Assembly (NCBI GenBank): GCA_963733055.1 | Contig: CAVTBR010000001.1 | Span: 1,120,001 to 1,184,000 of the forward strand | Direction of reading: 5' to 3' | Length of the DNA stretch: 64,000 nucleotides | DNA from: Candidatus Bathyarchaeota archaeon | Lineage (GTDB): Archaea; Thermoproteota; Bathyarchaeia; 40CM-2-53-6 | Shown: positions 1 through 64,000 of the stretch, in pieces | Position numbering within the stretch: the first letter of the stretch is position 1 | Layout of the letters: every line of letters begins with the position of its first letter | Position numbers and translations under genes: made by a program | Notes under the pieces: generated by a model | What the model was told of the DNA's origin: nothing | What the model saw: the letters and a program-made list of their open reading frames with translations, nothing else | The model's database searches: none

Positions 1-313
1 CCCCTATTGTTGTATTAATATACACTTGCACGATCTGAATGGCCACACCACCCTGATTGCTTAACAACATATCGTATTGACATACCGTACACAGACTAGG
101 ACTGATTTGGATCAGTCCGGGATATACGGCCGTGAGATTCTCGGATAAGCGGTCAATGTTCTGCTGATTCATACCATAATTGAGATTTTCGTAGATGTCG
201 TATTGCCGACCGATTAATACCAGACTAGTGAACGCACTGAGAAACAGGGTGAGAATTATGATTCCGCCGAGGATGCTGCTGACCGCCCGCCTCCGAAACC
301 GTACTCGGTGCAA
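1..313 (-). CDS. Large type IV pilin-like protein, partial (runs off left edge); third paralog of 334-1584 and 1606-2778
   Basis: Not in ORF track. Hand translation from TTG at 313 gives MHRVRFRRRA|VSSILGGIIILTLFLSAFTSLVL...QYDIYENL...NIDRLSENLTAVYPGL...CTVCQYDMLLSNQGGVAIQIVQVYINTT, with a class III signal and the same motifs as the neighbouring pilins. Confidence 0.85.
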   Translation of the reverse strand, partial: MHRVRFRRRAVSSILGGIIILTLFLSAFTSLVLIGRQYDIYENLNYGMNQQNIDRLSENLTAVYPGLIQISPSLCTVCQYDMLLSNQGGVAIQIVQVYINTTIG

Positions 314-333
314 TTAGACATTACCCGCCTTAC

Positions 334-1584
334 TTAGCAGCCGCTGCTCCGGACATAGAGGCCGTCCACAGCAATCACGAAGCCTTGGTATCCACCACCT
401 ATTGTACCAGAGGCGGCGCCATAGGCTGGGCCTAGGTTGTTTACGGTTGCGGTACCAGTAAACATGTCTCCTGATCCGGAAGGCGAATAACTTTTCGGGT
501 TCGGATAATCGGAGAACATTATTTTGAATATTAGGTAGAAAGTTTGACCGGGTTGTACAACCACGTTAGTTCCGTATGGGTAAAACTGATTGTTCACGAC
601 CGTACCAACGTAGGGTCCGCCGAGAAAGAGTTGATCTCCATTTGAGGTCGAGCTAGCTGTCAGGATCGTCATTTGCCCCCAACTGAAGCTTATTGGGTTA
701 CTGAGAGTGTTCGCGCTGTAGACCGAGACGAAAAAGCACTGTGCGCAAGGCGGGGAGAATGACTGGGAGAGTTGGGCTGACTTTGGAATAGTAATTGAGT
801 ATACAATCGTGGGAGTTGTCCACGGGTTCAAGAAGTAGAGTGGGCCCGTCCCTCCCGCAGTCAACGGTTGGGGTGTCTCCTTATGGCACGGGTCGTTCTG
901 GCTGTTGTACGCGCCGGTCGTGCCATTATAGGCGATCTTCATTGACCCGGCCTCGATGTTTAGTGGAGTGCCGGTGCCGCCTACCCCTTGACTTGTTGCC
1001 GGGAAGGGCCAGTTGAATGAAAATACTCGTCCTCGACTCGTGACTATCCAGATGCTATCGCTAGGAGTGAGAGTTACATTCGGAAGAGGCGTGATGCTTT
1101 GAGGGAGCCACAAACGCACGACGTGGTTGAACTCCCCTGACGAAATAAAGGAGTCGCTCTGGGCAAAGCTGAAGGATGTGATGCTACCGCTCGGATTGAG
1201 CACGCAAGGTCCGGGCGGAGTAATCGATGTTGTGCAACCATTTTGGCTCGGCTGACTAGATTGGGCCGTTGAGTTTATGTAGACTCTCGCGATTTGAACT
1301 CCGACCCCACCCTCATTCGCGAGAGACATGTTATACTGGTTGAGGTTGCACCCGGTACCGCATTTGGCTGGAAACCCGCCTACTAGTCCAGGATAAAGGG
1401 CCACGACCGCTTCAGAGGCGCGGTTGACATCCTTCTGCGCCATCGTCTCAGCAAGGTTCTCGTATGCATCATACCGTTGATTGACGACTACCGTCGTCGT
1501 TAAGCTAAAGATGATGATGGACAAGGCAATGATACCGCCAAGTATGTTACTGACGGCGCGACGCCCAAACCGAAGACTAAGCAA
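334..1584 (-). CDS. Large Cys-rich type IV (minor) pilin-like protein
   Basis: Class III signal FGRRA|VSNILGGIIALSIIIF; YPGL, YNMSLAN, YINST and SIWIVTSRGRVFSFNWPFP motifs shared with paralogs; 8 Cys. Confidence 0.85.
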   Translation of the reverse strand: MLSLRFGRRAVSNILGGIIALSIIIFSLTTTVVVNQRYDAYENLAETMAQKDVNRASEAVVALYPGLVGGFPAKCGTGCNLNQYNMSLANEGGVGVQIARVYINSTAQSSQPSQNGCTTSITPPGPCVLNPSGSITSFSFAQSDSFISSGEFNHVVRLWLPQSITPLPNVTLTPSDSIWIVTSRGRVFSFNWPFPATSQGVGGTGTPLNIEAGSMKIAYNGTTGAYNSQNDPCHKETPQPLTAGGTGPLYFLNPWTTPTIVYSITIPKSAQLSQSFSPPCAQCFFVSVYSANTLSNPISFSWGQMTILTASSTSNGDQLFLGGPYVGTVVNNQFYPYGTNVVVQPGQTFYLIFKIMFSDYPNPKSYSPSGSGDMFTGTATVNNLGPAYGAASGTIGGGYQGFVIAVDGLYVRSSGC

Positions 1585-1605
1585 ACAATCTCGCCCGCAT
1601 TTACA

Positions 1606-2778
1606 TTAAGTGCAACCAGTTCTCACGTAGAGGCCGTTCAGGAAGACGTCTATTTGCCGGAAGCTGGCATCTTCACCCGAAGCCCCATATCCGTTGTTCA
1701 TGGCGGCCGTCCCTGAGAACGAGTCTCCCGGAGGGGTAGGCGTCTTTGGCGACAGATTTTGTTGCGTTATTTGAAAGATTAGGTAGTAGTCGTTGCCGGG
1801 GTTTATGGCCACATTCGTTCCCCTGGCAGCGAAGTGACGAACTCCCGATTGATTGTACACTATTCCTACATAGGGACCGCCAATGTACCATGGTTTAGAT
1901 GAAGAGGCGGCATCAGCTGTTAGAATTACCATCCCTCCCCAGCTGAAGGTTACCGGCACGCTCAAAGAATTAGAGGAGTACACGGCGACGTAGAGATCCG
2001 TGCTACCCGCCGCCAGGTCACTCATCACAGTTGATGTAATCCAAGGATTTACGTAGTGAAGTGTGGTACTCGCTCCTCCGGCGGGCAATGTGGTTCCTTT
2101 TTCAGTATGACAAGCGTCCGATGCGCTATTGTCAGTCCCGTTATATGCGACAGCCATAACTCCCGCGTAGATCGTTGGCGGACTTCCGGCTCCTGGAACG
2201 CCTTGGCCTGCGGGTGGGAAGGGCCAGTTGAATGAGAAGACTCGGCCGCGATTTGTTACGATCCAGATGCTGTTGCTTGGTGTGAGAGTCACGTTTGGAA
2301 GAGTAACCGTCTGAGGAAGCCACAAGCGAACAATATGGTTAGTTTCTCCCGGGTTAATGTAGGAATCATACGAGTCGAAGCCGAAGGGTGTAGGGCTTGA
2401 TTGTGGAGTCAGAATGCATAGGCTCTTGATTTTGGTGTTCGTTGGTGTGCACCCCGGAGGCTGCGCGGTCGAGTTGATGTAAATTCGAGCGAGCTGAACG
2501 GCAATATTGCCAATGTTGGCTAGTGACATATTGTACTGATTACATGTACTGCAGCCGCTTGCCTGAAATCCTCCCTTCAGACCCGGATAAACCGGCTGGA
2601 TTTTCTCTGCGTTGCGGTTGATGTCTAGCTGCGACATTGAGTCGACAGTACTTTGATAGGTATCGAATTGTTGAGTGAAAGCGACCATCGCGCCGAGCGC
2701 TATTAGGAAGAGGGCAAGGACAATGATGCCACTTATCATGTTACTGACGGCCCTGCGACCTACCCGCAACTTTCCCAA
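1606..2778 (-). CDS. Large Cys-rich type IV (minor) pilin-like protein
   Basis: Start reassigned to TTG 2778 (MGKLRVGRRA|VSNMISGIIVLALF), just after the upstream stop at 2792; full-length paralog of 334-1584. Confidence 0.85.
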   Translation of the reverse strand: MGKLRVGRRAVSNMISGIIVLALFLIALGAMVAFTQQFDTYQSTVDSMSQLDINRNAEKIQPVYPGLKGGFQASGCSTCNQYNMSLANIGNIAVQLARIYINSTAQPPGCTPTNTKIKSLCILTPQSSPTPFGFDSYDSYINPGETNHIVRLWLPQTVTLPNVTLTPSNSIWIVTNRGRVFSFNWPFPPAGQGVPGAGSPPTIYAGVMAVAYNGTDNSASDACHTEKGTTLPAGGASTTLHYVNPWITSTVMSDLAAGSTDLYVAVYSSNSLSVPVTFSWGGMVILTADAASSSKPWYIGGPYVGIVYNQSGVRHFAARGTNVAINPGNDYYLIFQITQQNLSPKTPTPPGDSFSGTAAMNNGYGASGEDASFRQIDVFLNGLYVRTGCT

Positions 2779-2791
2779 GGTATCTTGTCCC

Positions 2792-3307
2792 CTATGGCCC
2801 GCGAGCCGTGGCCATGACTTGATTACCGCGCTGGGTCGCAACAATGATCGTGAAGACTGTCCCTGAAGTCCAAGTACTTCCATAATTCAAGTTGAATTCA
2901 ACTACTTGCTGAACTCCGAGATCAAGCTTGGTGCTGGATGTAGGCGGGACTGGGCAAGGGTTCATGTTCAGGCAGAGCCAAGGTTGGGGTGGGCCAAAGG
3001 ATAGCCCCGGATTCCCATTAACGTAAATGGCCGAGATTACTACGTCTATTAAACCCACGTTTCTCACAAAAATCATTATGTTATGATTGGTCCCCGTCGA
3101 GTTGAAGAACACCTCCTCAATGACGAATCTTTCCTGAAGCGCTTGGCCCCTCTGCGAGAAGAAGAGTTGGGAGCCGCTACTGAACGCCCCAAACGATGTA
3201 CCAGCCCACGCCACCAATATCGCCGCAAGTGACATAGTTATCAGAATCATCAGCATGTTCGCGATTACAGTACTAACGCCTAATCTATTCCTCCATTTTC
3301 TTCTCAT
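2792..3307 (-). CDS. Archaeal type IV pilin
   Basis: MRRKWRNRLG|VSTVIANMLMILITMSLAAILV signal; QERFVIEEV, FVRNVG and IVATQRGN pilin-head motifs. Confidence 0.9.
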   Translation of the reverse strand: MRRKWRNRLGVSTVIANMLMILITMSLAAILVAWAGTSFGAFSSGSQLFFSQRGQALQERFVIEEVFFNSTGTNHNIMIFVRNVGLIDVVISAIYVNGNPGLSFGPPQPWLCLNMNPCPVPPTSSTKLDLGVQQVVEFNLNYGSTWTSGTVFTIIVATQRGNQVMATARGP

Positions 3308-3573
3308 GCACCTGCCCTCCGACCGGGAGCCTTGTCATGAATCTGGTTGGCGGATGAAAGGCCGTGCGGTTGAGTCCTGAGCCCATTGTAGTCGATTAGT
3401 ATGAGATCCATAGCGTTATCCGGAATCAGCACATCTATTGATTCGTTGAGCTTTACAGGCCCAATCCTTTGCGTCAAGTCCGACCCGCAGCCGAGAAGTT
3501 TAGCTAATGCTTTGCATATGCTTGCTGTACCCTCAATTGCCGCCTTACGGTAACAGCTGAGAGTCGTCGACAT
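3304..3573 (-). CDS. Hypothetical protein
   Basis: 89 aa, co-oriented in the pilus operon, stop overlaps the pilin start (ATGA); no recognisable motif. Confidence 0.35.
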   Translation of the reverse strand: MSTTLSCYRKAAIEGTASICKALAKLLGCGSDLTQRIGPVKLNESIDVLIPDNAMDLILIDYNGLRTQPHGLSSANQIHDKAPGRRAGA

Positions 3574-3610
3574 TGATGCTCCTCAAGTACTGCTGGTCAT
3601 AAGACCGATT

Positions 3611-4138
3611 TTATCGTTTTATGTAGAGATGAGTCCAGAAATGGCCGGTTTTCGCCCTAGCGGTCTCGGGGAGGTTGAAGGTATGATCAGCTGATATAAT
3701 CCTAGTTCCGTCCCTCAATTCCTTGCGAAGTTTAGGTTCGAGCTTGCAGTTTATCTTTCGGGAAAGGTAGGCCGTAACTATTGTTGCTTGTGACAAATCT
3801 TGCCCAAAGAAATCCGCGTTTACTATGCGGACTCTATTTTGCACTCCGTTCTCTTTGATCGCCATCTTGCTCAACCATGCGAGGATCCTGCTCTTCTCTA
3901 TCCCGACAGCTTGGGTTCCGTAGTTCTTGGCCGCGGCGATCACAACCCTCCCATTCCCGCTCCCCAAATCAAAAAGCAAATCGTCAGGTCTTGCGTCCGC
4001 CATTCTCAACATTTTGTCGATCGTTTTCTGCGATAAAGGTATGAAAACCGCTTGGTTCCTAGCGAGCAGGGCGAAGAAATAGGCGAGGATAACAAGCGCT
4101 AGCCCAGTGGCAATGGTGAGGATTAGAGGCAGAGCCAT
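3611..4138 (-). CDS. Membrane-anchored class I SAM-dependent methyltransferase (FAM173/aKMT-like)
   Basis: N-terminal TM helix, AVFIPL, motif I LFDLGSGNGRVV, VGIEKS, ADFF, IVTAYL. Confidence 0.85.
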   Translation of the reverse strand: MALPLILTIATGLALVILAYFFALLARNQAVFIPLSQKTIDKMLRMADARPDDLLFDLGSGNGRVVIAAAKNYGTQAVGIEKSRILAWLSKMAIKENGVQNRVRIVNADFFGQDLSQATIVTAYLSRKINCKLEPKLRKELRDGTRIISADHTFNLPETARAKTGHFWTHLYIKR

Positions 4139-4177
4139 ATTCGATCGCCCACCGCGGCAACGTGTTTTCTCAATCTT

Positions 4178-5059
4178 CTACAAACCCCAGACGAAGATGA
4201 AGAACGCCATGAACGTGATGAGGAGCAAGGCGACCGTGTGCTTCAAGCCAGCGCCAAGTTTTCCCTCGCTCATCTTGCCCGCGATTAGACCTCCGAAGAT
4301 CGCTTGTATGATGGTGGCGTGGAAGAGTATTGTTTTCAGAAGTGCGATGTTGATGCTTCCTATCCCGCCGAACACGCTGCCACCGCCACCTGCGGTTTGG
4401 AGAACGCTGGCCTGCATATTGACGATCTGCGTGAAGAATGTCTGGATTAGCATGATATCTGTGAATAGGAAGACGCCAAAAGCGATGTAGACGACGACTG
4501 CGTAAGGCCTCATCTGGGCGTATCTTTCTCGGTCTATGGTCTGTAGTTCACCAATGTGTTTGTTCACCTGCTCCATTATCTCTTGCGTGTCCCCGCCAGA
4601 CCTCGCGACCTCGGTAATCAATGTGGCCGTTCTTTGTGCGAGTTTCGTTCTTGCCCGCGTCGCGAACGCCCGCATTGCCTCATCGAGGGTTGCGCCCCAG
4701 GAGAGCTGGGCTAGGAGCCGTTTCAGTTCCGGAGTTAACGGGCCGTAGTCCCTCTCGGAAGAAACCTCAATTGCTCTAGTCAGAGTCAAACCAGTTCTGC
4801 CTGACTCCGCTATCTCTCGCAAAAGTCTTGGGATGTTCCTGTCTATTCCACGCTGCCACCTCAGGTCGAGGTATTCAACGGTCGCGGGCGGGAACAGGCA
4901 TATGATCAATCCGAACACGAGAAGTTGGTCCCATTTCAACGGCAGGGTTACACCTCGAAACAGAATGAGAGTTGCAATGGTAGCTATCACTATCAAAGCC
5001 CCTAGGGAGCCAGAGACGATTGCAACCAGTCGTTTCTCTCTAGGTTCGATCTTTGGCAT
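4178..5059 (-). CDS. Type IV pilus membrane platform protein (TadC/GspF family)
   Basis: IPRLLREIAESGRTG, DYGPLTPEL, SWG and SGG motifs plus TM helices; adjacent to the ATPase. Confidence 0.9.
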   Translation of the reverse strand: MPKIEPREKRLVAIVSGSLGALIVIATIATLILFRGVTLPLKWDQLLVFGLIICLFPPATVEYLDLRWQRGIDRNIPRLLREIAESGRTGLTLTRAIEVSSERDYGPLTPELKRLLAQLSWGATLDEAMRAFATRARTKLAQRTATLITEVARSGGDTQEIMEQVNKHIGELQTIDRERYAQMRPYAVVVYIAFGVFLFTDIMLIQTFFTQIVNMQASVLQTAGGGGSVFGGIGSINIALLKTILFHATIIQAIFGGLIAGKMSEGKLGAGLKHTVALLLITFMAFFIFVWGL

Positions 5060-5060
5060 A

Positions 5061-5982
5061 CTAATCCTCCACCAAGATGCCGTCGAGCATCACGATAACG
5101 ACGGCCGCACATATCGGAATGATTCCATAAGTCACAAGCGTCATCATGGTAATGACAGAAAATCCTCCAAGCCCACCTCCAATCATGGCCATGACCGAGA
5201 ACATCACAATGATCAGCAGCGGGAATACCACGAGTAGAGTAACATAGACCTCGGCAAAGGCAGCGAGGCCTTCAAGCAGTTGTTTCGCCGCCACCCGGCG
5301 CAGGTCCATCATGACGCGAGTCGCATCGAGCAGGTAGCCCTTCATGTTCCCCCCCGACCGAATCGTCGCCACTAAGCCCTCCAAAACTTCGGCGAAAACT
5401 TTGGACGGAGAACGTTCCCGCTCGGCCTCTAGAGCGGTGATAACGTCGTTTCCTAGTATCTCCACATCCCTCACTATCTCGTTCGATTCAGAGGCGACTT
5501 CAGGCGTGGTTCGTGAATCTTCGAGAAGTTTGAACATGCGCGCCGGTGGCATTCCGGCGGCAGCTAGAATTGACAGGTGGCTTGTCACGTACGGGAGTTC
5601 TAAGTCCATTCTCTTGCGACGGCTAGTAGCGAGGAAGCCTGGAAGCCCATAGAGCATCCCGAAGACGAGAGCGCCTGAAAGAATACTCGCCCCAAAACGC
5701 GAACAAAATTGCCAGGAAGATAGGAAGGCCAAACACGATCGCCACAGCTAGAGTGGCCGAGAAACCCGTAATGAACGATAGAGCCGATAACAGCACGGTC
5801 ATGCTTGCGTATGAATGCAGGCTGATTTTGATTCCTGCCTTCTGGAGGTTTGACCCGAGGTCGGCGAAATGCGGGAGATACTTTTGCATCCTTGTTCCGA
5901 GGTACTGGAAAGCAAGCAACCAAGGCGCTCTGAGGGCTGATACGGTGCCTTCCTGAGTCGCCTTCTTCGGAGTCTTGGTCAT
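5061..5982 (-). CDS. Second TadC/GspF platform protein, split by a +1 frameshift near 5694-5697
   Basis: ORFs 5623-5982 (LQKAGIKISLHSYAS) and 5061-5732 (ELPYVTSHLSILAAAG, SGGN) join as LFAF-GASILSG if one T of the TTTT in GCGTTTTGGGGCG is removed. Confidence 0.8.
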
Positions 5983-5985
5983 GTT

Positions 5986-7572
5986 CTAATCACTCAACAA
6001 CGCTAGCCTCGCGCGTTCGTACGTCTTCGACGTATCCGCGTAGTAGTCTCGGATGACTGCGCCGACTTCCCTATACCTGCGAATGTTCTTCTTCACAAGA
6101 TAATCCAAAACAGTCTTACGGCGTTGAATTTCCTCTCTCGCGGTTTCCAGAGTAGCCCCTGCCCTCTCCGCGAGCCTTTCGATCGTTTGGCTTCGGCCAG
6201 AATACGTGAAAGAATCCGTCCGAGGTTCCCATTTATAGAGGTCGTTAAGGTCGAGTTCGCCGGAACTCGGGTCTATACCCAAGATTTCAGTAAGCTGCAC
6301 CAGTCTCCGAGCCGGCCTGCCATTTATCCTCAACCGTGATTGGACTCCGATCAAATGGAGGGTTGGTAGAAGTGTTCGTGGGATATTCAGCGGAGCTGAT
6401 TCAAGCCTTCGGACGGCTGCCCTGACCGAATCGGCGTGCAGGCTGGATAGGCCACCGTGACCCGTCGCCATTGCTTGAAAGAGAGTGAAGGCTTCCTCAC
6501 CCCTGACCTCACCGACTATAACGTAGTCCGGCCTTTGTCGCATGGCTGCCTTTAACAAGTCGAATGTGGAAATCTCGGCGCTGCTTCCAACTGACCCGAA
6601 GCCTACGCGTGCGATTGAAGCTATCCAGTTTTCGTGTGGAATGTTCATCTCTGGCGTATCTTCAATCGTGATGACCTTATCGTCGGGCATGATGAACATG
6701 GAGATGCAGTTCAGGAGAGTGGTCTTTCCAGACGCGGTTCCGCCGCCGACAAGTATGCAGGCTTTCTTCTCGATTGCATACCACAGATAGGCTCCGATAT
6801 CGGAGGTTATCGTGTTGAATGTGATCATGTCGGTTATTGTGAGTGGGTCCGCTTTGAATCGTCTAATTGTGAAGCTACTGCCGCGTCGGGTCACTTCTTT
6901 GCTGTAGGTAAGTTGAATTCGGCTGCCGTCCGGGAGGCCTCCGTCAACCATAGGTGAGGCGATTGAGACGTGTTTGTTGCATAGGTAAGCCAGTTTCACG
7001 ACAAAGTTGTCTAGTTCTTTGGGGTTTTCGAATCTTATGTTCGTTGGGATGGATTCGAACTGGCGGTGCCAAACGTAAATTGGACCCCCTGGTCCATCGC
7101 AACTTATGTCTTCAATCATGTGGTCGCGCATTATGGGTTCTATGCGACCTAGGTTTACGAGGTCCCTTGCCAAGTAGTACATGAGTTTGTCGAGGGTTTC
7201 AGCAGCGATTTTGAACTTGTATTCCTTAACTCTCTTCTCAACTTCCTTTCTCAGGAATTTCGCCGCTTCTTCTAACGAGCCGATTTTTCTTGCATCCACG
7301 TCCAGCTCTTCGACCAGTATGCTGTGGATTTTCTTGTACAGCACTTTTTCTTCTTCGAGCAGCGTAGGTTCGATGACGAAATACAGCATGCCGCCTGTCG
7401 TCGGCTCGCGGGCTATGGCAGCGTAAGCGTAGGGTTCGATTAGCGGGTATACTTCCTTGAAACTTGAGGGGACTTCCGCTACAGGAGGCGCAGCTATGAC
7501 CTCAAGCACAGCCTTGGCTACGGGAGCGTGCTTCCCCGGTCGCGATAGGCGCGAGGGGAGCTTGAGGTCCAT
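5986..7572 (-). CDS. Type II/IV secretion system (pilus assembly) ATPase
   Basis: Walker A GGTASGKT, TIED, RQRPDYVIVGEVRG, GHGGLSSLHA; archaeal N-terminal YFVIEP and IEDISCDG motifs. Confidence 0.95.
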   Translation of the reverse strand: MDLKLPSRLSRPGKHAPVAKAVLEVIAAPPVAEVPSSFKEVYPLIEPYAYAAIAREPTTGGMLYFVIEPTLLEEEKVLYKKIHSILVEELDVDARKIGSLEEAAKFLRKEVEKRVKEYKFKIAAETLDKLMYYLARDLVNLGRIEPIMRDHMIEDISCDGPGGPIYVWHRQFESIPTNIRFENPKELDNFVVKLAYLCNKHVSIASPMVDGGLPDGSRIQLTYSKEVTRRGSSFTIRRFKADPLTITDMITFNTITSDIGAYLWYAIEKKACILVGGGTASGKTTLLNCISMFIMPDDKVITIEDTPEMNIPHENWIASIARVGFGSVGSSAEISTFDLLKAAMRQRPDYVIVGEVRGEEAFTLFQAMATGHGGLSSLHADSVRAAVRRLESAPLNIPRTLLPTLHLIGVQSRLRINGRPARRLVQLTEILGIDPSSGELDLNDLYKWEPRTDSFTYSGRSQTIERLAERAGATLETAREEIQRRKTVLDYLVKKNIRRYREVGAVIRDYYADTSKTYERARLALLSD

Positions 7573-7598
7573 CTTCGTGGCTTCGCCCTCCAGTTGGA

Positions 7599-7829
7599 CT
7601 ATCTGTCACTAGCTACTTTTGACGGAACTATAGCTATCTCACCGGTCAAGTTCAACGGCTTCGAGCCTGGCTTTCGAACCGCGTAAATGAGGAAAAATTC
7701 CTCTCCAGTGTTTTGAAGCCTTAGAGTTACATCAGCTTCCCCATCTATCCCTATGAGGTCCGCGATGTCATTGGGGATTCTAACGTAGATTGATTTGTTC
7801 AACCTCACCGGCCGAATCTTAAGCGCCAA
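7599..7829 (-). CDS. AbrB/MazE/SpoVT-like DNA-binding protein heading the pilus operon
   Basis: LNKSIYVRIPNDIADLIGIDGEADV swapped-hairpin pattern. Confidence 0.7.
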   Translation of the reverse strand: MALKIRPVRLNKSIYVRIPNDIADLIGIDGEADVTLRLQNTGEEFFLIYAVRKPGSKPLNLTGEIAIVPSKVASDR

Positions 7830-7888
7830 TCGAATCAGCTGGAAGGCTGTTTAGCTTCTGCTTTGGATATTCTTCGTGTCCCCTTAGT

Positions 7889-8416
7889 TTGAGTAAAACG
7901 GTGACGGCACTCTTTCTAGCGTGCCACACCGAATTCTCCCTAGCCATTGCTAGGGGTGGCTTGGATATGCATGGTCAAGAGACGCGTAGACTCCTGTGTT
8001 CAATATTCCTGTTGATGGCAGCTACCACCGGTCTCGCTTCCGTGACCGCGGGTGATTCTCAATCCATCCATTGGCACTCACCAACGAAAACGTATCAAGG
8101 CTACATTTCAGTGGTATACTATGGAATTTACCATTATGTCACGACTAGTCCACAATGTGGTCAGGCACTCCTATGCCTATATTCAGACGAGGTCGTATTT
8201 TATCTGGAAACTGACTCTGGGTCCCTAATTCGACTAATCTTCACGTGTGGACTAGACGACTGTAGGCAAAGCAACCAACTGCCACTGTCGCAAGGATCTC
8301 GCATGTACGTTAAAGGGACGTTAATTGAACCTTCACAATGGCAACCTGGGCTATCTCAACCGTACCTCTACTTCGTCGCGGACATGTACGTCTTACAATA
8401 CTCCAAGATTACCTGA
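7889..8416 (+). CDS. Hypothetical secreted protein (start possibly the later MHGQETRR)
   Basis: Hydrophobic signal-like segment LLCSIFLLMAATTGLASVTA, then a beta-rich Cys-containing domain. Confidence 0.55.
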   Translation: MSKTVTALFLACHTEFSLAIARGGLDMHGQETRRLLCSIFLLMAATTGLASVTAGDSQSIHWHSPTKTYQGYISVVYYGIYHYVTTSPQCGQALLCLYSDEVVFYLETDSGSLIRLIFTCGLDDCRQSNQLPLSQGSRMYVKGTLIEPSQWQPGLSQPYLYFVADMYVLQYSKIT

Positions 8417-8694
8417 CCCGAACTCGCCAAGTTTTCTTTGTAGCAGATAAAGGAGACCTCACTAGCCCATGTCACACGTGCGACAACTTGTCGGCGCAGT
8501 CACGCCGATTCTGGCGTCTTTCTGCTGACGTTCTGCATCGTTTGGGCGCGCTGTCCGGCGTTTTGCTGATGTTCTCCGCTGATTTGGTTGCGAAGATCCG
8601 CCTTATGCGCGAAATATTCCTTCATCTATTCGCGTCTCACCGTTCCTCCTCGCGTTAAGTCGCGAAATATGGCGAAAATCATCCTTCTTCGCTT

Positions 8695-8748
8695 CAACAC
8701 TCCCCAAACACCGTGCAAACATCATCCAAATACCATTCAAACGCTGTT
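8695..8748. repeat. Imperfect 11-bp phased tandem repeat
   Basis: CAAACACCGTG / CAAACATCATC / CAAATACCATT / CAAACGCTGTT start at 8705, 8716, 8727 and 8738. Confidence 0.55.
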
Positions 8749-8868
8749 TGTGTTGCAGGTCAAAGATCGTACGACTACTGGGGTATGATTGCGATGTGTC
8801 TTGGAAACTTCTAGGACAGTGTGGCTCGATGGTACTTTTGCTTGTAGTTAATCACGCTAATGATTATT

Positions 8869-8909
8869 GAGAAAAAGAAAGAGAGGAAGGAGGGTTTTGA
8901 TTCCTTCCT
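8869..8909 (-). terminator. Hairpin plus T-rich terminator of the major pilin gene
   Basis: 8-bp stem AGGAAGGA (8884-8891) / TCCTTCCT (8902-8909), followed on the minus strand by CTCTTTCTTTTTCTC. Confidence 0.65.
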
Positions 8910-9392
8910 TTAACTGGCCTGTCCGGCTATTGCGGTGTATGAGAAGACCCCACCGTCTGGCAACACCAGTTTAACTGCGTATGCAGACCCCGCAGTGACG
9001 TCACCTGCGAGTGAGCCTGTGGCTTGAACTGTTAGCGTTTCTTGGCATGTCGCAGCTCCAGGCGTCACAACTGGGGTAGCGCAGTCCCCCACCGCTGATG
9101 CTTTAACTCCGTTCACAAAATAGTCAGCGCTGGCGCCAGCTAAGTTAACTGTTGAAGAGCCAACGTTCTTGAGATTGAGAATGAGTTTAGCCGACCCGCT
9201 CCAGTCGTATGCCTCGAGGATTACTTGGTCTTTGGTTTGTTGGCCTCCGCTGCTGCCTAAGCTTCCCATTAGTCCGATGGAGAAAACGTAGAGTAGTACG
9301 GCGGCTGCGACGGCTATGGCGATGAGGAGAAGTGCGGCGATGATGACTGAAACTCCGCGCCTGCTGAATTGTTTACCCATGATAGTCATCAT
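8910..9392 (-). CDS. Archaeal type IV pilin (probable major pilin)
   Basis: FSRRG|VSVIIAALLLIAIAVAAAVLLYVF class III signal; GGAGGTG RBS; own terminator. Confidence 0.92.
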   Translation of the reverse strand: MMTIMGKQFSRRGVSVIIAALLLIAIAVAAAVLLYVFSIGLMGSLGSSGGQQTKDQVILEAYDWSGSAKLILNLKNVGSSTVNLAGASADYFVNGVKASAVGDCATPVVTPGAATCQETLTVQATGSLAGDVTAGSAYAVKLVLPDGGVFSYTAIAGQAS

Positions 9393-9669
9393 TTAGATGT
9401 TTCACCTCCCCCAAACTTCAACAGGCTTAGCAAATGTTTAGTGATGGTAATGGTGCTGCTGTCACCGTGTTTGCGCTTGGAAGGTTACGCCATTCTATTC
9501 AGGCGTGGTAAGGCAATTTGCTTCTAAAATGGTCTATCCACGTGAGGACTGTTTCGACATTTTCAACCTGATTATCGATTCTCGCTAATCTCTAAACGCG
9601 CTAGGTCATTGCAGTTTATCTCGGCCAAAAAAGTAAGGTGTGCTTCATTATTTCGCGATCGGGATTGAG

Positions 9670-9936
9670 CTACTCTGTAATCTTTCGGTCTCTCTTTGTA
9701 ATGAGAAGTCCTAAGGCTAGGCCGCCAGCGAAGACCAAGAGCATCAGTGTTAAGAGCGATTTCATGAATCCAGTCGCATCAATAGCGAAGTCTGTGCTGC
9801 CGTTGGTATACTCATTCAAGATCACAAACTGACTGTGCAGTGCAAACTTGCTGATCGTAGACGCAGTTAAGGCCAAACCAGACATTATGCCAACAGAAAT
9901 GGCTGTCGAAATCCTGCTAAGGGTCAGGAAACTCAT
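9670..9936 (-). CDS. Small two-TM membrane protein
   Basis: Two hydrophobic segments and a basic C-terminal tail. Confidence 0.5.
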   Translation of the reverse strand: MSFLTLSRISTAISVGIMSGLALTASTISKFALHSQFVILNEYTNGSTDFAIDATGFMKSLLTLMLLVFAGGLALGLLITKRDRKITE

Positions 9937-10129
9937 CCATCAAACCCCAGATAGGAGTCATTCCCGTTCGCTAATATGGTTTTGCTAAAACTTAGCAGCC
10001 GTTAAGCCGGCTGGACGGCTCATTTATGCTTGAACGCTTGGCTAAATGATCTAGCGGCCCTGTAACCACGTAGGCGGTTCGCGGGTTACACCACTCTATT
10101 CCGGCGTGGTCTCTCTCATTGCTTGATTT

Positions 10130-10420
10130 GTGGAGAAGCCACACGACAGTCTCATGGGAGGGTTAAAGATGGGTGTCCGCAATTCGGCGAAGGAAAGAAT
10201 CCGGGAGGTTCTCAAGAAGTCAGAGATTCCCATGGACGTTGAGAATGTCCGCGTGAAGGCTGGGCTCAAGAACTGGGAGTCAACGAAAGCCATACTCCTA
10301 GAAATGGTTCTTCAGGGTTCCGCTCTCGGCCAGAAAACAACGAAGTCATGGATCTTCTGGGTCAACACGCCAGTCGCAATGTCCCAACAATTAAGGCGTG
10401 AGCGGAAAGGAGTTGTCTAA
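10130..10420 (+). CDS. Small winged-helix protein (start probably MGVRNSAK)
   Basis: ERIREVLKKSEIPMDVENVRVKAGLKNWESTKAILLEMVLQG...KTTKSWIFW wHTH pattern. Confidence 0.65.
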   Translation: MEKPHDSLMGGLKMGVRNSAKERIREVLKKSEIPMDVENVRVKAGLKNWESTKAILLEMVLQGSALGQKTTKSWIFWVNTPVAMSQQLRRERKGVV

Positions 10421-10462
10421 CCAAAGATGACAGTTCGCGCGAATACCTCCACGGCACAGTCG

Positions 10463-11068
10463 CTAGAGGCCAACAATTACCTCGATTATTGCAGAAACGA
10501 GGAGGCCGACTAAACTAATGAGAAGCAGCTTCAAGTCTCCTTGCAAAGATGCGATAATTCGTCTGCCGACAATTCGTTCTCTTGCAATCCTAAGCGGTTC
10601 CGCCACGCAAATCAACACAAACAGGAACTCGAGAGGGGCGTGGATCCACGACGTCGCCAGCAAACGATTCACTAATGTCAAGCCTCTGATTTCCGATGCG
10701 AGCATCAAGGTGGCCCCGAGGTCAAAGAATCCAAGCAAACCCCCAGTCAACAATGAAAACACGGCCAACAAACGCACCCTAGTCCCGCCGCGAATGCGGG
10801 GCTCCCATCGAACCTTGGCTAAGATCGCTGGGTACAGGAAGGAGAGTAGGACTGGGACGCAATTATTCAAGAACACGAGCAGCGTGACCGCGACAAGACC
10901 TAGGGTAGTTGCAGCACGCAGAGGGCTGATGGCTCGCGTCGTAATCAAGAACATCATAAGTTCACGAAGCGTGGCGGAGAATGCAATCAGCAAAGCCCCC
11001 GTCACAGAGCCGACAGCGAAAGCAAGCAGTGTTTCTCCGAATGCTCTATCAACGAATCTCATGGCCAA
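10463..11068 (-). CDS. SpoIIM-like integral membrane protein
   Basis: VFLNN and WIHAPLEF motifs, C-terminal LLVSAIIEV, several TM helices. Confidence 0.6.
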   Translation of the reverse strand: MAMRFVDRAFGETLLAFAVGSVTGALLIAFSATLRELMMFLITTRAISPLRAATTLGLVAVTLLVFLNNCVPVLLSFLYPAILAKVRWEPRIRGGTRVRLLAVFSLLTGGLLGFFDLGATLMLASEIRGLTLVNRLLATSWIHAPLEFLFVLICVAEPLRIARERIVGRRIIASLQGDLKLLLISLVGLLVSAIIEVIVGL

Positions 11069-11109
11069 CCCTACAATTTCCGCGCCGCTTAATCAAGGAG
11101 TCGAGCAGA

Positions 11110-11856
11110 ATGGCGTTTGACATTCTGCTAACCACCGTCAACCTCCTCTCCGTCCTAGCTACGGCAGCCTTAGTCTTCTTAACCGCGAAACCATGCCGTG
11201 AGTCTCGCGTCCCGTATCTGCTCGCGATCCCCGCAGGGTTCGGCCTCATGGCCGTTGCATTCATTGTAGAATCTGTCGAGCCTTTTCTAGTTTCAACTTC
11301 CTCGCTTCTGGGCCTCCCTGTGACCGCTCTCTCCCTGCTAACGCAAACCTACGGCATATTATTCCTCGCCCTCACCTACGCCCGCCGAACCGGGCTTCGG
11401 CTACTCGGGCAATCAACATTCGCGGATCTACTCGCAGCCGCCCTGGTAACCGTCGGACTCTTCGGAACCATATTCGTTACACAAGCGCTAGGCGCGCCAA
11501 GCATCATGTCCTCAAGTGCGGAGCTCTTCTTGAGGGCCGTAATTATCGCAGCCACGATTTACCTTATGTACGAAACTCTCAGGAACTGGTCCCTCACCCA
11601 CAGGGCTTCGGAAGGCTTCGTGACAATCGGTTTCACTTTCCTGCTGGTAGAACAATTTGGCTTCACCCTGGCGCTCGCAAACCTAGGATCGGTGGCGGCC
11701 TTCTTAGCGTATGAAGGTAGGCTCTTAGGTCTCTTCGTGCTCAACGCGGTACTAATCGTGGGCGTCAAGAAAGCCGATCAGCTAATCCCCCTGAAGAGAC
11801 TCGGCTTGGGGGCGCCAGCTCACACTCGCGCTCAGCCGTTACTGATCCAACAGTAG
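11110..11856 (+). CDS. Seven-TM membrane protein (stand-alone sensor-like)
   Basis: Start reassigned to ATG 11110 (MAFDILL) after AAGGAG; about 7 hydrophobic helices in two similar halves. Confidence 0.65.
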   Translation: MAFDILLTTVNLLSVLATAALVFLTAKPCRESRVPYLLAIPAGFGLMAVAFIVESVEPFLVSTSSLLGLPVTALSLLTQTYGILFLALTYARRTGLRLLGQSTFADLLAAALVTVGLFGTIFVTQALGAPSIMSSSAELFLRAVIIAATIYLMYETLRNWSLTHRASEGFVTIGFTFLLVEQFGFTLALANLGSVAAFLAYEGRLLGLFVLNAVLIVGVKKADQLIPLKRLGLGAPAHTRAQPLLIQQ

Positions 11857-11889
11857 GAAAACACCGAGAAGACGGGCACCAAACAGCAG
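11839..11889 (-). repeat. Degenerate tandem copy of the prepilin-peptidase 3' end
   Basis: Reads LLFG.PVF.GVFLLLDQ* with small deletions, versus gene end LIVGDPVFAGIFLMLRH*. Confidence 0.5.
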
Positions 11890-11891
11890 CG

Positions 11892-12689
11892 CTAATGACG
11901 AAGCATTAGGAAGATTCCGGCGAAGACGGGGTCCCCTACAATCAATGTAATTGCTACGGCGATTAGTATGAAGACTAGAAGCGGTAATCCAGGCGTTACC
12001 CAGACCAAGTTTCGTGGGCTCACTTTTCTGAGAGATTCTGTGAACTCGGATACAACCTGTTCTCTGTCAACATCGACGTTAGAATACATCTGGAGGGTTC
12101 GGTGTGCCCCATTTCCGTTCTCGACAACTTTCTCCATAGGGTACAGGTAAAAGGTTGAATTCAGTTTAGCGACCGAGGTTGGAAACCCGGTGATGACAGC
12201 TAACACCTTTTTCCACGGGGGCTCACGCTCCAACCCCGCGAACATTTCCGATTTCAAGCGTACCATTGAGATCAGATTTCTTCCTAACATCCAAAACGCA
12301 ACCGAAATCGAACAAACATATGCGGTGACCAGCACGACGATTGGGAAGAAGGGGTGGACGAAGCCGAGTATTGGATTCACGATACCGGGGGGAAGGGGCA
12401 GTGTTACGCCGAGGCACATCAGCGCCTTTGCGTCAGCCCCGCCAGCCAAGCCGAAGAACACGAGTCCAAACGCGAGCAAGATTGACAAACCCATTGAAAC
12501 AGCCGTGAAAAACCAAACTGAGGGGTCTACGTAAATCCGGTAGATAGTGAGCGCGAGGCCGATAGGCCCATAGGCTAACCAGACCTTGTCCGGTACTTCG
12601 CGGGTCTTGAGGTCGGAAATCGCAGCGATCGTGAGGAAGACTAGAGTGATGGAGACGGACGCGTACTCGGAGACGCTGAGTGGATCCAT
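11892..12689 (-). CDS. pibD: Prepilin/prearchaellin peptidase (A24, FlaK/PibD type)
   Basis: AAISDLKTREVPD, GGADAK and C-terminal VWVTPGLP motifs; multiple TM helices. Confidence 0.92.
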   Translation of the reverse strand: MDPLSVSEYASVSITLVFLTIAAISDLKTREVPDKVWLAYGPIGLALTIYRIYVDPSVWFFTAVSMGLSILLAFGLVFFGLAGGADAKALMCLGVTLPLPPGIVNPILGFVHPFFPIVVLVTAYVCSISVAFWMLGRNLISMVRLKSEMFAGLEREPPWKKVLAVITGFPTSVAKLNSTFYLYPMEKVVENGNGAHRTLQMYSNVDVDREQVVSEFTESLRKVSPRNLVWVTPGLPLLVFILIAVAITLIVGDPVFAGIFLMLRH

Positions 12690-12735
12690 CTCTAAAACTC
12701 ACTCTCATGCTCTTCGGCAGGTCATCAGAGCTTTG

Positions 12736-13155
12736 TCACTCGTGTACTCTCCGGGCGTCTTCGAAACGGTCAAAGTGCTTGTCAAAACTATAAATTTCCT
12801 TGATCTCGTTTTCTTTCATTAGAACATAGGCGACCGCGTCGTTCAAACCAACGATGGCTTCTTCGGCTATCTGGATCGCGTCGACGTAGTCATCTCTACT
12901 TGGTTCGAGCAATAGAATTGTAGGTGAGTGAATTAGGTCGTAGATTATTGGGTGGCTATCTTGAATCGGCATCGAAGCTTCGAGGATATTCGCAACATCC
13001 GAGAGATGAGTCAAACTTGTTGCAACCCTTTCACCAGAATTTATTCGCTTCACAATTGACTTTGCAGCCCTCTTCACCTCGGCAACCTCATCCGATATCA
13101 CTTTTCTCGGCTTCAGGTAAGCGTAAAGGAAAACGGAAGCGTCAACGAATCTCAT
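12736..13155 (-). CDS. vapC: PIN-domain toxin (VapC)
   Basis: FVDASVF, GLNDA and IYSFDKHFD PIN acidic residues. Confidence 0.9.
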   Translation of the reverse strand: MRFVDASVFLYAYLKPRKVISDEVAEVKRAAKSIVKRINSGERVATSLTHLSDVANILEASMPIQDSHPIIYDLIHSPTILLLEPSRDDYVDAIQIAEEAIVGLNDAVAYVLMKENEIKEIYSFDKHFDRFEDARRVHE

Positions 13156-13397
13156 TTACCGCGTCTCCCCAGGACCGCTTTCTTCAACCTAGAGTAATCA
13201 GCGAAGTCAACAGGATTCACGCTCACCTCGACTGAGTCGAAATGCCTAGTTAAGTCAGGCTTCACCCTCGGCCTGACAAGCAGCGAATCCCCTTTCTCGA
13301 TAACTATGACCTCACCTGAGTTGTGAAGCCTCTCGTTCCTCCACCGCGCCGGCAAGGAAATCCTGCCCTGGGAATCCACTTTCTTGATCTCTGCCAA
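13152..13397 (-). CDS. AbrB/MraZ-like antitoxin
   Basis: Start reassigned to TTG 13397 (MAEIKKVDSQGRISLPARWR); overlaps the toxin start by 4 bp. Confidence 0.85.
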   Translation of the reverse strand: MAEIKKVDSQGRISLPARWRNERLHNSGEVIVIEKGDSLLVRPRVKPDLTRHFDSVEVSVNPVDFADYSRLKKAVLGRRGK

Positions 13398-13403
13398 ACG
13401 ATA

Positions 13404-13454
13404 TTTCCCCAATATACGACCTAATTCCCCATATTTGTGTATATTCCCCATATT
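13404..13454 (-). promoter_or_regulatory. Three direct repeats (probable antitoxin operator)
   Basis: TTCCCC(A)ATAT at 13405, 13425 and 13444 (~20-bp period) just upstream of the AbrB start. Confidence 0.6.
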
Positions 13455-13710
13455 CTCAGTAGGCTGAGAATCGAGGCTTGGAATCTGGTCAGTCGTGCCT
13501 AAGTCAATGCCCACATCACGACCTTGCCGCTATATGGTCTTCTTGAGCCTTGACTCGAAAGGCTTGAACAAATTGATGACAAACTCGACCGTCGCCATAC
13601 AATCGATTTTCGTTGAAGAGTGGTAGCTGCTGCCTGTCCGGAGGGCACGTATTTAGGCGGCGGAGAGGCGGAAACGTCACGAAAATACTGAGAATCTGGA
13701 GAAATGGGGT

Positions 13711-14538
13711 TTGTCTGCGGAGGAACGTGTGGAAGACGGGCAGATTAACGCCTTACAACGTTTGGGTCTTACGGAGTACGAGGCTAGAATTTACTTGACG
13801 CTAGCCTCGAAGGGGCCCATCAAAGCCAGTGAACTAAGCTTCTTCGGCCAAATACCCCGAACCAAGACCTACGGTGCAATTAACGAGCTCGAACGGAAGG
13901 GGTTGCTCCGGATAATCCCGGGAAAACCCGAGGTGTATTCCCCAGCCTCGCCGGGCGAGGTTCTGATGCCGATGGTGAACAAACTCAGCCGTCAATTGGC
14001 TGAGGCAGAATCGGTCGTCGAGGGTCTCATGTTGACATTTGAATCCAATAGGTTCGTGAAACGTGATGTCCCTAAGGAGGCGGATGAGTTCTGGGAGGTT
14101 CAAGGACGATCGGGCATAATCAACAAGATGAACCAGATATTCAGCGATGCCACGAAGAGCATAAACTACTGCACAAGCGCGGAGGGCCTGATACGGGTGT
14201 ACAAGGCTCAGTGTGACATACTAGAGAAGGCGAACGAGCGAGGAGCGGAGGTACGTATACTCTCACTGGTCAATTCGGGGAACGCTGCGGTAGCGCGCGA
14301 AGTCGCGGAAGTGCTGAAGTTCAAGGTTCTCGACAAACCCTTCGGACAGAATTTCGTCACGGTCGATTCTCGCCAACTTATTGCGATAGAGGCGACCCCT
14401 GAAGACCTGCGAACCGACCAAGGTGCTGACAAGGGAATATGGACCACAAATAGGCTTCTCGTGGAATTGCACGACCAACTCTTCGAGAGGTTGTGGAATA
14501 CCTTCCCCGCTCGCAAAGCGATCCCACAGACCGTGTGA
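13711..14538 (+). CDS. trmB: TrmB-family transcriptional regulator
   Basis: LGLTEYEARIY...IPRTKTYGAINELERKGL HTH; C-terminal effector domain (RGAEVRIL). Confidence 0.92.
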   Translation: MSAEERVEDGQINALQRLGLTEYEARIYLTLASKGPIKASELSFFGQIPRTKTYGAINELERKGLLRIIPGKPEVYSPASPGEVLMPMVNKLSRQLAEAESVVEGLMLTFESNRFVKRDVPKEADEFWEVQGRSGIINKMNQIFSDATKSINYCTSAEGLIRVYKAQCDILEKANERGAEVRILSLVNSGNAAVAREVAEVLKFKVLDKPFGQNFVTVDSRQLIAIEATPEDLRTDQGADKGIWTTNRLLVELHDQLFERLWNTFPARKAIPQTV

Positions 14539-14827
14539 ATTGCTTTACCTGTTAAGATCACATGCGAATGATGGAATTATTCGGTGTAACCTAGTCAATT
14601 CTGAACTTATCTACGTCTATAGTGAGCATAAGAACGTTCAAAAAAACCATTTGCCGCCGCCTAATGCCTTACCGTTAGAGGCATCGGCTCTGTATGGTCT
14701 TGACCGAAACTGCCAATCTTGCGGTTATTAGATGGCACTTTCCGTCACCCAGTCCGACGACTAAGGGTAACACACCATCTATCGCCCGTGTATACTTCCT
14801 TACTTTCCTACAGATGGGGATTCCTGC

Positions 14828-14989
14828 ATGAAGAGGCTAGGCGACTCCAAGGTGACTGGAAAGTATCAGGCAACTATCCCACGCCCTGTTAGAGAACTTC
14901 TCAGACTGACATCCGGAGATAGAGTTGTCTTTCTAACAGAACGCGGCAACGTCTTAGTGAAAAAGGGCAGAGTGGAAATTCAAAGTTGA
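14828..14989 (+). CDS. Small AbrB/MazE/SpoVT protein (53 aa, below the ORF-track cutoff)
   Basis: MKRLGDSKVTGKYQATIPRPVRELLRLTSGDRVVFLTERGNVLVKKGRVEIQS; upstream TACTTCCT-TACTTTCCT repeat. Confidence 0.85.
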   Translation: MKRLGDSKVTGKYQATIPRPVRELLRLTSGDRVVFLTERGNVLVKKGRVEIQS

Positions 14990-15033
14990 CTGAGCCGGGA
15001 GACAACTCAGTCCAGCCGTAGGAGCGGCGAAGC

Positions 15034-18000
15034 GTGGGCAAGCGGTGCTCGAGGGGAGGTAGGTACTGGCTCAGAGTACCGCTGATATCGTTTCTACTAG
15101 CATCTATCATCCTGAGCACAATCTTGCCCAACACCATTCCATTCGTTCACGCTCAAAGTTCGTCCTCCGTCGGAAGCATAACGCCATCAACAGATGCGCT
15201 TCTCTTCGGTTCGTCGGGCAACGTGAGGATTGATATTCCCAAACCTGGTATCGCGGTTCGCATAGAGGTTCCCAGAGAGTTCCTCCAGGGCGTAGTTTCG
15301 GGAGAGAACGACACACACTTCATCACGAGCAACATCAGAAACGATTACTACTATTACAATGTCGTAGATGAATCACTCCACTGGACCTATAACTGGCAGG
15401 ATAACGCAAGCGACGGCCCCTGCTTCAAACCCAACTTCTCATACTACGACCCCAATGCTCCGTACTGCGTTGAGATCTGGAACTATCTCAATCCCTTACC
15501 CCAACCATTCCTGAAGCCGCAACAGTACAATGTAACACCGGGTGCGGGTCCAGGTCCTAATCCTCCTCACCGGTACACTTTCGACTACAATGACTCGGTG
15601 GGGATAGATTACTGTCAGGCTCCTAACCTCGGGAAATTCGTATTTGGTTGCTTCAGCCCACCCAAGTTTGTATTGTTTCAGAACCTAGTGTCCCCAAAGC
15701 TTGCTGGGCTCTACAACTTTACACTCTTCGTGGCGAACCGCACTAACATACTAGGGTACCCCGACTTCGTACACGCATGGACTACAACTCTATTCGTTCC
15801 CGTGAGCATGGCTTACAACGCCGGCGCGATCTCTGGAAATATCTGCGACGCCGGTAGCAGCCCTTCGTGCAATCCAATTCACGCGAAGGGGATTGTGTAC
15901 GCACAGAGCGTCTCAACGCGGTCGATCGTGGCCAGGGCCTACGTTAATCAGTCGCTGTGTAGTGTCGGGACGTGCGGCGTATTCAAACTGACTGGGTTGG
16001 CACCGGGCAACTACTACGTCGAGGGTTCCGCGGGCGTTGACCTAGATGGGGCAGCCTACTCGCTAACCTATCTTGGCTCCCAGTTGGCTCCAACCGTAGT
16101 CAATGTGTCTCCGAATTTACCAACCGGCATGGGTCACCTACCGCTACTGCGGGCACCTCTCTTTTGTGGGATGATCAACTATGAGCCTAACGGCGGCCTC
16201 ACAACTATTCCTTCCCTAACCGGTGCTACGAACCTTCTGAATGCCGGCTTCGAAAAGTTCATTGAACCACCACCATGGCTCAGTACGAACGCGTTTGAGC
16301 TAAACATCACGGTTGAAGCGACTGACGGTTTAGGCCACGTGTTCAGGTTTCGCGGCGTTGCCAGCGGCACGTCTTCTGACTCGTTCGAAATCATTACCGG
16401 CACTGGTGTTAATTATGTTGGAAGTGACCCGTACGGAACGGAGTTTGCTGGACTTCCGTCCTTTGACGACGTTAGTCCATCGGGTTACAGTTTAGCGGTT
16501 AAGGTCTTCGTTTCGGGTTATGTTCAACATGCGCCTGCGACAGCTACTGTTTTTGGGCCGACTGATTCTGGTCTCCCGCCAAGCTGCTCAAATCAAGTGG
16601 GAGTCAACTTTGGTCCGAGTCCAGTCGAGATGTGGGTGGGCGGTCTCATCAGTGGTACGTTGCAATTCTGCAATACTCAACCTCTCCAACCTTGCCAGCT
16701 TGGAGAGTCGCCGCACGACGCGGAAGCTTCTCTCCCCATCGGCGTAGTCACCGACTCCTTGTTCGGTGGAAACGTCGTTGTCGAAGCGTTTGACAATCTA
16801 GGCATCCTGAGAGGCCTGACCGTCATCAATGGAACTATGCCAAACGGAAAGACGGGCTATAAGTCTTGCAACTTCACTGATACTTGTGCGTCGGTCCCCT
16901 TTTTCATAACCGGTTTCTCGGAATACTTCAACCACAGCCTGTCGGGTACCTGGCGAGAAAAAGACTACGGTTTTCCTGACGGGACGTACTCTCTTCAAAT
17001 GTACGTGAGGGGGTATCAGTTAACGTCTACTAACGTCATCTCAATATTTAACGGAAGCGACCAAACGGCTTCCGTTTATTTGACTCGTGGCGGCGCTTTC
17101 CAAGTTGACGTTTCGTCTGCCGATAACCGTTTCGGCACGAGGGCGATTCAGGCTCGTTTGCAATGGCGTTTTCTGAACTCAACAATACCAGTTCGCGCAC
17201 GGGTCTATTTCTACTCTGCAAGCGGCATCACGGTGGGTTATGTTGAGGCGCTTTTGGAGATAGGGTCGGGCATCACCAATGAGTTAGGTGTTATCTCCTT
17301 TACGACGACCGACTTCAAGGTGATCTTCGCGGGTCAGAATTGGAGCTTACGCGAAATCTGGTTCTACGGCGATATTCCTACCCACGTTACAAATGACACG
17401 TATACGATTAAGGCGTATACGTTGGGGTATGTGCGACAATTCCAGAACGGTATCCTTGTCCAAAACCAACTCGTCGGTTTCAACCAAGGTCTAATCACGT
17501 TGTTCATCGGTAATGAGCTGGACACAACGGTTCCGCTCTTCAGCAGTCCCCAGAGCTTCACCCCAACGCCCGAATACGATCATGTAATCGGGCAGGTATT
17601 CTCGGCAGGGCTGTCGGGGGCTGAGATGGCAAATCTAACTGCGGGAGTGCCAACGCTTCAGTTTAATGTCTTCGGCTTCGGGGGAATGGAGCTTAGCAAT
17701 TCGGGAATCTGTAACACGAACGTGCTGCTTGTAGGAAAAATGAAAATCTGTGGGCAGGGGCATTTCTTCTACGTCGCCCCCGACGGCACTCAGTATTCCG
17801 ATTACGGGTTGGACCTTGGAACCTACACGTCCAAAGTACCAGAGTTCGGCTTCACGGCTCATTTCATGCAACCATCCACTCCCGTCCCAGTGAAATTCGC
17901 GGATCTACTTCTTCAAACCGGGATTGTTGTTAAGGCTTTACGGATGGCGTTGATCATGCAGGGTTCGGGCTCTTTCGTGTTAGGCTACAACGATCACCTC

Positions 18001-18267
18001 CCATGCCCGGTTCAGTTGTGCGTCGTTCCGTTATCCTGGGCTCAGGTTACCGCTGGCAACTATACGTACTCGCGGAGAGTGCCGACGGTTGATGGGACGT
18101 ATGATGGCGTTGACGCACTTTTTCTTCCGGCGGGCATTTACAATATCACCTTTAGTGACCTGCAGTACCAGTCGCAAACCTTGGTCAACTTCCCAGTGGG
18201 GTGGGGTAACCCATACTCGGTCCTTCCACCCCAAGAATACCTCTGCCCTGTTGGCTTTACGTGCTGA
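15034..18267 (+). CDS. Large secreted beta-rich protein with carboxypeptidase-regulatory-like (Ig-like) repeats
   Basis: Signal peptide ending PFVHA; repeated GxIxG...GxY units (LAPGNYYV, PDGTYSL, LPAGIYNI); many Cys and N-X-S/T sequons. Confidence 0.7.
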   Translation: MGKRCSRGGRYWLRVPLISFLLASIILSTILPNTIPFVHAQSSSSVGSITPSTDALLFGSSGNVRIDIPKPGIAVRIEVPREFLQGVVSGENDTHFITSNIRNDYYYYNVVDESLHWTYNWQDNASDGPCFKPNFSYYDPNAPYCVEIWNYLNPLPQPFLKPQQYNVTPGAGPGPNPPHRYTFDYNDSVGIDYCQAPNLGKFVFGCFSPPKFVLFQNLVSPKLAGLYNFTLFVANRTNILGYPDFVHAWTTTLFVPVSMAYNAGAISGNICDAGSSPSCNPIHAKGIVYAQSVSTRSIVARAYVNQSLCSVGTCGVFKLTGLAPGNYYVEGSAGVDLDGAAYSLTYLGSQLAPTVVNVSPNLPTGMGHLPLLRAPLFCGMINYEPNGGLTTIPSLTGATNLLNAGFEKFIEPPPWLSTNAFELNITVEATDGLGHVFRFRGVASGTSSDSFEIITGTGVNYVGSDPYGTEFAGLPSFDDVSPSGYSLAVKVFVSGYVQHAPATATVFGPTDSGLPPSCSNQVGVNFGPSPVEMWVGGLISGTLQFCNTQPLQPCQLGESPHDAEASLPIGVVTDSLFGGNVVVEAFDNLGILRGLTVINGTMPNGKTGYKSCNFTDTCASVPFFITGFSEYFNHSLSGTWREKDYGFPDGTYSLQMYVRGYQLTSTNVISIFNGSDQTASVYLTRGGAFQVDVSSADNRFGTRAIQARLQWRFLNSTIPVRARVYFYSASGITVGYVEALLEIGSGITNELGVISFTTTDFKVIFAGQNWSLREIWFYGDIPTHVTNDTYTIKAYTLGYVRQFQNGILVQNQLVGFNQGLITLFIGNELDTTVPLFSSPQSFTPTPEYDHVIGQVFSAGLSGAEMANLTAGVPTLQFNVFGFGGMELSNSGICNTNVLLVGKMKICGQGHFFYVAPDGTQYSDYGLDLGTYTSKVPEFGFTAHFMQPSTPVPVKFADLLLQTGIVVKALRMALIMQGSGSFVLGYNDHLPCPVQLCVVPLSWAQVTAGNYTYSRRVPTVDGTYDGVDALFLPAGIYNITFSDLQYQSQTLVNFPVGWGNPYSVLPPQEYLCPVGFTC

Positions 18268-19423
18268 CAGAATCATGTGTCTCGACTATGGTGATTCCTC
18301 GTTCATGTAATGCTTTGAAGAATGGTGGTGGGTCGATGCAGGTTTCGGGTGGGAGAACTCCCCTATGTTTTATTTCTCCGGAGGCGAGCCATTGAGCGGT
18401 TATTGAGGGTGGGGAGCCTGTTCCGACGGTTCCTCCACCAATCTGCCACGTTGTATTGGGGTTGCAGACTGCGTCTATGGTGATGGTTGCAGGTCTTCCG
18501 TTTCTTGTTCCCGATGCCTCGACTCTTTGGATGTCGGTGTCGAGTTCGGAGCGCGGGGGTTTTGGTTGGGAGTCGATGAGTGAGGCTAGGAAGTCGTAAG
18601 GAGAGATTTCTAATCCCCTGACCTTTACGGGTGTCTTGCTAGCTAATCCTAACCTCACGAGCAGGGCTAGGGTTTCGGTGAATTGGGGCGGGTACGTGAC
18701 TATGAAGTCCATGTTCCTGACCCCCTTCCCCAACGTACTGGGCATGGTTGCCAGTTCGGAGTGTAGGGTATAGTAGCCCTCCACTTGGCCGACGGGGTCG
18801 GGCATGGTGAATCGTTGCTTTTGGGTGAGCGGTTCTATTTCACGTATTTTTCCATCCCGCAGGATTATCGGGGGGATCGTGAATTCGTCGAGGATCGTGC
18901 GGATCGAGAAAGACGGTGTGAGGCCGTGGCCCGTTTCTTTGGTCGCGGTTGATGCGCTGCGTAGCTTCATTGTTTCAACGGTATCTAGGAGGCTCGCCGC
19001 GTGGGCGCCTATTACATTCATTATTCCAGGGGAACTTCCCATTCCGAGAACACAGCACACATCAGCGTCCTTAGCCTGCCCGTCCATTTCCAGTTGTTTC
19101 TTGGTCATGTGGTATAGGCCGCCGAGGTCAACGTAGTGAACCCCCGCCTTTATCGCGGACTCCATCACGAGGAGGTTAAGCTTGTACCAGGCCGAATTGA
19201 TGACAACATCCCAATCTCCTAGCGCCTTTGTCAATGAATGAGGGTCTTGGGCATCGACTGTTACTGGGACCGCACGTTCGTCCCCGAGGCTTTTGGCCGC
19301 CGCCTTGGCTTTCTCACCCGCCATATCTGCAACCCCTACGCTATCCACCTTGGGGTTCTCGAGTAGGTCCCTCAATGTAACCTGGGCCATAGCCCCCGCC
19401 CCACCCAACACGAACACTTTCAT
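18257..19423 (-). CDS. Saccharopine/lysine 6-dehydrogenase-like oxidoreductase
   Basis: VLGGAGAMA, HYVDLGG, GMGSSPG, HSELAT and GVLPPE motifs. Confidence 0.85.
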   Translation of the reverse strand: MKVFVLGGAGAMAQVTLRDLLENPKVDSVGVADMAGEKAKAAAKSLGDERAVPVTVDAQDPHSLTKALGDWDVVINSAWYKLNLLVMESAIKAGVHYVDLGGLYHMTKKQLEMDGQAKDADVCCVLGMGSSPGIMNVIGAHAASLLDTVETMKLRSASTATKETGHGLTPSFSIRTILDEFTIPPIILRDGKIREIEPLTQKQRFTMPDPVGQVEGYYTLHSELATMPSTLGKGVRNMDFIVTYPPQFTETLALLVRLGLASKTPVKVRGLEISPYDFLASLIDSQPKPPRSELDTDIQRVEASGTRNGRPATITIDAVCNPNTTWQIGGGTVGTGSPPSITAQWLASGEIKHRGVLPPETCIDPPPFFKALHERGITIVETHDSVST

Positions 19424-19478
19424 TCGAAGCCCTAGTCTCCGCTAGCGTTAACCTGGGTTCGTCCTATTGAAATGAATT

Positions 19479-21104
19479 TTATTCCGGTGGGATCAGTTGG
19501 AATGCTTTCTCGAAGGGGAGGCCGGATTTCCTTCTGTACCAGGCGGCAATGTAGAACCAGGCTACGCAAGCTACGAAGAGGCCGATCAGGGCTGCGAGGA
19601 AGGGGAAGTAGAGGTTGGCCGCAAGGGTGCCTGCTCCGAAGTAGAAGATGTAATCGTAGCTGTAATATCCGATCGTGGCGAGGCTGTAAATTAGGGAAAT
19701 CAGCCCAAGCCAGACAATCACAGGGACCCCGAGTATTTTCCTCCTAATAGGGCATGAGGTTTCGTAGAGCTCTTTCCTTCGGTATGGGAATAATATCGCC
19801 GAGATCGAAAGAAAGACGAACGTCAACCCAATCGCGGCGAGTCCTGCGTATGAGTAGAATAGGAAGGCGGTGGAAGCTGTGGCTGGGCCTACCAATCCGC
19901 TGAGGAAGACTAGGAAGACTTCTCCTCCCGCGGCGGAGATCAGGATTGCGTTGACTGGGCTATGCAATCTGTCATTGACGTCCGCAACGAAAGCTGGTGT
20001 GAGCCTATCAAATGCGTAGGCAAACAGTTGCCTTGACTGCGCGAAAATACTCTGGGGTGCAACCAGCAGGAAGCCCGCGACCACGCCTATGCCGATGAAC
20101 CAGACGAGAATGGGGTTGTTTGTGAGAATGCCCGCGAACAAAGTCAGGTTAGGAATAACCGGTAATGGATTCGATGCGTAGCCGAGGCCGTAGTAACCGG
20201 CGCCCGCAAGAAAATCAGCGCCCAATGTTCTGTACGCAATTCCTAGAACCAGAAGTGTCGGAACGAAGACTACGAGGAAACTTCCAAAGAGTGCGAACCC
20301 TCCATTCTTTCTAATCTGCTTCGTCTCTCCCGCCAAATAGTTAGAGCCGTAAACCCAGAAGAGAACGGTGAACCACAACGGAATCAACACGAAGGTATAG
20401 GGTCCCAGCGGATCGGTTGGAACTGAACCACCCCAGTACGTACGTCCTGCCATCGTGAAATTTTCATATGCGCTCTGCACGCCTTGCTTGGCCGCGTAGC
20501 TATCAAAGGCGTTCGCGAAGGAAGTTGGGTTAGTTGTTAGGAAGAGGATGATGGCAATGGCTACCCCAAGCATCGCCACGATCATTGCAACGTTCTGAAT
20601 CCTGAAGTATAGGCGGGTGCTGAAAATTACGATCAGGGTGAATGCAACGATTGCAACGGTGCCAACGAGGAAGGTGGTGAGGGGGTTGAAGGCGCTGGCG
20701 GCGTTGGTCGCCCACTGCTGGCCGGTAAGCGAGCCGTAAACGCTCAGGGTCTGGGCCAAGCCTTGGCTTGAGAATAAAGCGGCGGCATCTCCGATCCAAA
20801 ACCAATTGAAGAAAGCGTAGCCCGCAAAGTTCGCCGCTAACCCGATGGACGGGTTGATTACCCTACTCATGAACACGTAATCGCCCCCGGTCCTCGGCAT
20901 GCTGCTCTGGAAGATGTGGTAGACTCCGAGAAGCGCCAAAACCCCGGGAGCAGTAATTATCAGGCTTGTAATTGGATCGCCGCCGTACAACGGCGCGTAT
21001 TCCAATGCGTAAATGATGGACCACGCGGCTCCGAAGGAGACAACGTTAAACCACATCATATCGAAGCCCGAAAACGACCTGACGAGGCCGGTCGCTTCCC
21101 TCAC
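19479..21104 (-). CDS. APC-family amino acid/amine permease
   Basis: REATGLVR, MPRTGGDYV, AGE, FDR and C-terminal IPPE; true start may lie slightly upstream. Confidence 0.9.
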   Translation of the reverse strand: MREATGLVRSFSGFDMMWFNVVSFGAAWSIIYALEYAPLYGGDPITSLIITAPGVLALLGVYHIFQSSMPRTGGDYVFMSRVINPSIGLAANFAGYAFFNWFWIGDAAALFSSQGLAQTLSVYGSLTGQQWATNAASAFNPLTTFLVGTVAIVAFTLIVIFSTRLYFRIQNVAMIVAMLGVAIAIILFLTTNPTSFANAFDSYAAKQGVQSAYENFTMAGRTYWGGSVPTDPLGPYTFVLIPLWFTVLFWVYGSNYLAGETKQIRKNGGFALFGSFLVVFVPTLLVLGIAYRTLGADFLAGAGYYGLGYASNPLPVIPNLTLFAGILTNNPILVWFIGIGVVAGFLLVAPQSIFAQSRQLFAYAFDRLTPAFVADVNDRLHSPVNAILISAAGGEVFLVFLSGLVGPATASTAFLFYSYAGLAAIGLTFVFLSISAILFPYRRKELYETSCPIRRKILGVPVIVWLGLISLIYSLATIGYYSYDYIFYFGAGTLAANLYFPFLAALIGLFVACVAWFYIAAWYRRKSGLPFEKAFQLIPPE

Positions 21105-21386
21105 GAAGACCGGATACTTTTGACCCGTAGAGTTTCCCCCACAAAAATCCTGGTCAAGAGGTCTTAAGCCTTGCGAAACTCTAACCGGATACGGTAGATA
21201 GCCCCGGAAAGATTCAGGAAGCGATCCGAAACAAATTTGCTTGGGTATTGCTGAAGAGTGGTCTTGTTAGAGGGCCCAGCTCTCGTTTCCGGTCTCTTTC
21301 ATGCAGGAAGCATTTTCGGGCGCCCTGTTTGGAGCAGAGATGCCGAACTTAACAGCGGGGATACCGACTCTGCATCCCAACATGAC

Positions 21387-21866
21387 TCATTGACGCCGAC
21401 GAACGCTGACTTCGAAAGCATGGTCGCGGTCTAAGATGGGTTGATCTCTACCGCAAGTTTTCGTGTTGGATCTCTCCGCTTGTTCTAAGATGTTTTCAAT
21501 GAGTTGAAGGTGTTCCTTGAGTCCGGTGTTGGGGGCGTCAACGAATTTTAAGCCCGATTTGGCGTAGATCTTTCGTGCGATGAGTCTTTCAAGGGTCGCG
21601 CCGCCTCTTCCAAAAGTTCCCTCTAGGAGTTTAGAGAATTCGTCGAGGTGTGTCGGTATCTCTTCCCTAGCGAGTGAACTTTGGCGGGCCAGATGGTCGT
21701 ATATGGCTTCTCGGACTCTACAGCCGAGCACCTCAGTTAAGACGGCGTCAATGCTTTCGAGCAGGTGTTGGTGAGGCTGCCTGGGGGCATACGGTCCTTG
21801 AATTGGCCCCCCAAGGATGGGTTTCTGGTCGGTTGGGGTGTACCTCAGGCGGGGGTCAACTGACAT
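21387..21866 (-). CDS. DUF3227/NitrOD5-like small helical protein (paralog 1)
   Basis: ESIDAVLTEVLG...AIYDHL...EEIP...F...LEGTFGRGG..LERLIARKIY. Confidence 0.75.
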   Translation of the reverse strand: MSVDPRLRYTPTDQKPILGGPIQGPYAPRQPHQHLLESIDAVLTEVLGCRVREAIYDHLARQSSLAREEIPTHLDEFSKLLEGTFGRGGATLERLIARKIYAKSGLKFVDAPNTGLKEHLQLIENILEQAERSNTKTCGRDQPILDRDHAFEVSVRRRQ

Positions 21867-21963
21867 ATCGAGTCTCGATACATAGGTGTACCATGTAAGG
21901 TATATTAGTGTTTCACACAGTTGAGCTTACGCTCAACAGCTGCACAACCACTCAAGAAAGTAC

Positions 21964-22317
21964 TCAGTCAGCCAGCGGCTCGACATCATCCAACCGTCTG
22001 GATGTCATTTCAACATAATCAACGAGGGCGAAATGTGGCGATTCGACCGGTTCTATTCCCAGATGGGTGCAAAGTCGTTTCGCGATCTCCCTTCCTATAA
22101 CTCCAGCACCTCTCCCGAATTTGTCCTCCAGAAAGGAATCGAATACGGGCAGGTTCTCGGCAAGCCGATACCGCGGCACTCCATGTTTTTCTAGGTACCC
22201 ATAGATTACCTGTGTAGCGTGTTCTCCTAGAAGATCTCTCATGGTTTCATCGATCGACTCTGATAGGAGAGTTGAAAGGCCGTCATCAGCTTCACTCAAT
22301 TCCGACGGTGAGTCCAT
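21964..22317 (-). CDS. DUF3227/NitrOD5-like small helical protein (paralog 2)
   Basis: ESIDETMRDLLG...VIYGYL...LEDKFGRGA.VIGREIAKRL...LVDYV. Confidence 0.75.
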   Translation of the reverse strand: MDSPSELSEADDGLSTLLSESIDETMRDLLGEHATQVIYGYLEKHGVPRYRLAENLPVFDSFLEDKFGRGAGVIGREIAKRLCTHLGIEPVESPHFALVDYVEMTSRRLDDVEPLAD

Positions 22318-22563
22318 TCGTCTTCAGTCACAAAGGCGCTTTCTTTCGTCATCAACCTAGGTGGAGAGGGTGGAATCAAGAGGGCGAGAGTGGAATTAGT
22401 CGTCGAAAGTTGGTGTGCGCTCACACAACTGGTCAAACGGATTGGGCAGCATCCGGAGTTCTCTACAACCAATTGCTCATAATAAGTTGCAGTAACCCGC
22501 TCTCTGCTACGTACAGAACAGCTACGTTATGCCGTTGCGAACCATACTCTCCATTATGGTCGC

Positions 22564-24711
22564 TTGACAGGGGTGGGCCGATTGCTTCCAGTGCCCTCCA
22601 GTAATCAGCGAAGGTTCCTACGCGTGATCATGACCGCTGTATTTCTCTCGGCACTAATTTCACAGAATGCGACGATGGCCAAAGCGAATGGTGGCGGGTT
22701 GACTCAAAATCCATCGAGCTCGTCAACGCTTCGGTTGAATCGTTCCATGCAGGAGTATAATGAAATCTTGACAATCACATTCTATGATTGGACTGATCCT
22801 TGCAATCTGAAGTTTGGTGTTGCGAACCAGGGGCTTAGTTCTGTGATCATCACGAGCGTTAGCGTTAGTGATTTGATACATGAAGGATCCGGATTAGGTC
22901 TTAATTCTACAATAAGCCCTGGCGCAGAGCGCGACTATGCGATCGGTACGTGTGGTTCTTCCGCCTTCCACCCTGGTGTACAATACACGCTGCAAGTAAT
23001 TACAGCAGCAGGCAGCCACCTCACATTCCCAGTCTTTATCCAACATCCCGCCGTCACTCTTACATGCGATTGGAATATTCCCCCGCTCTTGTCTTGTCCG
23101 ACAAAGAGCATCAGCCAGAGTGGTGCGGCACAGTACACCATAGGGATTTCTGGAGCACCAAACACCGAGTATGAATTGAGTTTGGAAAGCCTTCAAACTT
23201 TGGGCAACTCGTTTACGCCCAACCCCGTGGTGACGGATAATGCCGGATCTGCTAGGGTGACTTTAAACATAGATCTAAGCGCAAACCCCGCCTACCAGTC
23301 CTACGCCTCGCCCTCTTGTCCCGGTGTCTACTCGTTCACTATAGTGGCTACAAGTCGATTAGGTTCCGGTGCAATAAGTGGTGTTCTTACTGTTATTCAG
23401 GTGGACGCCCCGCCTCAAGCCAGCATCACCACCAACAAACCCGAATACACGGCAGGGGACACGGTGGTCATACAGATTTGGCTAGCCCAATCAGCGCAAG
23501 GATTTCTAACGATTACTCCACCAGCAGGGCAGCCCGTAACATACACACTATTCGCTATGGCAGGGACTCAAGTTATTCTCGAAAAATCTATCACGGCTTC
23601 AAAACCGTACGGTGTCTGGACGGCGAGCATTCAGCTGAATGACTACTGCGCTCAGAGCGACGCCGCAGTAACTACGTTCACGGTGAAAGAGAAGACCTAC
23701 GATGTCCGAGTGGTTCTTTCTGGATTGTCTCCATCTGCCAGTACTAGGCTTCAGGTTGACGGAATAGACTCGATGGTCATCACTGGGGCGCAAACTGTCA
23801 ATGTGCCCCTCCCAGCCGATACGCCACACACAATCTCAGTCGACACATACTCCTCAAACGAAGCCGGTATGCGATATTATTGCCCTCATAATACGTGGCC
23901 AGTGAATTACGAGAGCAGACACACATTCAACTACCAACCCCAATACGAGTTATCGGTGACCACAGATCCGGCAAACATAACCACTGCAACAAGCGACGGT
24001 TGGTTCGACGCAAATGCCTCCGCGCAGACATTTCAAGCCAATGAAACCCTCCAGCGTCCCGGCGCGCAATACACGTTTGAAGGATGGGCAGTCGACGGTG
24101 CGTTGCAGACGGAAAACCAAGTTTCCCTCGTCATGGACAAGCCACACACGGCCGTCGCGAAGTACGACGCTCGGTACGAACTGACGGTTGACTCTCCGAA
24201 CGGGCTTGGGAATCCTCAGGGCTCGAGATATTACGAGGCTGGGTCAACAGCCAACTTCTCAGTTGAGACGCCGATCGGTTTTCTGATTGAACAAGTCTTC
24301 GTCCGATGGAATGGCGATTACAATGGCACCTCAAGCGAGGCTTCAATTGTAATGAGCAAGCCCATGGTGGTTCATGCGACTTGGACCACAAGCTACCTGC
24401 AGTTATACATCATGGCAGGATTAGCTGCCGTTGCGATAGCCACCGTAGTTCTCGTAGTCAGACATAAACACGGAAATCCACCACCAAAATACGAAAAGAC
24501 CAACGAAAATCTGGAGGCTAAGGCTGCATTCAATCATCCAAAAGTTGAGAGGACCGGGCTTGGTATGGAAAGCCATGCACCTACCACCCAACTTCCGGGT
24601 ACATCAACCATGCATCCCACGTCCGGAAGGCAATGTCGTTACTGCGGCGCGGAAGTGCGCCCAGACAAGGCAATTTGCGACAAATGCGGCATGCCCGCGG
24701 GTTACCTATAG
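22564..24711 (+). CDS. Membrane-anchored surface protein: pilin-head-like domain, Ig-like/B-repeat domains, TM helix, C-terminal Zn ribbon
   Basis: Signal peptide; ITFYDW..NQG..PG..YTLQVIT; YTFEGW and VFVRWNGD repeats; TM YIMAGLAAVAIATVVLVV; CRYCGAEV...CDKCGMPAGYL. Confidence 0.75.
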   Translation: MTGVGRLLPVPSSNQRRFLRVIMTAVFLSALISQNATMAKANGGGLTQNPSSSSTLRLNRSMQEYNEILTITFYDWTDPCNLKFGVANQGLSSVIITSVSVSDLIHEGSGLGLNSTISPGAERDYAIGTCGSSAFHPGVQYTLQVITAAGSHLTFPVFIQHPAVTLTCDWNIPPLLSCPTKSISQSGAAQYTIGISGAPNTEYELSLESLQTLGNSFTPNPVVTDNAGSARVTLNIDLSANPAYQSYASPSCPGVYSFTIVATSRLGSGAISGVLTVIQVDAPPQASITTNKPEYTAGDTVVIQIWLAQSAQGFLTITPPAGQPVTYTLFAMAGTQVILEKSITASKPYGVWTASIQLNDYCAQSDAAVTTFTVKEKTYDVRVVLSGLSPSASTRLQVDGIDSMVITGAQTVNVPLPADTPHTISVDTYSSNEAGMRYYCPHNTWPVNYESRHTFNYQPQYELSVTTDPANITTATSDGWFDANASAQTFQANETLQRPGAQYTFEGWAVDGALQTENQVSLVMDKPHTAVAKYDARYELTVDSPNGLGNPQGSRYYEAGSTANFSVETPIGFLIEQVFVRWNGDYNGTSSEASIVMSKPMVVHATWTTSYLQLYIMAGLAAVAIATVVLVVRHKHGNPPPKYEKTNENLEAKAAFNHPKVERTGLGMESHAPTTQLPGTSTMHPTSGRQCRYCGAEVRPDKAICDKCGMPAGYL

Positions 24712-24764
24712 GCGCGCGAAGGTTAGGTCTCGAACTCAGCAAGAGAGTGGGTTATGCGATTATC

Positions 24765-26570
24765 TTGAAACATGTAGTCAAATTGACAACCATTGTTTTG
24801 ATACTGCTATCTCTGATGGTTTCGATCAAAACGCAAGACGTTATGGGGGCTGGCGCGCCTGATTTCACATTGCCAGTTGTGGGTCCCAACGGGCTCACCG
24901 GTCAAACCGTAACTCTCTCATCGTTTCGGGATAAGGTGGTCCTTTTGGAGTTCATGGAACCTTGGTGCCCACACTGCCAGAACATGGCTCCGATCATCGA
25001 ACAGTTGAACGGCCAGTACGGAAGCGACGTAGTTTTCATCTCGGTTTCAGGCCCATGGAACGGCGCGACTGCCGATGGCACTGCCAAGTTCATATTGAGT
25101 TATGGTTCTACGTGGACGTACGTTTACGATTCATCTGGTACGGTATTCAGCGGCTACGGTGTCAATTCAACCCCCACATTCTACGTGATCGGAACCGATG
25201 GGTCCATTGCAAACACGTTCACGGGCGAACAATCGTACGAGGCTTTGGCGGCGAGTTTGACCTCGGCTCTACGCCCTAATCAAATTACTGTAGCAACCTC
25301 CACGACCGCGACAACTAACAGCCCTCAACCTCAAACCACGACCTCATCGCAAAACGTAACTCTAGTTGTTCCCCCACGGTATGAGTATTACTTCGGGTTT
25401 GATATGAATCCGGGTGATACCGCGATCTTTTCTTTTTCGGTATCGTCATGGCGTGGATCAGACGATGTTGGCTTTACGATAATTAGTTCAACTGGGACTG
25501 CTCTTCAAGCTGGAGGCACCGTTAGCAAATACTCGGGTAACCATACAGCACTGTTCCCGGGTAGATATTATCTCAGATTCGACAATAGCTATTCCATTTT
25601 CACGACCAAGACCATTTCGCTCTCTTACGCGATAATTCCTCCGACTGTAAGGATTGAAGAATACTGGTGGAATGGAAACACGATCACAGGTTACATTAGA
25701 AACTATGACACGTCGACCATCTACACGAACAATGCACAGGTATCGTTGAGTGGAGAGACTGTCGGAAGCCTCGAAGGCGCTTGTGGTCAGGCGCCTGTTG
25801 GTCCCGGTGAGAGCTGCGCCTTCTCAATTGAAGTTCCCAACGGTACTTGGACAATGGGAACCCCGTACATGCTCAAACTCGCGACTCCTAGCCACGACTA
25901 CTACTTTCCTGTAGTGGCTGGTGAAAATTCCGCGAGCGGAATCCAACCACAACCAAATCTCGTAACGTTCCAAACTGTGAGCGCTCAATCAATGACCCCA
26001 CAATCCGGGAACCAGACAATATTCTACGCAGACTATTTCGTGAGGAACGCATATGAGATGATCGGAGTAATCGCAGGCGGGGTTCTGCTAATCGCGGCTA
26101 TTGCCGGACTGGGAGCAATCTCTGTTGCTACCAGCAACATTGAGAAGAAACTCTACGAAGAACGAAGAACGAGAACTAGGGACCAACGAAGATATGTTCC
26201 GCTCTTGATAATGGTTAGCTTAGCTGCGCTCGGCATCATAATCCTCTCCATTGTTCTGCCATCACTCACAAGTTTTGACTTTGTCTCAAGAATCCCGTAT
26301 CTGCTTCCAGGAGTCTTGGTGCTAGTCCTAATCGCTTCAGTCGTCGCTCTGCTTGGACTGACAACTTCGATTCTTCGCGGGCGAAGGAGAAACCTGGGTG
26401 GTCTGGAAAGGAGTGAGGTAGAGCCGACCATCTCAATGGAGCCGCGCAAACCCGATCAGACCCCAATTCAACCTCAACAAGTTGAGAGGAGATGCCGTTA
26501 CTGCGGCGCGGAGGTAAACCCGGACAGGGTAACTTGCGACAAATGTCGGATGCCCGCAGGTTACCTTTAG
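24765..26570 (+). CDS. TlpA-like thioredoxin + GOLD-like + pilin-head-like domain, 3 TM helices, Zn ribbon
   Basis: Start reassigned to TTG 24765; APDFTL...WCPHC...YGVNSTPTF; GRYYLRFDNSYSIFTTKTI; CRYCGAEV...CDKCRMPAGYL. Confidence 0.8.
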   Translation: MKHVVKLTTIVLILLSLMVSIKTQDVMGAGAPDFTLPVVGPNGLTGQTVTLSSFRDKVVLLEFMEPWCPHCQNMAPIIEQLNGQYGSDVVFISVSGPWNGATADGTAKFILSYGSTWTYVYDSSGTVFSGYGVNSTPTFYVIGTDGSIANTFTGEQSYEALAASLTSALRPNQITVATSTTATTNSPQPQTTTSSQNVTLVVPPRYEYYFGFDMNPGDTAIFSFSVSSWRGSDDVGFTIISSTGTALQAGGTVSKYSGNHTALFPGRYYLRFDNSYSIFTTKTISLSYAIIPPTVRIEEYWWNGNTITGYIRNYDTSTIYTNNAQVSLSGETVGSLEGACGQAPVGPGESCAFSIEVPNGTWTMGTPYMLKLATPSHDYYFPVVAGENSASGIQPQPNLVTFQTVSAQSMTPQSGNQTIFYADYFVRNAYEMIGVIAGGVLLIAAIAGLGAISVATSNIEKKLYEERRTRTRDQRRYVPLLIMVSLAALGIIILSIVLPSLTSFDFVSRIPYLLPGVLVLVLIASVVALLGLTTSILRGRRRNLGGLERSEVEPTISMEPRKPDQTPIQPQQVERRCRYCGAEVNPDRVTCDKCRMPAGYL

Positions 26571-26798
26571 GCACACTAACGGTAGACTTCGAATCCGCTT
26601 GAGAAGAGAAAAGGAGCGGCAGACTCTCGATTCAACGCTCCGGTATGGGCGAGTCTGAGATTTACATAGGAAATGGCAAGGTTTTCCATGATTTCTGCTT
26701 AGGAATCCCTTAGCAGGGGCTAATGGAAATTTATTTGTTTTTGTCAATTCGCTCTAGGCATTTATAGGGTCACTTCAGGCAACAAATCTCGATCCACC

Positions 26799-27218
26799 TT
26801 GCATCCAAACGAGCTTGATGAGATATTACAACGATCCTCCGAGAAGTCGGAACCATTGACCTTCAACGCTAAGACTCTGGATGAGTTGGTTTGGGAATCA
26901 CTTGATGAGGTCCTGAATGGGCTTATCGGAAAGAAACCTACCGAAGCCATCTATGACCGATTGGAAAGGCACTTCTCAATTGCAAGGGACGACATTCCAC
27001 AAAATACGGAAACCCTCTTTGGCCTGGTGAAAGAGCTTTTCGGACAGAAGGGTAGCATGGTCATCTCTCGGTGCATCGCGAAACGGGTCTTCGAAAACCT
27101 CGGCTGGGAATTCACACAGGTTGAAGGGTTCGGGTTTTCGGATTACGTTGAAATGGCGAGGTCTCGCATCGCAAGAGAGCTGGCTCAAAAAGCAAGAACC
27201 CCTGTCGAAGAAAGGTAA
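26799..27218 (+). CDS. DUF3227/NitrOD5-like small helical protein (paralog 3)
   Basis: ESLDEVLNGLIG...AIYDRL...DDIP...ELFGQKGS.VISRCIAKRV...FSDYV. Confidence 0.75.
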   Translation: MHPNELDEILQRSSEKSEPLTFNAKTLDELVWESLDEVLNGLIGKKPTEAIYDRLERHFSIARDDIPQNTETLFGLVKELFGQKGSMVISRCIAKRVFENLGWEFTQVEGFGFSDYVEMARSRIARELAQKARTPVEER

Positions 27219-27228
27219 CATCCTCACG

Positions 27229-27978
27229 TTATCCTCTAGTAAGGGTTGAAATCAACCAGACAAGAAAGATCAGCGTGCCGACAACTACGCCAAGTCCTGC
27301 AATTAATGGCGCTAGGGACCCTCTCGGCGTAGAGGAAAAGCCTATGACGGCACCGGTCTCCGCGTCAAGTTGAAGCTGAAACTGTTTCGATCGAGACAAG
27401 GAGGAGGAACGGTGCGAGCCGCGAATCTCCCACATTCGCCTTAACTGGTTGAGAGTAACCTCGTTCAAAAACACTTGCGGTGATCTGCTCACTCTCGCAA
27501 CATAAGTCCTAGCAATCTCTTCAGCTCCTTCCGCCGATTTCACATAGCCAACAAATGTTAGTGGTGGTGTGAACTCTCTGATAAGAGTGGGGAGGGATCC
27601 GTTCAATGTCTGCAGAGCCTCGTGAAAGCGTGAAGCCGTAGTGCATACTGCGAGAAATCTGGTTTCACCTATTTCGGCAAAAATCACGCCTCCGTTTGCA
27701 TAGAGAAACCCGACAAGCTCCAATACGCTCGAGTTCTTGTTGAATTCGGTTGCAGCACCGAGAATAACTAGGGGAGTCAGTGCTCCGCTTTTGAGCGATT
27801 CATCGATCTCAAAGGCCACCTCCTCGCTACCGGCCTTCACAGCTTCCTCGACCACAACGAGTTTGCCGTCTCTTTCCTCGAGCGTGAAGACTTTCAGAAT
27901 GCTCGGGTGAAGAACAAGAATCTCGTCAGTTAACCTCACCGAATATGGCCCGGGGTGTTCTTGGTGCAATGCGGCCAT
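27229..27978 (-). CDS. Hypothetical protein: roadblock/profilin-like N-domain, PepSY-like domain, C-terminal TM
   Basis: AEEIARTYV...QLDAETGAVIGF PepSY-like pattern; terminal hydrophobic helix. Confidence 0.55.
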   Translation of the reverse strand: MAALHQEHPGPYSVRLTDEILVLHPSILKVFTLEERDGKLVVVEEAVKAGSEEVAFEIDESLKSGALTPLVILGAATEFNKNSSVLELVGFLYANGGVIFAEIGETRFLAVCTTASRFHEALQTLNGSLPTLIREFTPPLTFVGYVKSAEGAEEIARTYVARVSRSPQVFLNEVTLNQLRRMWEIRGSHRSSSLSRSKQFQLQLDAETGAVIGFSSTPRGSLAPLIAGLGVVVGTLIFLVWLISTLTRG

Positions 27979-28152
27979 GAAATGGAGAAGATGCAGGGCT
28001 TTTATCTGTTTCCAGCCAAGGCTGGGCCCCGATTTTGAGGCCCTGAGAACCGCCGTCCAGGAGTTCTGACCCTTGAATCCGAATTTTGCTGGTCCCTAGT
28101 TTCAAAAATCTTGGCTGCTACAGATAATCTGCACTCGAGGTGTTGCCTTCGC

Positions 28153-29382
28153 TCAGCCCACGCCTTTCGGCATTTCACGCAATCTCCCGACTGGGCCGAA
28201 GCGTATCATGAACGCGGCTAAGAGCGCGATCAGTGCACCGGCCGTCATTGCGGTAAGAATTCCGTATTGTGCCCCTATTATTCCTCCGATCAGCGCGCCG
28301 AGGGTCGCAGCACCATACCCAAATGTTCTCATGGTCGCGTTCATCCTCCCCTGAAGCTTGTCAGCGACAAGCATTTGGCGGAAGCTCACCTGATTGATGT
28401 TGTAGATTGGCAGTCCAATATTTGCTATTAACCAGAGCGAAGCCAAAAGAACTGCCGCCGGCCCATACATCGCCGCCTGAACCGCAAGCAGCCCTAGCCC
28501 GTTGATCACGAGAGCCGCTGTGAGCGATGATCCGAGGCCCATAAATTTGAGGAGTCTTGGGGCGGTTACTGCGCCGACTACGACGCCTATGCTTCCTACG
28601 CCGAGCGTGATACCGGCTATCACAGGGGTCATCTTCAGCTGATCGTAAATGAAGAGGTAGAAGACCGCGTAGAACATGGTGTTACCGATATTGAGGATTG
28701 AGGTGGATGCTACAAGGTTGCGCAACGTCGGGGTTTTCGCGACTACCCTCACGCCGTCCTTGAGTTCCCCCCAGAAGTGGCGCTCCATGGAGGGTGGTGT
28801 GGGCGGTTCAGGTTTCTTTATCGAAAGTATTGCGACTGCCGCGAACAAGGTGCCTAGCGCGTCCACCGCGATTGAGGGTGCCGCGCCAAGGATTTGAATT
28901 AGTCCTCCGGCAATCGGTGGGCCGACAACGGTCGCAGCCGAGAAGCTGGTTTCTAGCTTCGAGTTTCCCTCCACGAGGTCCTCCCTGGCGATCAGGGTTG
29001 GTAGGTAAGCCGTGTAAGCTACGTTGAAGAAAACTATGGTTACGCTCATGACCAGTGTTACGATGAAAAGCTGGTAGAGGCTTAGAATGCGGAGAAAGAA
29101 GGCTGCGGGAATGGACGCGAGTGCAATGACCTGGATTATGTTTGCCCAGATTAGCACGGGTCTGCGTCGCCACCTGTCGACCATGACTCCCGCGAAAAGC
29201 CCCAGGACGGGATAACCAACGTTATTGAACGCGTTCAAGAGCCCCATCTCGAGGGGGCCGGCGTTGAAGATCAGGATCGCTATAGTAGGCACGGCCAGGC
29301 TTGTAATTGAGTCACTAACCCACTCAACCGTCTCTCCCCCCCATAATCGAACGAAGTCCCCATGCCTCCATAACTTCCCCAC
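28153..29382 (-). CDS. MFS transporter (DHA3/EntS-like efflux)
   Basis: Start probably GTG 29382 (MGKLWRHGDFVRLW); GVMVDRWRRR motif A; LQGRMNA; 12 TM. Confidence 0.9.
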   Translation of the reverse strand: MGKLWRHGDFVRLWGGETVEWVSDSITSLAVPTIAILIFNAGPLEMGLLNAFNNVGYPVLGLFAGVMVDRWRRRPVLIWANIIQVIALASIPAAFFLRILSLYQLFIVTLVMSVTIVFFNVAYTAYLPTLIAREDLVEGNSKLETSFSAATVVGPPIAGGLIQILGAAPSIAVDALGTLFAAVAILSIKKPEPPTPPSMERHFWGELKDGVRVVAKTPTLRNLVASTSILNIGNTMFYAVFYLFIYDQLKMTPVIAGITLGVGSIGVVVGAVTAPRLLKFMGLGSSLTAALVINGLGLLAVQAAMYGPAAVLLASLWLIANIGLPIYNINQVSFRQMLVADKLQGRMNATMRTFGYGAATLGALIGGIIGAQYGILTAMTAGALIALLAAFMIRFGPVGRLREMPKGVG

Positions 29383-29780
29383 AATGCTTCCCCCATTCCG
29401 CGAGGCTGTTCTCTTCGAATGTAGATGCCTCAGAAGATAAGATAGTGGAATTAGCACGGGCTTGGAATAACGTCACATTCTTCGGTAGGGCGCAATTGCG
29501 CGGTACTCCTGTGGGTTAATCTTGAAAACTTAACCACGATCGCACTGTTCAGTTATTAGCCCAGAAAGGTGGTATCCTGGCACGTAGGGTTGAAGAGGAC
29601 TTAATCCTTAACCGTTAATTCGTTGACCCTCTAGAGCTAACCGACATGCCGTTTCAATTCCTGTTGACAAACCATGCGTCTTTCGGGGTTCTGAGGGGTG
29701 AGTTTCTGTTACCTTGGTTGCCGCTACCCAGTTACAGTATGGCTATGCATAGCGGAGTGTTACATAAGTCGTGAATCGCC

Positions 29781-30335
29781 TTGACAGACGTCAAAACTAT
29801 GCTTGATGAAGTAGAGCAGACCGTTAAGCCAGAGGTTGAAGGTGCAGACCAATTTCCAACAGGTTTGGATAGGCTCACCAAGAAGACTGTGAAAGTGCTT
29901 CGGCTGCTGTGCGAAAGCGGCAACCCAACGACGGTCCTCGCCTCCAGTATTACCCAACGTGACCTGGCAAGGAAGCTGCATGTGACGCGGCAAGCACTCA
30001 GCATACACATAACGAGGCTGGCCGATGCAGGGTTGATTCAGGCCGGCCGGGGTTTCGTTAATGTCACCGAGAGCGGGTTGAAAGCGACGGGGTATCACTA
30101 TAACCCTGCAATATTGATGGTGCGTGTTGCGCCGCAGCACCAGCGTGAGGCCTTTGAGAAGATTAAGGGGATCCGGGCTTTTGAAATATTTCGAGTTGCA
30201 GGCGACGCGGACTTTACCCTCGTTGTGGACCAGCGAGACCTGGACAAGGTGTTGCAGGAGTTGTACGCGATACAAGGAATCGTTGAGACAAGATCACTGA
30301 TAGCAACTGAAACCGTCAGACAAACGCCACACTAA
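29781..30335 (+). CDS. Lrp/AsnC-family regulator
   Basis: ITQRDLARKLHVTRQALSIHI HTH and RAM domain (FRVAGDADF...GIVETRS). Confidence 0.85.
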   Translation: MTDVKTMLDEVEQTVKPEVEGADQFPTGLDRLTKKTVKVLRLLCESGNPTTVLASSITQRDLARKLHVTRQALSIHITRLADAGLIQAGRGFVNVTESGLKATGYHYNPAILMVRVAPQHQREAFEKIKGIRAFEIFRVAGDADFTLVVDQRDLDKVLQELYAIQGIVETRSLIATETVRQTPH

Positions 30336-30632
30336 GAAAACCCGCCTTTTACTCGAACTAAAACGCAGCAATAGTGCTTCGGTTAATCTCCGGTACCGGT
30401 AGTTCCTTTACCCACTCTACTTGTCACCGCCCTAAGTCTTTGATCACGCAAGCAAAAGCCATGCGAGCATCTAGCTTGCAGTCATGAACGGCAGGTATAT
30501 TTTTGTGTTTTGCAAGTGTTTCATATATACGCGTAAAGATGTCAATTGCGCTGGCTTAGCCGAAAATTACCTGACCGATTTATTTACAAGTTTTGTACAT
30601 AAGTTTGGTAAGGAAAGAGGAAGAAATTGGAC

Positions 30633-31740
30633 ATGTGTGAACACTGCGACGCAATTAGACAAGTGCTGACGGAACTCACTCGTAACTTGGCTGGCTTCGA
30701 CGATGGCTGAGGTTGGGCCCAGGAACCTACTCGAGGTTTCGAGGCTCACGGGAATTCCGTTCACAACCATCTATCACCGGATTTCTAAAATTGAATCGAA
30801 GGCGGGGAAGCTGGTTACTCTCATATCCAATGTTGCTAAGCTGGGTATGGTTAGGTTGGTGGTTTTAGTTGCCTCGAAGCCTGGCTTGGAGGACATCGTG
30901 ACCCAGGCGTTGAGGATTCCCAACTATTGGAGAGTTATTGAACGGTGCGAGGGGGCGTTCACGCATCATTCGATTCAAACCGTACCCGTGAAGTTTCTGA
31001 AGACATTCAGGGAGTACATTTCAACCATGTACGCCATGAACCTAATCAAGAGCTTCAGAATCATCCAAACTTCCGACTCATGCTCGATCTTTGCTGACTT
31101 CTCAAGCTACAATTCAGCTTCGGGCGAATGGACTTTTCATTGGGACCAATGGTTGCACGAGCTAACAATGAGCACGCCACGAAGTACAATTCAAGACCCG
31201 AGAGGCGAACAGGTGAGAGTCGCAAAGGTTGATGTGGAAATCATCTCGGAACTTGAGATAAACGGACGCATGAACTTTGCCGAGATCGCCAAGAGAATCA
31301 ATACCTCACCACAGGCCGTCAAGTATCATTACGACAATAAACTAGTCCCTGGCGGGCTGGTGGAACAGTTCCACTTCGCTGTTGCACCATACCCTGTAGA
31401 GCTATCCGCCTACCATGAATTCATGCTCGAATTCCCCAATAGCATTACTATGAATCGCTTCTTCTCATTGTCCAAGAGGCTGTTCTTCGTGGACCACGTT
31501 TCGAAGGCGCTTCGTAAGACTACTCTCATCGTAAGGACGCGAATGATCAACTCGCAGGTCGAGAGTATGTTCGCGTTCTTCTCAGAAATGGTGAATGTGG
31601 GACTCCTCACGTCCTACTCTGCCGTAAGGTTGAACTTGAACAGCAGGTTGCATCAAACCATTTCCTGTGAATTATTCGACGATCCCGAAGGATGGCAATG
31701 GGACGTCTACAACGTCCTTCTGCAACTTAACAAACTCTGA
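30633..31740 (+). CDS. Large two-HTH Lrp/AsnC-like regulator; N-terminus possibly frameshifted at 30688-30695
   Basis: Track ORF 30703-31740 has GPRNLLEVSRLTGIPFTTIYHRI and FAEIAKRINTSPQAVKYHY HTHs; upstream MCEHC from ATG 30633 joins in frame if one TGGC is removed. Confidence 0.75.
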
Positions 31741-31814
31741 CAGAGTCGTTTCGAATATCGGCAAACAGCCCTAATGGTGCGCGGCCGAGAGAATCGACGG
31801 ACGAAAGAGCCGCC

Positions 31815-32450
31815 TCAATTAGTCGATGTCGGCGTTATCAGTTCTTGTGTTACAGGTGTTTTCGTGGTCAGGTCGAAGGCGTAGATCCGTTTTGAGGCTC
31901 TTTGCGGGTAGGCGAATTCTACTCGCTTTACTGTTTTTCCGATCATCCCTTCAAGGATGCCTGATGCTGTTTCGGCGGAGAAGACGCAGTCTAAGAGAAA
32001 GATTCTGTTGAGGCGGGGGTTGTAGTCTATTCTTCCCAATCCGGCGAACTTCCATGTTTCCGCCACATGGCTCCAGTTGTCAAGATCGCGTAGGTTTCCA
32101 TCCCAGGTTTGGGCTCTAGCGTTCCAAGTTTCGGCCCACATCTTGCCCATAGTCAAACCCACGTCATGTCTCGCTTCCGCCGTTAGGTGTTCTTCGAATA
32201 TCTCCATGTCCGCATCGGTCATCATGACCCATCTCACCATGTGGGTCTGAAGCACTCCGTCATCGGGACGCCAGGAACCTATGTCGTATTGTCTGTGATA
32301 GGAAAGCAGTTTGAGTAGCATGTCTCGCATGCTTTTCTCTTTGCCGCTCACAATCTGCTTGGTGATGTAGTCGTGGCAGGACTGTGGAAAGTCAATTGAA
32401 GTTCTCCTGTTGATTTTCCCTTCCACAGCACCCACGCCCTCCTCGCTCAA
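31815..32450 (-). CDS. Putative RHH + V4R-like regulator
   Basis: RRTSIDFPQSCHDYI...SMRDML (RHH-like); RWVMM...GLTMG...AGLGRI...GILEGMIG (V4R-like). Confidence 0.5.
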   Translation of the reverse strand: MSEEGVGAVEGKINRRTSIDFPQSCHDYITKQIVSGKEKSMRDMLLKLLSYHRQYDIGSWRPDDGVLQTHMVRWVMMTDADMEIFEEHLTAEARHDVGLTMGKMWAETWNARAQTWDGNLRDLDNWSHVAETWKFAGLGRIDYNPRLNRIFLLDCVFSAETASGILEGMIGKTVKRVEFAYPQRASKRIYAFDLTTKTPVTQELITPTSTN

Positions 32451-32525
32451 TGTCGCACCCCCCTCTTACCCGATGTGTAACCGGAAATTGGCGGCGTAGG
32501 TTACACGCCGAGCCCGTATGTTATG

Positions 32526-32780
32526 TCAGTCTCGCCCGACGGGCGGAGGATCATGAACACCCTTTTCGTAAGCCCCATGGGCTCCGCCGCTCCAATCGCC
32601 AATCCATAGTACTTGGCTTCCTAGAAGTTGACCAAGTTTCCCGTTCCAAGAAACCGCTTGTTGATGGTTCGTCGTAGCGCCAACTGAGGTTACCTTTGGG
32701 ATGCCTACAGTAGCGTAACCGATCCCTATCAGCGACATCGCTAATAGAAAGAGTCCGAGAAACGTTGCCTTTCTCAACAC
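32526..32780 (-). CDS. Small secreted protein
   Basis: MLRKATFLGLFLLAMSLIGIGYA signal peptide; GGTGAG RBS-like sequence upstream. Confidence 0.45.
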   Translation of the reverse strand: MLRKATFLGLFLLAMSLIGIGYATVGIPKVTSVGATTNHQQAVSWNGKLGQLLGSQVLWIGDWSGGAHGAYEKGVHDPPPVGRD

Positions 32781-32935
32781 AGCTCACCTACTTGTTAGCC
32801 TGCTAATCGTTCACTTAAGCTGAATCCAACATCAATATTGGATGAGCACATAGCGAAACTTAGAACTGCACATTCAGCTTGGATTCGGCTTATAGCCGGC
32901 GGTGGTGGGCTTGTTAGTCTTGAGGGCTAAACAGA

Positions 32936-33316
32936 ATGTGCAGCTGTATTTTGGTGAATGTAGAGCGCCGCAATCTTGATTCCATTTTGCTGGACTCGAT
33001 GGATCAAACCCTTACGGGCATGTTTGGGGTGCAGATCACGCGGGCAATTTACAGTTACTTCGAGGAAAAGTTCGGAATCAGAAGGGAGGAGATGGTTCCC
33101 CATTTCGACAGATTGCTTTTGGCTTTCAGTGAGGCTTTTGGCGAGAGAGGCGTCCTCGAGAGGGCGGTGGCAAAGAGATTCTACGCCAACCTTGGTTTGC
33201 GGTTCATCGAGCAACCCACCTATGCGCTTTTAGACTACTTCAAGGAAGCCAAGAACCTCCTCACCGCGGAAGAACCCCTCCCCAACCATAGCGAGCCAAA
33301 CTCTTCCAGGCCTTGA
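32936..33316 (+). CDS. DUF3227/NitrOD5-like small helical protein (paralog 4)
   Basis: DSMDQTLTGMFG...AIYSYF...EEM...AFGERG.VLERAVAKRFY...LLDYF. Confidence 0.75.
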   Translation: MCSCILVNVERRNLDSILLDSMDQTLTGMFGVQITRAIYSYFEEKFGIRREEMVPHFDRLLLAFSEAFGERGVLERAVAKRFYANLGLRFIEQPTYALLDYFKEAKNLLTAEEPLPNHSEPNSSRP

Positions 33317-33464
33317 ACAACATGAGATAACCATAGACGAGAACCCAGAGGTAGAAGAATCCAGGAAGCAAACTCCCCAGTAAGTCGAACCCGAGTACTC
33401 ATACTTACCGAAGGAGTTTTGTTGAACCGTTACAGCAATTACAGATCCCTAGACGGAAACCTCT

Positions 33465-34268
33465 ATGGGGCTTGGCGTCGTTATGCAACGTGATTTACTA
33501 GCGATCTTGGGCCTGGGCGGTGCTTTTGCCGTTTTCTATGCGGTTGCACAGTCATGGGGATGGTGGCTTGTTGTATCCACTGACTTGCTTTTCGACTTAG
33601 TTTCCGGAGTTGCTGCTGTATTTGCCTTACTCGTATTGAGGGAAGACAAGAAGAGAACGCGGGATCTGCCGAACTTGAGGGAGCGGCTTCACACTGTACA
33701 CGTCGGTTTCTTTCTTGCGATTCTACTATGGTTTCTAGGTGAATTCACATGGTCCGTCTACGAGCTGGTTCTGGGAGTTCAGATACCGTATCCCTCCATT
33801 GCTGACGTCTTCTACCTGGCGGCCTATGTTCCGGCATTTGTCTCGATTTTTGGTTTCATGCGGATCTTTCAGCGGCTCCTGACACCCTTGAAAAAGCTCG
33901 TGTCACTGCTCGTCGGTGCGTCCATAGTGGGGCTCACGGCTATCTTCCTTCTCACTCCACTATCCGTGTCATCATCGCCTCTCTTCGTCAAGGCATTTGA
34001 TGTATCGTATCCTATCCTGGACGCGGCGTTGATGATATTGGTGACGATGCGGTTGATCGCGTTCAACCGAACTTTCCTCGGAAGGCCTTGGATTTGGATT
34101 TTCTCCGGGCTACTCCTCCTCTCATTTGCGGACATAATGTTCAGCTGGGGTGCCCTAGTCGGCTGGTACTACTCGGGGCATCCGATTGAACTCTTGTGGC
34201 TGTACGGGTACCTAGCATTAGCTCTAGGTTTCAATCGGCAAAGAACACAACTCTACGAACCCACCTAA
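33465..34268 (+). CDS. Multi-TM membrane sensor-like protein with no output domain
   Basis: WFLGEFTW...PYPSIADVFYLAAY...YPILD...ADI...WLYGY, the pattern of membrane input domains of kinases/cyclases. Confidence 0.7.
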   Translation: MGLGVVMQRDLLAILGLGGAFAVFYAVAQSWGWWLVVSTDLLFDLVSGVAAVFALLVLREDKKRTRDLPNLRERLHTVHVGFFLAILLWFLGEFTWSVYELVLGVQIPYPSIADVFYLAAYVPAFVSIFGFMRIFQRLLTPLKKLVSLLVGASIVGLTAIFLLTPLSVSSSPLFVKAFDVSYPILDAALMILVTMRLIAFNRTFLGRPWIWIFSGLLLLSFADIMFSWGALVGWYYSGHPIELLWLYGYLALALGFNRQRTQLYEPT

Positions 34269-34287
34269 CCCAGAAAGCCGAATCGTC

Positions 34288-34518
34288 GTGATTGGTCTAG
34301 GGATGGGACGAGTGACTTTCTTCAAGAATTGGAAAGAACTGGAAAAGTCTGGCGCCGTTAAGGTCACGAGATCAGTTGGCAGAGCCACTATGTATCAGCT
34401 CGCTAGGCAGAACGATATCGTCAAACAGCTGATTCGGTTGGACATGGCCCTTGCCAGAGGAGAGATGGACAGGGCGGTCATAGAATATCAGAAGCCTGTT
34501 CTCGTGAGGTCAGGCTAA
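34288..34518 (+). pseudogene. Winged-helix protein, probably 5'-truncated
   Basis: GMGRVTFFKNWKELEKSGAVKVTRSVGRATMYQL is the recognition helix and wing only; the first helices are missing. Confidence 0.5.
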
Positions 34519-34580
34519 TCGGCGGCATTTCCTAACCTTTCAGCCGACCGCGTTGGGCTCGCTAAACCTAGTAAATCCTC

Positions 34581-35783
34581 TTAACGGTCTACGCCTGACC
34601 ATCGTGCATCCCGCTTCGGTTTGATGCCGTAAACCAGAACGGCGCCGACGAGCTGTGTCACTGCACTCGCCGCGAAAATGTACACTGGGCCAAAGGCGGT
34701 CCAAACAAAACCGAACAGTAACGGCGCGCCGATTACTCCAAGATCCTCGAATGAACCGTATATCCCAATCGTGGTTCCCTCCATCGCCGTCGGCGCCACA
34801 TCAGGAATCATCGCAAGCAACAAGGAGGTTCCTGAGAAGCCAACACCGACCGCAATCGAGACAACAAGAACCAGATAGGATGAGCCCGCGAGAAAATACA
34901 AAAGAAATAAGCCCGATGTCGCGAGTAGCCCCAGAAATGTAGTACGCTTCCTCCCGAACCTGTCAGACAACCACCCGACGACCGGCATCGCAACCAATTG
35001 AGCACCGGAAACCGAAGCAAACAGAATCCCCACATCCACCGTGGACATCCTGATTTGTTGAGAGGCATAGAGCGGGAGGAAGGAGGATGTGACGGTACGT
35101 CCCATGAAGACGAATGCTGCAGACAGGAAAAGGAACCTTGCCGATCGCTTACTCATAACCTGCCTAAGCCTGGCTACCATATCCGGCTGGGACACCTGAC
35201 GACGCGCCCCCTCACTCGGAAAAGACAATACAATGAACAAGGCCACTAGCAACGATATCGCCGAAGATACCCAGAAAGCAGACTCGAACGACCAAGTCTG
35301 CGCTATATAGGTTCCAAGCAGGGGCCCGATGACTCGGCCAAGCGCGAAGAACAACCACCAAAGGCTCGCGTACAAACCAATCGACTTCTTGGGAGAACAT
35401 TCGGAAACGTAAGACCTGGTCATCGGCCCAATAGCAACAAACGAGACGCCCGTAACAAATTGAAGCACAATGAATAGGGGGACTAGCTGATGGAACGTGA
35501 ACAGTACAGAGAGTACGCTCATCGATAGGACCGATACGAGCATCAGCAATCGGCGGTCTGTCTTGTCGCTCAAGCTGCCCCAAATCCACTCCGCCAGAAA
35601 CATTCCAACCGCTTGTACCGCCACGAGTATGCTCCAACCGATTATGTCGATTCCTAGAGAATCAACATACAGTGGCATTACGGGGCCATTGTATGAAACC
35701 GATGATGCAATACTGTAGAAGAGCAGCGTGAGGTACGCGGCTGAGACGAGGCGAACGCGAGAGTCCATGCGAATCGAATCCAA
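34581..35783 (-). CDS. MFS transporter (DHA1-like)
   Basis: WGSLSDKTDRR and VGWLSDRFGRK motif A in both halves. Confidence 0.9.
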   Translation of the reverse strand: MDSIRMDSRVRLVSAAYLTLLFYSIASSVSYNGPVMPLYVDSLGIDIIGWSILVAVQAVGMFLAEWIWGSLSDKTDRRLLMLVSVLSMSVLSVLFTFHQLVPLFIVLQFVTGVSFVAIGPMTRSYVSECSPKKSIGLYASLWWLFFALGRVIGPLLGTYIAQTWSFESAFWVSSAISLLVALFIVLSFPSEGARRQVSQPDMVARLRQVMSKRSARFLFLSAAFVFMGRTVTSSFLPLYASQQIRMSTVDVGILFASVSGAQLVAMPVVGWLSDRFGRKRTTFLGLLATSGLFLLYFLAGSSYLVLVVSIAVGVGFSGTSLLLAMIPDVAPTAMEGTTIGIYGSFEDLGVIGAPLLFGFVWTAFGPVYIFAASAVTQLVGAVLVYGIKPKRDARWSGVDR

Positions 35784-35858
35784 GCGCCTCTAGGGATAAA
35801 CTGGAACTAACGTCGGTGAGCTATGCCTGCTAGTGCAGAGTGATAGGGGGTTGCTGAG

Positions 35859-36311
35859 TTACGGGTCGGGATTGAGTTCGGATGTTAGCGTGTCTGGCTC
35901 GAGAACGGTAGTAACCGTTCTGGCTCTCTTTGCCATCTCCTGGTCGAAGGTTACTAGGGGGCTCTTCATTTCCTTCGATACCTGAATCACAATGGCGTCC
36001 ATTCCCCTGAGGCGTAGGCTAGATGCCAGTTCGGCGCTTTCACGCGACCTATCTTCTGTCAACTCGGAATAGTTGATCAACTTCAAGTCTCCCCATTTCT
36101 GGATTTGATTCATTACCTTCCTGGCCGCTTCAGGAGTCACCCTCCGCGCGATTGCTCCGCAAACTTCCACGGGTACGATGACGCTCGTTACAACGTGAAG
36201 TTTTCCGTCGAACATTCTCTTGATTATCGCGCCTGCAGTCTGCCTATGTTCTTCGCCTTTCACGAATGCCGACACGAACACGGATGAGTCCAGTGTCGCT
36301 TCTATCATCAT
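35859..36311 (-). CDS. vapC: PIN-domain toxin (VapC)
   Basis: Start 36311 (MMIEATLDSSVFV); VPVEV, LRGMDA and LVTFD motifs. Confidence 0.9.
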   Translation of the reverse strand: MMIEATLDSSVFVSAFVKGEEHRQTAGAIIKRMFDGKLHVVTSVIVPVEVCGAIARRVTPEAARKVMNQIQKWGDLKLINYSELTEDRSRESAELASSLRLRGMDAIVIQVSKEMKSPLVTFDQEMAKRARTVTTVLEPDTLTSELNPDP

Positions 36312-36562
36312 GGTTTTTCTCGATCCTCCCTGACCGCTTCTACGGCAGACTTGCCGCGAGGCCACGCCTTTCCAATCTCTTTAGCCAAGGTTTCAAGTTC
36401 TTCCAACAGTGCTTCCCCGGAAACGGGCGCGAGCAGTAGCCCACGTGAGGTGGGGATCTGTTCCACAATCCCGCCTTCCTTGATGCCGTACTTCTCTCTC
36501 AATTGCTTTGATATGACGACCTGTCCCTTTGCACCAACTTTGCTTCGATGCGTCAAAGTCAT
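36308..36562 (-). CDS. AbrB-family antitoxin
   Basis: KVGAKGQVVISKQLREKYGIKEG; GGAG RBS; ATGA overlap with the toxin. Confidence 0.9.
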   Translation of the reverse strand: MTLTHRSKVGAKGQVVISKQLREKYGIKEGGIVEQIPTSRGLLLAPVSGEALLEELETLAKEIGKAWPRGKSAVEAVREDREKP

Positions 36563-36658
36563 ACCACTCCTCCAGTATAACTATGCCCACTAGTATAAAT
36601 TAGGTTTCCGGTCATACCTCGACCGAATTGTGAACTGCCGACCCGCGCCAGTGCAAAA

Positions 36659-36703
36659 GCTTACGACGCAGTAATAGGAAGATTCCGGCGAAGACGGGGA
36701 CCC
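36659..36703 (-). repeat. Orphan copy of the prepilin-peptidase 3' end (direct repeat of 11891-11935)
   Basis: 25-nt exact match TAGGAAGATTCCGGCGAAGACGGGG (36675-36699 = 11907-11931); 39/45 identity overall by hand count. Confidence 0.85.
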
Positions 36704-36711
36704 GCTGGAAG

Positions 36712-36906
36712 CTATGCGTACTGGTGCGTGCGGAGTGAACTATGGGGATTTAAGAAAATTATGCGCCTTGAAAATTCGCCGTATCCTTCACGGCTGCTTT
36801 CGCAGTGTGAAGAGCCGAGATTAACCATTCGATACCCAGATAGCACCTCGAAGTGAGTCAACACAGAGATGAGAAACTCAGAGGTGTCGAGAAAGACTCT
36901 GGTCAA
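36712..36906 (-). pseudogene. Deleted PIN toxin remnant
   Basis: VFLDTS joined directly to FLISVLTHFEVLSG, then non-PIN sequence; the C-terminal acidic motifs are absent. Confidence 0.65.
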
Positions 36907-37141
36907 GCGATCTCTCCGCCGCTTTCATGTGCCTGCCAATTTTTCGCATGTCCTTGGCTAAGGCTATTATAGCGTCCGTCGTTTCCTTGGCATCACCAGC
37001 TCTGGGCGCCGCCTTTTTCACCAAAACAGCTTTGCCAGTTCTCTCAAAGACAACTGCGTCACCCGGTTTTATGTGCAGGTCTTTCGCTATGGATTTGGGA
37101 ATAGTGATTTGCAGTTTGCGCGTGACCTGATGCTGCTTCAT
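36878..37141 (-). CDS. AbrB-family antitoxin
   Basis: VTRKLQITIPKSIAKDLHIKPGDAVVF. Confidence 0.9.
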   Translation of the reverse strand: MKQHQVTRKLQITIPKSIAKDLHIKPGDAVVFERTGKAVLVKKAAPRAGDAKETTDAIIALAKDMRKIGRHMKAAERSLDQSLSRHL

Positions 37142-37321
37142 AGTACTACTTCCTTATCAGTCATTTAATTAGCGTTTTTTGCAATGTTCTCGCTTTGGTG
37201 GTATACTCGGAATCGCCATCCATTTCTTGTGAGCAGGCAGCCCTCCGATTGACGCGATTACCCGTCCTACCTGGAGCCATCGTAGGTGACCTAACCCTGT
37301 TGTGGGGGGTGCCGAGTGAAC

Positions 37322-38146
37322 CTATGTGGGATTGAGGAACTTCTGTGCCTTAAGAAAATCTGCGGTCTCCTTCACCGCTGCCTTGTTGTCCGGTTTAGGA
37401 AGCACCTCAGCGGAGACCCAGTCTTCATACCCTATGTCTCGCAAGAGTCTTAGCTGTCCTTCGATCTTGAGGTGGCCGTGACCGGGGGGCCAACGGTCGC
37501 TATCGGCAATGTGAAAGTGTCCTATCCTCTCATGATACTTGCGCATGCTCTCCTCTATCGATGGTTCCTCAATGTTCATGTGAAAACTGTCCAAAAGAAT
37601 TCCCGTGGCCGTCAGTTGCTCAGCTTGAATTAGATCAGCCACATGGGCTGCAGTGTTCAGAAGAGAGGTCTCGTAACGGTTTATGGCCTCCAGAACGAGA
37701 CGAGCTCCCGATTCAGTTGCTGCTTTGTCACATTCCCTTAGGCTTTCAATGAGCAGCTCAACCGCATTATTCGCTGATGGGTTCCCTCTCACCATCCCGA
37801 TAACCACGACCGAATTCTCCGTGGACGCAAATCGAATGAGTCCCTTCACGATCCCGATTGCCTTTTCACGTATAGCCGGATCCGGATCGGTGAAGGAAAG
37901 GCCCTTTCCAAGGTAGATAAGGCCGGTTCCAATCGCGGCAAGCTGAAGGCCTTCGGCTCGTATTGAGTCTCTGATTCTCGAGAGTATGCTTTGATCGTCG
38001 AAGCTTAGGTTGAGCTCCACCCCGGTAAAGCCCTGCTCTCTCAGAAGTCGGAGAGCCTTCTCAAATTCGGCGAACGATGAAGCGTTCTCGAACAGGTTCG
38101 GAATCTGGTAACCTAAACCCGCCGAAACTACGAATGAGAAACGCAT
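37322..38146 (-). CDS. iolO: 5-keto-L-gluconate epimerase (IolO-like, xylose-isomerase TIM barrel)
   Basis: AIGTG..YL..GLSFTDPD, IGMVRG, EAINRYET, DSFHMNIEE, HIADSDRWPPG and VSAEVLP, as recalled for Thermotoga IolO; clustered with iolM/iolN. Confidence 0.8.
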   Translation of the reverse strand: MRFSFVVSAGLGYQIPNLFENASSFAEFEKALRLLREQGFTGVELNLSFDDQSILSRIRDSIRAEGLQLAAIGTGLIYLGKGLSFTDPDPAIREKAIGIVKGLIRFASTENSVVVIGMVRGNPSANNAVELLIESLRECDKAATESGARLVLEAINRYETSLLNTAAHVADLIQAEQLTATGILLDSFHMNIEEPSIEESMRKYHERIGHFHIADSDRWPPGHGHLKIEGQLRLLRDIGYEDWVSAEVLPKPDNKAAVKETADFLKAQKFLNPT

Positions 38147-38186
38147 TATTTCACGCGACCAGTTTACTTATTGATTTTGTTCGTAA

Positions 38187-38202
38187 GCTTGATTAATCAA
38201 GC
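38187..38202. promoter_or_regulatory. Perfect 16-bp palindrome, candidate operator
   Basis: GCTTGATTAATCAAGC between divergent iolO and the aminotransferase operon. Confidence 0.55.
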
Positions 38203-38239
38203 ATGCTGTTTCGGCGGCGTTACTTCGGTCGTATCTGAA

Positions 38240-39613
38240 TTGGCGAAGCTTGCGGCTTTGGGTGGTACGAAAACCGTTCAACTGCCAACGTATGAGTGGC
38301 CGGTTGAGTTCCTGAAACGCTACGGGCAAAGGGAGGCTGAGGCGGTTGCTAAGGTTATTCGGAGTGGGGTTGTTTGGGGAACCTTTGCTACCGAGATTTC
38401 CGCCTTCGAGCGCGAGTTCGCCCAGTATGAAGGTACGAAGTACGCGATCTTCATGAGTTCCGGCACGGCCGCACTTCACTGCGCGATGGCCGCGGCTGGC
38501 GTTCAACCGGGCGACGAGGTGATAACGAGTCCGCACACGTTCATCGGTTCAGCCTCATGCATCCTACAGCAGGGCGCAATCCCCGTCTTCGTAGACATCG
38601 ACCCAAGAACCTACACGGTAGACCCATCCAAAATCGAAGAGAAGATCAGCAAAGCAACCAAAGTTATCGAACCCGTCCACATCTACGGCCTACCTTCCAA
38701 CATGGATGCGATCCAGAAAATTGCTGACGCACATAACCTCGTTGTCGTTGAGGACTCATGCCAGGCTCATGGGGCGGAATACAAGGGAAAGAAAGTTGGA
38801 AGCGTCGGCGACATGGGCACCTTCAGCTTCAACGGAACCAAGAACATGCAGACTGGGGAAGGTGGTATGTTCGTCACAAACAGCGATGAGTATGCGGGAA
38901 CATCGGAGAAAGTCCGCATTTTCGGAGAATCCCTTCGTCCCGGCGTCGCACGGCCTTACATGGCGGGGGGCATGGGTTGGAACTACAAGTCAAACGAAAT
39001 AACCGCCGCCCTCGGAAGAGTACAACTGAGCAGGCTGAATGAGACAAACGCCGCGAGAATCGCAATGTCGGAATTCCTCACAAGCCGAATCAGCAAACTA
39101 CCGGGCCTGGTCCCTCCATTCATTCCGGATTACGCGAAGAGCGTTTACCATTACTACAAGATCCGGGTCGATCCAGCAAAAGTCGGCTCAAGGCTGCCTG
39201 CTAAGGACTTCAGGGATCGAGTCGTCGTGGCTCTGCAGGCGGAGGGCGTGAGGGCTGCGATCTGGTGTGCTAGGCCGATATACTTGCAGCCCGTCTTCCA
39301 ATCGAGGGAGGGTTGGGGCAAAGGGTTCCCCTGGAAGAGCCCCTACGTAACAAGAGACATCACCTACCCAGAAGGCCTCTGCCCAGTTGCGGAACGAATC
39401 TCCAACGAAACCTTCAACCTCTCACTTCACCCACCCAATGGCCTAGATTTGATGGAGCAGTATGCTCAGGCTTTCGAGAAAGTAATGGGACACACGGATG
39501 AACTGGAACAGGTGAAAGTCCCACCCTGGGAAGAATGGTGGGGCGGCTACGTCCCAGCGTTCGGCAAAAAGAAACAAGAGGCTAAACTGGAAGAAATATC
39601 AGGGTACCGCTAG
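38240..39613 (+). CDS. DegT/DnrJ/EryC1/StrS aminotransferase (inosose/aminocyclitol transaminase-like)
   Basis: Start probably TTG 38240 (MAKLAALGG...WP); SGTAAL, VEDSCQAHG and FSFNGTKNMQTGEGG (PLP Lys). Confidence 0.9.
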   Translation: MAKLAALGGTKTVQLPTYEWPVEFLKRYGQREAEAVAKVIRSGVVWGTFATEISAFEREFAQYEGTKYAIFMSSGTAALHCAMAAAGVQPGDEVITSPHTFIGSASCILQQGAIPVFVDIDPRTYTVDPSKIEEKISKATKVIEPVHIYGLPSNMDAIQKIADAHNLVVVEDSCQAHGAEYKGKKVGSVGDMGTFSFNGTKNMQTGEGGMFVTNSDEYAGTSEKVRIFGESLRPGVARPYMAGGMGWNYKSNEITAALGRVQLSRLNETNAARIAMSEFLTSRISKLPGLVPPFIPDYAKSVYHYYKIRVDPAKVGSRLPAKDFRDRVVVALQAEGVRAAIWCARPIYLQPVFQSREGWGKGFPWKSPYVTRDITYPEGLCPVAERISNETFNLSLHPPNGLDLMEQYAQAFEKVMGHTDELEQVKVPPWEEWWGGYVPAFGKKKQEAKLEEISGYR

Positions 39614-39671
39614 GAAACTCAAATACTCTGGTGACTAGAAGTCCTATTCGTTGAAAACTGAGGCCTGAATC

Positions 39672-40709
39672 TTGTCCTCTCTAACGGCGAATTCTGCGTT
39701 TGGGTATGACGTCTTCTTCCCTGCTTCAATTTTCAAAATGGTAACCGATGTTCGGGTGAACGATTCTGGGGTGATTGAGAAATCGGCTGGCCGTAGAAAG
39801 AAGAGGGAGAAGCTAACGGTTGATGGGAGACTAGCTATCCTTGCTGCCGATCATCCTGCGCGGAGGGTCACTAAGTCAGGTGACGATCCTCTAGCCATGG
39901 GAAACCGCCATAGCTACCTCTCCCGGGTTCTCAGAGTCGTAACTAGCCCGGAATTCGACGGTGTCATGGGGACGACGGACGTAATCGAAGACCTCCTAAT
40001 CGTTGACCAACTCATGGTCGAACACGGGGGCAAGAGCTTCCTTGATCGTAAAGTTCTGGTCGGGTGCATGAACCGTGGAGGTTTAAGCGGTTCAGAATTC
40101 GAAATGGACGATCGATTCACCTCTTTCACGGCCGACTCCGTCAACCGACTTCGCTTGGACGGCGCAAAGATGATGTTCAGGTTGGATCTGAAAGACACAA
40201 GATCCCTTGACACCATAGTATCCTGCGCCGACGCTGTTACACAATTAAACAAGCATTCGATCGCGGTCTTCCTTGAGGCGTTCAGCGTAGAAAAAACACC
40301 GGAAGGATACAAGGCGCAGAAGAGTGCTGGTGAGCTAATCAAAACGATAGGTGTGGCTACGGCACTTGGAGATTCATCACGCGGAATTTGGTTGAAAGTT
40401 CCATATTGTGACGGCTTTGATCGGGTGGCAAAATCAACCAGTTGCCCAATCCTGATGCTGGGAGGGGAATCATTGGGGAACTTGTCGGGAGTTTTCAAGG
40501 AATTCAGCGACGGTATGGCTGCAGGACAAACCGTTAGGGGGGCGCTCGTGGGACGGAACATTCTCTACCCTGGGCAGGAAGATCCGTCAGCTGTCGCCGA
40601 CGCCGTGAGCAAAATAGTGCACCAAAACTTCACAGTTGAACAAGCCCTCAGCCACATCAAATCGGTTCGCGGCCAGAACATGGGGAACCTGACCTCGGTA
40701 ATTGCGTGA
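39672..40709 (+). CDS. Cgl0159-like class I aldolase-fold barrel
   Basis: LAADHPAR, MNRGGL.G..FEMDDRFT, GAKMM, WLKVP, LMLGG and GALVGR; family associated with inositol clusters. Confidence 0.75.
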   Translation: MSSLTANSAFGYDVFFPASIFKMVTDVRVNDSGVIEKSAGRRKKREKLTVDGRLAILAADHPARRVTKSGDDPLAMGNRHSYLSRVLRVVTSPEFDGVMGTTDVIEDLLIVDQLMVEHGGKSFLDRKVLVGCMNRGGLSGSEFEMDDRFTSFTADSVNRLRLDGAKMMFRLDLKDTRSLDTIVSCADAVTQLNKHSIAVFLEAFSVEKTPEGYKAQKSAGELIKTIGVATALGDSSRGIWLKVPYCDGFDRVAKSTSCPILMLGGESLGNLSGVFKEFSDGMAAGQTVRGALVGRNILYPGQEDPSAVADAVSKIVHQNFTVEQALSHIKSVRGQNMGNLTSVIA

Positions 40710-41931
40710 AACCTTGACTGAGAACCTCCTCATAGCCCAATCAGGCGGACCGACCGCAGTCATTAACAGTAGTATCTCCGGGATCATCGAACAAGCCAAG
40801 CAACAGAGTAAAGTCGGCTCAATTTACGGCGCAGTAAATGGAATTCTCGGCGTCCTCAACGAGGATCTCGTCGACCTACGCCAAGAAGACCCGTCAACGA
40901 TCTCGATGCTCAGGAAAACCCCCTCCGCTGCTCTAGGCTCCTGCCGGTACAAGTTGACCAAAGACGACTATTCCCGGCTGCTGGAAGTCTTTGCGGCCCA
41001 CAACATTTCCTACTTCCTCTGCGCTGGCGGGAACGACTCCATGGATACAGCTCACAGGGTAGCTCAACTTGCTTCTGAAAGAAAATACGACGTAACGGTG
41101 ATTGGCGTCCCGAAGACCGTCGACAACGACCTTATGGTTACCGACCACTGTCCAGGATACGGGAGCGTCGCACGATTCAACGCGATCGCCGTCCGAGATT
41201 CCGGTTTGGACACAGAAGCCATCTACACAGCCGACCCAGTGAAGATCATCGAAACGATGGGCAGGGACACGGGTTGGATAACCGCAAGTACGGCCTTAGC
41301 TAGGGACGGGGCTGATAGTGCTCCTCATCTAATCTACCTGCCCGAACGCCCGTTTGGAGCAGCTAGTTTTCTTGCGGACGTCAAATCCATTCACGATAGG
41401 CTTGGAAGGGTTGTGGTATGCGTGTGTGAGGGGTTGAAGGATGAGAAGGGCGAATTCGTGAAGGCCTCCTCGAAACAGATAGACACGGACAAGTTTGGGC
41501 ACGCGCAACTAGGCGGTGTTGGAGATTATCTGGCGAGCTTAGTTTCTGAGAAGCTGAAAATCAAGGCGCGCTGCGATAAACCGGGAACAATTCAGAGAGT
41601 CTCAATGATGTGCGCGTCCCGGGTAGATCTGGATGAAGCCTACCGCGTAGGACAGGCTGCAGTCTCACAGGCCGTAGGTGGAGAGTCTGACAAGATGGTT
41701 ACATTGGTAAGAAGTTCGAACGATCCATACAAATGCGAAACTGGCCTCGTCGAACTGGAACAAGTCGCGCTCAAAACCAAGAAAGTTCCGATTGAATTCA
41801 TCAATAACGAATCCAACTTCGTCAGCGAGCGATTCCTCGATTACGCGAGACCTCTAATTGGCGGGCCACTGCCAGAATATGCTCATTTGGAGAGAAAAAG
41901 GGTAGGCAGACATCTCCCAGTCCGCGCGTAA
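40702..41931 (+). CDS. pfp: PfkA-family kinase with PPi-dependent signature
   Basis: AQSGGPTAVIN, GGNDS (Asp), PKTVDND (Lys), ETMGRDTGW. Confidence 0.85.
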   Translation: MRETLTENLLIAQSGGPTAVINSSISGIIEQAKQQSKVGSIYGAVNGILGVLNEDLVDLRQEDPSTISMLRKTPSAALGSCRYKLTKDDYSRLLEVFAAHNISYFLCAGGNDSMDTAHRVAQLASERKYDVTVIGVPKTVDNDLMVTDHCPGYGSVARFNAIAVRDSGLDTEAIYTADPVKIIETMGRDTGWITASTALARDGADSAPHLIYLPERPFGAASFLADVKSIHDRLGRVVVCVCEGLKDEKGEFVKASSKQIDTDKFGHAQLGGVGDYLASLVSEKLKIKARCDKPGTIQRVSMMCASRVDLDEAYRVGQAAVSQAVGGESDKMVTLVRSSNDPYKCETGLVELEQVALKTKKVPIEFINNESNFVSERFLDYARPLIGGPLPEYAHLERKRVGRHLPVRA

Positions 41932-41994
41932 CTCTCGCTGGGAGCGGCTGGCAAGTCTTTTCTATTGGATGAGTTGATTCGAGCGAGGATTCGT

Positions 41995-43175
41995 ATGGCG
42001 CAGAAACAAGTCGCAGCAGTTTTACACGCTGACTGGAAGGCACGGCCAGACTACAAGCCCACGGACGAGGAATTGAGAACTAAACGGGCTACCTATGCGA
42101 GCAGGGTTTGGCACAACCCGAGGGTGGTAGTTGAAGAGATCCCGATCCCCGAAGTTGGGCCGAAAGATGTCCTGGTCCGGTTGAAGGCATGTGGCATCTG
42201 CGGATCTGACATGCACCTCTACGAGAGCGACAAGGACGGTTACATTCTGTACCCAGGCCTCGTGAAGACCCCCGTGGTTCTCGGCCATGAACTCTCAGGT
42301 CAGGTAGAGAGGGTGGGAAGTGAGGTTTCTAACTTGAAACCCGGCGACATGGTCGTTTGTGAGGAGATGTGGTGGTGTGGTGAATGCGATCCGTGTAGGA
42401 CCGGTTACCTCAATCAATGCATCAACCTGATGGAAATGGGCTTCACCGACAACGGCGGCTGCGAGCAATACATGAACATCCACTACAAATTCTGCTGGAA
42501 AATTAACGATTTCAAGAAAGTCTTCAAAACTGAAGACAAGATTTACGAAGCCGGTTCACTCGTCGAACCAGCATGCGTTGCATACAACGCCATGTTCGTA
42601 CGCGCGGAAGGCTTCAAACCAGGCTCCGCGGTGGTTGTCTGGGCGCGGGCCCAATTGGTTTAGGTGCGATTGCTCTCGCGAGAGCCGCCGGTGCGGGGAA
42701 GGTCATCGCGTTTGAGCCCCGCAACAAGCGCGCGGAGATTGCAAGGCAAGTAGGTGCGGACGAGGTTTTCGACCAATTCGCGCTGCTCAAATCTGGAACT
42801 CAGCCTTGGGAGAAAATATTGGAGTTGACTGGTGGGGAAGGGGTTGACATGCACGTCGAGTCTGCGGGCGACCCAACTTTCGTCATGCCCCAAGCCGAAC
42901 GCTGTATGAACTTCGGCGGGAAGATCGTCGACATTGGAAGAGCGGATAAGGCCTCGCCGGTTTTCTTTGAACTATACCAAGTAAGGGCCTTGCAGGCGTA
43001 TGGGAGCCAAGGGCATGCAGGTGGCGGTGTGTGGCCTAACGTTATCAAACTCATGGCCTCGGGGAGGGTGGACACGACGAAGATCATCACAAGCCGCTAC
43101 GGTGTCTCAGACGTGCCCAAAGCCCTTGAAAAACTAAAGGACCGCGAAGACGCCAAAGTCACCATCAAACCCTAA
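41995..43175 (+). CDS. iolM: scyllo-inosose 3-dehydrogenase (IolM), split by a -1 frameshift at 42641-42643
   Basis: LHADW..RPDYK, GYILYPGL, EEMWWCG, GSLVEP and GSQGH as recalled for Thermotoga IolM; adding one G to TGGGCGCG restores VWGAGPIG. Confidence 0.85.
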
Positions 43176-43204
43176 CACCCGCGAAAATATCTCGAGATAG
43201 AGAT

Positions 43205-44380
43205 ATGCAATACCGGGAACTCCACGCGCCTAACATAGGCGTTGGGTTGGTGGGGTATAGCATCGGCAGGGTTCACACCCACGCCTGGCTGAACATGCCT
43301 CTACACTACTACCCCCCACCCGCAAAACCAATACTCGTGGCGGTCGCCGGACGAAACCGTGACCGTCTGACGGCTTTTGCAGAGAAATTTGGTTACAAGA
43401 AAACATACGACAACGCAATGAACCTCGTGAAGGACCCTGAGGTTGACGTCGTCGATTTATGCACGCCACCCTTCGCTCACTCCGAGATAGCAATCCAGGC
43501 GTGCGAGTTGGGAAAGCATGTCATCTGCGAAAAGCCCCTCGCTCGAACGGGTAAAGAAGCTCAAACGATGCTTCGTGCCGCAGAAAGGGCCGGCGTTAAA
43601 CACATGGCCGCTTTCAATTACAGATTCATACCTGCGGTCAGCTTTGCAAGGAAGCTTATCATGGAAGGGTTTGTTGGGCGCGTGCTCAGTTTTCGTGGAG
43701 CGTACTTGAACGTGGAAGTGGGCGATCTAGGATACATCAACCCCGACTTTCCGCTTGATTGGCACTTCAAGAATGAAACCGCTGGGTACGGAGCGCTCAG
43801 CGACCTAGGATCACACATCCTGGACCTCGCAAGATATCTTGTCGGAGAGATCGCTTCAGTGGCGGGTGCAACTGCGACCTACGTTAAAGAACGCCCTCTG
43901 CCAGAATCACCCGGGAAGAAGGGAAGGGTAGAAGTGGACGATTCAACCGTCGCCGCGGTGAAATTCGCAAATGGCGCTTTGGGGACGATTGAAGCTAGCT
44001 GGATGGCGCCGGGGAGAAAGGACTTTCTCCGGTTCGAAATCCTTGGAAGTGAGGGATCGCTCCGTTTCAACCTCGAACGCCTAAATGAGCTCGAAATATT
44101 TTCGCTCAAAGACCCGAACGAGCTTAGAGGCTTCAGGGATGTTTGGACAACTTCCAAGACCCATCCTTACATGGATAAGTTCTGGTTTGAACAGGGAGGG
44201 GGGTTCGGTTGGGACCACGCATTCGTAAACGAAGTTCACCATTTCACCAACTGCATAGTCAACGACAAACCGGTCGAACCGGAAGGGGCAACGTTTCTGG
44301 ACGGGTATAGGAATTGTTTGGTTATGGATGCGATCGCTAAATCTGCGTCGACAGACCGCTGGGTTCACATCGCGAACTAA
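43205..44380 (+). CDS. Gfo/Idh/MocA oxidoreductase (resembles the levoglucosan-dehydrogenase-like subgroup)
   Basis: CEKPLA, AFNYRF, GALSDLGSH, VDD and HPY motifs. Confidence 0.85.
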   Translation: MQYRELHAPNIGVGLVGYSIGRVHTHAWLNMPLHYYPPPAKPILVAVAGRNRDRLTAFAEKFGYKKTYDNAMNLVKDPEVDVVDLCTPPFAHSEIAIQACELGKHVICEKPLARTGKEAQTMLRAAERAGVKHMAAFNYRFIPAVSFARKLIMEGFVGRVLSFRGAYLNVEVGDLGYINPDFPLDWHFKNETAGYGALSDLGSHILDLARYLVGEIASVAGATATYVKERPLPESPGKKGRVEVDDSTVAAVKFANGALGTIEASWMAPGRKDFLRFEILGSEGSLRFNLERLNELEIFSLKDPNELRGFRDVWTTSKTHPYMDKFWFEQGGGFGWDHAFVNEVHHFTNCIVNDKPVEPEGATFLDGYRNCLVMDAIAKSASTDRWVHIAN

Positions 44381-44436
44381 ATCTTGAATCTTAAATACGC
44401 AAACTCCTCTCCCTGAACAGAACGGTGTATTGTGAA

Positions 44437-45408
44437 ATGGGTAAATGGAAACTTCCTCCCACCGGCGGGCATATGGAGAAACAGGATGGAATTTACTTCC
44501 AGAACATGACGATGAATCAGGTGCATGAGAGGCTCAAGAAGAACGACCTAATCATAATCCCACTCGGCGCGACTGAAAACCACGGCCCCCACGCGGCCGT
44601 TGGTGAAGACATCTATTTGGTTTGTCGGATGGCTGAGATGGTGGCGGAGAAAACTGGGTGCACGGTTGCCCAACCTTTCTGGTACGGCTCACACCCCTAT
44701 CACCACATGGGCATGCCGGGTACGGTGATTATAGACGATGATGCGTTCAAAGCGACGCTGCGCGGCATTATGGCGGGGTTCTGGAACGCTGGGTTCAGAA
44801 AGCAGATTCTGTTCAACGGACACGGACAGGAGTACGTCATCCCATCCGCGATTCACCAATTTGCAAAGAGATACCAAGTTCCCGGCGTGTTCATCAACCT
44901 GAACTGGTGGGCCATCTCCCCGCAACATATCAAGGACAAGGAGCATGGGGGCCCGTTCGAAACTCCGTTCATTCACGCGGATGAAGTTGAAACATCCTAC
45001 AGCTTAGCCCTATTCCCCGAATTAATGAAAATGGAAGACGCGGTTGATTCGGACACGTACGGTTTCCTCCCCAACCACGGCCGGCATGTGGACAAGGCGG
45101 CCAACGCCTACCAACGCCCAATCGCCTGGTACGGCCAGATGGGTGCCTCGGCTATGGAGATTTACGCCTACCCGAAAGGAGTGGTGGGGAAAGCAACCCT
45201 CGCCAAAGCAGAGAAAGCCTACCCAGGCGTCGAAGCTATTCTCGACTACATGGTTGAATTGCATGATGACATAATGAAGAAATTCCCCGCAGGCGTCCTC
45301 CCACCCGTCGAGCAAGTAACTAACCGAAACAAAGCCGACATCGAAGCCGTGATTAAGGGCCCGTTGAAGGGCGGACGTCACATCTACACTCTCGCCTATC
45401 CACCCTAA
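44437..45408 (+). CDS. iolN: 3-dehydro-scyllo-inosose hydrolase (IolN, creatininase family)
   Basis: GIYFQNM, TENHGP, HPYHHMGMPGT, NGHGQE, ETPFIHADEVET and HVDKA, as recalled for Thermotoga IolN. Confidence 0.9.
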   Translation: MGKWKLPPTGGHMEKQDGIYFQNMTMNQVHERLKKNDLIIIPLGATENHGPHAAVGEDIYLVCRMAEMVAEKTGCTVAQPFWYGSHPYHHMGMPGTVIIDDDAFKATLRGIMAGFWNAGFRKQILFNGHGQEYVIPSAIHQFAKRYQVPGVFINLNWWAISPQHIKDKEHGGPFETPFIHADEVETSYSLALFPELMKMEDAVDSDTYGFLPNHGRHVDKAANAYQRPIAWYGQMGASAMEIYAYPKGVVGKATLAKAEKAYPGVEAILDYMVELHDDIMKKFPAGVLPPVEQVTNRNKADIEAVIKGPLKGGRHIYTLAYPP

Positions 45409-45461
45409 CCTCTCATCTTTCTGAGAAAGTAGGCCACGAAGGATCTAAACAGAGTTCATTT

Positions 45462-45497
45462 GAGAAAGAAAGAAAATCAGGCGGAAGCAGTCCGCCT
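45462..45497 (-). terminator. Hairpin plus T-tract terminator after the micro-ORF
   Basis: 7-bp stem AGGCGGA/TCCGCCT (45479-45497), then GATTTTCTTTCTTTCTC on the minus strand. Confidence 0.65.
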
Positions 45498-45512
45498 CTC
45501 TGGCAAGAGAAC

Positions 45513-45593
45513 TTAAGCTACTTGTTCCTCTTGTCTTATGTTCTTGTCGTGCTCCTTACCTAAGCTCATCTTAACTTTGCGTTTCTTGGCCAT
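45513..45593 (-). CDS. 26-aa basic micro-protein
   Basis: MAKKRKVKMSLGKEHDKNIRQEEQVA; GGAGGTG 8 nt upstream of the ATG, TTAAATA box near 45643-45649, terminator downstream. Confidence 0.65.
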   Translation of the reverse strand: MAKKRKVKMSLGKEHDKNIRQEEQVA

Positions 45594-45729
45594 CCCTCAA
45601 ACACCTCCACTAATTGTCTAGAAACACCATATGTCGTTCAAGTATTTAACGCGGCTTGGAGAGAAAGTCCTAAAGAGTAATTATGCCCAATTTCCACTCG
45701 GTAGAAATTAAGCCAGCATAGGCCTTAGC

Positions 45730-46758
45730 TTACATGGTGATTACGGTCTTCACGGCTTCTCCCTTCCTGTTTAGAGTGAAGGCTTTGTCGATTTCCTTCA
45801 AGGGAATTTCGTGGGTGACGATTACGTCAACCGGGACGAAGCCCGCGTCCAGCATCTCAATGGCGGGCCTAAAGCTTGCGACTTGGGTATGGGTTCCGAG
45901 TATGTCCTTCTCGTAGCGCATGATGTCGAAGGGGCTGAATTTCGCCTCCGCCTCGGGTCTGCATGTCCCCATTATAACCACCCTTCCTCCATACGCGGAT
46001 GATTGAAGCGCGGCTTCCACCGTCTCAATCTTCCCGATAACTTCAACCGCAACATCCGCGCCCTGACCCCCAGTTTCTTCCTTAACCCGTTTCACCGGGT
46101 TCTCGGAGGATGGGTCGATTGTTACGTTTGCTCCGACGTTGAGGGCTGCTTCTCTTCTCTTAGGCGCGATCTCTACGGCGATTATTTTGCGGGCCCCAGC
46201 TTTACCTAACAAGCTCACCCAGAACAACCCCATAGGCCCAGCCCCATAAACCACGGCAGTGTCGGATGGTTTCACTCTTGCGCGGAGGAAACCGTTGACG
46301 ACGCACGAGAAGGGTTCCGTCATGGCGGCTGTCTTCCAATTCATTTGCTTAGGCACCTTGAAGACAAATCCTTCGGGCGCGCGCATGTAATTGGCGAACC
46401 CTCCGTCTATGTCCTCGCCAATGCTGACAAGGTTCTCACAAAGGTTAGGCCTATCCGACCTGCAATACCTGCAAACCCCACATCTCAGGTTTGGGTCGAC
46501 AACAACATGATCCCCAACCGCCACACTCTTCACATCCTTCCCTACCTCAAAAACCTCTCCAGCGCACTCGTGGCCGAGAATCACCGGAGGCTTCGCGGGG
46601 TGGCGCCCTTCTAGAACGGCGAGATCGGTTCCGCACATTCCACATGCTCGCATACGGATGATAACATCATTCCTTCCTGACGCGACCGGAGCCTCTACCT
46701 CGACAACTTTAACGCCGCCCTCGATTCCTTCGAAACGAGCACCGAACATCTTCCCCAA
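45730..46758 (-). CDS. Zn-dependent (MDR) polyol dehydrogenase
   Basis: CGTD, GHE, C-x2-C-x2-C-x7-C, GAGPMG. Confidence 0.9.
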   Translation of the reverse strand: MGKMFGARFEGIEGGVKVVEVEAPVASGRNDVIIRMRACGMCGTDLAVLEGRHPAKPPVILGHECAGEVFEVGKDVKSVAVGDHVVVDPNLRCGVCRYCRSDRPNLCENLVSIGEDIDGGFANYMRAPEGFVFKVPKQMNWKTAAMTEPFSCVVNGFLRARVKPSDTAVVYGAGPMGLFWVSLLGKAGARKIIAVEIAPKRREAALNVGANVTIDPSSENPVKRVKEETGGQGADVAVEVIGKIETVEAALQSSAYGGRVVIMGTCRPEAEAKFSPFDIMRYEKDILGTHTQVASFRPAIEMLDAGFVPVDVIVTHEIPLKEIDKAFTLNRKGEAVKTVITM

Positions 46759-46850
46759 TCAAAACTCAACTCAATGCTCTCGGTGCACCCTTTGCTCTTA
46801 TAAAATTCAGCTTCACCGAGAAAAAGGGGCCCTATCACGGGGGAGTACCG

Positions 46851-48011
46851 TTACTTTTTCGGGGTTACCACAACTTTCATCGAGTCCGGCGCGATGGATT
46901 TCTTCAACGCTTCCTCTGCTGATCCGACTCCGAATTGGTGGGTGACTGCCTTAGAGAATTGAATCGCTCCACGATTGTTCTCGATCATTTTGAGGACTCG
47001 GCCGTACGCTTGGTATGGCATCCCTGCCGCCCCAATGATTCTTGCATTCTTTGCTACGATCTGGCGAGAAGCCGAAATTTGTGTGGGCGCCTCCTCTACG
47101 AACGCCCCCTCTACCAAATAAGTGCCCCCAAGCCGAAGCATATCCAGGCCCTCCGACAGAATTCCAGGATCTCCAGTGCACTCAACGACTAGGTCGGCCC
47201 CGAGGCCGTCGGTGAGTTCCATGACACGCGCCGTCCGTTCCTCTTCTCTCGGATAATCGTTCAGGCTGATCGTTTCGTTTACGCAGAGTTCCTTGGCGAG
47301 CTTAAGACGGTATTCGGATTTGTCTACAGCTATTATTTTCCCTGCCCCTAGCATCTTGGCCATGAAAGCGTTACAGATTCCCAGTGGACCGATTCCCTGA
47401 ACGACTACAGCGTCTGCCGGAGCATAACCTTCTTTCGAGTTCGGCCCTTGGAAAGCTCGCCCAAAGGCGCCATAAGCGACCGCTAGCTGTTCAGCCAAAA
47501 CCGCCTCCTCATCCGAAAGCTGAGAGGGGACTCGGAACATGAAAGTTCCAGGGAGGATGTACATCATCTCTGCCCACCCCCCGAACAGGTGCGGGGGCTG
47601 TTCGCAACTGATCACGTCTCCGTAGCTTCGGTGGTTCAGACACCAAGGATACCCGTACACGTTTCTGCAGTAGTAGCAATGGCCGCAAACGATATCGGCT
47701 GAGATGACTACGCGTTCACCTGCCTTAAGCGGTGAACCATCAGTGCTCATGTCTCTTGAAGCGTTTCTCCCAATCTTCTCTATGACTCCTAAGTTCTCGT
47801 GACCGGGAATCACTGGAAAAGTTACAACGGCGCCGGGAAGCCCAAGCTTCGTCTGGCCGGAGTACATGTGCTTGTCCGTTCCACAAATCGCGGACCCGAG
47901 CATACGCACTAATGCAGAATCATCCGTAACCTCAGGAATAGGAAAACTCCTGGTAATCATCTTTCCAGGCGCAGCCATCACCGCTGCCCTAACAGATCCG
48001 GTTGACTTCAA
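46851..48011 (-). CDS. Zn-dependent (MDR) dehydrogenase
   Basis: Start probably TTG 48011; CGTD, GHE, CGHCYYC...C, GIGPLG. Confidence 0.9.
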   Translation of the reverse strand: MKSTGSVRAAVMAAPGKMITRSFPIPEVTDDSALVRMLGSAICGTDKHMYSGQTKLGLPGAVVTFPVIPGHENLGVIEKIGRNASRDMSTDGSPLKAGERVVISADIVCGHCYYCRNVYGYPWCLNHRSYGDVISCEQPPHLFGGWAEMMYILPGTFMFRVPSQLSDEEAVLAEQLAVAYGAFGRAFQGPNSKEGYAPADAVVVQGIGPLGICNAFMAKMLGAGKIIAVDKSEYRLKLAKELCVNETISLNDYPREEERTARVMELTDGLGADLVVECTGDPGILSEGLDMLRLGGTYLVEGAFVEEAPTQISASRQIVAKNARIIGAAGMPYQAYGRVLKMIENNRGAIQFSKAVTHQFGVGSAEEALKKSIAPDSMKVVVTPKK

Positions 48012-48101
48012 ACCACAATTCTCCAGGCTTCCTGATTGAGCGAAGATAGTTATGTTATATTCGATTGTTGTGGAAAGTTCAGCCGAGAATGTTTGGCGAC
48101 C

Positions 48102-48929
48102 GTGAGGAAGATGATCCCCTGCATAAATCAAGCAACCGTGCTACCCGCGGATACACTCGAATTCATCGATGAAGCGAAAAAGGCAGGGTTCAGTCTCTTA
48201 GAGTTCGACATAGCAAAACTCGAAGAAACCCTCCAGAAACATGGTCTTTCCAAACTCAAAGAGGTCCTGGATCGCAACAAAATCCAAGTAGTCAGCCTGA
48301 ACGCCATTGAAAACTTCCCAATCCTAACCGAGAGCGAAATGGCTTCGTCGCTCGTTCGATGTGAAAAAATTTTCAGGTTAAGCAGAGACCTGAAATGTGA
48401 TCTCGTTGTTGTCAACCCCAATGAGTTCGAAGAAGGGAAGAGGGCGGAGACGCAGAGCGCGTTCGACCTGTTCGTTGACCGAGCTGCGGAAATCGCCGCC
48501 AGATTTTCGGTGAGGTTGAGTTATGAGTTTGTTTCCTACGAAAACAGGATTTTCAACACGCTCGCCGAGAGTTTGCGGGGGCTTTCACGATGGGGATCCG
48601 GGGTGGGGCTGGTTCTGGATGTGTTCCACCTTTACCGCTCGGGAGAAAAGCTAACCCAGATCCCAGATTCTCTAATGGATCGAATGTGGGTATTTCACGT
48701 AAATGATGCACCGCAAGCGCCAATCTCGGCTTTGAGGGATACCGATCGCGTCTTTCCGGGGGAAGGAGTCGTGAACGTGCGTGAGGCGTTGGGTGTACTA
48801 GAAGCGAGGGGGTTTGCTGGGCCCGTGTCGCTGGAACTTTTCAATGCGAAAGCTTGGAAGCAGCCTGCAGCCGCCGTGCTGGGTAAGTCTTGGAACAGCT
48901 TAGAGGGTCTGCTGCGAAATTCGCGTTAG
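48102..48929 (+). CDS. IolI-like inosose isomerase / sugar phosphate isomerase-epimerase
   Basis: CINQAT, SLNA, YEFV, LDVFH, FHVND, DRVFPGEG and SLELF; start probably GTG 48102. Confidence 0.8.
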   Translation: MRKMIPCINQATVLPADTLEFIDEAKKAGFSLLEFDIAKLEETLQKHGLSKLKEVLDRNKIQVVSLNAIENFPILTESEMASSLVRCEKIFRLSRDLKCDLVVVNPNEFEEGKRAETQSAFDLFVDRAAEIAARFSVRLSYEFVSYENRIFNTLAESLRGLSRWGSGVGLVLDVFHLYRSGEKLTQIPDSLMDRMWVFHVNDAPQAPISALRDTDRVFPGEGVVNVREALGVLEARGFAGPVSLELFNAKAWKQPAAAVLGKSWNSLEGLLRNSR

Positions 48930-48955
48930 GAGTCTCGTGGGGAAAAAATTCGGTC

Positions 48956-50584
48956 CTATTCGGGTGGGATTTCTTTGTATGCCGCGCCGATATTCAGCCC
49001 CATTCTGCTGAGTCGGAGTCTTGCAGTTAGGTAGATTACTACGCCGATGGCTGCCAACACCACGACACTCTCGACGGCTAGAGTGATGGACGCTCCGAGG
49101 TATACGGTACCCAAGGCTCCGCTTAGCGGAAACAGGAGGGCTATTGCGTAGAAGAGGAACGCTCCGATTCCGACCAGCGAACCAATGATAATCACGGGGG
49201 CTTGGCCCATGGCTCCAACCGTCCTCTTGAAGAGATCCTTCTTCACCACTGGAAAGAGAAGCGCGGCTACGAAGGGCAGCATGTAGCCAATCGGAGGGAT
49301 AATCCCGACACTCAACCAAGCGACCGCGAATCCCGCATACCAAAAGAAGGTGATGAAAATGAACCAGATAACCGAAACTAGCAAAATTGCAAGCTGAGGA
49401 GAATGGAATTTTTCATTTATCTCAGCGAACTTTGTCGGCAGTAACCGATCGAATGCCGCGGCAAAGAACATTCTGGAGATCGTTACAACGTAAGCGACAC
49501 AGACAACCACCCATCCTAGTGTGAGTCCCAATCCGATGAAGAACGCGGCCGCGGGGCTGGTTAGGGAAAGCAGCATCGTCGTTGTAGGATAAGTAGGTAA
49601 GGAGCTAGGGCTATTCGCCTGAACGTAGCTTGCGGAGTTCAAGAACGTAGAGCCGAAGTCATTGTACACCATCTGAGCCATCACTAGAAGAACAATGATG
49701 GTGACCGTGACGGAGAGGAAGAGGGCCTTTGTGATTGACGACTTGACATTCTTAGTCTCCCCAGCCAAATAGGCCCCATAATTGAAACCAGTGAAAGTAA
49801 GGAATCCCCACGGAATGGCGGCTAGAGCCGTATTGGTAAAGTTGAACTGTGTTCCGGCGAACCCTGCTTGAGTAGCTTGCGAAATTATCCCGCTGTAGGT
49901 AGCCGTTGATCCGGCGACCTGCATGGCGTGGTCGAAGAGTGCGGGGAAGGTAGATGGATTAACTGTGAAGAGGAGGGCGATGAATCCGATGTTGATTATT
50001 AGAAAGAGTCCGACGCACACCCTTTGAAACGAAGCGAAAACTCGCAGGCTGAAAATAGAGACAACCGATTCCAGAACGAGCAGAAGAACGCCGATTCCCC
50101 AACCAAAGCAAAATGAGGTGAGCGTGCACCCTGCGCTCATGGTTGAGGCTAGTGAGATGAGTCCTGAGTTGCCTGTTGTGACCCCGAGTGTGAACGCCCA
50201 TTGGGAAAGAGCGATAGTCACATTCGAATAGGTGGACAAACCAATCCCGATAATCACGGTCGTAACGAACAAGAAGACGAACTGAACGCTACCGAACAAT
50301 GGTCCGAGAATCCTCGAGGACCATACGTAGTCTCCACCACTTCTCGGAATAGCCGCACTCAGCTTGGAGTAGACGGCGGCCATGGCGAAGGCAGGAATCG
50401 AACCAAGAAGGAACACGAGGCCAAGATGAGCCCCGGGGAAGAAGAATGGCGCGAACAGGGCGGTTAGAACGAAGCCGTTGAGCATAACAATAATGGCTTG
50501 CGAGAGTATGAACTGATCTAGGAAACCAAGTTCCCGAACAAGCCCAGTTGCGTCCCGGACGAAAACCGGTTTTGAAGCGGACAT
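48956..50584 (-). CDS. APC-family amino acid/amine permease
   Basis: FVRDATGLVR, IPRSGGDYV, YLAGE, FDR and IPPE. Confidence 0.9.
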   Translation of the reverse strand: MSASKPVFVRDATGLVRELGFLDQFILSQAIIVMLNGFVLTALFAPFFFPGAHLGLVFLLGSIPAFAMAAVYSKLSAAIPRSGGDYVWSSRILGPLFGSVQFVFLFVTTVIIGIGLSTYSNVTIALSQWAFTLGVTTGNSGLISLASTMSAGCTLTSFCFGWGIGVLLLVLESVVSIFSLRVFASFQRVCVGLFLIINIGFIALLFTVNPSTFPALFDHAMQVAGSTATYSGIISQATQAGFAGTQFNFTNTALAAIPWGFLTFTGFNYGAYLAGETKNVKSSITKALFLSVTVTIIVLLVMAQMVYNDFGSTFLNSASYVQANSPSSLPTYPTTTMLLSLTSPAAAFFIGLGLTLGWVVVCVAYVVTISRMFFAAAFDRLLPTKFAEINEKFHSPQLAILLVSVIWFIFITFFWYAGFAVAWLSVGIIPPIGYMLPFVAALLFPVVKKDLFKRTVGAMGQAPVIIIGSLVGIGAFLFYAIALLFPLSGALGTVYLGASITLAVESVVVLAAIGVVIYLTARLRLSRMGLNIGAAYKEIPPE

Positions 50585-50625
50585 ATCGGGTAGGTGCCGA
50601 GTGCTGAATATTTAACGCTTTGCGG

Positions 50626-51780
50626 CTAAGCGAAGGGGGTGATGGGTTTACCTTCAGCGAAGCGGCTGAGACGAAACTCACGGACATCGACCCCCTTAGT
50701 CTTACCGTCCAGGACGAACTCCGCCATCAATCGCCCCGTGCATGGCGAGAACCTGAAGCCGTGCCCACTGAAGCCCACTGCACAATAGAGGCCTTCGTAG
50801 CCTGGTAACTCGTCTAAGATGGGATGGCCATCTGGCGATACATCGTAAGGTCCCGAATAACCTCCTTTGCTCACTGCCGCGGCCACCGCTGGAAGTCGTT
50901 GTACGAGTTTGTGTGCGAGTTTTGGCATCGTGTCGGGATCGAGGCCTTCTGGAAAATTATCTGGATCGCAAGCCAAACCCGGAGTTTCTATCTCCCCAAC
51001 CAAGATGTTCTCGCCTTCCGGTTTGATGTAAAGGTCATTCTCAAAATCATCGATTACGAGTCGTGGGCTCTTCGTCACATCCTCTAATCTGAACAAGCAT
51101 ACCTGTTTACGGGTGGGTTTTATGGGCAATTTTACGCCGAGGTCAGCTAACAGCTTCGGGGCCCACACATTCGCCGCGACAACCACCTTGTTCGCGCTGA
51201 ATGTTCCTTTGTTAGTTTCAATCATCTTCTTGCCACCCTCAACTCTGATTCTAGTGACAAGCGCGTTCGTTTCGATTCGTGCGCCCAACTTTTCCGCGGC
51301 CTTTCCGTAGGCGCTTGTGGTTTCGACGGGGTTAGCATATCCGGCAAATGGTTCATGAACAGCAACTGTCAGATCATTCGTTAGTACGCCTGGCTGCAAT
51401 TTTGCTACTTCTTGGGGTGAGATTAGTTGAGATTTTGCTCCAAGGCTTGTTTCGGCCGCTACGGTCTTCTTGATTCTTGCCTCGAACTTTTTCCCGGTCA
51501 GTCCCATCCAACCTGTGTGGCGGAAGCCTGAGTTGCCTCCGATTCGCTCCTCGAAATTTCTGAAAACATCGATACTCTCTAGGAGCATTTTCACGAGTGG
51601 TTCGCTAGCGTTCCATACTCCAATGTTTACTATTGCGCTTGACTTTCCGGTGGCGCCCCACGCTAAATGGCCGCGTTCTAGCAATAGCACATCTTTGCAT
51701 CCCAAACGGGCCAACTGTAAAATCGTGCTGGTGCCTACACAGCCTCCCCCGACAACTGCGACTTCCGCGGTCTGATTCAT
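50626..51780 (-). CDS. FAD-dependent amine oxidoreductase (DAO/sarcosine-oxidase beta-like)
   Basis: VVGGGCVG, GATGKS, SPDGHPIL, GFSGHGF. Confidence 0.9.
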   Translation of the reverse strand: MNQTAEVAVVGGGCVGTSTILQLARLGCKDVLLLERGHLAWGATGKSSAIVNIGVWNASEPLVKMLLESIDVFRNFEERIGGNSGFRHTGWMGLTGKKFEARIKKTVAAETSLGAKSQLISPQEVAKLQPGVLTNDLTVAVHEPFAGYANPVETTSAYGKAAEKLGARIETNALVTRIRVEGGKKMIETNKGTFSANKVVVAANVWAPKLLADLGVKLPIKPTRKQVCLFRLEDVTKSPRLVIDDFENDLYIKPEGENILVGEIETPGLACDPDNFPEGLDPDTMPKLAHKLVQRLPAVAAAVSKGGYSGPYDVSPDGHPILDELPGYEGLYCAVGFSGHGFRFSPCTGRLMAEFVLDGKTKGVDVREFRLSRFAEGKPITPFA

Positions 51781-51833
51781 AGCGATCCACGATGACGCTC
51801 TTTTGCTTCTTGACTGTAATAATTATTCTCGAC

Positions 51834-53204
51834 TTAGTTCGAGGACAATGCAATTGCCTTCAACGATTCTTCGGCCGCCTTTAGCGTCAAGTCCACGTCA
51901 CCTTCAGAATGGGCGGTGGATACGAACATGTGTTGATATTGGAGGGGATGTAATAGTACGCCTCTCTTCAGCATCTGTCTATGATAGGCATTGTACCGTG
52001 CAAAGTTGCATGTCAGAAATTCCCTATAGTTTCGAACCTTCTTTAGCGGTGTGAATAGGATTTGTATACCCAATTGCGCCATGCCTTGAACGATCGCTTC
52101 TGTTCTGGTTGACGCGACAAGGCGCGTTAGCCCTTCTTGAAGCCTCGTGCCGATCTTGTTCATGCGGCGGTAGTTATGACCGTTATTGCGTGTCAGCTCT
52201 GTTAGCGTCGCGTACGCTGCGGCGCATGAAATTGGGTTTCCATTGAACGTCCCAGCATGCATAATCTTTCCTGGCCCAACTTGCTCGAGGATGCGTCTTT
52301 TTCCGGTGATCGCCGCTATCGGAAAGCCGCCGCCCAGTGCTTTCGCGAAACAGGCTAAGTCTGGAGTGACTCCGAAATGTTGTTGGGCGCCTCCGGGCGC
52401 CAGTCGGAAGCCTGTGATGACTTCGTCAAAGATGAGCATCACGTCATGTTTCTGAGTGATCTCTCTCGCCGTCTGGAGGTATCCTTCTTCGGGCGGTGAG
52501 ATTCCTATGTCCATCATTACGGGTTCCATTATTACTCCGGCAAGTTCGTTTGCATATCGCTTGACGGTTTTTTCGAGAATATCCGGGTTGTTCCAAGGGA
52601 TGACTATGGTATTCCTTGTTGTATCTTCTGGAATCCCGGGGCTCGCTGGCACCTTGTAAGGAGCGATCTCCGACCCTAATGCCGCCAGAGGTGCTCCTAC
52701 AATATTCAGTAGGACGTAATCGTGTGCGCCATGGTAGTGGCCCTCGAATTTGATGATCTTGTTTCGGCCAGTATAACCTCTGGCGATTCTTATTGCGCTC
52801 ATAGTAGCCTCGGCCCCTGTCATGGAGAATCGGACCATCTCGGCGTTTGGAACCATCTCATGGATTTTCTCCGCGAGTTTCACCTCAAGCTCATCAAGCA
52901 TAGCGAATTGTAACCCATTTTCAAGCTGGGTCCTCACCGCTCTCGTAACGCTTGGATGGCAATGTCCGAGAATCAGAGGGCCAAAGCCAAGAAGGTAATC
53001 CACGTACTCGTTGTCATCGACATCCCAGACCCTCGAACCCGCACCCTTTCGAAGCGTCAATGGATAGGGATCGTAGGTTGGGGAGCATTGCGCATTCGAA
53101 CTTCCCCCACCGGGAATAAGCTTGCTCGCTCTAACGAAGAACTCCCAAGATTTTCTTGTGTTGAGACCCTTTACGTACTCCGGGTACTCAGTGGCACTGC
53201 TCAA
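51834..53204 (-). CDS. Class III aminotransferase (GSA-aminomutase-like)
   Basis: GPLILGH, FEGHYHG, LIFDEVITGFR, FAKALGGG, AGTFNGN. Confidence 0.88.
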   Translation of the reverse strand: MSSATEYPEYVKGLNTRKSWEFFVRASKLIPGGGSSNAQCSPTYDPYPLTLRKGAGSRVWDVDDNEYVDYLLGFGPLILGHCHPSVTRAVRTQLENGLQFAMLDELEVKLAEKIHEMVPNAEMVRFSMTGAEATMSAIRIARGYTGRNKIIKFEGHYHGAHDYVLLNIVGAPLAALGSEIAPYKVPASPGIPEDTTRNTIVIPWNNPDILEKTVKRYANELAGVIMEPVMMDIGISPPEEGYLQTAREITQKHDVMLIFDEVITGFRLAPGGAQQHFGVTPDLACFAKALGGGFPIAAITGKRRILEQVGPGKIMHAGTFNGNPISCAAAYATLTELTRNNGHNYRRMNKIGTRLQEGLTRLVASTRTEAIVQGMAQLGIQILFTPLKKVRNYREFLTCNFARYNAYHRQMLKRGVLLHPLQYQHMFVSTAHSEGDVDLTLKAAEESLKAIALSSN

Positions 53205-53452
53205 CTTCTATCACCTGCGCTCGACGATTGTATTTGATTTAAAAGCCTAGAGGTTTCCGTCGTAACGTCATCCTGTTAGTGAAAACGTTTTGTCGACATC
53301 GTTAGGCAAACCGCGTGTTGTGCCCAAGAAATAATTAATCCTAATCATGGTTCATCCGGATGAAATCGGGTAACGATGCTTTCAAATTCCGACGTTTTTT
53401 CTTTCCCAAAATGTTATATGCAAACCTCTTCCAGTAACCTTACTGGATTTCT

Positions 53453-55366
53453 ATGAGCACTACATCTCGTGCTAAGAAACCGATTATCGCTGTTGTAATT
53501 ATCATAATCGTCCTCGTTGCGGGGGTATGGTACTACACTTCGCAGACCGCACCTTCTACCTCAACCACATCCTCGCCGTTCAACACCCAATCGACAAGTG
53601 CACAAGGCGGCGCCCCCTCGACCCTTGTGATTGATGACCCATTCTGGCCTAGTGGAGACCTAAACCAATTCAACTCTATCTACGCTATACCCTACCCTGA
53701 CTGGTTGACGTACACCGTCTATCAGGCACTTGTTACGCTCGATGGGAATGCGCTCTACTCTTCAGGAGATGTTAAGGTCCTACCGATGCTGGCAACCGAT
53801 TGGAACGTATCCTCCGACGGTACAACCTACACATTCAACCTGAGGCAAAACGTGGCCTTCTCGAACGGCGACCCCTTCAACGCCTACCAGGTCTGGGGAC
53901 AATTTTACGGCTTGTATTACTTATCTGGCAACAGCAGCGCGTGGTTCAACGCTTACCCCGTCTTCGATACATCAACAATAAAATTCGGACCAGCCACGCT
54001 GGCATTGATGGCACAGAGCGGGCTGGTAAACCCAACACCTGACTTGTTGAAGATCATGATGGATACCACACAACCAATCTACGTAACTAGTCAATACCAG
54101 ATGGTATTCCATCTAAAGGCGCCATTCGGGTATTTCCCAACCGTTTTGCCTACTTATGTGGGACTGATTTTTGATACTCAGTACGTTCTTCAAAATGGTG
54201 GATTCGGCACACCGACTGCCTTCAACACCCAGTTCAACCAGCACCCCATCCCAGGAACAGGACCGTATGTTGTGACGGATGTTTCAGAGAATTCCTACGT
54301 AAAATTCGCCAAGAACCCAACCTACTGGGGAGCCAACTTAAGCGCTGCAGACATCCAAGCTAATGCTTACCTAGACCCCGGGCATGTTCAGAACGTTATC
54401 ATATACTCAAAGTCTGACGACGTAGCCAGATACACTGACTTATCGACCGGAGCAGCTCAGATAGCTGCGGTCCAAACCCAGGACTGGCCGCAGATTCTAA
54501 AGAACCCTGACAAGTACGGATACTTTGTAATGCCTGATTCCTCGATGGCCTTCGTCGGCATCTCAATGAATACTCTCCGCTATCCTACAAACATCACAGC
54601 GTTTCGGAACGCAATCGTCCACGCCGTGAATGTGACTGACATTTCGCAACGAGTCTTCTTTGGCGGACTAGCTCCAATGGTTGGACCTGAGTATCCGGCC
54701 CAAAAGCAATATTACGACTTGGGAAACCTCCCACCCTACTCGTACGACCTGACGTTGGCGAAGCAGTACTTGGCTCAATCCGGGGTTGACGTCACGAAGC
54801 TAACTCCGCTGGAATTCCGAGTGGTTTCTGGGTGTGGGTACTGTTACTCTACCGCGCAAATAGTTCAGGCTGATTTGGCACAGATTGGGATCACCTTGAA
54901 CATTGAGGTCACACCAGGTAACCAGTACGCATTGCCTTACGTCGCGGGTGCCGGATCATTTGCGGGGGGTGTGAACGCGTCGCAACAGGTGGCACAGCTC
55001 ACTTGGTTCGGAACAGGAACTTTCGCTCCAACCGCTCCAACTCCGGCAGACGCTTGGCTGATGTTCGGTAGCGATAAAGCCCCCGCCAACAACTACGCGA
55101 TCTATTCTAACCCAATAGTTCAGAAGTGTGTGGACTCTTGGACAACGGTCAGTGACCCGAATGTCCTTACGAGCGTCTGCACCGCTGCGCAAAAACAATT
55201 CTACGATGATGCACCCTACCTCTGGCTTGGCGGAATCAAACTAGTCTTCGGCGGAGGATCAGTTGCTTGGCAGAAGAGCGTTGTTAAGGGCGCACTCCTC
55301 GACCCAATATTCACAGGCATAAGCTCAACGGTCATCTTCAACACTGTAACATTCGTTGGCAGCTAA
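53453..55366 (+). CDS. oppA: ABC transporter substrate-binding protein, family 5 (Opp/Dpp)
   Basis: N-terminal anchor and S/T linker; PMLATDW..S.DG..YTFNLR, FSNGDPF, GTGPY. Confidence 0.9.
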   Translation: MSTTSRAKKPIIAVVIIIIVLVAGVWYYTSQTAPSTSTTSSPFNTQSTSAQGGAPSTLVIDDPFWPSGDLNQFNSIYAIPYPDWLTYTVYQALVTLDGNALYSSGDVKVLPMLATDWNVSSDGTTYTFNLRQNVAFSNGDPFNAYQVWGQFYGLYYLSGNSSAWFNAYPVFDTSTIKFGPATLALMAQSGLVNPTPDLLKIMMDTTQPIYVTSQYQMVFHLKAPFGYFPTVLPTYVGLIFDTQYVLQNGGFGTPTAFNTQFNQHPIPGTGPYVVTDVSENSYVKFAKNPTYWGANLSAADIQANAYLDPGHVQNVIIYSKSDDVARYTDLSTGAAQIAAVQTQDWPQILKNPDKYGYFVMPDSSMAFVGISMNTLRYPTNITAFRNAIVHAVNVTDISQRVFFGGLAPMVGPEYPAQKQYYDLGNLPPYSYDLTLAKQYLAQSGVDVTKLTPLEFRVVSGCGYCYSTAQIVQADLAQIGITLNIEVTPGNQYALPYVAGAGSFAGGVNASQQVAQLTWFGTGTFAPTAPTPADAWLMFGSDKAPANNYAIYSNPIVQKCVDSWTTVSDPNVLTSVCTAAQKQFYDDAPYLWLGGIKLVFGGGSVAWQKSVVKGALLDPIFTGISSTVIFNTVTFVGS

Positions 55367-55381
55367 AGCAGCTCAAACTAG

Positions 55382-55416
55382 CACCCACCCCGCTATTTCT
55401 GATTCGGGGTGAGGTG
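55382..55416 (+). other. GC-rich hairpin after the SBP gene
   Basis: CACC-CACCCCG ... CGGGGTG-A-GGTG; likely mRNA stabiliser or attenuator. Confidence 0.5.
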
Positions 55417-55457
55417 ACACAAGCATATTTCGCGATAGAGGCTCGGTCTAAAGCGAA

Positions 55458-56480
55458 ATGAACATAGCAACGTACATCTTACGCAGAGTAGGCTTCGGCG
55501 TTATCGTAGTACTCAGCGTCATGACGATAACATTCGTGCTATCGCATAGCCTTGGCGGGGACCCAATTTACGCCTGGTTGGGAAAAGCGGCCGGTATGCA
55601 TCCCGACCTCGCTCAGGCTTACATCCAGAAGTATCATCTCCACGACCCGGTATACGTTCAGTACTACTTCTATCTGGTGAACTTGGCGCAAGGGAACATG
55701 GGATATTCGCCCTCGCGCAATTTTATTCCTGTTACTCAGGCAATTGCAGAAAGTCTTCCGTACACGATCCAAATAGCATTATTCGCAATTATCATAACAC
55801 TCGCTGTGGGCGTACTCTTAGGAGTTGTATCTGCTCGGTATCATCATACACCAATTGACGCCGCGATTCGAGGCTTCTACTTGACCGGTTATGCCTCCCC
55901 GCCGTTCTTCGTGGCGTTGATATTGCTAATCATATTCACATACTTTCTTGGTATTTTGCCGAGTGGTGAAGCTTTTGATCCGAGCTTTACGAGACCATAT
56001 TGGATCACTGGAATACCGGTCATTGACGGGGTGCTTGAAGGGAATTTCTCGTATAGTGCCAGCGCCTTTACCCATTTGATTCTCCCGAGCGCTGCGCTCG
56101 CGCTGGTGACTTTTGGAATCGTAACCAGAGTGCTCCGCAGCTCACTCCTCGAAATCATGCATACTAATTACATCCGAACCGCTCGAGCGAAGGGGCTTGA
56201 TGAGAACACGGTATTCTATAAGCACGGTCTCCGGCACGCACTCATTCCGATAGTATCGCTCTCTTCTCTGATCGTAACATGGCTGATAACGGGAACGATT
56301 TTCGTGGAGAATGTGTTCTCGTACCCTGGACTGGGTCGTTATCTGGTTCAAGCGCTTAACGGGGAGGACTACCCGGGAATACTCGGAGCGGCCATAGTAT
56401 ATGCGCTTGTTATTGTCGCGGCCAACTTGGTCGCAGATATCCTGTACGCAGTCGTCGATCCTCAAGTCAGACTTGGTTGA
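55458..56480 (+). CDS. oppB: Opp/Dpp ABC permease
   Basis: YIRTARAKGL EAA loop, ENVFSYPGLG, DPQVR. Confidence 0.92.
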   Translation: MNIATYILRRVGFGVIVVLSVMTITFVLSHSLGGDPIYAWLGKAAGMHPDLAQAYIQKYHLHDPVYVQYYFYLVNLAQGNMGYSPSRNFIPVTQAIAESLPYTIQIALFAIIITLAVGVLLGVVSARYHHTPIDAAIRGFYLTGYASPPFFVALILLIIFTYFLGILPSGEAFDPSFTRPYWITGIPVIDGVLEGNFSYSASAFTHLILPSAALALVTFGIVTRVLRSSLLEIMHTNYIRTARAKGLDENTVFYKHGLRHALIPIVSLSSLIVTWLITGTIFVENVFSYPGLGRYLVQALNGEDYPGILGAAIVYALVIVAANLVADILYAVVDPQVRLG

Positions 56481-56489
56481 TGTCAACCT

Positions 56490-57371
56490 TTGGAGTCCAA
56501 GACAGTTAGCCATCGCTTTTCCGTCGCTACTCGCAACTTTTTCTCGCTAGTCTTTAGAACAAAGGAAGGCGCGATTGGATTTGGAATCGTAACCATGTAT
56601 CTAGTAACTGCAGTCGTCGTTTTGTTGGCAGGACTGTTCAAATTTACGGTGACACCTTATGACCCTCTCTTGCAAAGCGTAGGTCCTTCCCTTGGACCGC
56701 CATCGACATCCCACCTGTTTGGAACAGACTTTCTCGGCCGTGACGTGTTTAGTCGGGTCATTTGGAGTCTACCCAACGATTTGTTTGTTAGCTTCGCCGT
56801 GGTAGGGATCGCTCTCGTTGCTGGCGCCATAATCGGCGCAGTCGCAGCATTCAAAGGGGGTTTGCTCGACGAGCTACTAATGCGGTTCACTGACGTGATA
56901 TTTTCGCTTCCGGCGTTGGTGATAGCAATGGTAATCGCAGTCGCTCTCGGTCCGGGGCTAATCCACATGATGATTGCGTTGATGATAATATGGTGGCCAC
57001 CCTACGCACGAGTCGCAAGGGGAGAGGCGTTACGAGTTTCGCACCAGAACTACATTGAAGCTGCCCGATTCGCTGGCCAGCGAACCGTTGGAATAATATT
57101 CAAACACGTACTGCCAAACATTTCGTTGACATTACTCATTTACGCGACGCTTGATGTCGCAACCGTGGTCTTGACTTATGCGGGTTTGAGCTACCTTGGA
57201 TTATCAGTGAGGCCACCCCAACCTGACTTGGGTGAGATGATCAGCACATCTCAGGACTATTTGATTACAGCCCCATGGCTGCCAATCATCCCTGGTCTTG
57301 TGATCGCGCTTGCGGTCGTTGGTTTTAGTCTTCTGGGAGATGGGCTCAGAGATGCTTTGGAGGCGGGATAG
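56490..57371 (+). CDS. oppC: Opp/Dpp ABC permease
   Basis: HLFGTDFLGRDV, YIEAA, LGDGLRD. Confidence 0.92.
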   Translation: MESKTVSHRFSVATRNFFSLVFRTKEGAIGFGIVTMYLVTAVVVLLAGLFKFTVTPYDPLLQSVGPSLGPPSTSHLFGTDFLGRDVFSRVIWSLPNDLFVSFAVVGIALVAGAIIGAVAAFKGGLLDELLMRFTDVIFSLPALVIAMVIAVALGPGLIHMMIALMIIWWPPYARVARGEALRVSHQNYIEAARFAGQRTVGIIFKHVLPNISLTLLIYATLDVATVVLTYAGLSYLGLSVRPPQPDLGEMISTSQDYLITAPWLPIIPGLVIALAVVGFSLLGDGLRDALEAG

Positions 57372-58432
57372 TGGGGTCGCTCCTGGATATTCAGGATCTC
57401 ACCGTAGCCTACGCTACAAAAACGGGGCCAATAACGGCTGTTGACCATGTCAACTTACAACTCCAGCAGGATGAATTCCTCGCCATAGTCGGGGAGTCAG
57501 GATGCGGAAAATCCACGCTTGGCCTCTCCATAATCGGCCTACTTCCAAAACCGCCAGCGAAAATCGTTGAAGGATCGATTCAATACAAGGATACGGACCT
57601 CGTCCAGCTCCCCCGGAACAAAATCAGAGAATACCGCGGGACCGAAATTGCTATGATTTTCCAGGAACCATTAACCAGCCTCAGCCCAGTCTACAGAATA
57701 GGCGATCAGATTGCTGAAGCGATCATGATTCGCGAGTCAAGGAAGGATGGAAACGCGAGTACTGACAGCGAGATCATGCAAAGAACCTACAAAAGAAACG
57801 CTCGCCTAATCAAACGTACCCTGAGGTTTAAGCGCAAAATTCCCGCCGACCTTCAAGAAGAGGTAATTCGTTACCTGACGTTGGTTAGAATCGGTGACCC
57901 CGAACAGGTTCTGGAACGCTACCCGTTTGAATTGTCCGGCGGAATGACGCAGCGCGTTATGATTGCGATGGCGCTATCCCAAGAACCTGCGTTGCTCCTT
58001 GCCGATGAACCAACGACAGCCCTCGATGTAACCACTCAGGCCCAGGTGCTCAAGCTGATGAAAGAACTCATCCGGAAGGTAAGAACAAGTATTCTACTCG
58101 TGACTCACGACTTGGCGGTTGCAAGCCAAGTTGCCGACAGAGTCGTCGTTATGTATGCGGGTCAGATAGCTGAAGACGCCGACGTAATCAGCTTATTCTC
58201 ACACCCATTGCACCCCTACACTCAAGGTCTCCTTTCTTGTATCCCATCAGGCTACAAGGACGACAGCCAGCTCAAACCGATTTCGGGCTCACTTCCAGAT
58301 CTGAGAAGCGTGCAAATCGGTTGCAGATTCGCACCTAGATGCCCGCACGCCATGGCGGTTTGCAATAAACAGCCCCCCCACCTGATCCAACACGGGAACA
58401 CGCAGAAGGTGTCATGTTTCCTTTATGACTAG
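57371..58432 (+). CDS. oppD: Opp/Dpp ABC ATPase
   Basis: GESGCGKS, LSGGM, DEPTTALD, HPYT, Cys-rich tail. Confidence 0.95.
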   Translation: MGSLLDIQDLTVAYATKTGPITAVDHVNLQLQQDEFLAIVGESGCGKSTLGLSIIGLLPKPPAKIVEGSIQYKDTDLVQLPRNKIREYRGTEIAMIFQEPLTSLSPVYRIGDQIAEAIMIRESRKDGNASTDSEIMQRTYKRNARLIKRTLRFKRKIPADLQEEVIRYLTLVRIGDPEQVLERYPFELSGGMTQRVMIAMALSQEPALLLADEPTTALDVTTQAQVLKLMKELIRKVRTSILLVTHDLAVASQVADRVVVMYAGQIAEDADVISLFSHPLHPYTQGLLSCIPSGYKDDSQLKPISGSLPDLRSVQIGCRFAPRCPHAMAVCNKQPPHLIQHGNTQKVSCFLYD

Positions 58433-59420
58433 CACAACAGAAACCATACTCCGAACTGAGAATCTTAAGAAATACTTCCCTATCCGCAAGGGATTCAACC
58501 CATTCCTTCGCCGCGAACAACGCTTCGTTAGGGCTGTGGATGGAGTCTCGATCAGTGTCCAGAAAGGGAAAACCGTTGCGATAGTTGGCGAGTCTGGTTG
58601 CGGAAAAACCACCCTCGCAAGAACAATTGGACTAATGATGCAGCCTTCAGGAGGGAAACTCTACTTTGAAGAGAGGGATATTACCGAGGGTAAGATTGAC
58701 CGGAACCAGATCTACCGCGACATGCAAATGGTCTACCAGGACCCCGAGTCCTCTCTGGATCCTCGGATGAAAATCGGACAGTCGATAGGCGAGCCACTCC
58801 ATGGTTTAATGCGATGGGAGAAGAAAGTTGTCAACGATGCCGTGAGGAGAAGCCTCGAGCGCGTTGGCCTTTCAGCAGAGTTCGCGGAACGTTTACCCCG
58901 ACAGCTCAGCGGAGGGCAAAAGCAGCGAGTTGCAATAGCGAGAGCGATTGCGATTCAACCCTCACTTGTAATCTTGGACGAACCTACGAGTGCCCTGGAT
59001 GCCTCTGTTCAAGCGCAGATTCTCAAGCTACTGCTTGACATTCAGAAGGAGTTCAACCTCACGTACATTCTAATAACCCATAACATCGCGGTTGCAAAGT
59101 ACATGGCCGACTTCGTTGCAGTAATGTACGCCGGCAATGTTGTGGAACACGGACCTTGCAAGACAGTGATTTCCAAGCCACGACACCCTTACACCATCGC
59201 TCTAATCTCCTCAGCCCCGGTTCCAGACCCGACCACCCGCAACCTCCTCCAAACCGAAATCAAGGGAGAAGTACCCAGCGCGATAGACCCACCATCAGGG
59301 TGTAAGTTCCACCCGCGATGCCCATTCGCCGAAGGCATCTGCACTTCGTCAGTCCCGCAGCTTGAAGAGATTTCCCCAGGCCACTTCGTCGCCTGCCACT
59401 TTGTCAATAAAACCGCGTAG
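58425..59420 (+). CDS. oppF: Opp/Dpp ABC ATPase
   Basis: GESGCGKT, LSGGQ, DEPTSALD, GCKFHPRC. Confidence 0.95.
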   Translation: MTSTTETILRTENLKKYFPIRKGFNPFLRREQRFVRAVDGVSISVQKGKTVAIVGESGCGKTTLARTIGLMMQPSGGKLYFEERDITEGKIDRNQIYRDMQMVYQDPESSLDPRMKIGQSIGEPLHGLMRWEKKVVNDAVRRSLERVGLSAEFAERLPRQLSGGQKQRVAIARAIAIQPSLVILDEPTSALDASVQAQILKLLLDIQKEFNLTYILITHNIAVAKYMADFVAVMYAGNVVEHGPCKTVISKPRHPYTIALISSAPVPDPTTRNLLQTEIKGEVPSAIDPPSGCKFHPRCPFAEGICTSSVPQLEEISPGHFVACHFVNKTA

Positions 59421-59508
59421 TCATTACCTAACGGATTATGATTAATGCGGCAGAGAAAAGTCGTTATAGAAGCACCGTATTTCGGACAACATTCTGGTCG
59501 AATGAGCC

Positions 59509-60498
59509 ATGCCTCAAGTTAGCATCGGTATAGTGGGCTTAGGAACACAAGCGCAGAACCACCTACTCGTGCTTTCACGCGATAACAGAGTTCGGCTAGC
59601 CGGTGTCTCAGACATCTTGACCCCAATCGCTGAATCAACGGCTAAGAAATATGGATGCAAGAGCTACAGAACCTATCAGGAATTGATCGACTCGGAGAAA
59701 CTGGATGCAATTTGGGTTGTGACCCCCAACGTTTTCCATCATGAGGCATTGAAATATGCCCTGTCAAAGGGACTCAACATCTTCTGCGAGAAACCTATGG
59801 TCATTAAATTAGATCACGCCCGCGAACTAATCAAGCTGGTAGAATCCGCGGGCGTAACCTTTCAGGTAGGACACAACCGCAGATTCGCGTTGGTGTACAA
59901 GAAGACGAAACAGCTCCTAGCTTCCGGGAAGATCAAGCCATACATGGTCGTCATGAAGATGGTTACGGGAGAATTACAGCGCCCAGCGTGGGGGGCTGAC
60001 CCGAAAATCTCAGGCGGTCATCTCTACGACACTACGCTCCATATGCTCGACATGGCACGATGGCTATTCGGAGAAGTCAAGGAGGTTAATTGCCGAGCCG
60101 AAGCGAACGTATACCCAGGCATCCTCAACGATTTTTGGATCAACCTGACCCATAACTCGGGACTTCACGTGCCGATATTCACGTCCGGACACGCATCGTG
60201 GATAGTTCCCTTCGAACGAGTAGAAATAATCGGCGACCACGCGACCATCATCACCGAAGAGATGAACAGAGTCAGCTACACGCTCAGCTTAGACACGCCG
60301 ACAGAAGTAGAAGAGTTCCATTACCTACCCCAAACGCTCAGTTGGGGTGTTGAAGAAGAAGACAAACTGTTCATCGACGCCATCATCGGAAAACAAAAAC
60401 CTCCAGTGACGGTTTATGATGGATGCAAGGCTGTCGAAATAATCGAGGCCTGTTACCGTTCAGCCGAGTCCAGAAAACCCATCTCACTCCCACTCTAA
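59509..60498 (+). CDS. Gfo/Idh/MocA dehydrogenase (inositol-dehydrogenase-like)
   Basis: GIVGLG, CEKPM, GHNRRF, DTTLHMLD. Confidence 0.88.
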   Translation: MPQVSIGIVGLGTQAQNHLLVLSRDNRVRLAGVSDILTPIAESTAKKYGCKSYRTYQELIDSEKLDAIWVVTPNVFHHEALKYALSKGLNIFCEKPMVIKLDHARELIKLVESAGVTFQVGHNRRFALVYKKTKQLLASGKIKPYMVVMKMVTGELQRPAWGADPKISGGHLYDTTLHMLDMARWLFGEVKEVNCRAEANVYPGILNDFWINLTHNSGLHVPIFTSGHASWIVPFERVEIIGDHATIITEEMNRVSYTLSLDTPTEVEEFHYLPQTLSWGVEEEDKLFIDAIIGKQKPPVTVYDGCKAVEIIEACYRSAESRKPISLPL

Positions 60499-60501
60499 GG
60501 A

Positions 60502-61329
60502 TTGAAGGGAATCTTGAAACCATGCCTTAACCAGGACACGCTCAAGACTACTCCTACCGACAGATTCCTCGAGATCTCGAGCAAATACGGGTTCGATGCG
60601 GTAGAGTTTACAATCGATAAAATTGAAGCCACTTTACAAAACAAGACCCTCCCCGAAGTTAAAGCCTTAGTTAACCAAAAAAGACTCTCAGTCGCGAGCA
60701 TTAACGGCCCCGAAAACTTCAACTTGCTAAACGATCGGGCGTTCACGGAACTTCTCGACCGCACAGATAAGATCGTGAAAGCCGCTGGAGAACTTGATTG
60801 CCGACTACTCGTTCCGGTTCCTTCACCCGCCAGCGAAGGGATAGCTCAAGAAACTTCCGTAGCCCAAACGGCTTCGGCCCTATCGAAGATGGCTGACCGT
60901 TACGGATCTGGAGTCAGGTTGGGCCTAGAATTTCTTGGCATGAGCAATTGCAGCATAAATAACCTGCAGGCTGCGATCGAAACGATAAGACGCGTGAATA
61001 AGCCGAATGTCGGCCTCGTACTGGACTCATTCCATATGCATGTCAGCGACTCCAAATTCTCCGATATCGGCCGGTTGACGGCTGATCAGGTTTTTCTGGT
61101 GCACGTTAACGATTCTGAAAAGGGAGACAAGAAGAAACTCACGGATGCCAACCGCCTGTATCCAGGAGAAGGAGACATCAACTTGAAGGCGTTTGCCTAC
61201 GCTCTGAAGGGGATCGGGTACGACTACTACCTCAGCCTAGAACTACTTCGCCCGACCTATTGGGAGCAGGAACCAGGAGAAGTCGCGAAGAAAGGGCGTA
61301 ATTCTCTAAGTCACGTATTCGGTATATGA
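60502..61329 (+). CDS. IolI-like inosose isomerase
   Basis: CLNQDT, LEFLG, CSINN, NVGLVLDSFH, HVND, RLYPGEG and SLELLRP, close to recalled Bacillus IolI motifs. Confidence 0.8.
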   Translation: MKGILKPCLNQDTLKTTPTDRFLEISSKYGFDAVEFTIDKIEATLQNKTLPEVKALVNQKRLSVASINGPENFNLLNDRAFTELLDRTDKIVKAAGELDCRLLVPVPSPASEGIAQETSVAQTASALSKMADRYGSGVRLGLEFLGMSNCSINNLQAAIETIRRVNKPNVGLVLDSFHMHVSDSKFSDIGRLTADQVFLVHVNDSEKGDKKKLTDANRLYPGEGDINLKAFAYALKGIGYDYYLSLELLRPTYWEQEPGEVAKKGRNSLSHVFGI

Positions 61330-61348
61330 ACGATGGCTTGAGTTTGGG

Positions 61349-62332
61349 TCAGTAATTGGCGTGAATCTGCGGCTTAACCAATCTTTCGTAAACCGATTGA
61401 ATGCCCGTCATGGTTTTGCTATCTAAAGGTGGGAGTGTGCCGGCGCGGGCATTCTCCTCGATCTGTTCTATGTGTTTGGCTCCTGGGATTGCGCAAGTCA
61501 CGGCGTCGAACATCCAGATCCACCTTAGAGCCATTTGGGTCAGGTTCATGCCCGGCGGGACTAACCGTTTCAATTCTTCTACCGCCGCGACTCCTCTGTC
61601 GAGGTCAACTCCCGAGAAGGTTTCACCTCTGTCGAAAGATTCGCCGTGTACGTTGTAATTTCGATGGTCGTCGCTCGGAAACTTGGTTTCAGGTCTTATT
61701 TTTCCGGTGAGCAGGCCACTTGCGAGCGGGACACGGGCCAATATCCCAACTTTCCGTTCCTTTGCCTTCGGGAAGAATTCATCTATTGGCTTTAGGCGGA
61801 ACATGTTGAATATGATTTGGACACTTTGAACGTCTGGGTATTCGATTGACTTCAACGCTTCACTTACTTTCTCAACGCTTACCCCATAATTTCGGATTTT
61901 GCCTTTTGATTTCAGGTGGTCGAGAGCCTTGAAAACTTCAGGGCGGGAGTAAACTGGAGTGGGTGGACAGTGCAACTGCAATAGGTCGAGTGAGTCAACA
62001 TCTAGGTACTTTAGGCTGCGATCAACGAATGCCTCGAGATTTTTCAGGTTGTAACCTTCCGGAACGTGCGGGTCGAGGCGTTGTCCGGCTTTCGTGGCCA
62101 CGAAGATTTCTTCTTTGCGCTCTTTCAACAGTCGTCCAATTAGTTTCTCGCTACGGCCGTCACCATAAACGTCCGCCGTGTCGATAAAATTGACCCCTAG
62201 ATCGACTGCGCGATTCAGAACAGCGTTCGACTCCTTATCATCAACATGTCCCCAGTCGCTTCCTATTGGCCACGCCCCAAAACTCACTACTGACACTCGC
62301 ATGCCCGTGTGTCCCAACTCGCGGTACTCCAA
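61349..62332 (-). CDS. Aldo/keto reductase (IolS-like subfamily)
   Basis: FGAWPIG, DTADVYG, ATK, LQLH, GVS, IPGAK. Confidence 0.92.
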   Translation of the reverse strand: MEYRELGHTGMRVSVVSFGAWPIGSDWGHVDDKESNAVLNRAVDLGVNFIDTADVYGDGRSEKLIGRLLKERKEEIFVATKAGQRLDPHVPEGYNLKNLEAFVDRSLKYLDVDSLDLLQLHCPPTPVYSRPEVFKALDHLKSKGKIRNYGVSVEKVSEALKSIEYPDVQSVQIIFNMFRLKPIDEFFPKAKERKVGILARVPLASGLLTGKIRPETKFPSDDHRNYNVHGESFDRGETFSGVDLDRGVAAVEELKRLVPPGMNLTQMALRWIWMFDAVTCAIPGAKHIEQIEENARAGTLPPLDSKTMTGIQSVYERLVKPQIHANY

Positions 62333-62414
62333 ATCAAACTCCGTCCAATTGTTTATTCAGATTACTAATGAAATTATGCATGTCGTGAGGCGAAGAGAAG
62401 CGGGCCTTTCCCTT

Positions 62415-63608
62415 TCATGGTTTGCCAAACTCATAGGCGAGTTTCGCCAGTGAAAGGGAGCCGTATTTCAGGACATCCTCGTCCACTTTGAATTTCGCGC
62501 TGTGATTTGTGTTCGTGCAACCCTTCCTCGGGTTGATGGTACCGAGAAAATAGAACGTTCCCGGCGCTTTCTGGAGGAACCGTGAGAAATCCTCAGCACC
62601 CATAATGGGCTTACAAACGATCGTTCTAGTTCCGCGGATTGTCTTCAGCAGACGCATGACTTTGTTTGTAACTGAAGGCTCATTGACAGTTACGGGGTAA
62701 TCGTCCTCCTTGAACGAAACCACAGCCTTAGCTTTGAAGGCCCTACTAACCGACTTAGCGACTGAGGTAACGTACTTTTTCGCTCGAACTCTAGTTTTCT
62801 CGTTGAACGTGCGAATTGTTCCTTCAAGTAAAGCTTCGTCAGGAATTATGTTATCCTTCGTCCCAGCATGTATGTTGCAGACTGAAATTACGAACGGTTC
62901 ACGTTGATCGATCATTCGGCTCGTTACTCCCTGCAGCGCCGTAATTACTTGCGCCGACACGAATATCGGGTCGACAGCATCGTGGGGTGAGGAACCGTGG
63001 CCGCCCTTCCCGATTATTCTGATTTTGAATGTATCGGGGGCAGCCATTATCGGACCGGGGCGTAAGGCGAATACATTGGAGGGCTCGGTACCGCTGATGT
63101 GTAACCCGAAAACATAATCGACCTTCGGGCTCTTCATCGCCCCGTCCTCTATCATCGGTTTAGCGCCTCCTCTTCCTCCCACCTCCTCCGCAGGTTGAAA
63201 GAGAAACTTCACTTGCCCATGCAGGTCATCGCGATGCTTTGAAAGTAACATCGCGGCCCCAAGCAGCATCGCGACATGTGTGTCATGACCGCAAGCATGC
63301 ATGACTCCATTCCGTTTGGACTTGAATGGCACATCCACGTCCTCGCTAACCGGTAGCGCGTCCATGTCGGCTCGAAGCGCAACCACATTACCTTCATGCG
63401 CACCCTTCAGAAGACCAACAACCCCCGTCCCGCCTACCCCGGTCTTCACGGCAATATGTGATGCCCGAAGTTTTTGCGCAACTAACTTAGCCGTTTCATA
63501 CTCCCGGTACGACAATTCGGGGTGTGCATGGATATGCCGCCGAATGTTGATGATTTCCTTCTCGATTTGAGTCACTTCGAACTTATCGAACATTTCTGGG
63601 CCAACCAA
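62415..63608 (-). CDS. M20D amidohydrolase/carboxypeptidase
   Basis: HAHPELS, LRADMDAL, MHACGHD, FQPAEE, AEDF. Confidence 0.93.
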   Translation of the reverse strand: MVGPEMFDKFEVTQIEKEIINIRRHIHAHPELSYREYETAKLVAQKLRASHIAVKTGVGGTGVVGLLKGAHEGNVVALRADMDALPVSEDVDVPFKSKRNGVMHACGHDTHVAMLLGAAMLLSKHRDDLHGQVKFLFQPAEEVGGRGGAKPMIEDGAMKSPKVDYVFGLHISGTEPSNVFALRPGPIMAAPDTFKIRIIGKGGHGSSPHDAVDPIFVSAQVITALQGVTSRMIDQREPFVISVCNIHAGTKDNIIPDEALLEGTIRTFNEKTRVRAKKYVTSVAKSVSRAFKAKAVVSFKEDDYPVTVNEPSVTNKVMRLLKTIRGTRTIVCKPIMGAEDFSRFLQKAPGTFYFLGTINPRKGCTNTNHSAKFKVDEDVLKYGSLSLAKLAYEFGKP

Positions 63609-63681
63609 TCTTGCTAATCTAACTCGTCTCGCTTACCGAATACATAAAATGCTATCTGAAACCAAGAGAAGAATTGATTAA

Positions 63682-64000
63682 ATGCCCCAAAGAAAACTCT
63701 TCGGCACTTCGGGTATCCGGGGATCAGCGGATACTGATCTGACGCCTCAGTTTGTAAATATGCTCGGGCGGACATTTGCAGCATTTCTCAACAATCAAGG
63801 CACTGTCTTTGTCGGCCGGGATGTAAGGCTTCATTCTGAAAGGATCCAACGTGACCTGATGCTTGGTCTAAAGGAAGGGGGCATAGAAGTGGTGGATTGC
63901 GGACTTGTTCCCACGCCAGCCTTACTATGTGCGCTAAAGGAGTCGAAAGCTTCGGCGGGCGTGGTGGTGACTGGCAGCCATACTCCCGCCGACATTGGTG
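63682..64000 (+). CDS. Phosphohexomutase (PGM/PMM/GlmM family), partial
   Basis: Not in ORF track. MPQRKLFGTSGIRG...VGRD...PTP...TGSHTP runs off the right edge. Confidence 0.9.
   Translation, partial: MPQRKLFGTSGIRGSADTDLTPQFVNMLGRTFAAFLNNQGTVFVGRDVRLHSERIQRDLMLGLKEGGIEVVDCGLVPTPALLCALKESKASAGVVVTGSHTPADIG

Follow-up and report, generated by a model that had tools for sequence, protein, structure and literature searches.

A locus in a Bathyarchaeia-like archaeon that may combine Thermotoga-type inositol ring opening with a kinase-aldolase pair

In Thermotoga maritima, IolM, IolN and IolO convert scyllo-inosose to 5-dehydro-L-gluconate and, reversibly, to D-tagaturonate (intermediates are named here as in the available part of PMC5931981). 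Among archaea, canonical iolB, iolC, iolE and iolG genes are reported for soil Thaumarchaeota in the accessible text of PMC10640624, and our literature search found no publication describing an IolM-IolN-IolO cluster in archaea. Among IolN loci from other genomes, IolM and IolO-like homologues were each present in 39 of 80, and where the flanks reached 5 kb or more on each side (36 loci), both accompanied IolN in 17, a co-location that exceeds chance. The three genes occurred together in 12 archaeal-labelled loci (Bathyarchaeota, Nitrososphaeria-labelled and Asgard) and in many bacteria; the trio is thus widespread in MAGs and not particular to the archaeon described here.

The window analysed is a stretch of 64,000 nucleotides from a genome that is 96% complete and whose SSU rRNA (1452.5 bits on the archaeal model) identifies this soil organism as an archaeon. 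The cluster lies at 37322-62332, and the loci closest to it come from Bathyarchaeia MAGs. Searches with Pfam and NCBIfam profiles recovered, at its position, every gene that an earlier note on this DNA had named (Table 1). That inventory was incomplete, having missed the aldolase, the phosphofructokinase (PFK)-family kinase and the DAO-family oxidoreductase, and iolM is not a single open reading frame as assembled; it consists of two overlapping ones in different frames (41965-42663 and 42573-43175). VapBC-type modules are found on the flanks of the locus. With belief and doubt about evenly matched, we read the locus as a hybrid inositol catabolic cluster in which Thermotoga-type ring-opening genes are joined by a kinase-aldolase pair.

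Table 1. Features of the cluster and the matches on which their names rest (positions in the window)
Feature	Position	Strand	Basis or remark
IolO-like candidate 5-keto-L-gluconate epimerase, xylose-isomerase-like TIM barrel (XI_TIM)	37322..38146	-	NF041099, TM0416
DegT/DnrJ/EryC1-family PLP aminotransferase, heads + strand operon	38171..39613	+	PF01041 330 bits
Cgl0159-like class I (DHAP-type) aldolase	39672..40709	+	PF22649, PDB 3fok
PPi-type PFK-family kinase	40702..41931	+	NF010675; 8-nt overlap with aldolase gene
iolM, scyllo-inosose 3-dehydrogenase, frameshifted	41965..43175	+	NF041097
Gfo/Idh/MocA dehydrogenase 1 (Gfo1), scyllo-inositol/levoglucosan dehydrogenase subfamily	43205..44380	+	NCBIfam, PDB
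iolN, 3-dehydro-scyllo-inosose hydrolase, creatininase fold	44425..45408	+	NF041098, PF02633
Zn-dehydrogenase 2	45730..46758	-	NCBIfam IolM 230 bits, Tdh 216 bits, each below cut-off
Zn-dehydrogenase 3	46851..48131	-	Pfam ADH_N + ADH_zinc_N; syntenic in L003, L031
IolI-like TIM-barrel isomerase 1	48036..48929	+	top PDB 1i60 (B. subtilis IolI), E 2e-25
APC-family permease	48956..50584	-	PF13520
DAO-family FAD oxidoreductase, sarcosine/N-methyltryptophan oxidase-like	50626..51780	-	PF01266 220 bits
Class-III aminotransferase, GSA-aminomutase-like	51834..53204	-	NF000818 460 bits, cut-off 398
Opp/Dpp-type ABC importer: SBP_bac_5, two permeases, two ATPases	53453..59420	+	
Gfo/Idh/MocA dehydrogenase 2 (Gfo2), IolG-like	59509..60498	+	TIGR04380, PDB
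IolI-like TIM-barrel isomerase 2	60502..61329	+	top PDB 1i60 (B. subtilis IolI), E 2.6e-37
Aldo-keto reductase (AKR)	61349..62332	-	PF00248 220.8 bits
19.3-kb block, iolM to IolI-like gene 2, missing in L083	41966..61247	.	blastn

The Thermotoga-type core proposed in the earlier note held to differing degrees. IolN is a clear family member (529 bits on NF041098, equivalog cut-off 245, with a PF02633 match), and IolM belongs by similarity though its gene is broken. The IolO-like protein, single-copy in the host genome, has NF041099 as its nearest family but falls under the threshold (243.5 bits, cut-off 300); its top PDB chain is TM0416 (2zvr, E 1.2e-42). Gfo1 scored 362 bits on the NCBIfam LevoglcsnDh model (cut-off 650) and 126 bits on iolG, and matched 6a3f (E 7.7e-96), the scyllo-inositol dehydrogenase 5ya8 (E 1.7e-50) and TM0414 (3ezy, E 5.8e-23). 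Gfo2 reached 172.6 bits on iolG, under the cut-off of 355, with PDB matches to 3cea, 4hkt and 3ezy (E 1.5e-27 to 4e-22), and a pair of the Gfo2 and IolI-like 2 type lies near IolN in four other loci (L021, L028, L039 and L054). In other loci, a homologue of Zn-dehydrogenase 2 is frequently located between IolM and IolN. The two Gfo/Idh/MocA dehydrogenases and two IolI-like isomerases make the intake of several inositol isomers, also suggested earlier, plausible.

The lack of canonical iolE, iolD and iolB seen in the window extends to the whole genome. UxaA, Mannitol_dh-type reductases, UxuA and IolB had no match in the host genome (PF04295, PF01232, PF03786, PF04962; E<=0.001), and neither IolD (251 bits, cut-off 715) nor IolE (38.5 bits, cut-off 290) was found there above cut-off. 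Since the genome encodes none of the known routes for tagaturonate or fructuronate, D-tagaturonate, to which the earlier note had led the pathway, is not a usable end product here.

The aldolase, single-copy in the genome, scored 243.9 bits on PF22649 and matched PDB 3fok at E 8.7e-52; its residues K166, E202 and K242 are invariant across nine homologues, and a structural model of mediocre confidence (pLDDT 67.9) had DHAP-type class I aldolases as Foldseek neighbours. The kinase, which carries the motifs GGNDS and PKTVDND, reached 520.7 bits on NF010675, a curated PPi-PFK subfamily model with a cut-off of 273. Its identity to the host's two canonical PFKs, one of which lies within a TIM-PFK-FBPase-class I FBA cluster, is 28% and 23%; as judged from sequence, the cluster kinase is not the glycolytic PFK, for both canonical enzymes are encoded elsewhere. 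The 38 aldolase-linked kinases retain the catalytic TxDND motif and the Asp/Lys pair that we take to mark a PPi-type kinase. At the site where E. coli PfkA contacts the 6-phosphate of F6P they have a conserved loop particular to them, R-x-[DE]-K-P-G-[TL]-x-x-R, and, unlike PfkA, do not retain Arg162 and His249, but at an 85% criterion no position cleanly discriminated linked from unlinked kinases. Gene context suggests a keto-hexuronate substrate, an assignment that could fall either way, as passing the PPi-PFK model is compatible with an F6P kinase.

Of 86 aldolase loci from many phyla, 44 have a kinase homologue next to the aldolase gene, whereas in a sample of 80 loci from the wider PRK14072 PFK family (39-52% identity) none held the aldolase, IolN, IolM or IolO. 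The two genes are a conserved module, here sharing an operon. IolN was within the fetched flanks of only 10 of the 86 aldolase loci. The module is not tied to inositol, since two same-genus genomes with the aldolase (G233, 90% complete; G272, 75% complete) had no IolN match and six IolN-positive genomes from other genera of the class lacked the aldolase. Elsewhere its neighbours include IolN/IolO, tartronate-semialdehyde reductase, hydroxypyruvate-type reductase and glycerate 2-kinase genes. A tartronate-semialdehyde-reductase-like gene is near the module in four loci; the one scanned (L119) scored 371.5 on TIGR01505 (cut-off 340.75), and another (L131) reads IolN-IolO-ABC-aldolase-kinase-XI_TIM-reductase. 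A 2-hydroxyacid dehydrogenase is near it in 13 loci, and XI_TIM-aldolase fusions occur in four. In a same-genus locus (L086), a hydroxypyruvate/glyoxylate reductase-like gene and an XI_TIM gene precede the aldolase and kinase, and glycerate 2-kinase and AKR genes follow. These neighbours point to tartronate semialdehyde and glycerate. The AKR gene directly follows the kinase in L083 and L086; by inference, it is a candidate tartronate-semialdehyde reductase. The host also encodes a tartronate semialdehyde reductase (358.9 bits, cut-off 340.75) in a different context, beside a GarL-like aldolase, and a glycerate 2-kinase.

Taken together, we favor, at roughly even confidence, a route from inositol through a keto-hexuronate to PPi-dependent phosphorylation and aldol cleavage, yielding DHAP and glycerate. 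In its upper steps, assigned by family membership, the Gfo/Idh/MocA dehydrogenases, aided by the IolI-like isomerases, would form scyllo-inosose by oxidising myo-, scyllo- or chiro-inositol, IolM would oxidise it further to 3-dehydro-scyllo-inosose, IolN would hydrolyse the ring to give 5-dehydro-L-gluconate, and the IolO-like epimerase would interconvert this with D-tagaturonate. The reductase/dehydratase/KDG branch would play no part in the host. The kinase, acting either ahead of the epimerase or following it, would phosphorylate, at the expense of PPi, the primary hydroxyl adjoining the keto group of the 2-keto-hexuronate, and the aldolase would then split the phosphorylated keto-acid into DHAP and tartronate semialdehyde. 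Either the neighbouring AKR or the contig 3 reductase may convert the latter to D-glycerate, which glycerate 2-kinase would then phosphorylate. Such a lower part would parallel IolC/IolJ of the canonical inositol pathway and, likewise, the tagatose-6-phosphate pathway.

A purely Thermotoga-type pathway, in which D-tagaturonate is passed to unrecognised non-homologous enzymes (spare Zn-dehydrogenases or the AKR as reductase, plus an unrecognised dehydratase) and the pair are PPi-PFK- and FBP-aldolase-like bystanders, is unlikely. It would fit the kinase's score above the PPi-PFK cut-off, the three spare dehydrogenases/reductases in the cluster and the missing aldolase in IolN-positive Bathyarchaeia of other genera. 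However, canonical PFKs, FBA, FBPase and TIM are grouped elsewhere in the genome, which has no UxaA- or UxuA-type dehydratase; the aldolase is of the Cgl0159 family, not FBA (on NF040816 its C-terminus scores no more than about 34-36 bits); and the pair recurs beside IolO-like epimerases, tartronate semialdehyde reductase, hydroxypyruvate-type reductase and glycerate kinase. It is very improbable that the pair act as IolC/IolJ analogues on 5-dehydro-2-deoxy-D-gluconate in a disguised canonical route, with XI-type TIM barrels as dehydratase and IolN replacing IolD. Cgl0159-like proteins are indeed related to DUF2090, a proposed DKGP aldolase according to the accessible part of PMC9007349, and remoter aldolase homologues (37-46% identity) keep company with IolB, a TPP IolD-like enzyme and PfkB (L132, L152, L166), but the host lacks IolB and any IolE or IolD above cut-off, and IolN and IolM (the latter via an intact orthologue) match the Thermotoga enzymes at equivalog level. 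No locus combines PfkB (present in 3) with the PFK-like kinase (present in 44), which suggests two sub-functions in the aldolase family; the PFK-like kinase also occurs in one of five IolB loci (L099) and one of seven TPP-enzyme loci (L165).

We also consider it improbable that the main substrate is another cyclitol or keto-sugar, such as an amino-cyclitol (e.g. scyllo-inosamine), a 3-keto-glycoside or a levoglucosan-type compound, which Gfo/XI_TIM pairs would oxidise and isomerise while the DegT, DAO and class-III enzymes strip amino groups. The top matches of Gfo1 are levoglucosan dehydrogenases, DegT heads the operon with a paralogue beside IolO in L087-L089, and the DAO gene is syntenic among relatives; yet Gfo1 is well below the levoglucosan dehydrogenase cut-off and its gene separates iolM from iolN, both spare TIM barrels resemble IolI most, and the IolN match is at equivalog level. 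With iolM frameshifted as assembled, the inositol route would function only if the break is an assembly error. That the locus is instead decaying, iolM being a true pseudogene and ring opening lost in this strain, seems quite unlikely. The one-base shift falls directly ahead of the Rossmann motif, among 42 loci with both halves detected, 37 keep them in one stop-free frame, VapBC-type modules flank the locus, and same-genus L083 has lost the entire 19.3-kb block (the blastn alignment leaps from window position 41965 to 61248 at L083 position 12294), leaving as a scar the last ~80 nt of IolI-like gene 2. Against decay, the break is a single absent G in a G-run (42641-42643), a typical assembly error, and a second Zn-dehydrogenase elsewhere in the host genome is split likewise. 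Compared with intact orthologues, the halves retain 77-84% identity; the sole stop in frame 1, six codons downstream, is brought by the shift itself. A relative's contig has one extra G behind 42640; coverage from a near-identical run (X1) did not extend to this position. On NF041097 they score 304.6 bits (profile 3-213) and 201.6 bits (213-388), together spanning 3-388 with a sum of 506 bits. The cut-off of this model is 450, and an intact orthologue (L085:5651-6829) reaches 512.5.

Amino-cyclitol intake, the other extension made in the earlier note, is hinted at by DegT, which matched 8gyh (E 3.9e-75), 7b0d, a 'glutamine--scyllo-inositol transaminase' (E 3.5e-71), and 2-deoxy-scyllo-inosose aminotransferases (~1e-48); this enzyme might conceivably bring in scyllo-inosamine-type compounds. 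The DAO, class-III, APC and Opp genes are not tied to any substrate. The DAO oxidoreductase (160.8 bits on NF008425, under the 257 cut-off) and the Opp/Dpp binding protein are both syntenic in L003, L031 and L089. The class-III aminotransferase, which scored 448.4 bits on hemL, under the 527.3 cut-off, has eight further matching places in the host genome by tblastn.

The host genome (2.88 Mb on three contigs, 96% complete) has an SSU rRNA that scores 1452.5 bits on the archaeal model, and the closest loci elsewhere, at 83–87% nucleotide identity, come from MAGs labelled Bathyarchaeia or Bathyarchaeota. Every gene listed in an earlier note, which had described a cyclitol catabolic cluster in the window, was found at its coordinates, and the cluster itself was confirmed, except that one gene (iolM) is broken and three had been left out: an aldolase, a kinase of the phosphofructokinase (PFK) family and a DAO-family oxidoreductase (see table). 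In the (+) strand operon the gene order is DegT, aldolase, kinase, iolM, Gfo1 (a Gfo/Idh/MocA dehydrogenase), iolN (38171–45408), with gaps of at most 58 nt; the IolO-like gene is transcribed divergently from it. For both spare TIM barrels the closest solved relative is Bacillus subtilis IolI (1i60; E 2e-25 and 2.6e-37). Synteny with relatives (loci L003, L031, L085 and L089) extends to IolN, both Zn-dehydrogenases, an IolI-like gene, the DAO gene and the Opp binding protein. The likeness of DegT to scyllo-inosose-type transaminases makes amino-cyclitol use possible. An Rfam scan of the window gave no matches, and a tRNA search found none.

Assignment to the Thermotoga families rests on NCBIfam equivalog models and the TM0416 PDB chain. 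IolN scores 529 bits against the NF041098 equivalog cut-off of 245, over profile positions 1–307, and shares an operon or divergon with IolM and the IolO-like gene in the window; in control genomes, one of five matches to the model lay above the cut-off. From family membership, IolN is predicted to hydrolyse the ring of a diketo-inositol. Relatives also carry a creatininase-fold paralogue (L085:4559–5485; L089:15909–17015), 42–43% identical to IolN, whose function may be other than IolN's. Because this paralogue also passes the cut-off (318 vs 245 bits), NF041098 may cover more than one activity. The IolO-like protein, at 243.5 bits, falls under the NF041099 cut-off of 300, and its orthologue in L089 scores 239.2 bits; TM0416 (2zvr) is by far its best solved relative (E 1.2e-42, the next PDB match being at 2e-19).

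IolM was found as two ORFs in different frames, not as a single uninterrupted protein above the 450-bit cut-off of NF041097; the halves score 304.6 bits (profile positions 3–213) and 201.6 bits (213–388). The frameshift lies at a run of three Gs at 42641–42643, immediately ahead of the Rossmann glycine motif. An intact orthologue (L085:5651–6829; 77–82% identical) scores 512.5 bits, and where both halves were found, 37 of 42 loci read in a single frame without a stop. In X3, a sequencing run holding a relative about 92% alike, a contig of that relative has an extra G at exactly this break; X1, a near-identical run, had no piece across 42584–43300. An error of assembly is plausible since a second Zn-dehydrogenase paralogue in the genome, outside the window (G000:C1:995583–996672), is likewise split between two frames, near C1:996455–996478. 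The two split genes together hint at assembly indel errors or at ongoing gene decay. On the same contig, a TPP-enzyme homologue (G000:C1:1014901–1016398) lies in two consecutive pieces covering profile positions 42–351 and 392–578, and could be one more split gene or an enzyme that naturally has two parts.

A survey of IolN with one genome per species gave 256 pattern matches, 240 of which encode relatives, and the best 80 of these 240 were analysed. Among these best 80, 12 loci carry archaeal labels (4 Bathyarchaeota, 2 Nitrososphaeria-labelled and 6 Asgard) and none is from Thermotoga; 39/80 have an IolM homologue, 39/80 an IolO-like homologue, and both partners occur in 17 of 36 loci flanked by at least 5 kb on each side. 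A quick maximum-likelihood tree of IolN (77 rows, made up of 74 loci, the window and an outgroup of two paralogues, with six loci of short or interrupted matches left out) placed the window with one Bathyarchaeota and two Nitrososphaeria-labelled sequences (SH-aLRT 94 and 97) and the Asgard sequences in a separate clade (100). Both groups sit amid bacterial lineages, and support for the deep nodes is weak. Of 301 genomes sampled evenly across the window's class, 11 have IolN above cut-off; the IolN route occurs rarely and patchily within the class. The Thermotoga-type trio in archaea is of a kind already covered by annotation models, and our search found no literature account of these enzymes in archaea. 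Soil Thaumarchaeota are reported to have gained canonical iolB/C/E/G genes (PMC10640624), a paper on hadal Thaumarchaeota has di-myo-inositol-phosphate synthesis only, and one on Dysosmobacter uses the dehydratase route.

The ring-opening enzymes would yield 5-dehydro-L-gluconate or D-tagaturonate, with the Thermotoga intermediates taken as in PMC5931981. Beyond this point, neither an E. coli-type or Thermotoga-type continuation from D-tagaturonate nor the canonical dehydratase route is recognisable. Whole-genome searches, in a genome 96% complete, gave no match for altronate dehydratase (PF04295), mannonate dehydratase (PF03786), a uronate reductase of the Mannitol_dh type (PF01232) or IolB, and the best scores for IolD and IolE were 250.9 (cut-off 715) and 38.5 (cut-off 290). 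Control genomes matched as expected, T. maritima among them for UxuA and Mannitol_dh. The earlier note had not recognised the canonical iol genes in the window, and for IolB, IolD and IolE this extends to the whole genome. We tentatively propose, stopping just short of calling it probable, an undescribed phosphorylative cleavage of keto-uronates. A PPi-dependent PFK-family kinase would add phosphate to the primary hydroxyl adjoining the keto group, giving 6-phospho-5-dehydro-L-gluconate or tagaturonate 1-phosphate, and a Cgl0159-family class I aldolase would split this product into DHAP and tartronate semialdehyde, which would be reduced to glycerate and then phosphorylated. Such a route would complete the Thermotoga-type inositol pathway in Bathyarchaeia; in Asgard archaea, Chloroflexota, Armatimonadota, Bacteroidota and other groups, the module would handle keto-sugar acids from other sources. 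The proposal builds on observed family memberships, gene order, absences and recurring neighbourhoods; all lower-branch substrates, PPi use and the relative order of epimerase and kinase are what we infer. Among the genome's own genes are a tartronate semialdehyde reductase (358.9 vs 340.75), next to a GarL-like aldolase, and a glycerate 2-kinase. The earlier note's reading, in which this archaeon funnels inositols and amino-cyclitols into the Thermotoga ring-opening route, is supported in part.

The kinase passes the PRK14072 'PPi-PFK' subfamily model NF010675 (520.7 vs 273 bits) and could be read as the cell's glycolytic PFK. Against that role, two canonical PFKs are encoded elsewhere in the genome (381 and 368 bits, cut-off 253), one of them in a TIM–PFK–FBPase–FBA cluster, and the kinase is just 28% and 23% identical to them. 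That compact glycolysis/gluconeogenesis cluster (G000:C3:189300–193020, locus L173) comprises TIM, a PFK with PPi-type residues, a class 1 FBPase and an archaeal class I aldolase. The operon kinase keeps the catalytic TxDND motif and has Asp and Lys at two positions that we take to be markers of PPi use in PFKs. In E. coli, R162, R243, H249 and R252 are the residues that hold the 6-phosphate of fructose 6-phosphate. Equivalents of R243 and R252 are kept in 38 aldolase-linked kinases, in which R162 is replaced by P/T/K/N and H249 by T/L; unlinked members vary there too. Common to the 38 is a loop, R-x-[D/E]-K-P-G-[T/L]-x-x-R, which sits where E. coli PfkA holds the 6-phosphate. No position separated linked from unlinked kinases at an 85%/5% criterion. 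The aldolase belongs to the Cgl0159 family (PF22649, 243.9 bits; 3fok, E 8.7e-52), and its Lys166, Glu202 and Lys242, invariant in nine homologues, would be equivalent to the catalytic residues of LacD. Its structure model is mediocre (pLDDT 67.9; TM 0.53 to 3fok) and therefore speaks to fold class only; the Foldseek neighbours are DHAP-type class I aldolases (ADH synthase, LsrF, archaeal FBA, YihT and LacD). A role as the DKGP aldolase of the canonical inositol pathway might also be considered, as the related family DUF2090 was proposed from fitness data to be that missing enzyme (PMC9007349). The aldolase here does not have the canonical context of IolC, IolB and IolD, and its partner kinase is of the PFK family.

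Across genomes, a kinase of this type adjoins the aldolase in 44 of 86 aldolase loci, or 23 of the 45 with at least 3 kb on each side. Among 80 loci of the wider PFK subfamily (39–52% identity, flanks up to 6 kb), which serve as a control and not as a census of the aldolase-linked clade, aldolase, IolN, IolM and IolO were found in 0/80. Neighbours in the 86 aldolase loci include a 2-hydroxyacid dehydrogenase (13), an IolO-like TIM barrel (11), IolN (10), a second TIM-barrel type (10), an aldehyde dehydrogenase (8), a TPP IolD-like enzyme (7), IolB (5), a GarR-type reductase (4) and PfkB (3). The representative of the GarR-type reductases scores above the equivalog cut-off for tartronate semialdehyde reductase (371.5 vs 340.75). 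At L131 a single strand carries IolN, an IolO-like gene, an ABC transporter, aldolase, kinase, an IolO-like TIM barrel and a tartronate-semialdehyde-reductase-like gene, and at L119 and L165 the reductase and IolO-like genes are divergent from aldolase and kinase. In L086, from the window's genus, aldolase and kinase are flanked by a glyoxylate/hydroxypyruvate reductase-like gene (444 vs 455) and a TIM barrel on one side and by glycerate 2-kinase-like and AKR genes on the other. The three PfkB loci each have IolB and the TPP enzyme, hold the most distant aldolase homologues and never have the PFK-like kinase, which is present in one IolB locus (L099) and one TPP-enzyme locus (L165). In 4 of the 86 loci (L095:8981–11011, and L104, L113 and L157), a xylose-isomerase-like TIM barrel is fused to the Cgl0159-like aldolase, at L095 as one 677-aa protein; the hosts are Clostridia/Bacillota and an Asgard MAG. 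The aldolase was found in 6 of the 301 sampled genomes of the window's class, all within its genus (6/13); two of these six have no IolN match, and six IolN-positive genomes of other genera in the class are without the aldolase. Given this uneven co-occurrence, and IolN in only 10/86 aldolase loci, the pair looks like a general keto-sugar-acid module that is here coupled to inositol.

One same-genus locus, L083, aligns to window positions 39618–41965 and resumes at 61248–64000, keeping aldolase, kinase, AKR and M20 peptidase. A 19.3-kb block, from iolM to the second IolI-like gene, could have been inserted into the window or deleted from the L083 lineage. L083 still has the final ~80 nt of that IolI-like gene, and because the 3′ end of the block's last gene remains, insertion was rejected and we conclude that the L083 lineage deleted the block. 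The scar at L083:12230–12360 (window 41965 / 61248) is precise, and upstream of the L083 aldolase just 154 bp of the DegT 3′ end is left.

Rodionova et al. in 2013 reportedly described the T. maritima inositol pathway, TM0411–TM0416 (IolG, IolM, IolN, IolO). The same families are clustered here (a dehydrogenase, a second dehydrogenase, ring hydrolase and epimerase), but in an archaeon and with a first dehydrogenase of the scyllo-inositol/levoglucosan dehydrogenase subfamily. Instead of a TM0415-type ribokinase-family kinase and a UxaE/UxuB/UxuA or UxaB/UxaA continuation, the operon has the PFK-family kinase and Cgl0159-like aldolase. In the tagatose-6-phosphate pathway, tagatose-6-phosphate kinase is followed by LacD, a class I tagatose-1,6-bisphosphate aldolase. 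Both systems would pair a kinase with a class I DHAP aldolase whose substrate is a tagato-configured ketose, the distal group here being a carboxylate and not a phosphate; identity to LacD is 14–15% in a structural alignment that uses the mediocre model. The moc genes of Sinorhizobium serve catabolism of rhizopine (scyllo-inosamine) and, as here, join a Gfo/Idh/MocA dehydrogenase, a TIM-barrel protein and transport, with amino-cyclitol deamination hypothetical in our cluster. The canonical myo-inositol pathway ends with IolC, a PfkB kinase, and then IolJ or a DUF2090 aldolase, which converts DKGP to DHAP and malonate semialdehyde (PMC9007349). The proposed logic is the same, namely phosphorylation of the primary hydroxyl beside the keto group of a 5-keto-hexonate and aldol cleavage to DHAP and a C3 acid semialdehyde, and the aldolase here comes from a related class I family. 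The differences are that a PFK-family kinase with PPi-type residues stands in place of PfkB, and that IolE, IolD and IolB are absent. Since the substrate, unlike that of the canonical pathway, would keep its 2-hydroxyl, tartronate semialdehyde would be formed. In the L-glucose pathway of Luteolibacter, LguG is a 5-keto-L-gluconate 4-epimerase, acting alongside LguC/B, the PPi-preferring KDG kinase LguH and LguE (PMC12632266). Epimerisation of 5-keto-L-gluconate to D-tagaturonate and a PPi-preferring sugar-acid kinase would be common to both; Luteolibacter reduces and dehydrates tagaturonate to KDG before phosphorylation, a branch whose homologues were not found here.

Phytate and membrane lipids make inositol an abundant carbon source in soil, and as Bathyarchaeia are uncultured, their substrates are inferred from genomes alone. 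The coupled kinase–aldolase exit is an uncharacterised variant worth testing. If the lower branch is true, a widespread kinase whose present annotation is phosphofructokinase and the uncharacterised Cgl0159 aldolase family would each gain a function, 2-keto-hexuronates would have a short, PPi-saving way out to DHAP and glycerate, and pathway reconstructions in which this kinase figures as a glycolytic PFK would need correcting.

Elsewhere in the window, two VapBC-like toxin–antitoxin remnants lie just left of the cluster (35859–37141), and an archaeal type IV pilus-like locus occupies 4178–12689. Immediately past the AKR, the M20 peptidase scores above the equivalog cut-off for the Sulfolobus-type carboxypeptidase CpsA (605.8 vs 500 bits) and is 96% conserved in L083.

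Positions in the window of genes added to the cluster and of neighbouring features
Feature	Position	Remark
Two adjacent T2SSF-domain ORFs	4178–5059 and 5061–5732	Pilus-like locus; different frames
T2SSE ATPase	5986–7572	Pilus-like locus
Prepilin peptidase	11892–12689	Pilus-like locus
PIN-domain ORF	35859–36365	VapBC-like remnant
AbrB/SpoVT-like small ORFs	36308–36562 and 36878–37141	VapBC-like remnants
Truncated PIN-like ORF	36712–36906	VapBC-like remnant
Cgl0159-like aldolase	39672–40709	Absent from the earlier list
PFK-family kinase	40702–41931	Absent from the earlier list; 8-nt overlap with aldolase
DAO-family oxidoreductase	50626–51780	Absent from the earlier list
M20 peptidase	62415–63608

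Follow-up and report, generated by a model that had tools for sequence, protein, structure and literature searches.

The genome of a soil archaeon of the Bathyarchaeia carries an inositol (iol) operon of the Thermotoga type, with IolM, IolN and an IolO-like protein as the Thermotoga-type calls, and the question raised by this locus is what a Cgl0159-like aldolase and a PfkA-family kinase, encoded side by side within the operon, are doing there. The window, i.e., the whole stretch of DNA analysed, comprises 64,000 nucleotides, and its relevant features are collected in Table 1. The first-pass annotation had described a coupled Cgl0159-like aldolase and PfkA inside the iol operon, which the coordinates of the open reading frames and the profile matches confirm. 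The two frames encode 345 (aldolase) and 409 (kinase) residues, and their 8-nt overlap requires that the kinase starts at the TTG at 40702; an alternative TTG at 40714 gives a 4-nt gap behind the aldolase stop codon TGA (40707–40709), and the genes are tightly coupled with either start.

Table 1. Features of the iol operon and its surroundings (positions within the window).
Feature	Position	Strand	Matches and residues
IolO-like xylose-isomerase-fold epimerase (predicted 5-keto-L-gluconate to D-tagaturonate), divergent from the operon	37322..38146	-	PF01261, 132 bits
DegT/DnrJ/EryC1-family PLP aminotransferase, first gene of the operon	38171..39613	+	PF01041, 330 bits
Cgl0159-like class I (Schiff-base) aldolase	39672..40709	+	PF22649, 3fok, invariant K242
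PfkA-family kinase, PRK14072 subfamily, PPi signature	40702..41931	+	PF00365, PRK14072, 3hno
PFK residues 166-181, first clade-specific segment	41197..41244	+	D166, T171, E172, I174, D178, K181
PFK residues 292-297, second clade-specific segment	41575..41592	+	'DKPGTI' before QR
IolM (scyllo-inosose 3-dehydrogenase), two frames	41965..43175 (41965-42663 + 42573-43175)	+	NF041097
GFO/IDH/MocA-family dehydrogenase	43205..44380	+	PF01408, PF02894, PF22725
IolN, 3-dehydro-scyllo-inosose hydrolase (predicted ring opening to 5-keto-L-gluconate)	44425..45408	+	NF041098
Two Zn-dependent alcohol-dehydrogenase paralogues beside the operon	45730-46758 + 46851-48131	-	PF08240 + PF00107

The upper genes are clearest for IolN, which scores 529 bits against NF041098 (cut-off 245). 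The two frames of IolM reach 304.6 (N-terminal half) and 201.6 bits (C-terminal half) against the NF041097 cut-off of 450, with 500–518 bits for intact orthologues; the frame change, as seen by tblastn, corresponds to an apparent loss of one G in the G run at approximately 42640–42646, falls within the GxGxxG motif, and the sole contig bridging the site, from a related metagenome, has an extra G behind 42640. The GFO/IDH/MocA-family dehydrogenase, likely the inositol dehydrogenase of the operon, scores 362 bits against LevoglcsnDh (cut-off 650) and 126 bits against IolG (cut-off 355), and it is conserved in the loci L008, L010 and L089, where orthologues of the two Zn-dependent alcohol dehydrogenases (74–79% identity) also lie beside the operon. 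In NCBIfam the IolO-like protein matches keto_glucon_epim_IolO best, but its 243.5 bits fall short of the cut-off (300), which the IolO partners in bacterial operons exceed with 312–360 bits; its orthologues are kept beside the aldolase–PFK pair in L009, L010 and L087–L089. For the aminotransferase, which occurs in 8 of the 84 aldolase loci considered below, no NCBIfam equivalog reaches its cut-off, and it is possibly an inosamine or inosose aminotransferase. By family membership, the GFO-type dehydrogenase would convert inositol to scyllo-inosose and IolM would convert this to 3-dehydro-scyllo-inosose, the ring of which would be opened by IolN to give 5-keto-L-gluconate, with the IolO-like epimerase then producing D-tagaturonate. 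The operon probably encodes a complete route for inositol, and perhaps for inosamine too, with an undescribed lower branch.

The aldolase matches the Pfam family PF22649 (Cgl0159-like) with 243.9 bits (cut-off 27), and its best solved relative, a member of the same barrel family, is 3fok from Corynebacterium glutamicum, deposited as 'uncharacterized protein Cgl0159' (E 8.7e-52, residues 21–320). Its K242 (40395–40397) is invariant in 14 of 14 aligned homologues and aligns with K184 of MJ0400 ('ivK', chain positions 182–184 of 2qjg) as well as with the lysine of LsrF, replaced by Ala in 4p2v, both of which we take to be catalytic Schiff-base lysines, although MJ0400 and LsrF match no more than the final third of the protein; the GG...GRN motifs of the phosphate loop are also found. 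Class I aldolases of this superfamily bind phosphate next to the ketone, and the protein is proposed here to be an aldolase of keto-uronate 1-phosphates that would release dihydroxyacetone phosphate (DHAP) and tartronate semialdehyde. In C. glutamicum, Cgl0159 is presumably the same as cg0198 and, as we assume, lies within the classical iol cluster, beside iolC. A full-text literature search for Cgl0159 by name found no paper, and one passage of a published study terms cg0198 a 'conserved hypothetical protein' (PMC4609165).

The kinase scores 165.4 bits against PF00365 (cut-off 30.9) and 520.7 bits against NF010675 (PRK14072, 'diphosphate--fructose-6-phosphate 1-phosphotransferase'; cut-off 273), and it aligns with 3hno over residues 7–393 of 409 (E 1.8e-92). 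The motifs GGNDS (residues 109–113) and PKTVDND (residues 137–143) are present, as had been noted from the sequence at the outset; the alignment shows them to be common to ordinary PRK14072 members, and they mark no special adaptation because members of the same subfamily carry them too. The idea that they might signal a new specificity was rejected, since they are found throughout the free PRK14072 PFKs, i.e., those not linked to an aldolase. The solved PPi-PFKs of this subfamily (3hno and 3k2q) share with the kinase GG(N/G)DS, PKTVDND, MGR and the catalytic Asp. In E. coli PFK numbering (E222 etc.), use of PPi as the donor is marked by the replacement of Gly104 by Asp and of Gly124 by Lys. 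This signature is found in the kinase, where N111/D112 align with E. coli GGDGS (D112 at its G) and K138 with the G of PGTIDND, and the catalytic TxDND of PKTVDND aligns with E. coli 'PGTIDND'. At the sugar site, 'ETMGR' aligns with E. coli 'EVMGR' and 'CEG' with 'ITEH' (the E222 equivalent), and the positions of E. coli R162, R243 and R252 are occupied by P, D and L, respectively, the solved PPi-PFK 3hno likewise having L at the R252 position. The enzyme is proposed to act as a PPi-dependent keto-uronate (D-tagaturonate) 1-kinase.

The whole genome, which is 96% complete with 5.3% contamination, was searched with profiles for the enzymes that usually act downstream of tagaturonate. The first-pass annotation had recognised no uxaE, uxuB or uxuA in the window, and this holds for the whole genome, where no match was found for UxaE (PF16257), UxuA (PF03786) or UxuB/UxaB (PF01232, Mannitol_dh), the UxaE, UxuB and UxuA searches being positive in a T. 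maritima control; UxaA (PF04295) and IolB (KduI/IolB family, PF04962) likewise had no match in the whole genome. A separate housekeeping PFK, the existence of which had been raised as a point to check, was sought as well, and two further PF00365 genes were found: one of them lies ~1.2 kb from a DeoC-family aldolase and has, on reading its sequence, the E. coli-type R162, R243, H249 and R252. Given these two PFKs and the DeoC-family aldolase, the pair is not the evident means by which this genome makes and splits FBP. Another candidate FBP aldolase is present in all 12 of the other pair-bearing genomes tested, and of the 14 genomes in which IolN adjoins the aldolase, UxaE gave no match in 13 and Mannitol_dh none in 12.

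The pair was then followed across 84 de-duplicated aldolase loci from many phyla, with neighbours defined by tblastn; neighbour calling by greedy longest open reading frames was dropped, having missed the aldolase frame itself in 13 of 73 loci, all of them GC-rich. A PFK is present in 64 of the 84 loci, in 58 of them on the same strand and within 400 nt, a xylose-isomerase-fold barrel in 44 and IolN in 15. A tartronate-semialdehyde reductase-like protein, a D-2-hydroxyacid dehydrogenase (hydroxypyruvate/glyoxylate reductase) or a glycerate 2-kinase occurs in 21 of the 84; the control, 74 loci of free PFKs of the same subfamily, yielded no IolN, no TIM barrel, no aldolase and one reductase, although the enrichment of 21/84 over 1/74 cannot be read as a probability, because the tblastn queries were chosen by the authors and the loci are phylogenetically related. 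Carriers of the pair include Bathyarchaeia, Anaerolineae, Armatimonadota, Firestonebacteria and Asgard archaea. Many pair-bearing loci are without iol genes, and four genomes of Latescibacterota or Planctomycetia had no IolN match above the cut-off, so that the notion of Cgl0159-like proteins as belonging to inositol clusters only has to be given up.

In one bacterial operon (L153), IolN (514 bits) and IolO (312 bits, cut-off 300) are followed by an ABC transporter, the aldolase, the PFK, a hydroxypyruvate isomerase (361.9 bits, NCBIfam cut-off 353.45) and a 2-hydroxy-3-oxopropionate (tartronate semialdehyde) reductase (399.8 bits, NCBIfam cut-off 340.75), an order that is identical in L161; in L133 and L160, a 2-hydroxy-3-oxopropionate reductase (386 and 373 bits) also lies beside the pair. 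The order is IolN–IolO–barrel–glyoxylate reductase–aldolase–PFK in L112 (glyoxylate reductase 468.6 bits, cut-off 455) and LacI–IolM–ADH–IolN–IolO–aldolase–PFK in L130, and the bacterial operons have the pair downstream of IolN–IolO, in several directly behind them. In a Bathyarchaeal relative (L010), the cluster also contains a GhrB-like reductase and a glycerate 2-kinase-like gene, and orthologues of both occur elsewhere in the genome of the window.

As further support for the proposed role, the aldolase-linked PFKs largely form a separate group, in that 46 of 60 fall in one clade together with a single free sequence (support 0.774), the window kinase among them, the remaining 14 branching outside. 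A column comparison of the 60 aldolase-linked with 71 free sequences gave 17 clade-specific columns, clustered at residues 166–181 and 292–297; the former segment includes the counterpart of E. coli Arg162 (alignment to 1pfk), and in the latter E at 293 and L, Y or V at 296 predominate among the free PFKs. These columns were revealed by grouping the sequences by aldolase linkage, instead of by comparing the Bathyarchaeal PFKs with all others, for which only 2 of the columns conserved to at least 85% differ, which is uninformative. What sets the kinase apart from the free PRK14072 PFKs is its place in this clade, which keeps company with the Cgl0159-like aldolase and has its own residues in both segments.

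In the mechanism that we favour, the PfkA-family kinase would use PPi to phosphorylate the CH2OH group beside the keto group of the substrate, as PFK does with fructose 6-phosphate, the carboxylate of the substrate occupying the place of the 6-phosphate. The Schiff-base aldolase would then cleave between C3 and C4 to give DHAP and tartronate semialdehyde, which could be turned into glycerate by direct reduction or via hydroxypyruvate, with a glycerate 2-kinase producing 2-phosphoglycerate. Tagaturonate has the tagatose configuration, and tagatose 6-phosphate is accepted by PfkA enzymes. We regard this sequence of steps, from the transfer of phosphate from PPi to D-tagaturonate (or its epimer) through to 2-phosphoglycerate, as fairly probable; beyond family membership, it is the gene context that suggests such a lower branch. 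Points that speak against it are the small number of well-conserved columns in which Bathyarchaeal and free PFKs differ, the 14 linked PFKs outside the main clade, the pair-bearing loci that have no iol genes, the IolO-like score under its threshold and the frameshift in IolM. The first-pass annotation had suggested a kinase and aldolase acting on tagaturonate or 5-keto-L-gluconate, and all genomic tests came out as predicted by it: the idea gains support from the lack of matches for UxaE, UxuA, UxuB, UxaA and IolB, from the separate PFKs and aldolase, from the wide conservation of the pair, and from its IolN–IolO and reductase neighbours, the activity itself being a prediction. A literature search, whose scope did not take in Rodionova et al. 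2013, found no description of such a kinase–aldolase route, and no kinase for, or phosphate of, tagaturonate, fructuronate or 5-ketogluconate; for tartronate semialdehyde with DHAP, aldolase and inositol, nothing related was found among the matches listed, as judged by title and abstract.

The main rival to this keto-uronate reading, although an unlikely one, is ordinary central metabolism, in which the kinase would be a PPi-dependent F6P (or S7P) 1-phosphotransferase and the Cgl0159-like protein an unrecognised class I FBP/SBP aldolase, placed in the operon through co-regulation or by chance. With 520.7 bits, the kinase clears by a wide margin the cut-off (273) of a family that takes its name from F6P; its closest solved structures are PPi-PFKs, its motifs are shared with free members, and relatives of the aldolase are sometimes named 'DhnA family fructose-bisphosphate aldolase class Ia'. 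Some loci would also suit this reading, such as those of Firestonebacteria (aldolase–PFK–barrel–transketolase–H+-PPase), the Anaerolineae locus L164, where the pair lies behind a GAPDH-like gene and a phosphoglycerate kinase in what looks like a glycolytic context, and the Latescibacterota loci, where sugar-acid context was not seen. However, the genome already has two PFKs, one of them near the DeoC-type aldolase, the other pair-bearing genomes tested all have another FBP aldolase candidate, and a free PFK of the PRK14072 subfamily that is paired with an aldolase (L019) is paired with a class II FBA. Ordinary metabolism would further leave unexplained why tartronate semialdehyde reductase and hydroxypyruvate isomerase share an operon with the pair, why its loci differ from those of free PFKs in the sugar-acid enzymes counted above, and why it is placed directly downstream of IolN–IolO.

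Two further readings keep the pair, or a part of it, in inositol breakdown. The pair may act on another inositol-derived keto acid, either 2-deoxy-5-keto-D-gluconate, which would give DHAP and malonate semialdehyde in the manner of IolC/IolJ, or un-epimerised 5-keto-L-gluconate. The presumed place of Cgl0159 beside iolC in the classical cluster of C. glutamicum, the IolB/KduI-family gene that adjoins the aldolase in 3 of the 84 loci and the same type of C3–C4 cleavage all fit with this, but the genome has no IolB-family match, IolM and IolN of the operon lead to a 2-hydroxy and not a 2-deoxy acid, and what lies nearby are reductases of the tartronate-semialdehyde/hydroxypyruvate type rather than a malonate-semialdehyde dehydrogenase, so that we consider it quite unlikely; tagaturonate is favoured over 5-keto-L-gluconate because, in bacteria, an IolO-type epimerase gene stands ahead of the aldolase gene in the operon (directly in several cases). 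Alternatively, in a non-homologous counterpart of the Ashwell route, a Zn-dependent dehydrogenase would reduce tagaturonate, an enolase-superfamily dehydratase would form KDG, a PfkB kinase would phosphorylate it and the Cgl0159-like or another aldolase would cleave KDPG, the PFK having an unrelated role. The two extra Zn-dependent dehydrogenases conserved beside the operon, the enolase-superfamily dehydratase in L010 and the TM0415-like PfkB kinase encoded immediately ahead of the aldolase gene in L087–L089, which could be the true keto-acid kinase in those relatives, point in this direction. PPi-dependent KDG kinases are also known (PMC12632266); that paper, on Luteolibacter, was the only one to emerge from a broader literature search, and its route is the canonical one through reductase, dehydratase and KDG. 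Against this very improbable scheme, the window has no dehydratase or PfkB kinase by profile search, the close PFK–aldolase adjacency in 58 of the 84 loci would go unexplained, and in alignments the aldolase matches not the pyruvate-forming aldolases but the DhnA/LsrF/MJ0400 group, whose members bind a phosphate adjacent to the ketone.

If the keto-uronate reading is right, PF22649, a family solved structurally yet uncharacterised, would gain its first function, the phosphofructokinase family would include kinases for non-phosphorylated sugar acids, and a gap in inositol catabolism would be closed where IolM, IolN and IolO are present without known enzymes downstream of tagaturonate. Such a route would spare ATP through the use of PPi and deliver two glycolytic C3 units with no decarboxylation. 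The module is widespread in uncultured bacteria and archaea, where it probably serves other sources of 2-keto-uronates, too, and in many of these microbes the undescribed route appears to take the place of the standard one. More tentatively, and with a little less than an even chance in our estimate, one may speak of a PPi-driven 'phosphorylative keto-uronate cleavage', in which a dedicated PfkA clade (tagaturonate/fructuronate 1-kinase) and Cgl0159-like aldolases would take the place of the Ashwell- and UxaE-type lower routes in the breakdown of inositol, and probably of hexuronates, in bacteria and archaea, mostly uncultured, from at least 10 phyla, Bathyarchaeia and Asgard archaea included, the tartronate semialdehyde going to glycerate or, via hydroxypyruvate, perhaps to transketolase. 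Inositol and uronic acids are abundant carbon of plant and soil origin, and the carriers of the pair are major uncultured lineages, the carbon metabolism of which is inferred from annotation, in which one of these genes is currently labelled a glycolytic PFK and the other a hypothetical protein.

Among the closest known systems is that of Thermotoga maritima, the inositol pathway of which, as reportedly set out by Rodionova et al. in 2013, runs through IolG, IolM, IolN and IolO and then through UxaE–UxuB–UxuA–KdgK–KdgA. The upper enzymes are the same by NCBIfam (IolN above the cut-off, IolM in halves, the IolO-like protein below). A PPi-dependent kinase is embedded in both operons (here by its signature), and for that of T. 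maritima the true acceptor is described as still to be established, 5-keto-L-gluconate and tagaturonate being put forward (PMC5931981). In contrast to T. maritima, the Bathyarchaeia genome is without UxaE, UxuA and UxuB/UxaB matches, and the embedded kinase is of the PfkA and not the ribokinase family, with the gene of a class I aldolase immediately adjoining. In the lower part of the classical iol pathway of Bacillus subtilis, IolC (a PfkB kinase) and IolJ (a class II aldolase) act on 2-deoxy-5-keto-D-gluconate. There, as in the proposed route, the CH2OH group beside the keto group of a 5-keto-hexonate is phosphorylated, followed by cleavage to DHAP and a C3 aldehyde acid; the Bathyarchaeal enzymes, however, are of other kinase and aldolase families in a genome with no IolB-family match, and their presumed substrate would keep its 2-hydroxyl, giving tartronate semialdehyde and not malonate semialdehyde. 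Finally, the sulfoglycolytic EMP pathway (YihV sulfofructose kinase and YihT aldolase) and the tagatose-6-phosphate pathway (LacC/LacD) employ kinases of the PfkB family. They resemble the proposed route in starting from a ketohexose that bears an anionic group at C6, placing a phosphate on C1 and letting a class I aldolase break the product into DHAP and a C3 aldehyde, and they differ from it in that the kinase here belongs to the PfkA family and C6 itself would form the anionic group, as a carboxylate.

Convergent genomic evidence suggests that the PfkA-family kinase and the Cgl0159-like aldolase of the iol operon probably act in sequence on a keto-uronate derived from IolN, cleaving it to DHAP and tartronate semialdehyde; the more specific version, in which the acceptor would be D-tagaturonate, the phosphoryl donor PPi, and the route widespread in many phyla, is put forward tentatively, at somewhat below an even chance. 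ORF calls combined with Pfam and NCBIfam profiles resolve 37.3-45.4 kb into one divergently oriented gene and, after it, an operon on the plus strand, in an assembly of three contigs (2.88 Mb, 96% complete, 5.3% contamination) from the Bathyarchaeia. The first-pass annotation had described overlapping aldolase and PfkA genes inside an iol operon, which is correct by both coordinates and profile matches, the overlap being 8 nt with a TTG start at 40702 and turning into a 4 nt gap with a TTG start at 40714. IolM is split over two frames, with the switch lying inside the GxGxxG motif of the Rossmann fold, and the sequence looks as though a single G had dropped out of a G run near 42640-42646. The extra G is present in one metagenome contig of a relative about 92% identical, the sequencing run nearest to the genome itself having no coverage there, and the frameshift is plausibly an assembly error, given the three-contig genome, not distinguishable from a real pseudogene. 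The DegT-family aminotransferase, found in 8 of the 84 aldolase loci, may channel amino-cyclitols (inosamines), by way of scyllo-inosose, into the pathway. The window also encodes TrmB and Lrp/AsnC regulators, and its pilus or archaellum-like assembly genes and A24 prepilin peptidase speak for an archaeal origin.

Features and their positions (plain numbers, window; L numbers, database loci with relatives of the aldolase or kinase; C1, contig 1 of the same genome)
Feature	Position	Strand	Profile match (cut-off)
Archaeal type IV pilus or archaellum-like assembly genes (two T2SSF-domain genes, T2SSE ATPase)	4178-7572		
Archaeal A24 prepilin peptidase	11892-12689		
PIN-domain gene, MazE/AbrB-like partner upstream; likely toxin-antitoxin pair	12736-13514		
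PIN-domain gene just upstream of iol region	35859-36365		
IolO-like epimerase	37322-38146	minus	243.5 bits (300; below)
DegT/DnrJ/EryC1 aminotransferase, first operon gene	38171-39613	plus	
Cgl0159-like aldolase	39672-40709	plus	PF22649, 243.9 bits
PfkA-family kinase	40702-41931	plus	PRK14072, 520.7 bits (273)
IolM, two frames	41965-42663 and 42573-43175	plus	
GFO-family dehydrogenase	43205-44380	plus	
IolN	44425-45408	plus	529 bits (245)
Second catabolic island: amino-acid permease, sarcosine-oxidase-like FAD oxidase, class III aminotransferase, five-gene peptide/opine-type ABC transporter, another GFO dehydrogenase with TIM barrel, aldo-keto reductase, CpsA-type carboxypeptidase	48956-63608		carboxypeptidase, 605.8 bits (500)
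Unnamed xylose-isomerase-fold barrel	L010:7898-8554; L112:5911-6849; L115:1975-2889; L123:10322-11242; C1:468198-468824		
PfkB kinase directly upstream of aldolase	L087:3900-5090; L088; L089:8963-9928		
Gene string from GAPDH-like gene to FGGY kinase, including ComA-like phosphosulfolactate synthase and LarAH5-type racemase	L164:2450-13047 (similar: L159, L162, L167, L172)		racemase, 548.8 bits (462)
Free PRK14072-type PFK gene overlapping class II fructose-bisphosphate aldolase gene (Phycisphaeraceae)	L019:8031-10114		

The absence of uxaE, uxuB and uxuA, noted earlier for the window, extends to the whole genome, in which profile searches gave no match for UxaE, UxuA, the mannitol-dehydrogenase family (UxuB/UxaB) or altronate dehydratase, each of these profiles having been detected in suitable control genomes; IolB of the classical inositol route was likewise without a match genome-wide. 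The known onward routes from tagaturonate, namely that of T. maritima and the reductase/dehydratase route confirmed in Luteolibacter (PMC12632266), were thus not found. Where the aldolase has IolN as a neighbour (14 genomes, their completeness unreported), UxaE had no match in 13 and the mannitol-dehydrogenase family none in 12.

The gene order of operons with the pair, each on one strand, was read using NCBIfam for 36 neighbour proteins and Pfam for the intervening genes. L153 runs from IolN (514 bits) and IolO (312, cut-off 300) through three ABC-transporter genes to the aldolase and PFK, followed by hydroxypyruvate isomerase (361.9, cut-off 353.45) and 2-hydroxy-3-oxopropionate reductase (399.8, cut-off 340.75); L161 repeats this order (isomerase 332 bits, below cut-off; reductase 384), and the same reductase adjoins the pair in L133 and L160 (386 and 373 bits, respectively). 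L112 reads IolN, IolO (360), a second barrel, glyoxylate reductase (468.6, cut-off 455), aldolase and PFK, and L130 reads LacI, IolM (525), a Zn-dehydrogenase, IolN (546), IolO (295), aldolase and PFK, then a sugar ABC transporter, an Fe-dehydrogenase and a LarA homologue. In the Bathyarchaeal relative L010, the pair is preceded by a glycerate 2-kinase-like gene (242 bits, below cut-off), IolO, an enolase-superfamily dehydratase, DegT, a GhrB-like reductase (436 bits, cut-off 455) and a partial TIM barrel; orthologues of the reductase and its barrel (77% and 75% identical) and of the glycerate 2-kinase-like gene (57%) lie elsewhere on contig 1 of the genome under study. A supply of tartronate semialdehyde is required for tartronate semialdehyde reductase and hydroxypyruvate isomerase to act; among IolN, IolO, aldolase and kinase, the aldolase is the sole candidate source, and this is the central argument for the kinase-aldolase scheme. 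A distinct xylose-isomerase-fold barrel left unnamed by NCBIfam travels with a GhrB-like reductase beside the pair in L010, L112, L115 and L123, is also encoded on contig 1 of the genome under study, and is a candidate non-orthologous hydroxypyruvate isomerase.

Viewed from its keto end, 5-keto-L-gluconate has the D-sorbose configuration, and its 3-epimer D-tagaturonate that of D-tagatose, a relation that agrees with the ketose 3-epimerase fold of IolO. Tagatose 6-phosphate is accepted by PfkA enzymes, and LacD and YihT, class I aldolases of the same superfamily, split tagatose- and fructose-configured 1-phospho-ketoses. Phosphorylation of tagaturonate at C1 and cleavage between C3 and C4 would then yield DHAP and tartronate semialdehyde. 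The 345-residue aldolase matches 3fok ("uncharacterized protein Cgl0159") at E 8.7e-52, and in a profile of 14 homologues its invariant Lys242 aligns with the "ivK" at positions 182-184 of MJ0400 and with the lysine of LsrF replaced by alanine in entry 4p2v, these being the Schiff-base lysines of the two aldolases. Because of this alignment and of the GG...GRN motifs after Lys242, which resemble the phosphate loops of the MJ0400/LsrF group, the protein is most likely a Schiff-base aldolase binding a ketone with a neighbouring phosphate.

Of 80 loci obtained with the kinase as query, only the six most similar to it (74-86% identical, Bathyarchaeia-like) carry the aldolase, which the other 74 (38-52% identical) lack. 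Aldolase loci, collected with the aldolase as query and then with the 14-homologue alignment, came from groups including Anaerolineae, Armatimonadota, Bacillota, Firestonebacteria, Latescibacterota, Poribacteria, Acidobacteriota, Planctomycetia, Betaproteobacteria, Atabeyarchaeia and other Asgard archaea. Neighbours were scored by tblastn with 24 query proteins from these loci (E <=1e-8, >=40% query coverage) in 84 aldolase loci, two duplicates having been dropped, and in 74 free-PFK control loci (mean length 11.9 kb and 16.8 kb, respectively). The contrast between the two sets is strong, and is not a probability, the counts seeing only families of the query set and gene order being partly inherited among related genomes. 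Loci L008, L009 and L087, titled Acidiferrales, Acidoferrum and Methylomirabilota, carry genes 70-75% identical to those of the window in Bathyarchaeal order; they are probably archaeal contigs placed in the wrong bin, not bacterial homologues.

Neighbours of the aldolase compared with those of free PFKs
Neighbour	Aldolase loci	Free-PFK controls
PFK anywhere in locus	64/84	74/74
PFK <=400 nt, same strand	58/84	not applicable
Xylose-isomerase-fold TIM barrel	44/84	0/74
IolN	15/84	0/74
LarA homologue	13/84	0/74
D-2-hydroxyacid dehydrogenase	12/84	1/74
GarR-like reductase	9/84	0/74
Glycerate kinase	3/84	0/74
Any of the preceding three	21/84	1/74
H+-PPase	4/84	6/74

The GGND/PKTVDND motifs, to which the first-pass annotation had drawn attention, are present in the kinase (GGNDS, residues 109-113; PKTVDND, 137-143), where, in the alignment with E. 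coli PfkA, D112 and K138 occupy the two positions separating PPi-dependent from ATP-dependent PFKs, and the catalytic TxDND aspartate and MGR motif are retained. As a mark of a new substrate GGNDS and PKTVDND are ruled out, since related ordinary PFKs of Clostridia, Thermotogae, Dyella, Bryobacterales and others have them too; they signify the PPi-type PFK subfamily. In a midpoint-rooted FastTree phylogeny (LG+gamma) of 132 sequences, 60 aldolase-linked and 72 free, from which sequences below 330 residues and duplicate loci were left out, 46 of the 60 linked PFKs form one clade with a single free sequence (L011; support 0.774), and the remaining 14 are spread over three smaller groups. Linked and free PFKs are distinguished by 17 columns, mostly within two stretches: residues 166-181, the loop before ETMGR that spans the E. 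coli Arg162-aligned position, with D178 and K181 characteristic, and residues 292-297, "DKPGTI" before QR, where E at 293 and L/Y/V at 296 predominate in free PFKs. The charge swaps in both would fit a remodelled acceptor pocket.

The pair could alternatively be an ordinary PFK and aldolase making and splitting FBP, a reading best served by the Anaerolineae locus L164, where a GAPDH-like gene, PGK, an unknown gene, ComA, PFK, aldolase, GH4, LarA and an FGGY kinase follow one another. It is nevertheless improbable, as another FBA candidate is present in all 12 of 12 pair-bearing genomes of varied context (a class II enzyme in seven, DeoC-family matches of 116-148 bits in five). A search for a separate housekeeping PFK found two further PFKs in the genome under study; the one on contig 3 has, by reading of its sequence, E. 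coli-type sugar-phosphate ligands (SHDR...MGR, R...LGHVVRGG) and has a DeoC-family aldolase at a distance of about 1.2 kb, so that the operon pair is not the sole means of making and splitting FBP. The L164-type PFKs form a branch of their own and may differ in substrate. The overlapping genes of L019 are what an ordinary glycolytic pairing looks like in the PRK14072 subfamily.

The pair is also found without iol genes nearby. In Latescibacterota it sits beside glycosyltransferase and PEP-utilising genes, and IolN had no match above cut-off in four Latescibacterota or Planctomycetia genomes with the pair. Firestonebacteria (L110, L121, L123, L131) conserve the order aldolase, PFK, unnamed TIM barrel, transketolase N-terminal subunit and H+-pyrophosphatase; hydroxypyruvate is a transketolase donor, and the transketolase could consume it were the barrel to make it from tartronate semialdehyde by isomerisation. 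GH4 enzymes include uronidases, and, speculatively, such contexts would be compatible with keto-uronate cleavage were the module supplied with 2-keto-uronates of other origin. In one Bathyarchaeal sub-group (L087-L089), the PfkB kinase upstream of the aldolase gives a full-length, weak match (E 1e-10) to TM0415, the PPi-dependent kinase encoded by the iol operon of T. maritima, and might be the keto-acid kinase there or a counterpart of the T. maritima accessory kinase. The PPi-dependent ribokinase-family kinase of that operon has a Km of 12 mM for inositol, and the authors suggest 5-keto-L-gluconate or tagaturonate as its possible true acceptor (PMC5931981).

A full-text search of the non-subscription literature returned nothing about Cgl0159, no tagaturonate, fructuronate or 5-ketogluconate kinase, and no inositol route to tartronate semialdehyde. 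The proposed cleavage of the keto-uronate is paralleled by IolC/IolJ, acting on the 2-deoxy analogue, and by the kinase-plus-aldolase logic of YihV/YihT on sulfofructose; the pathway logic would be a known one, realised here in a new form by two enzyme families without a known role of this kind.
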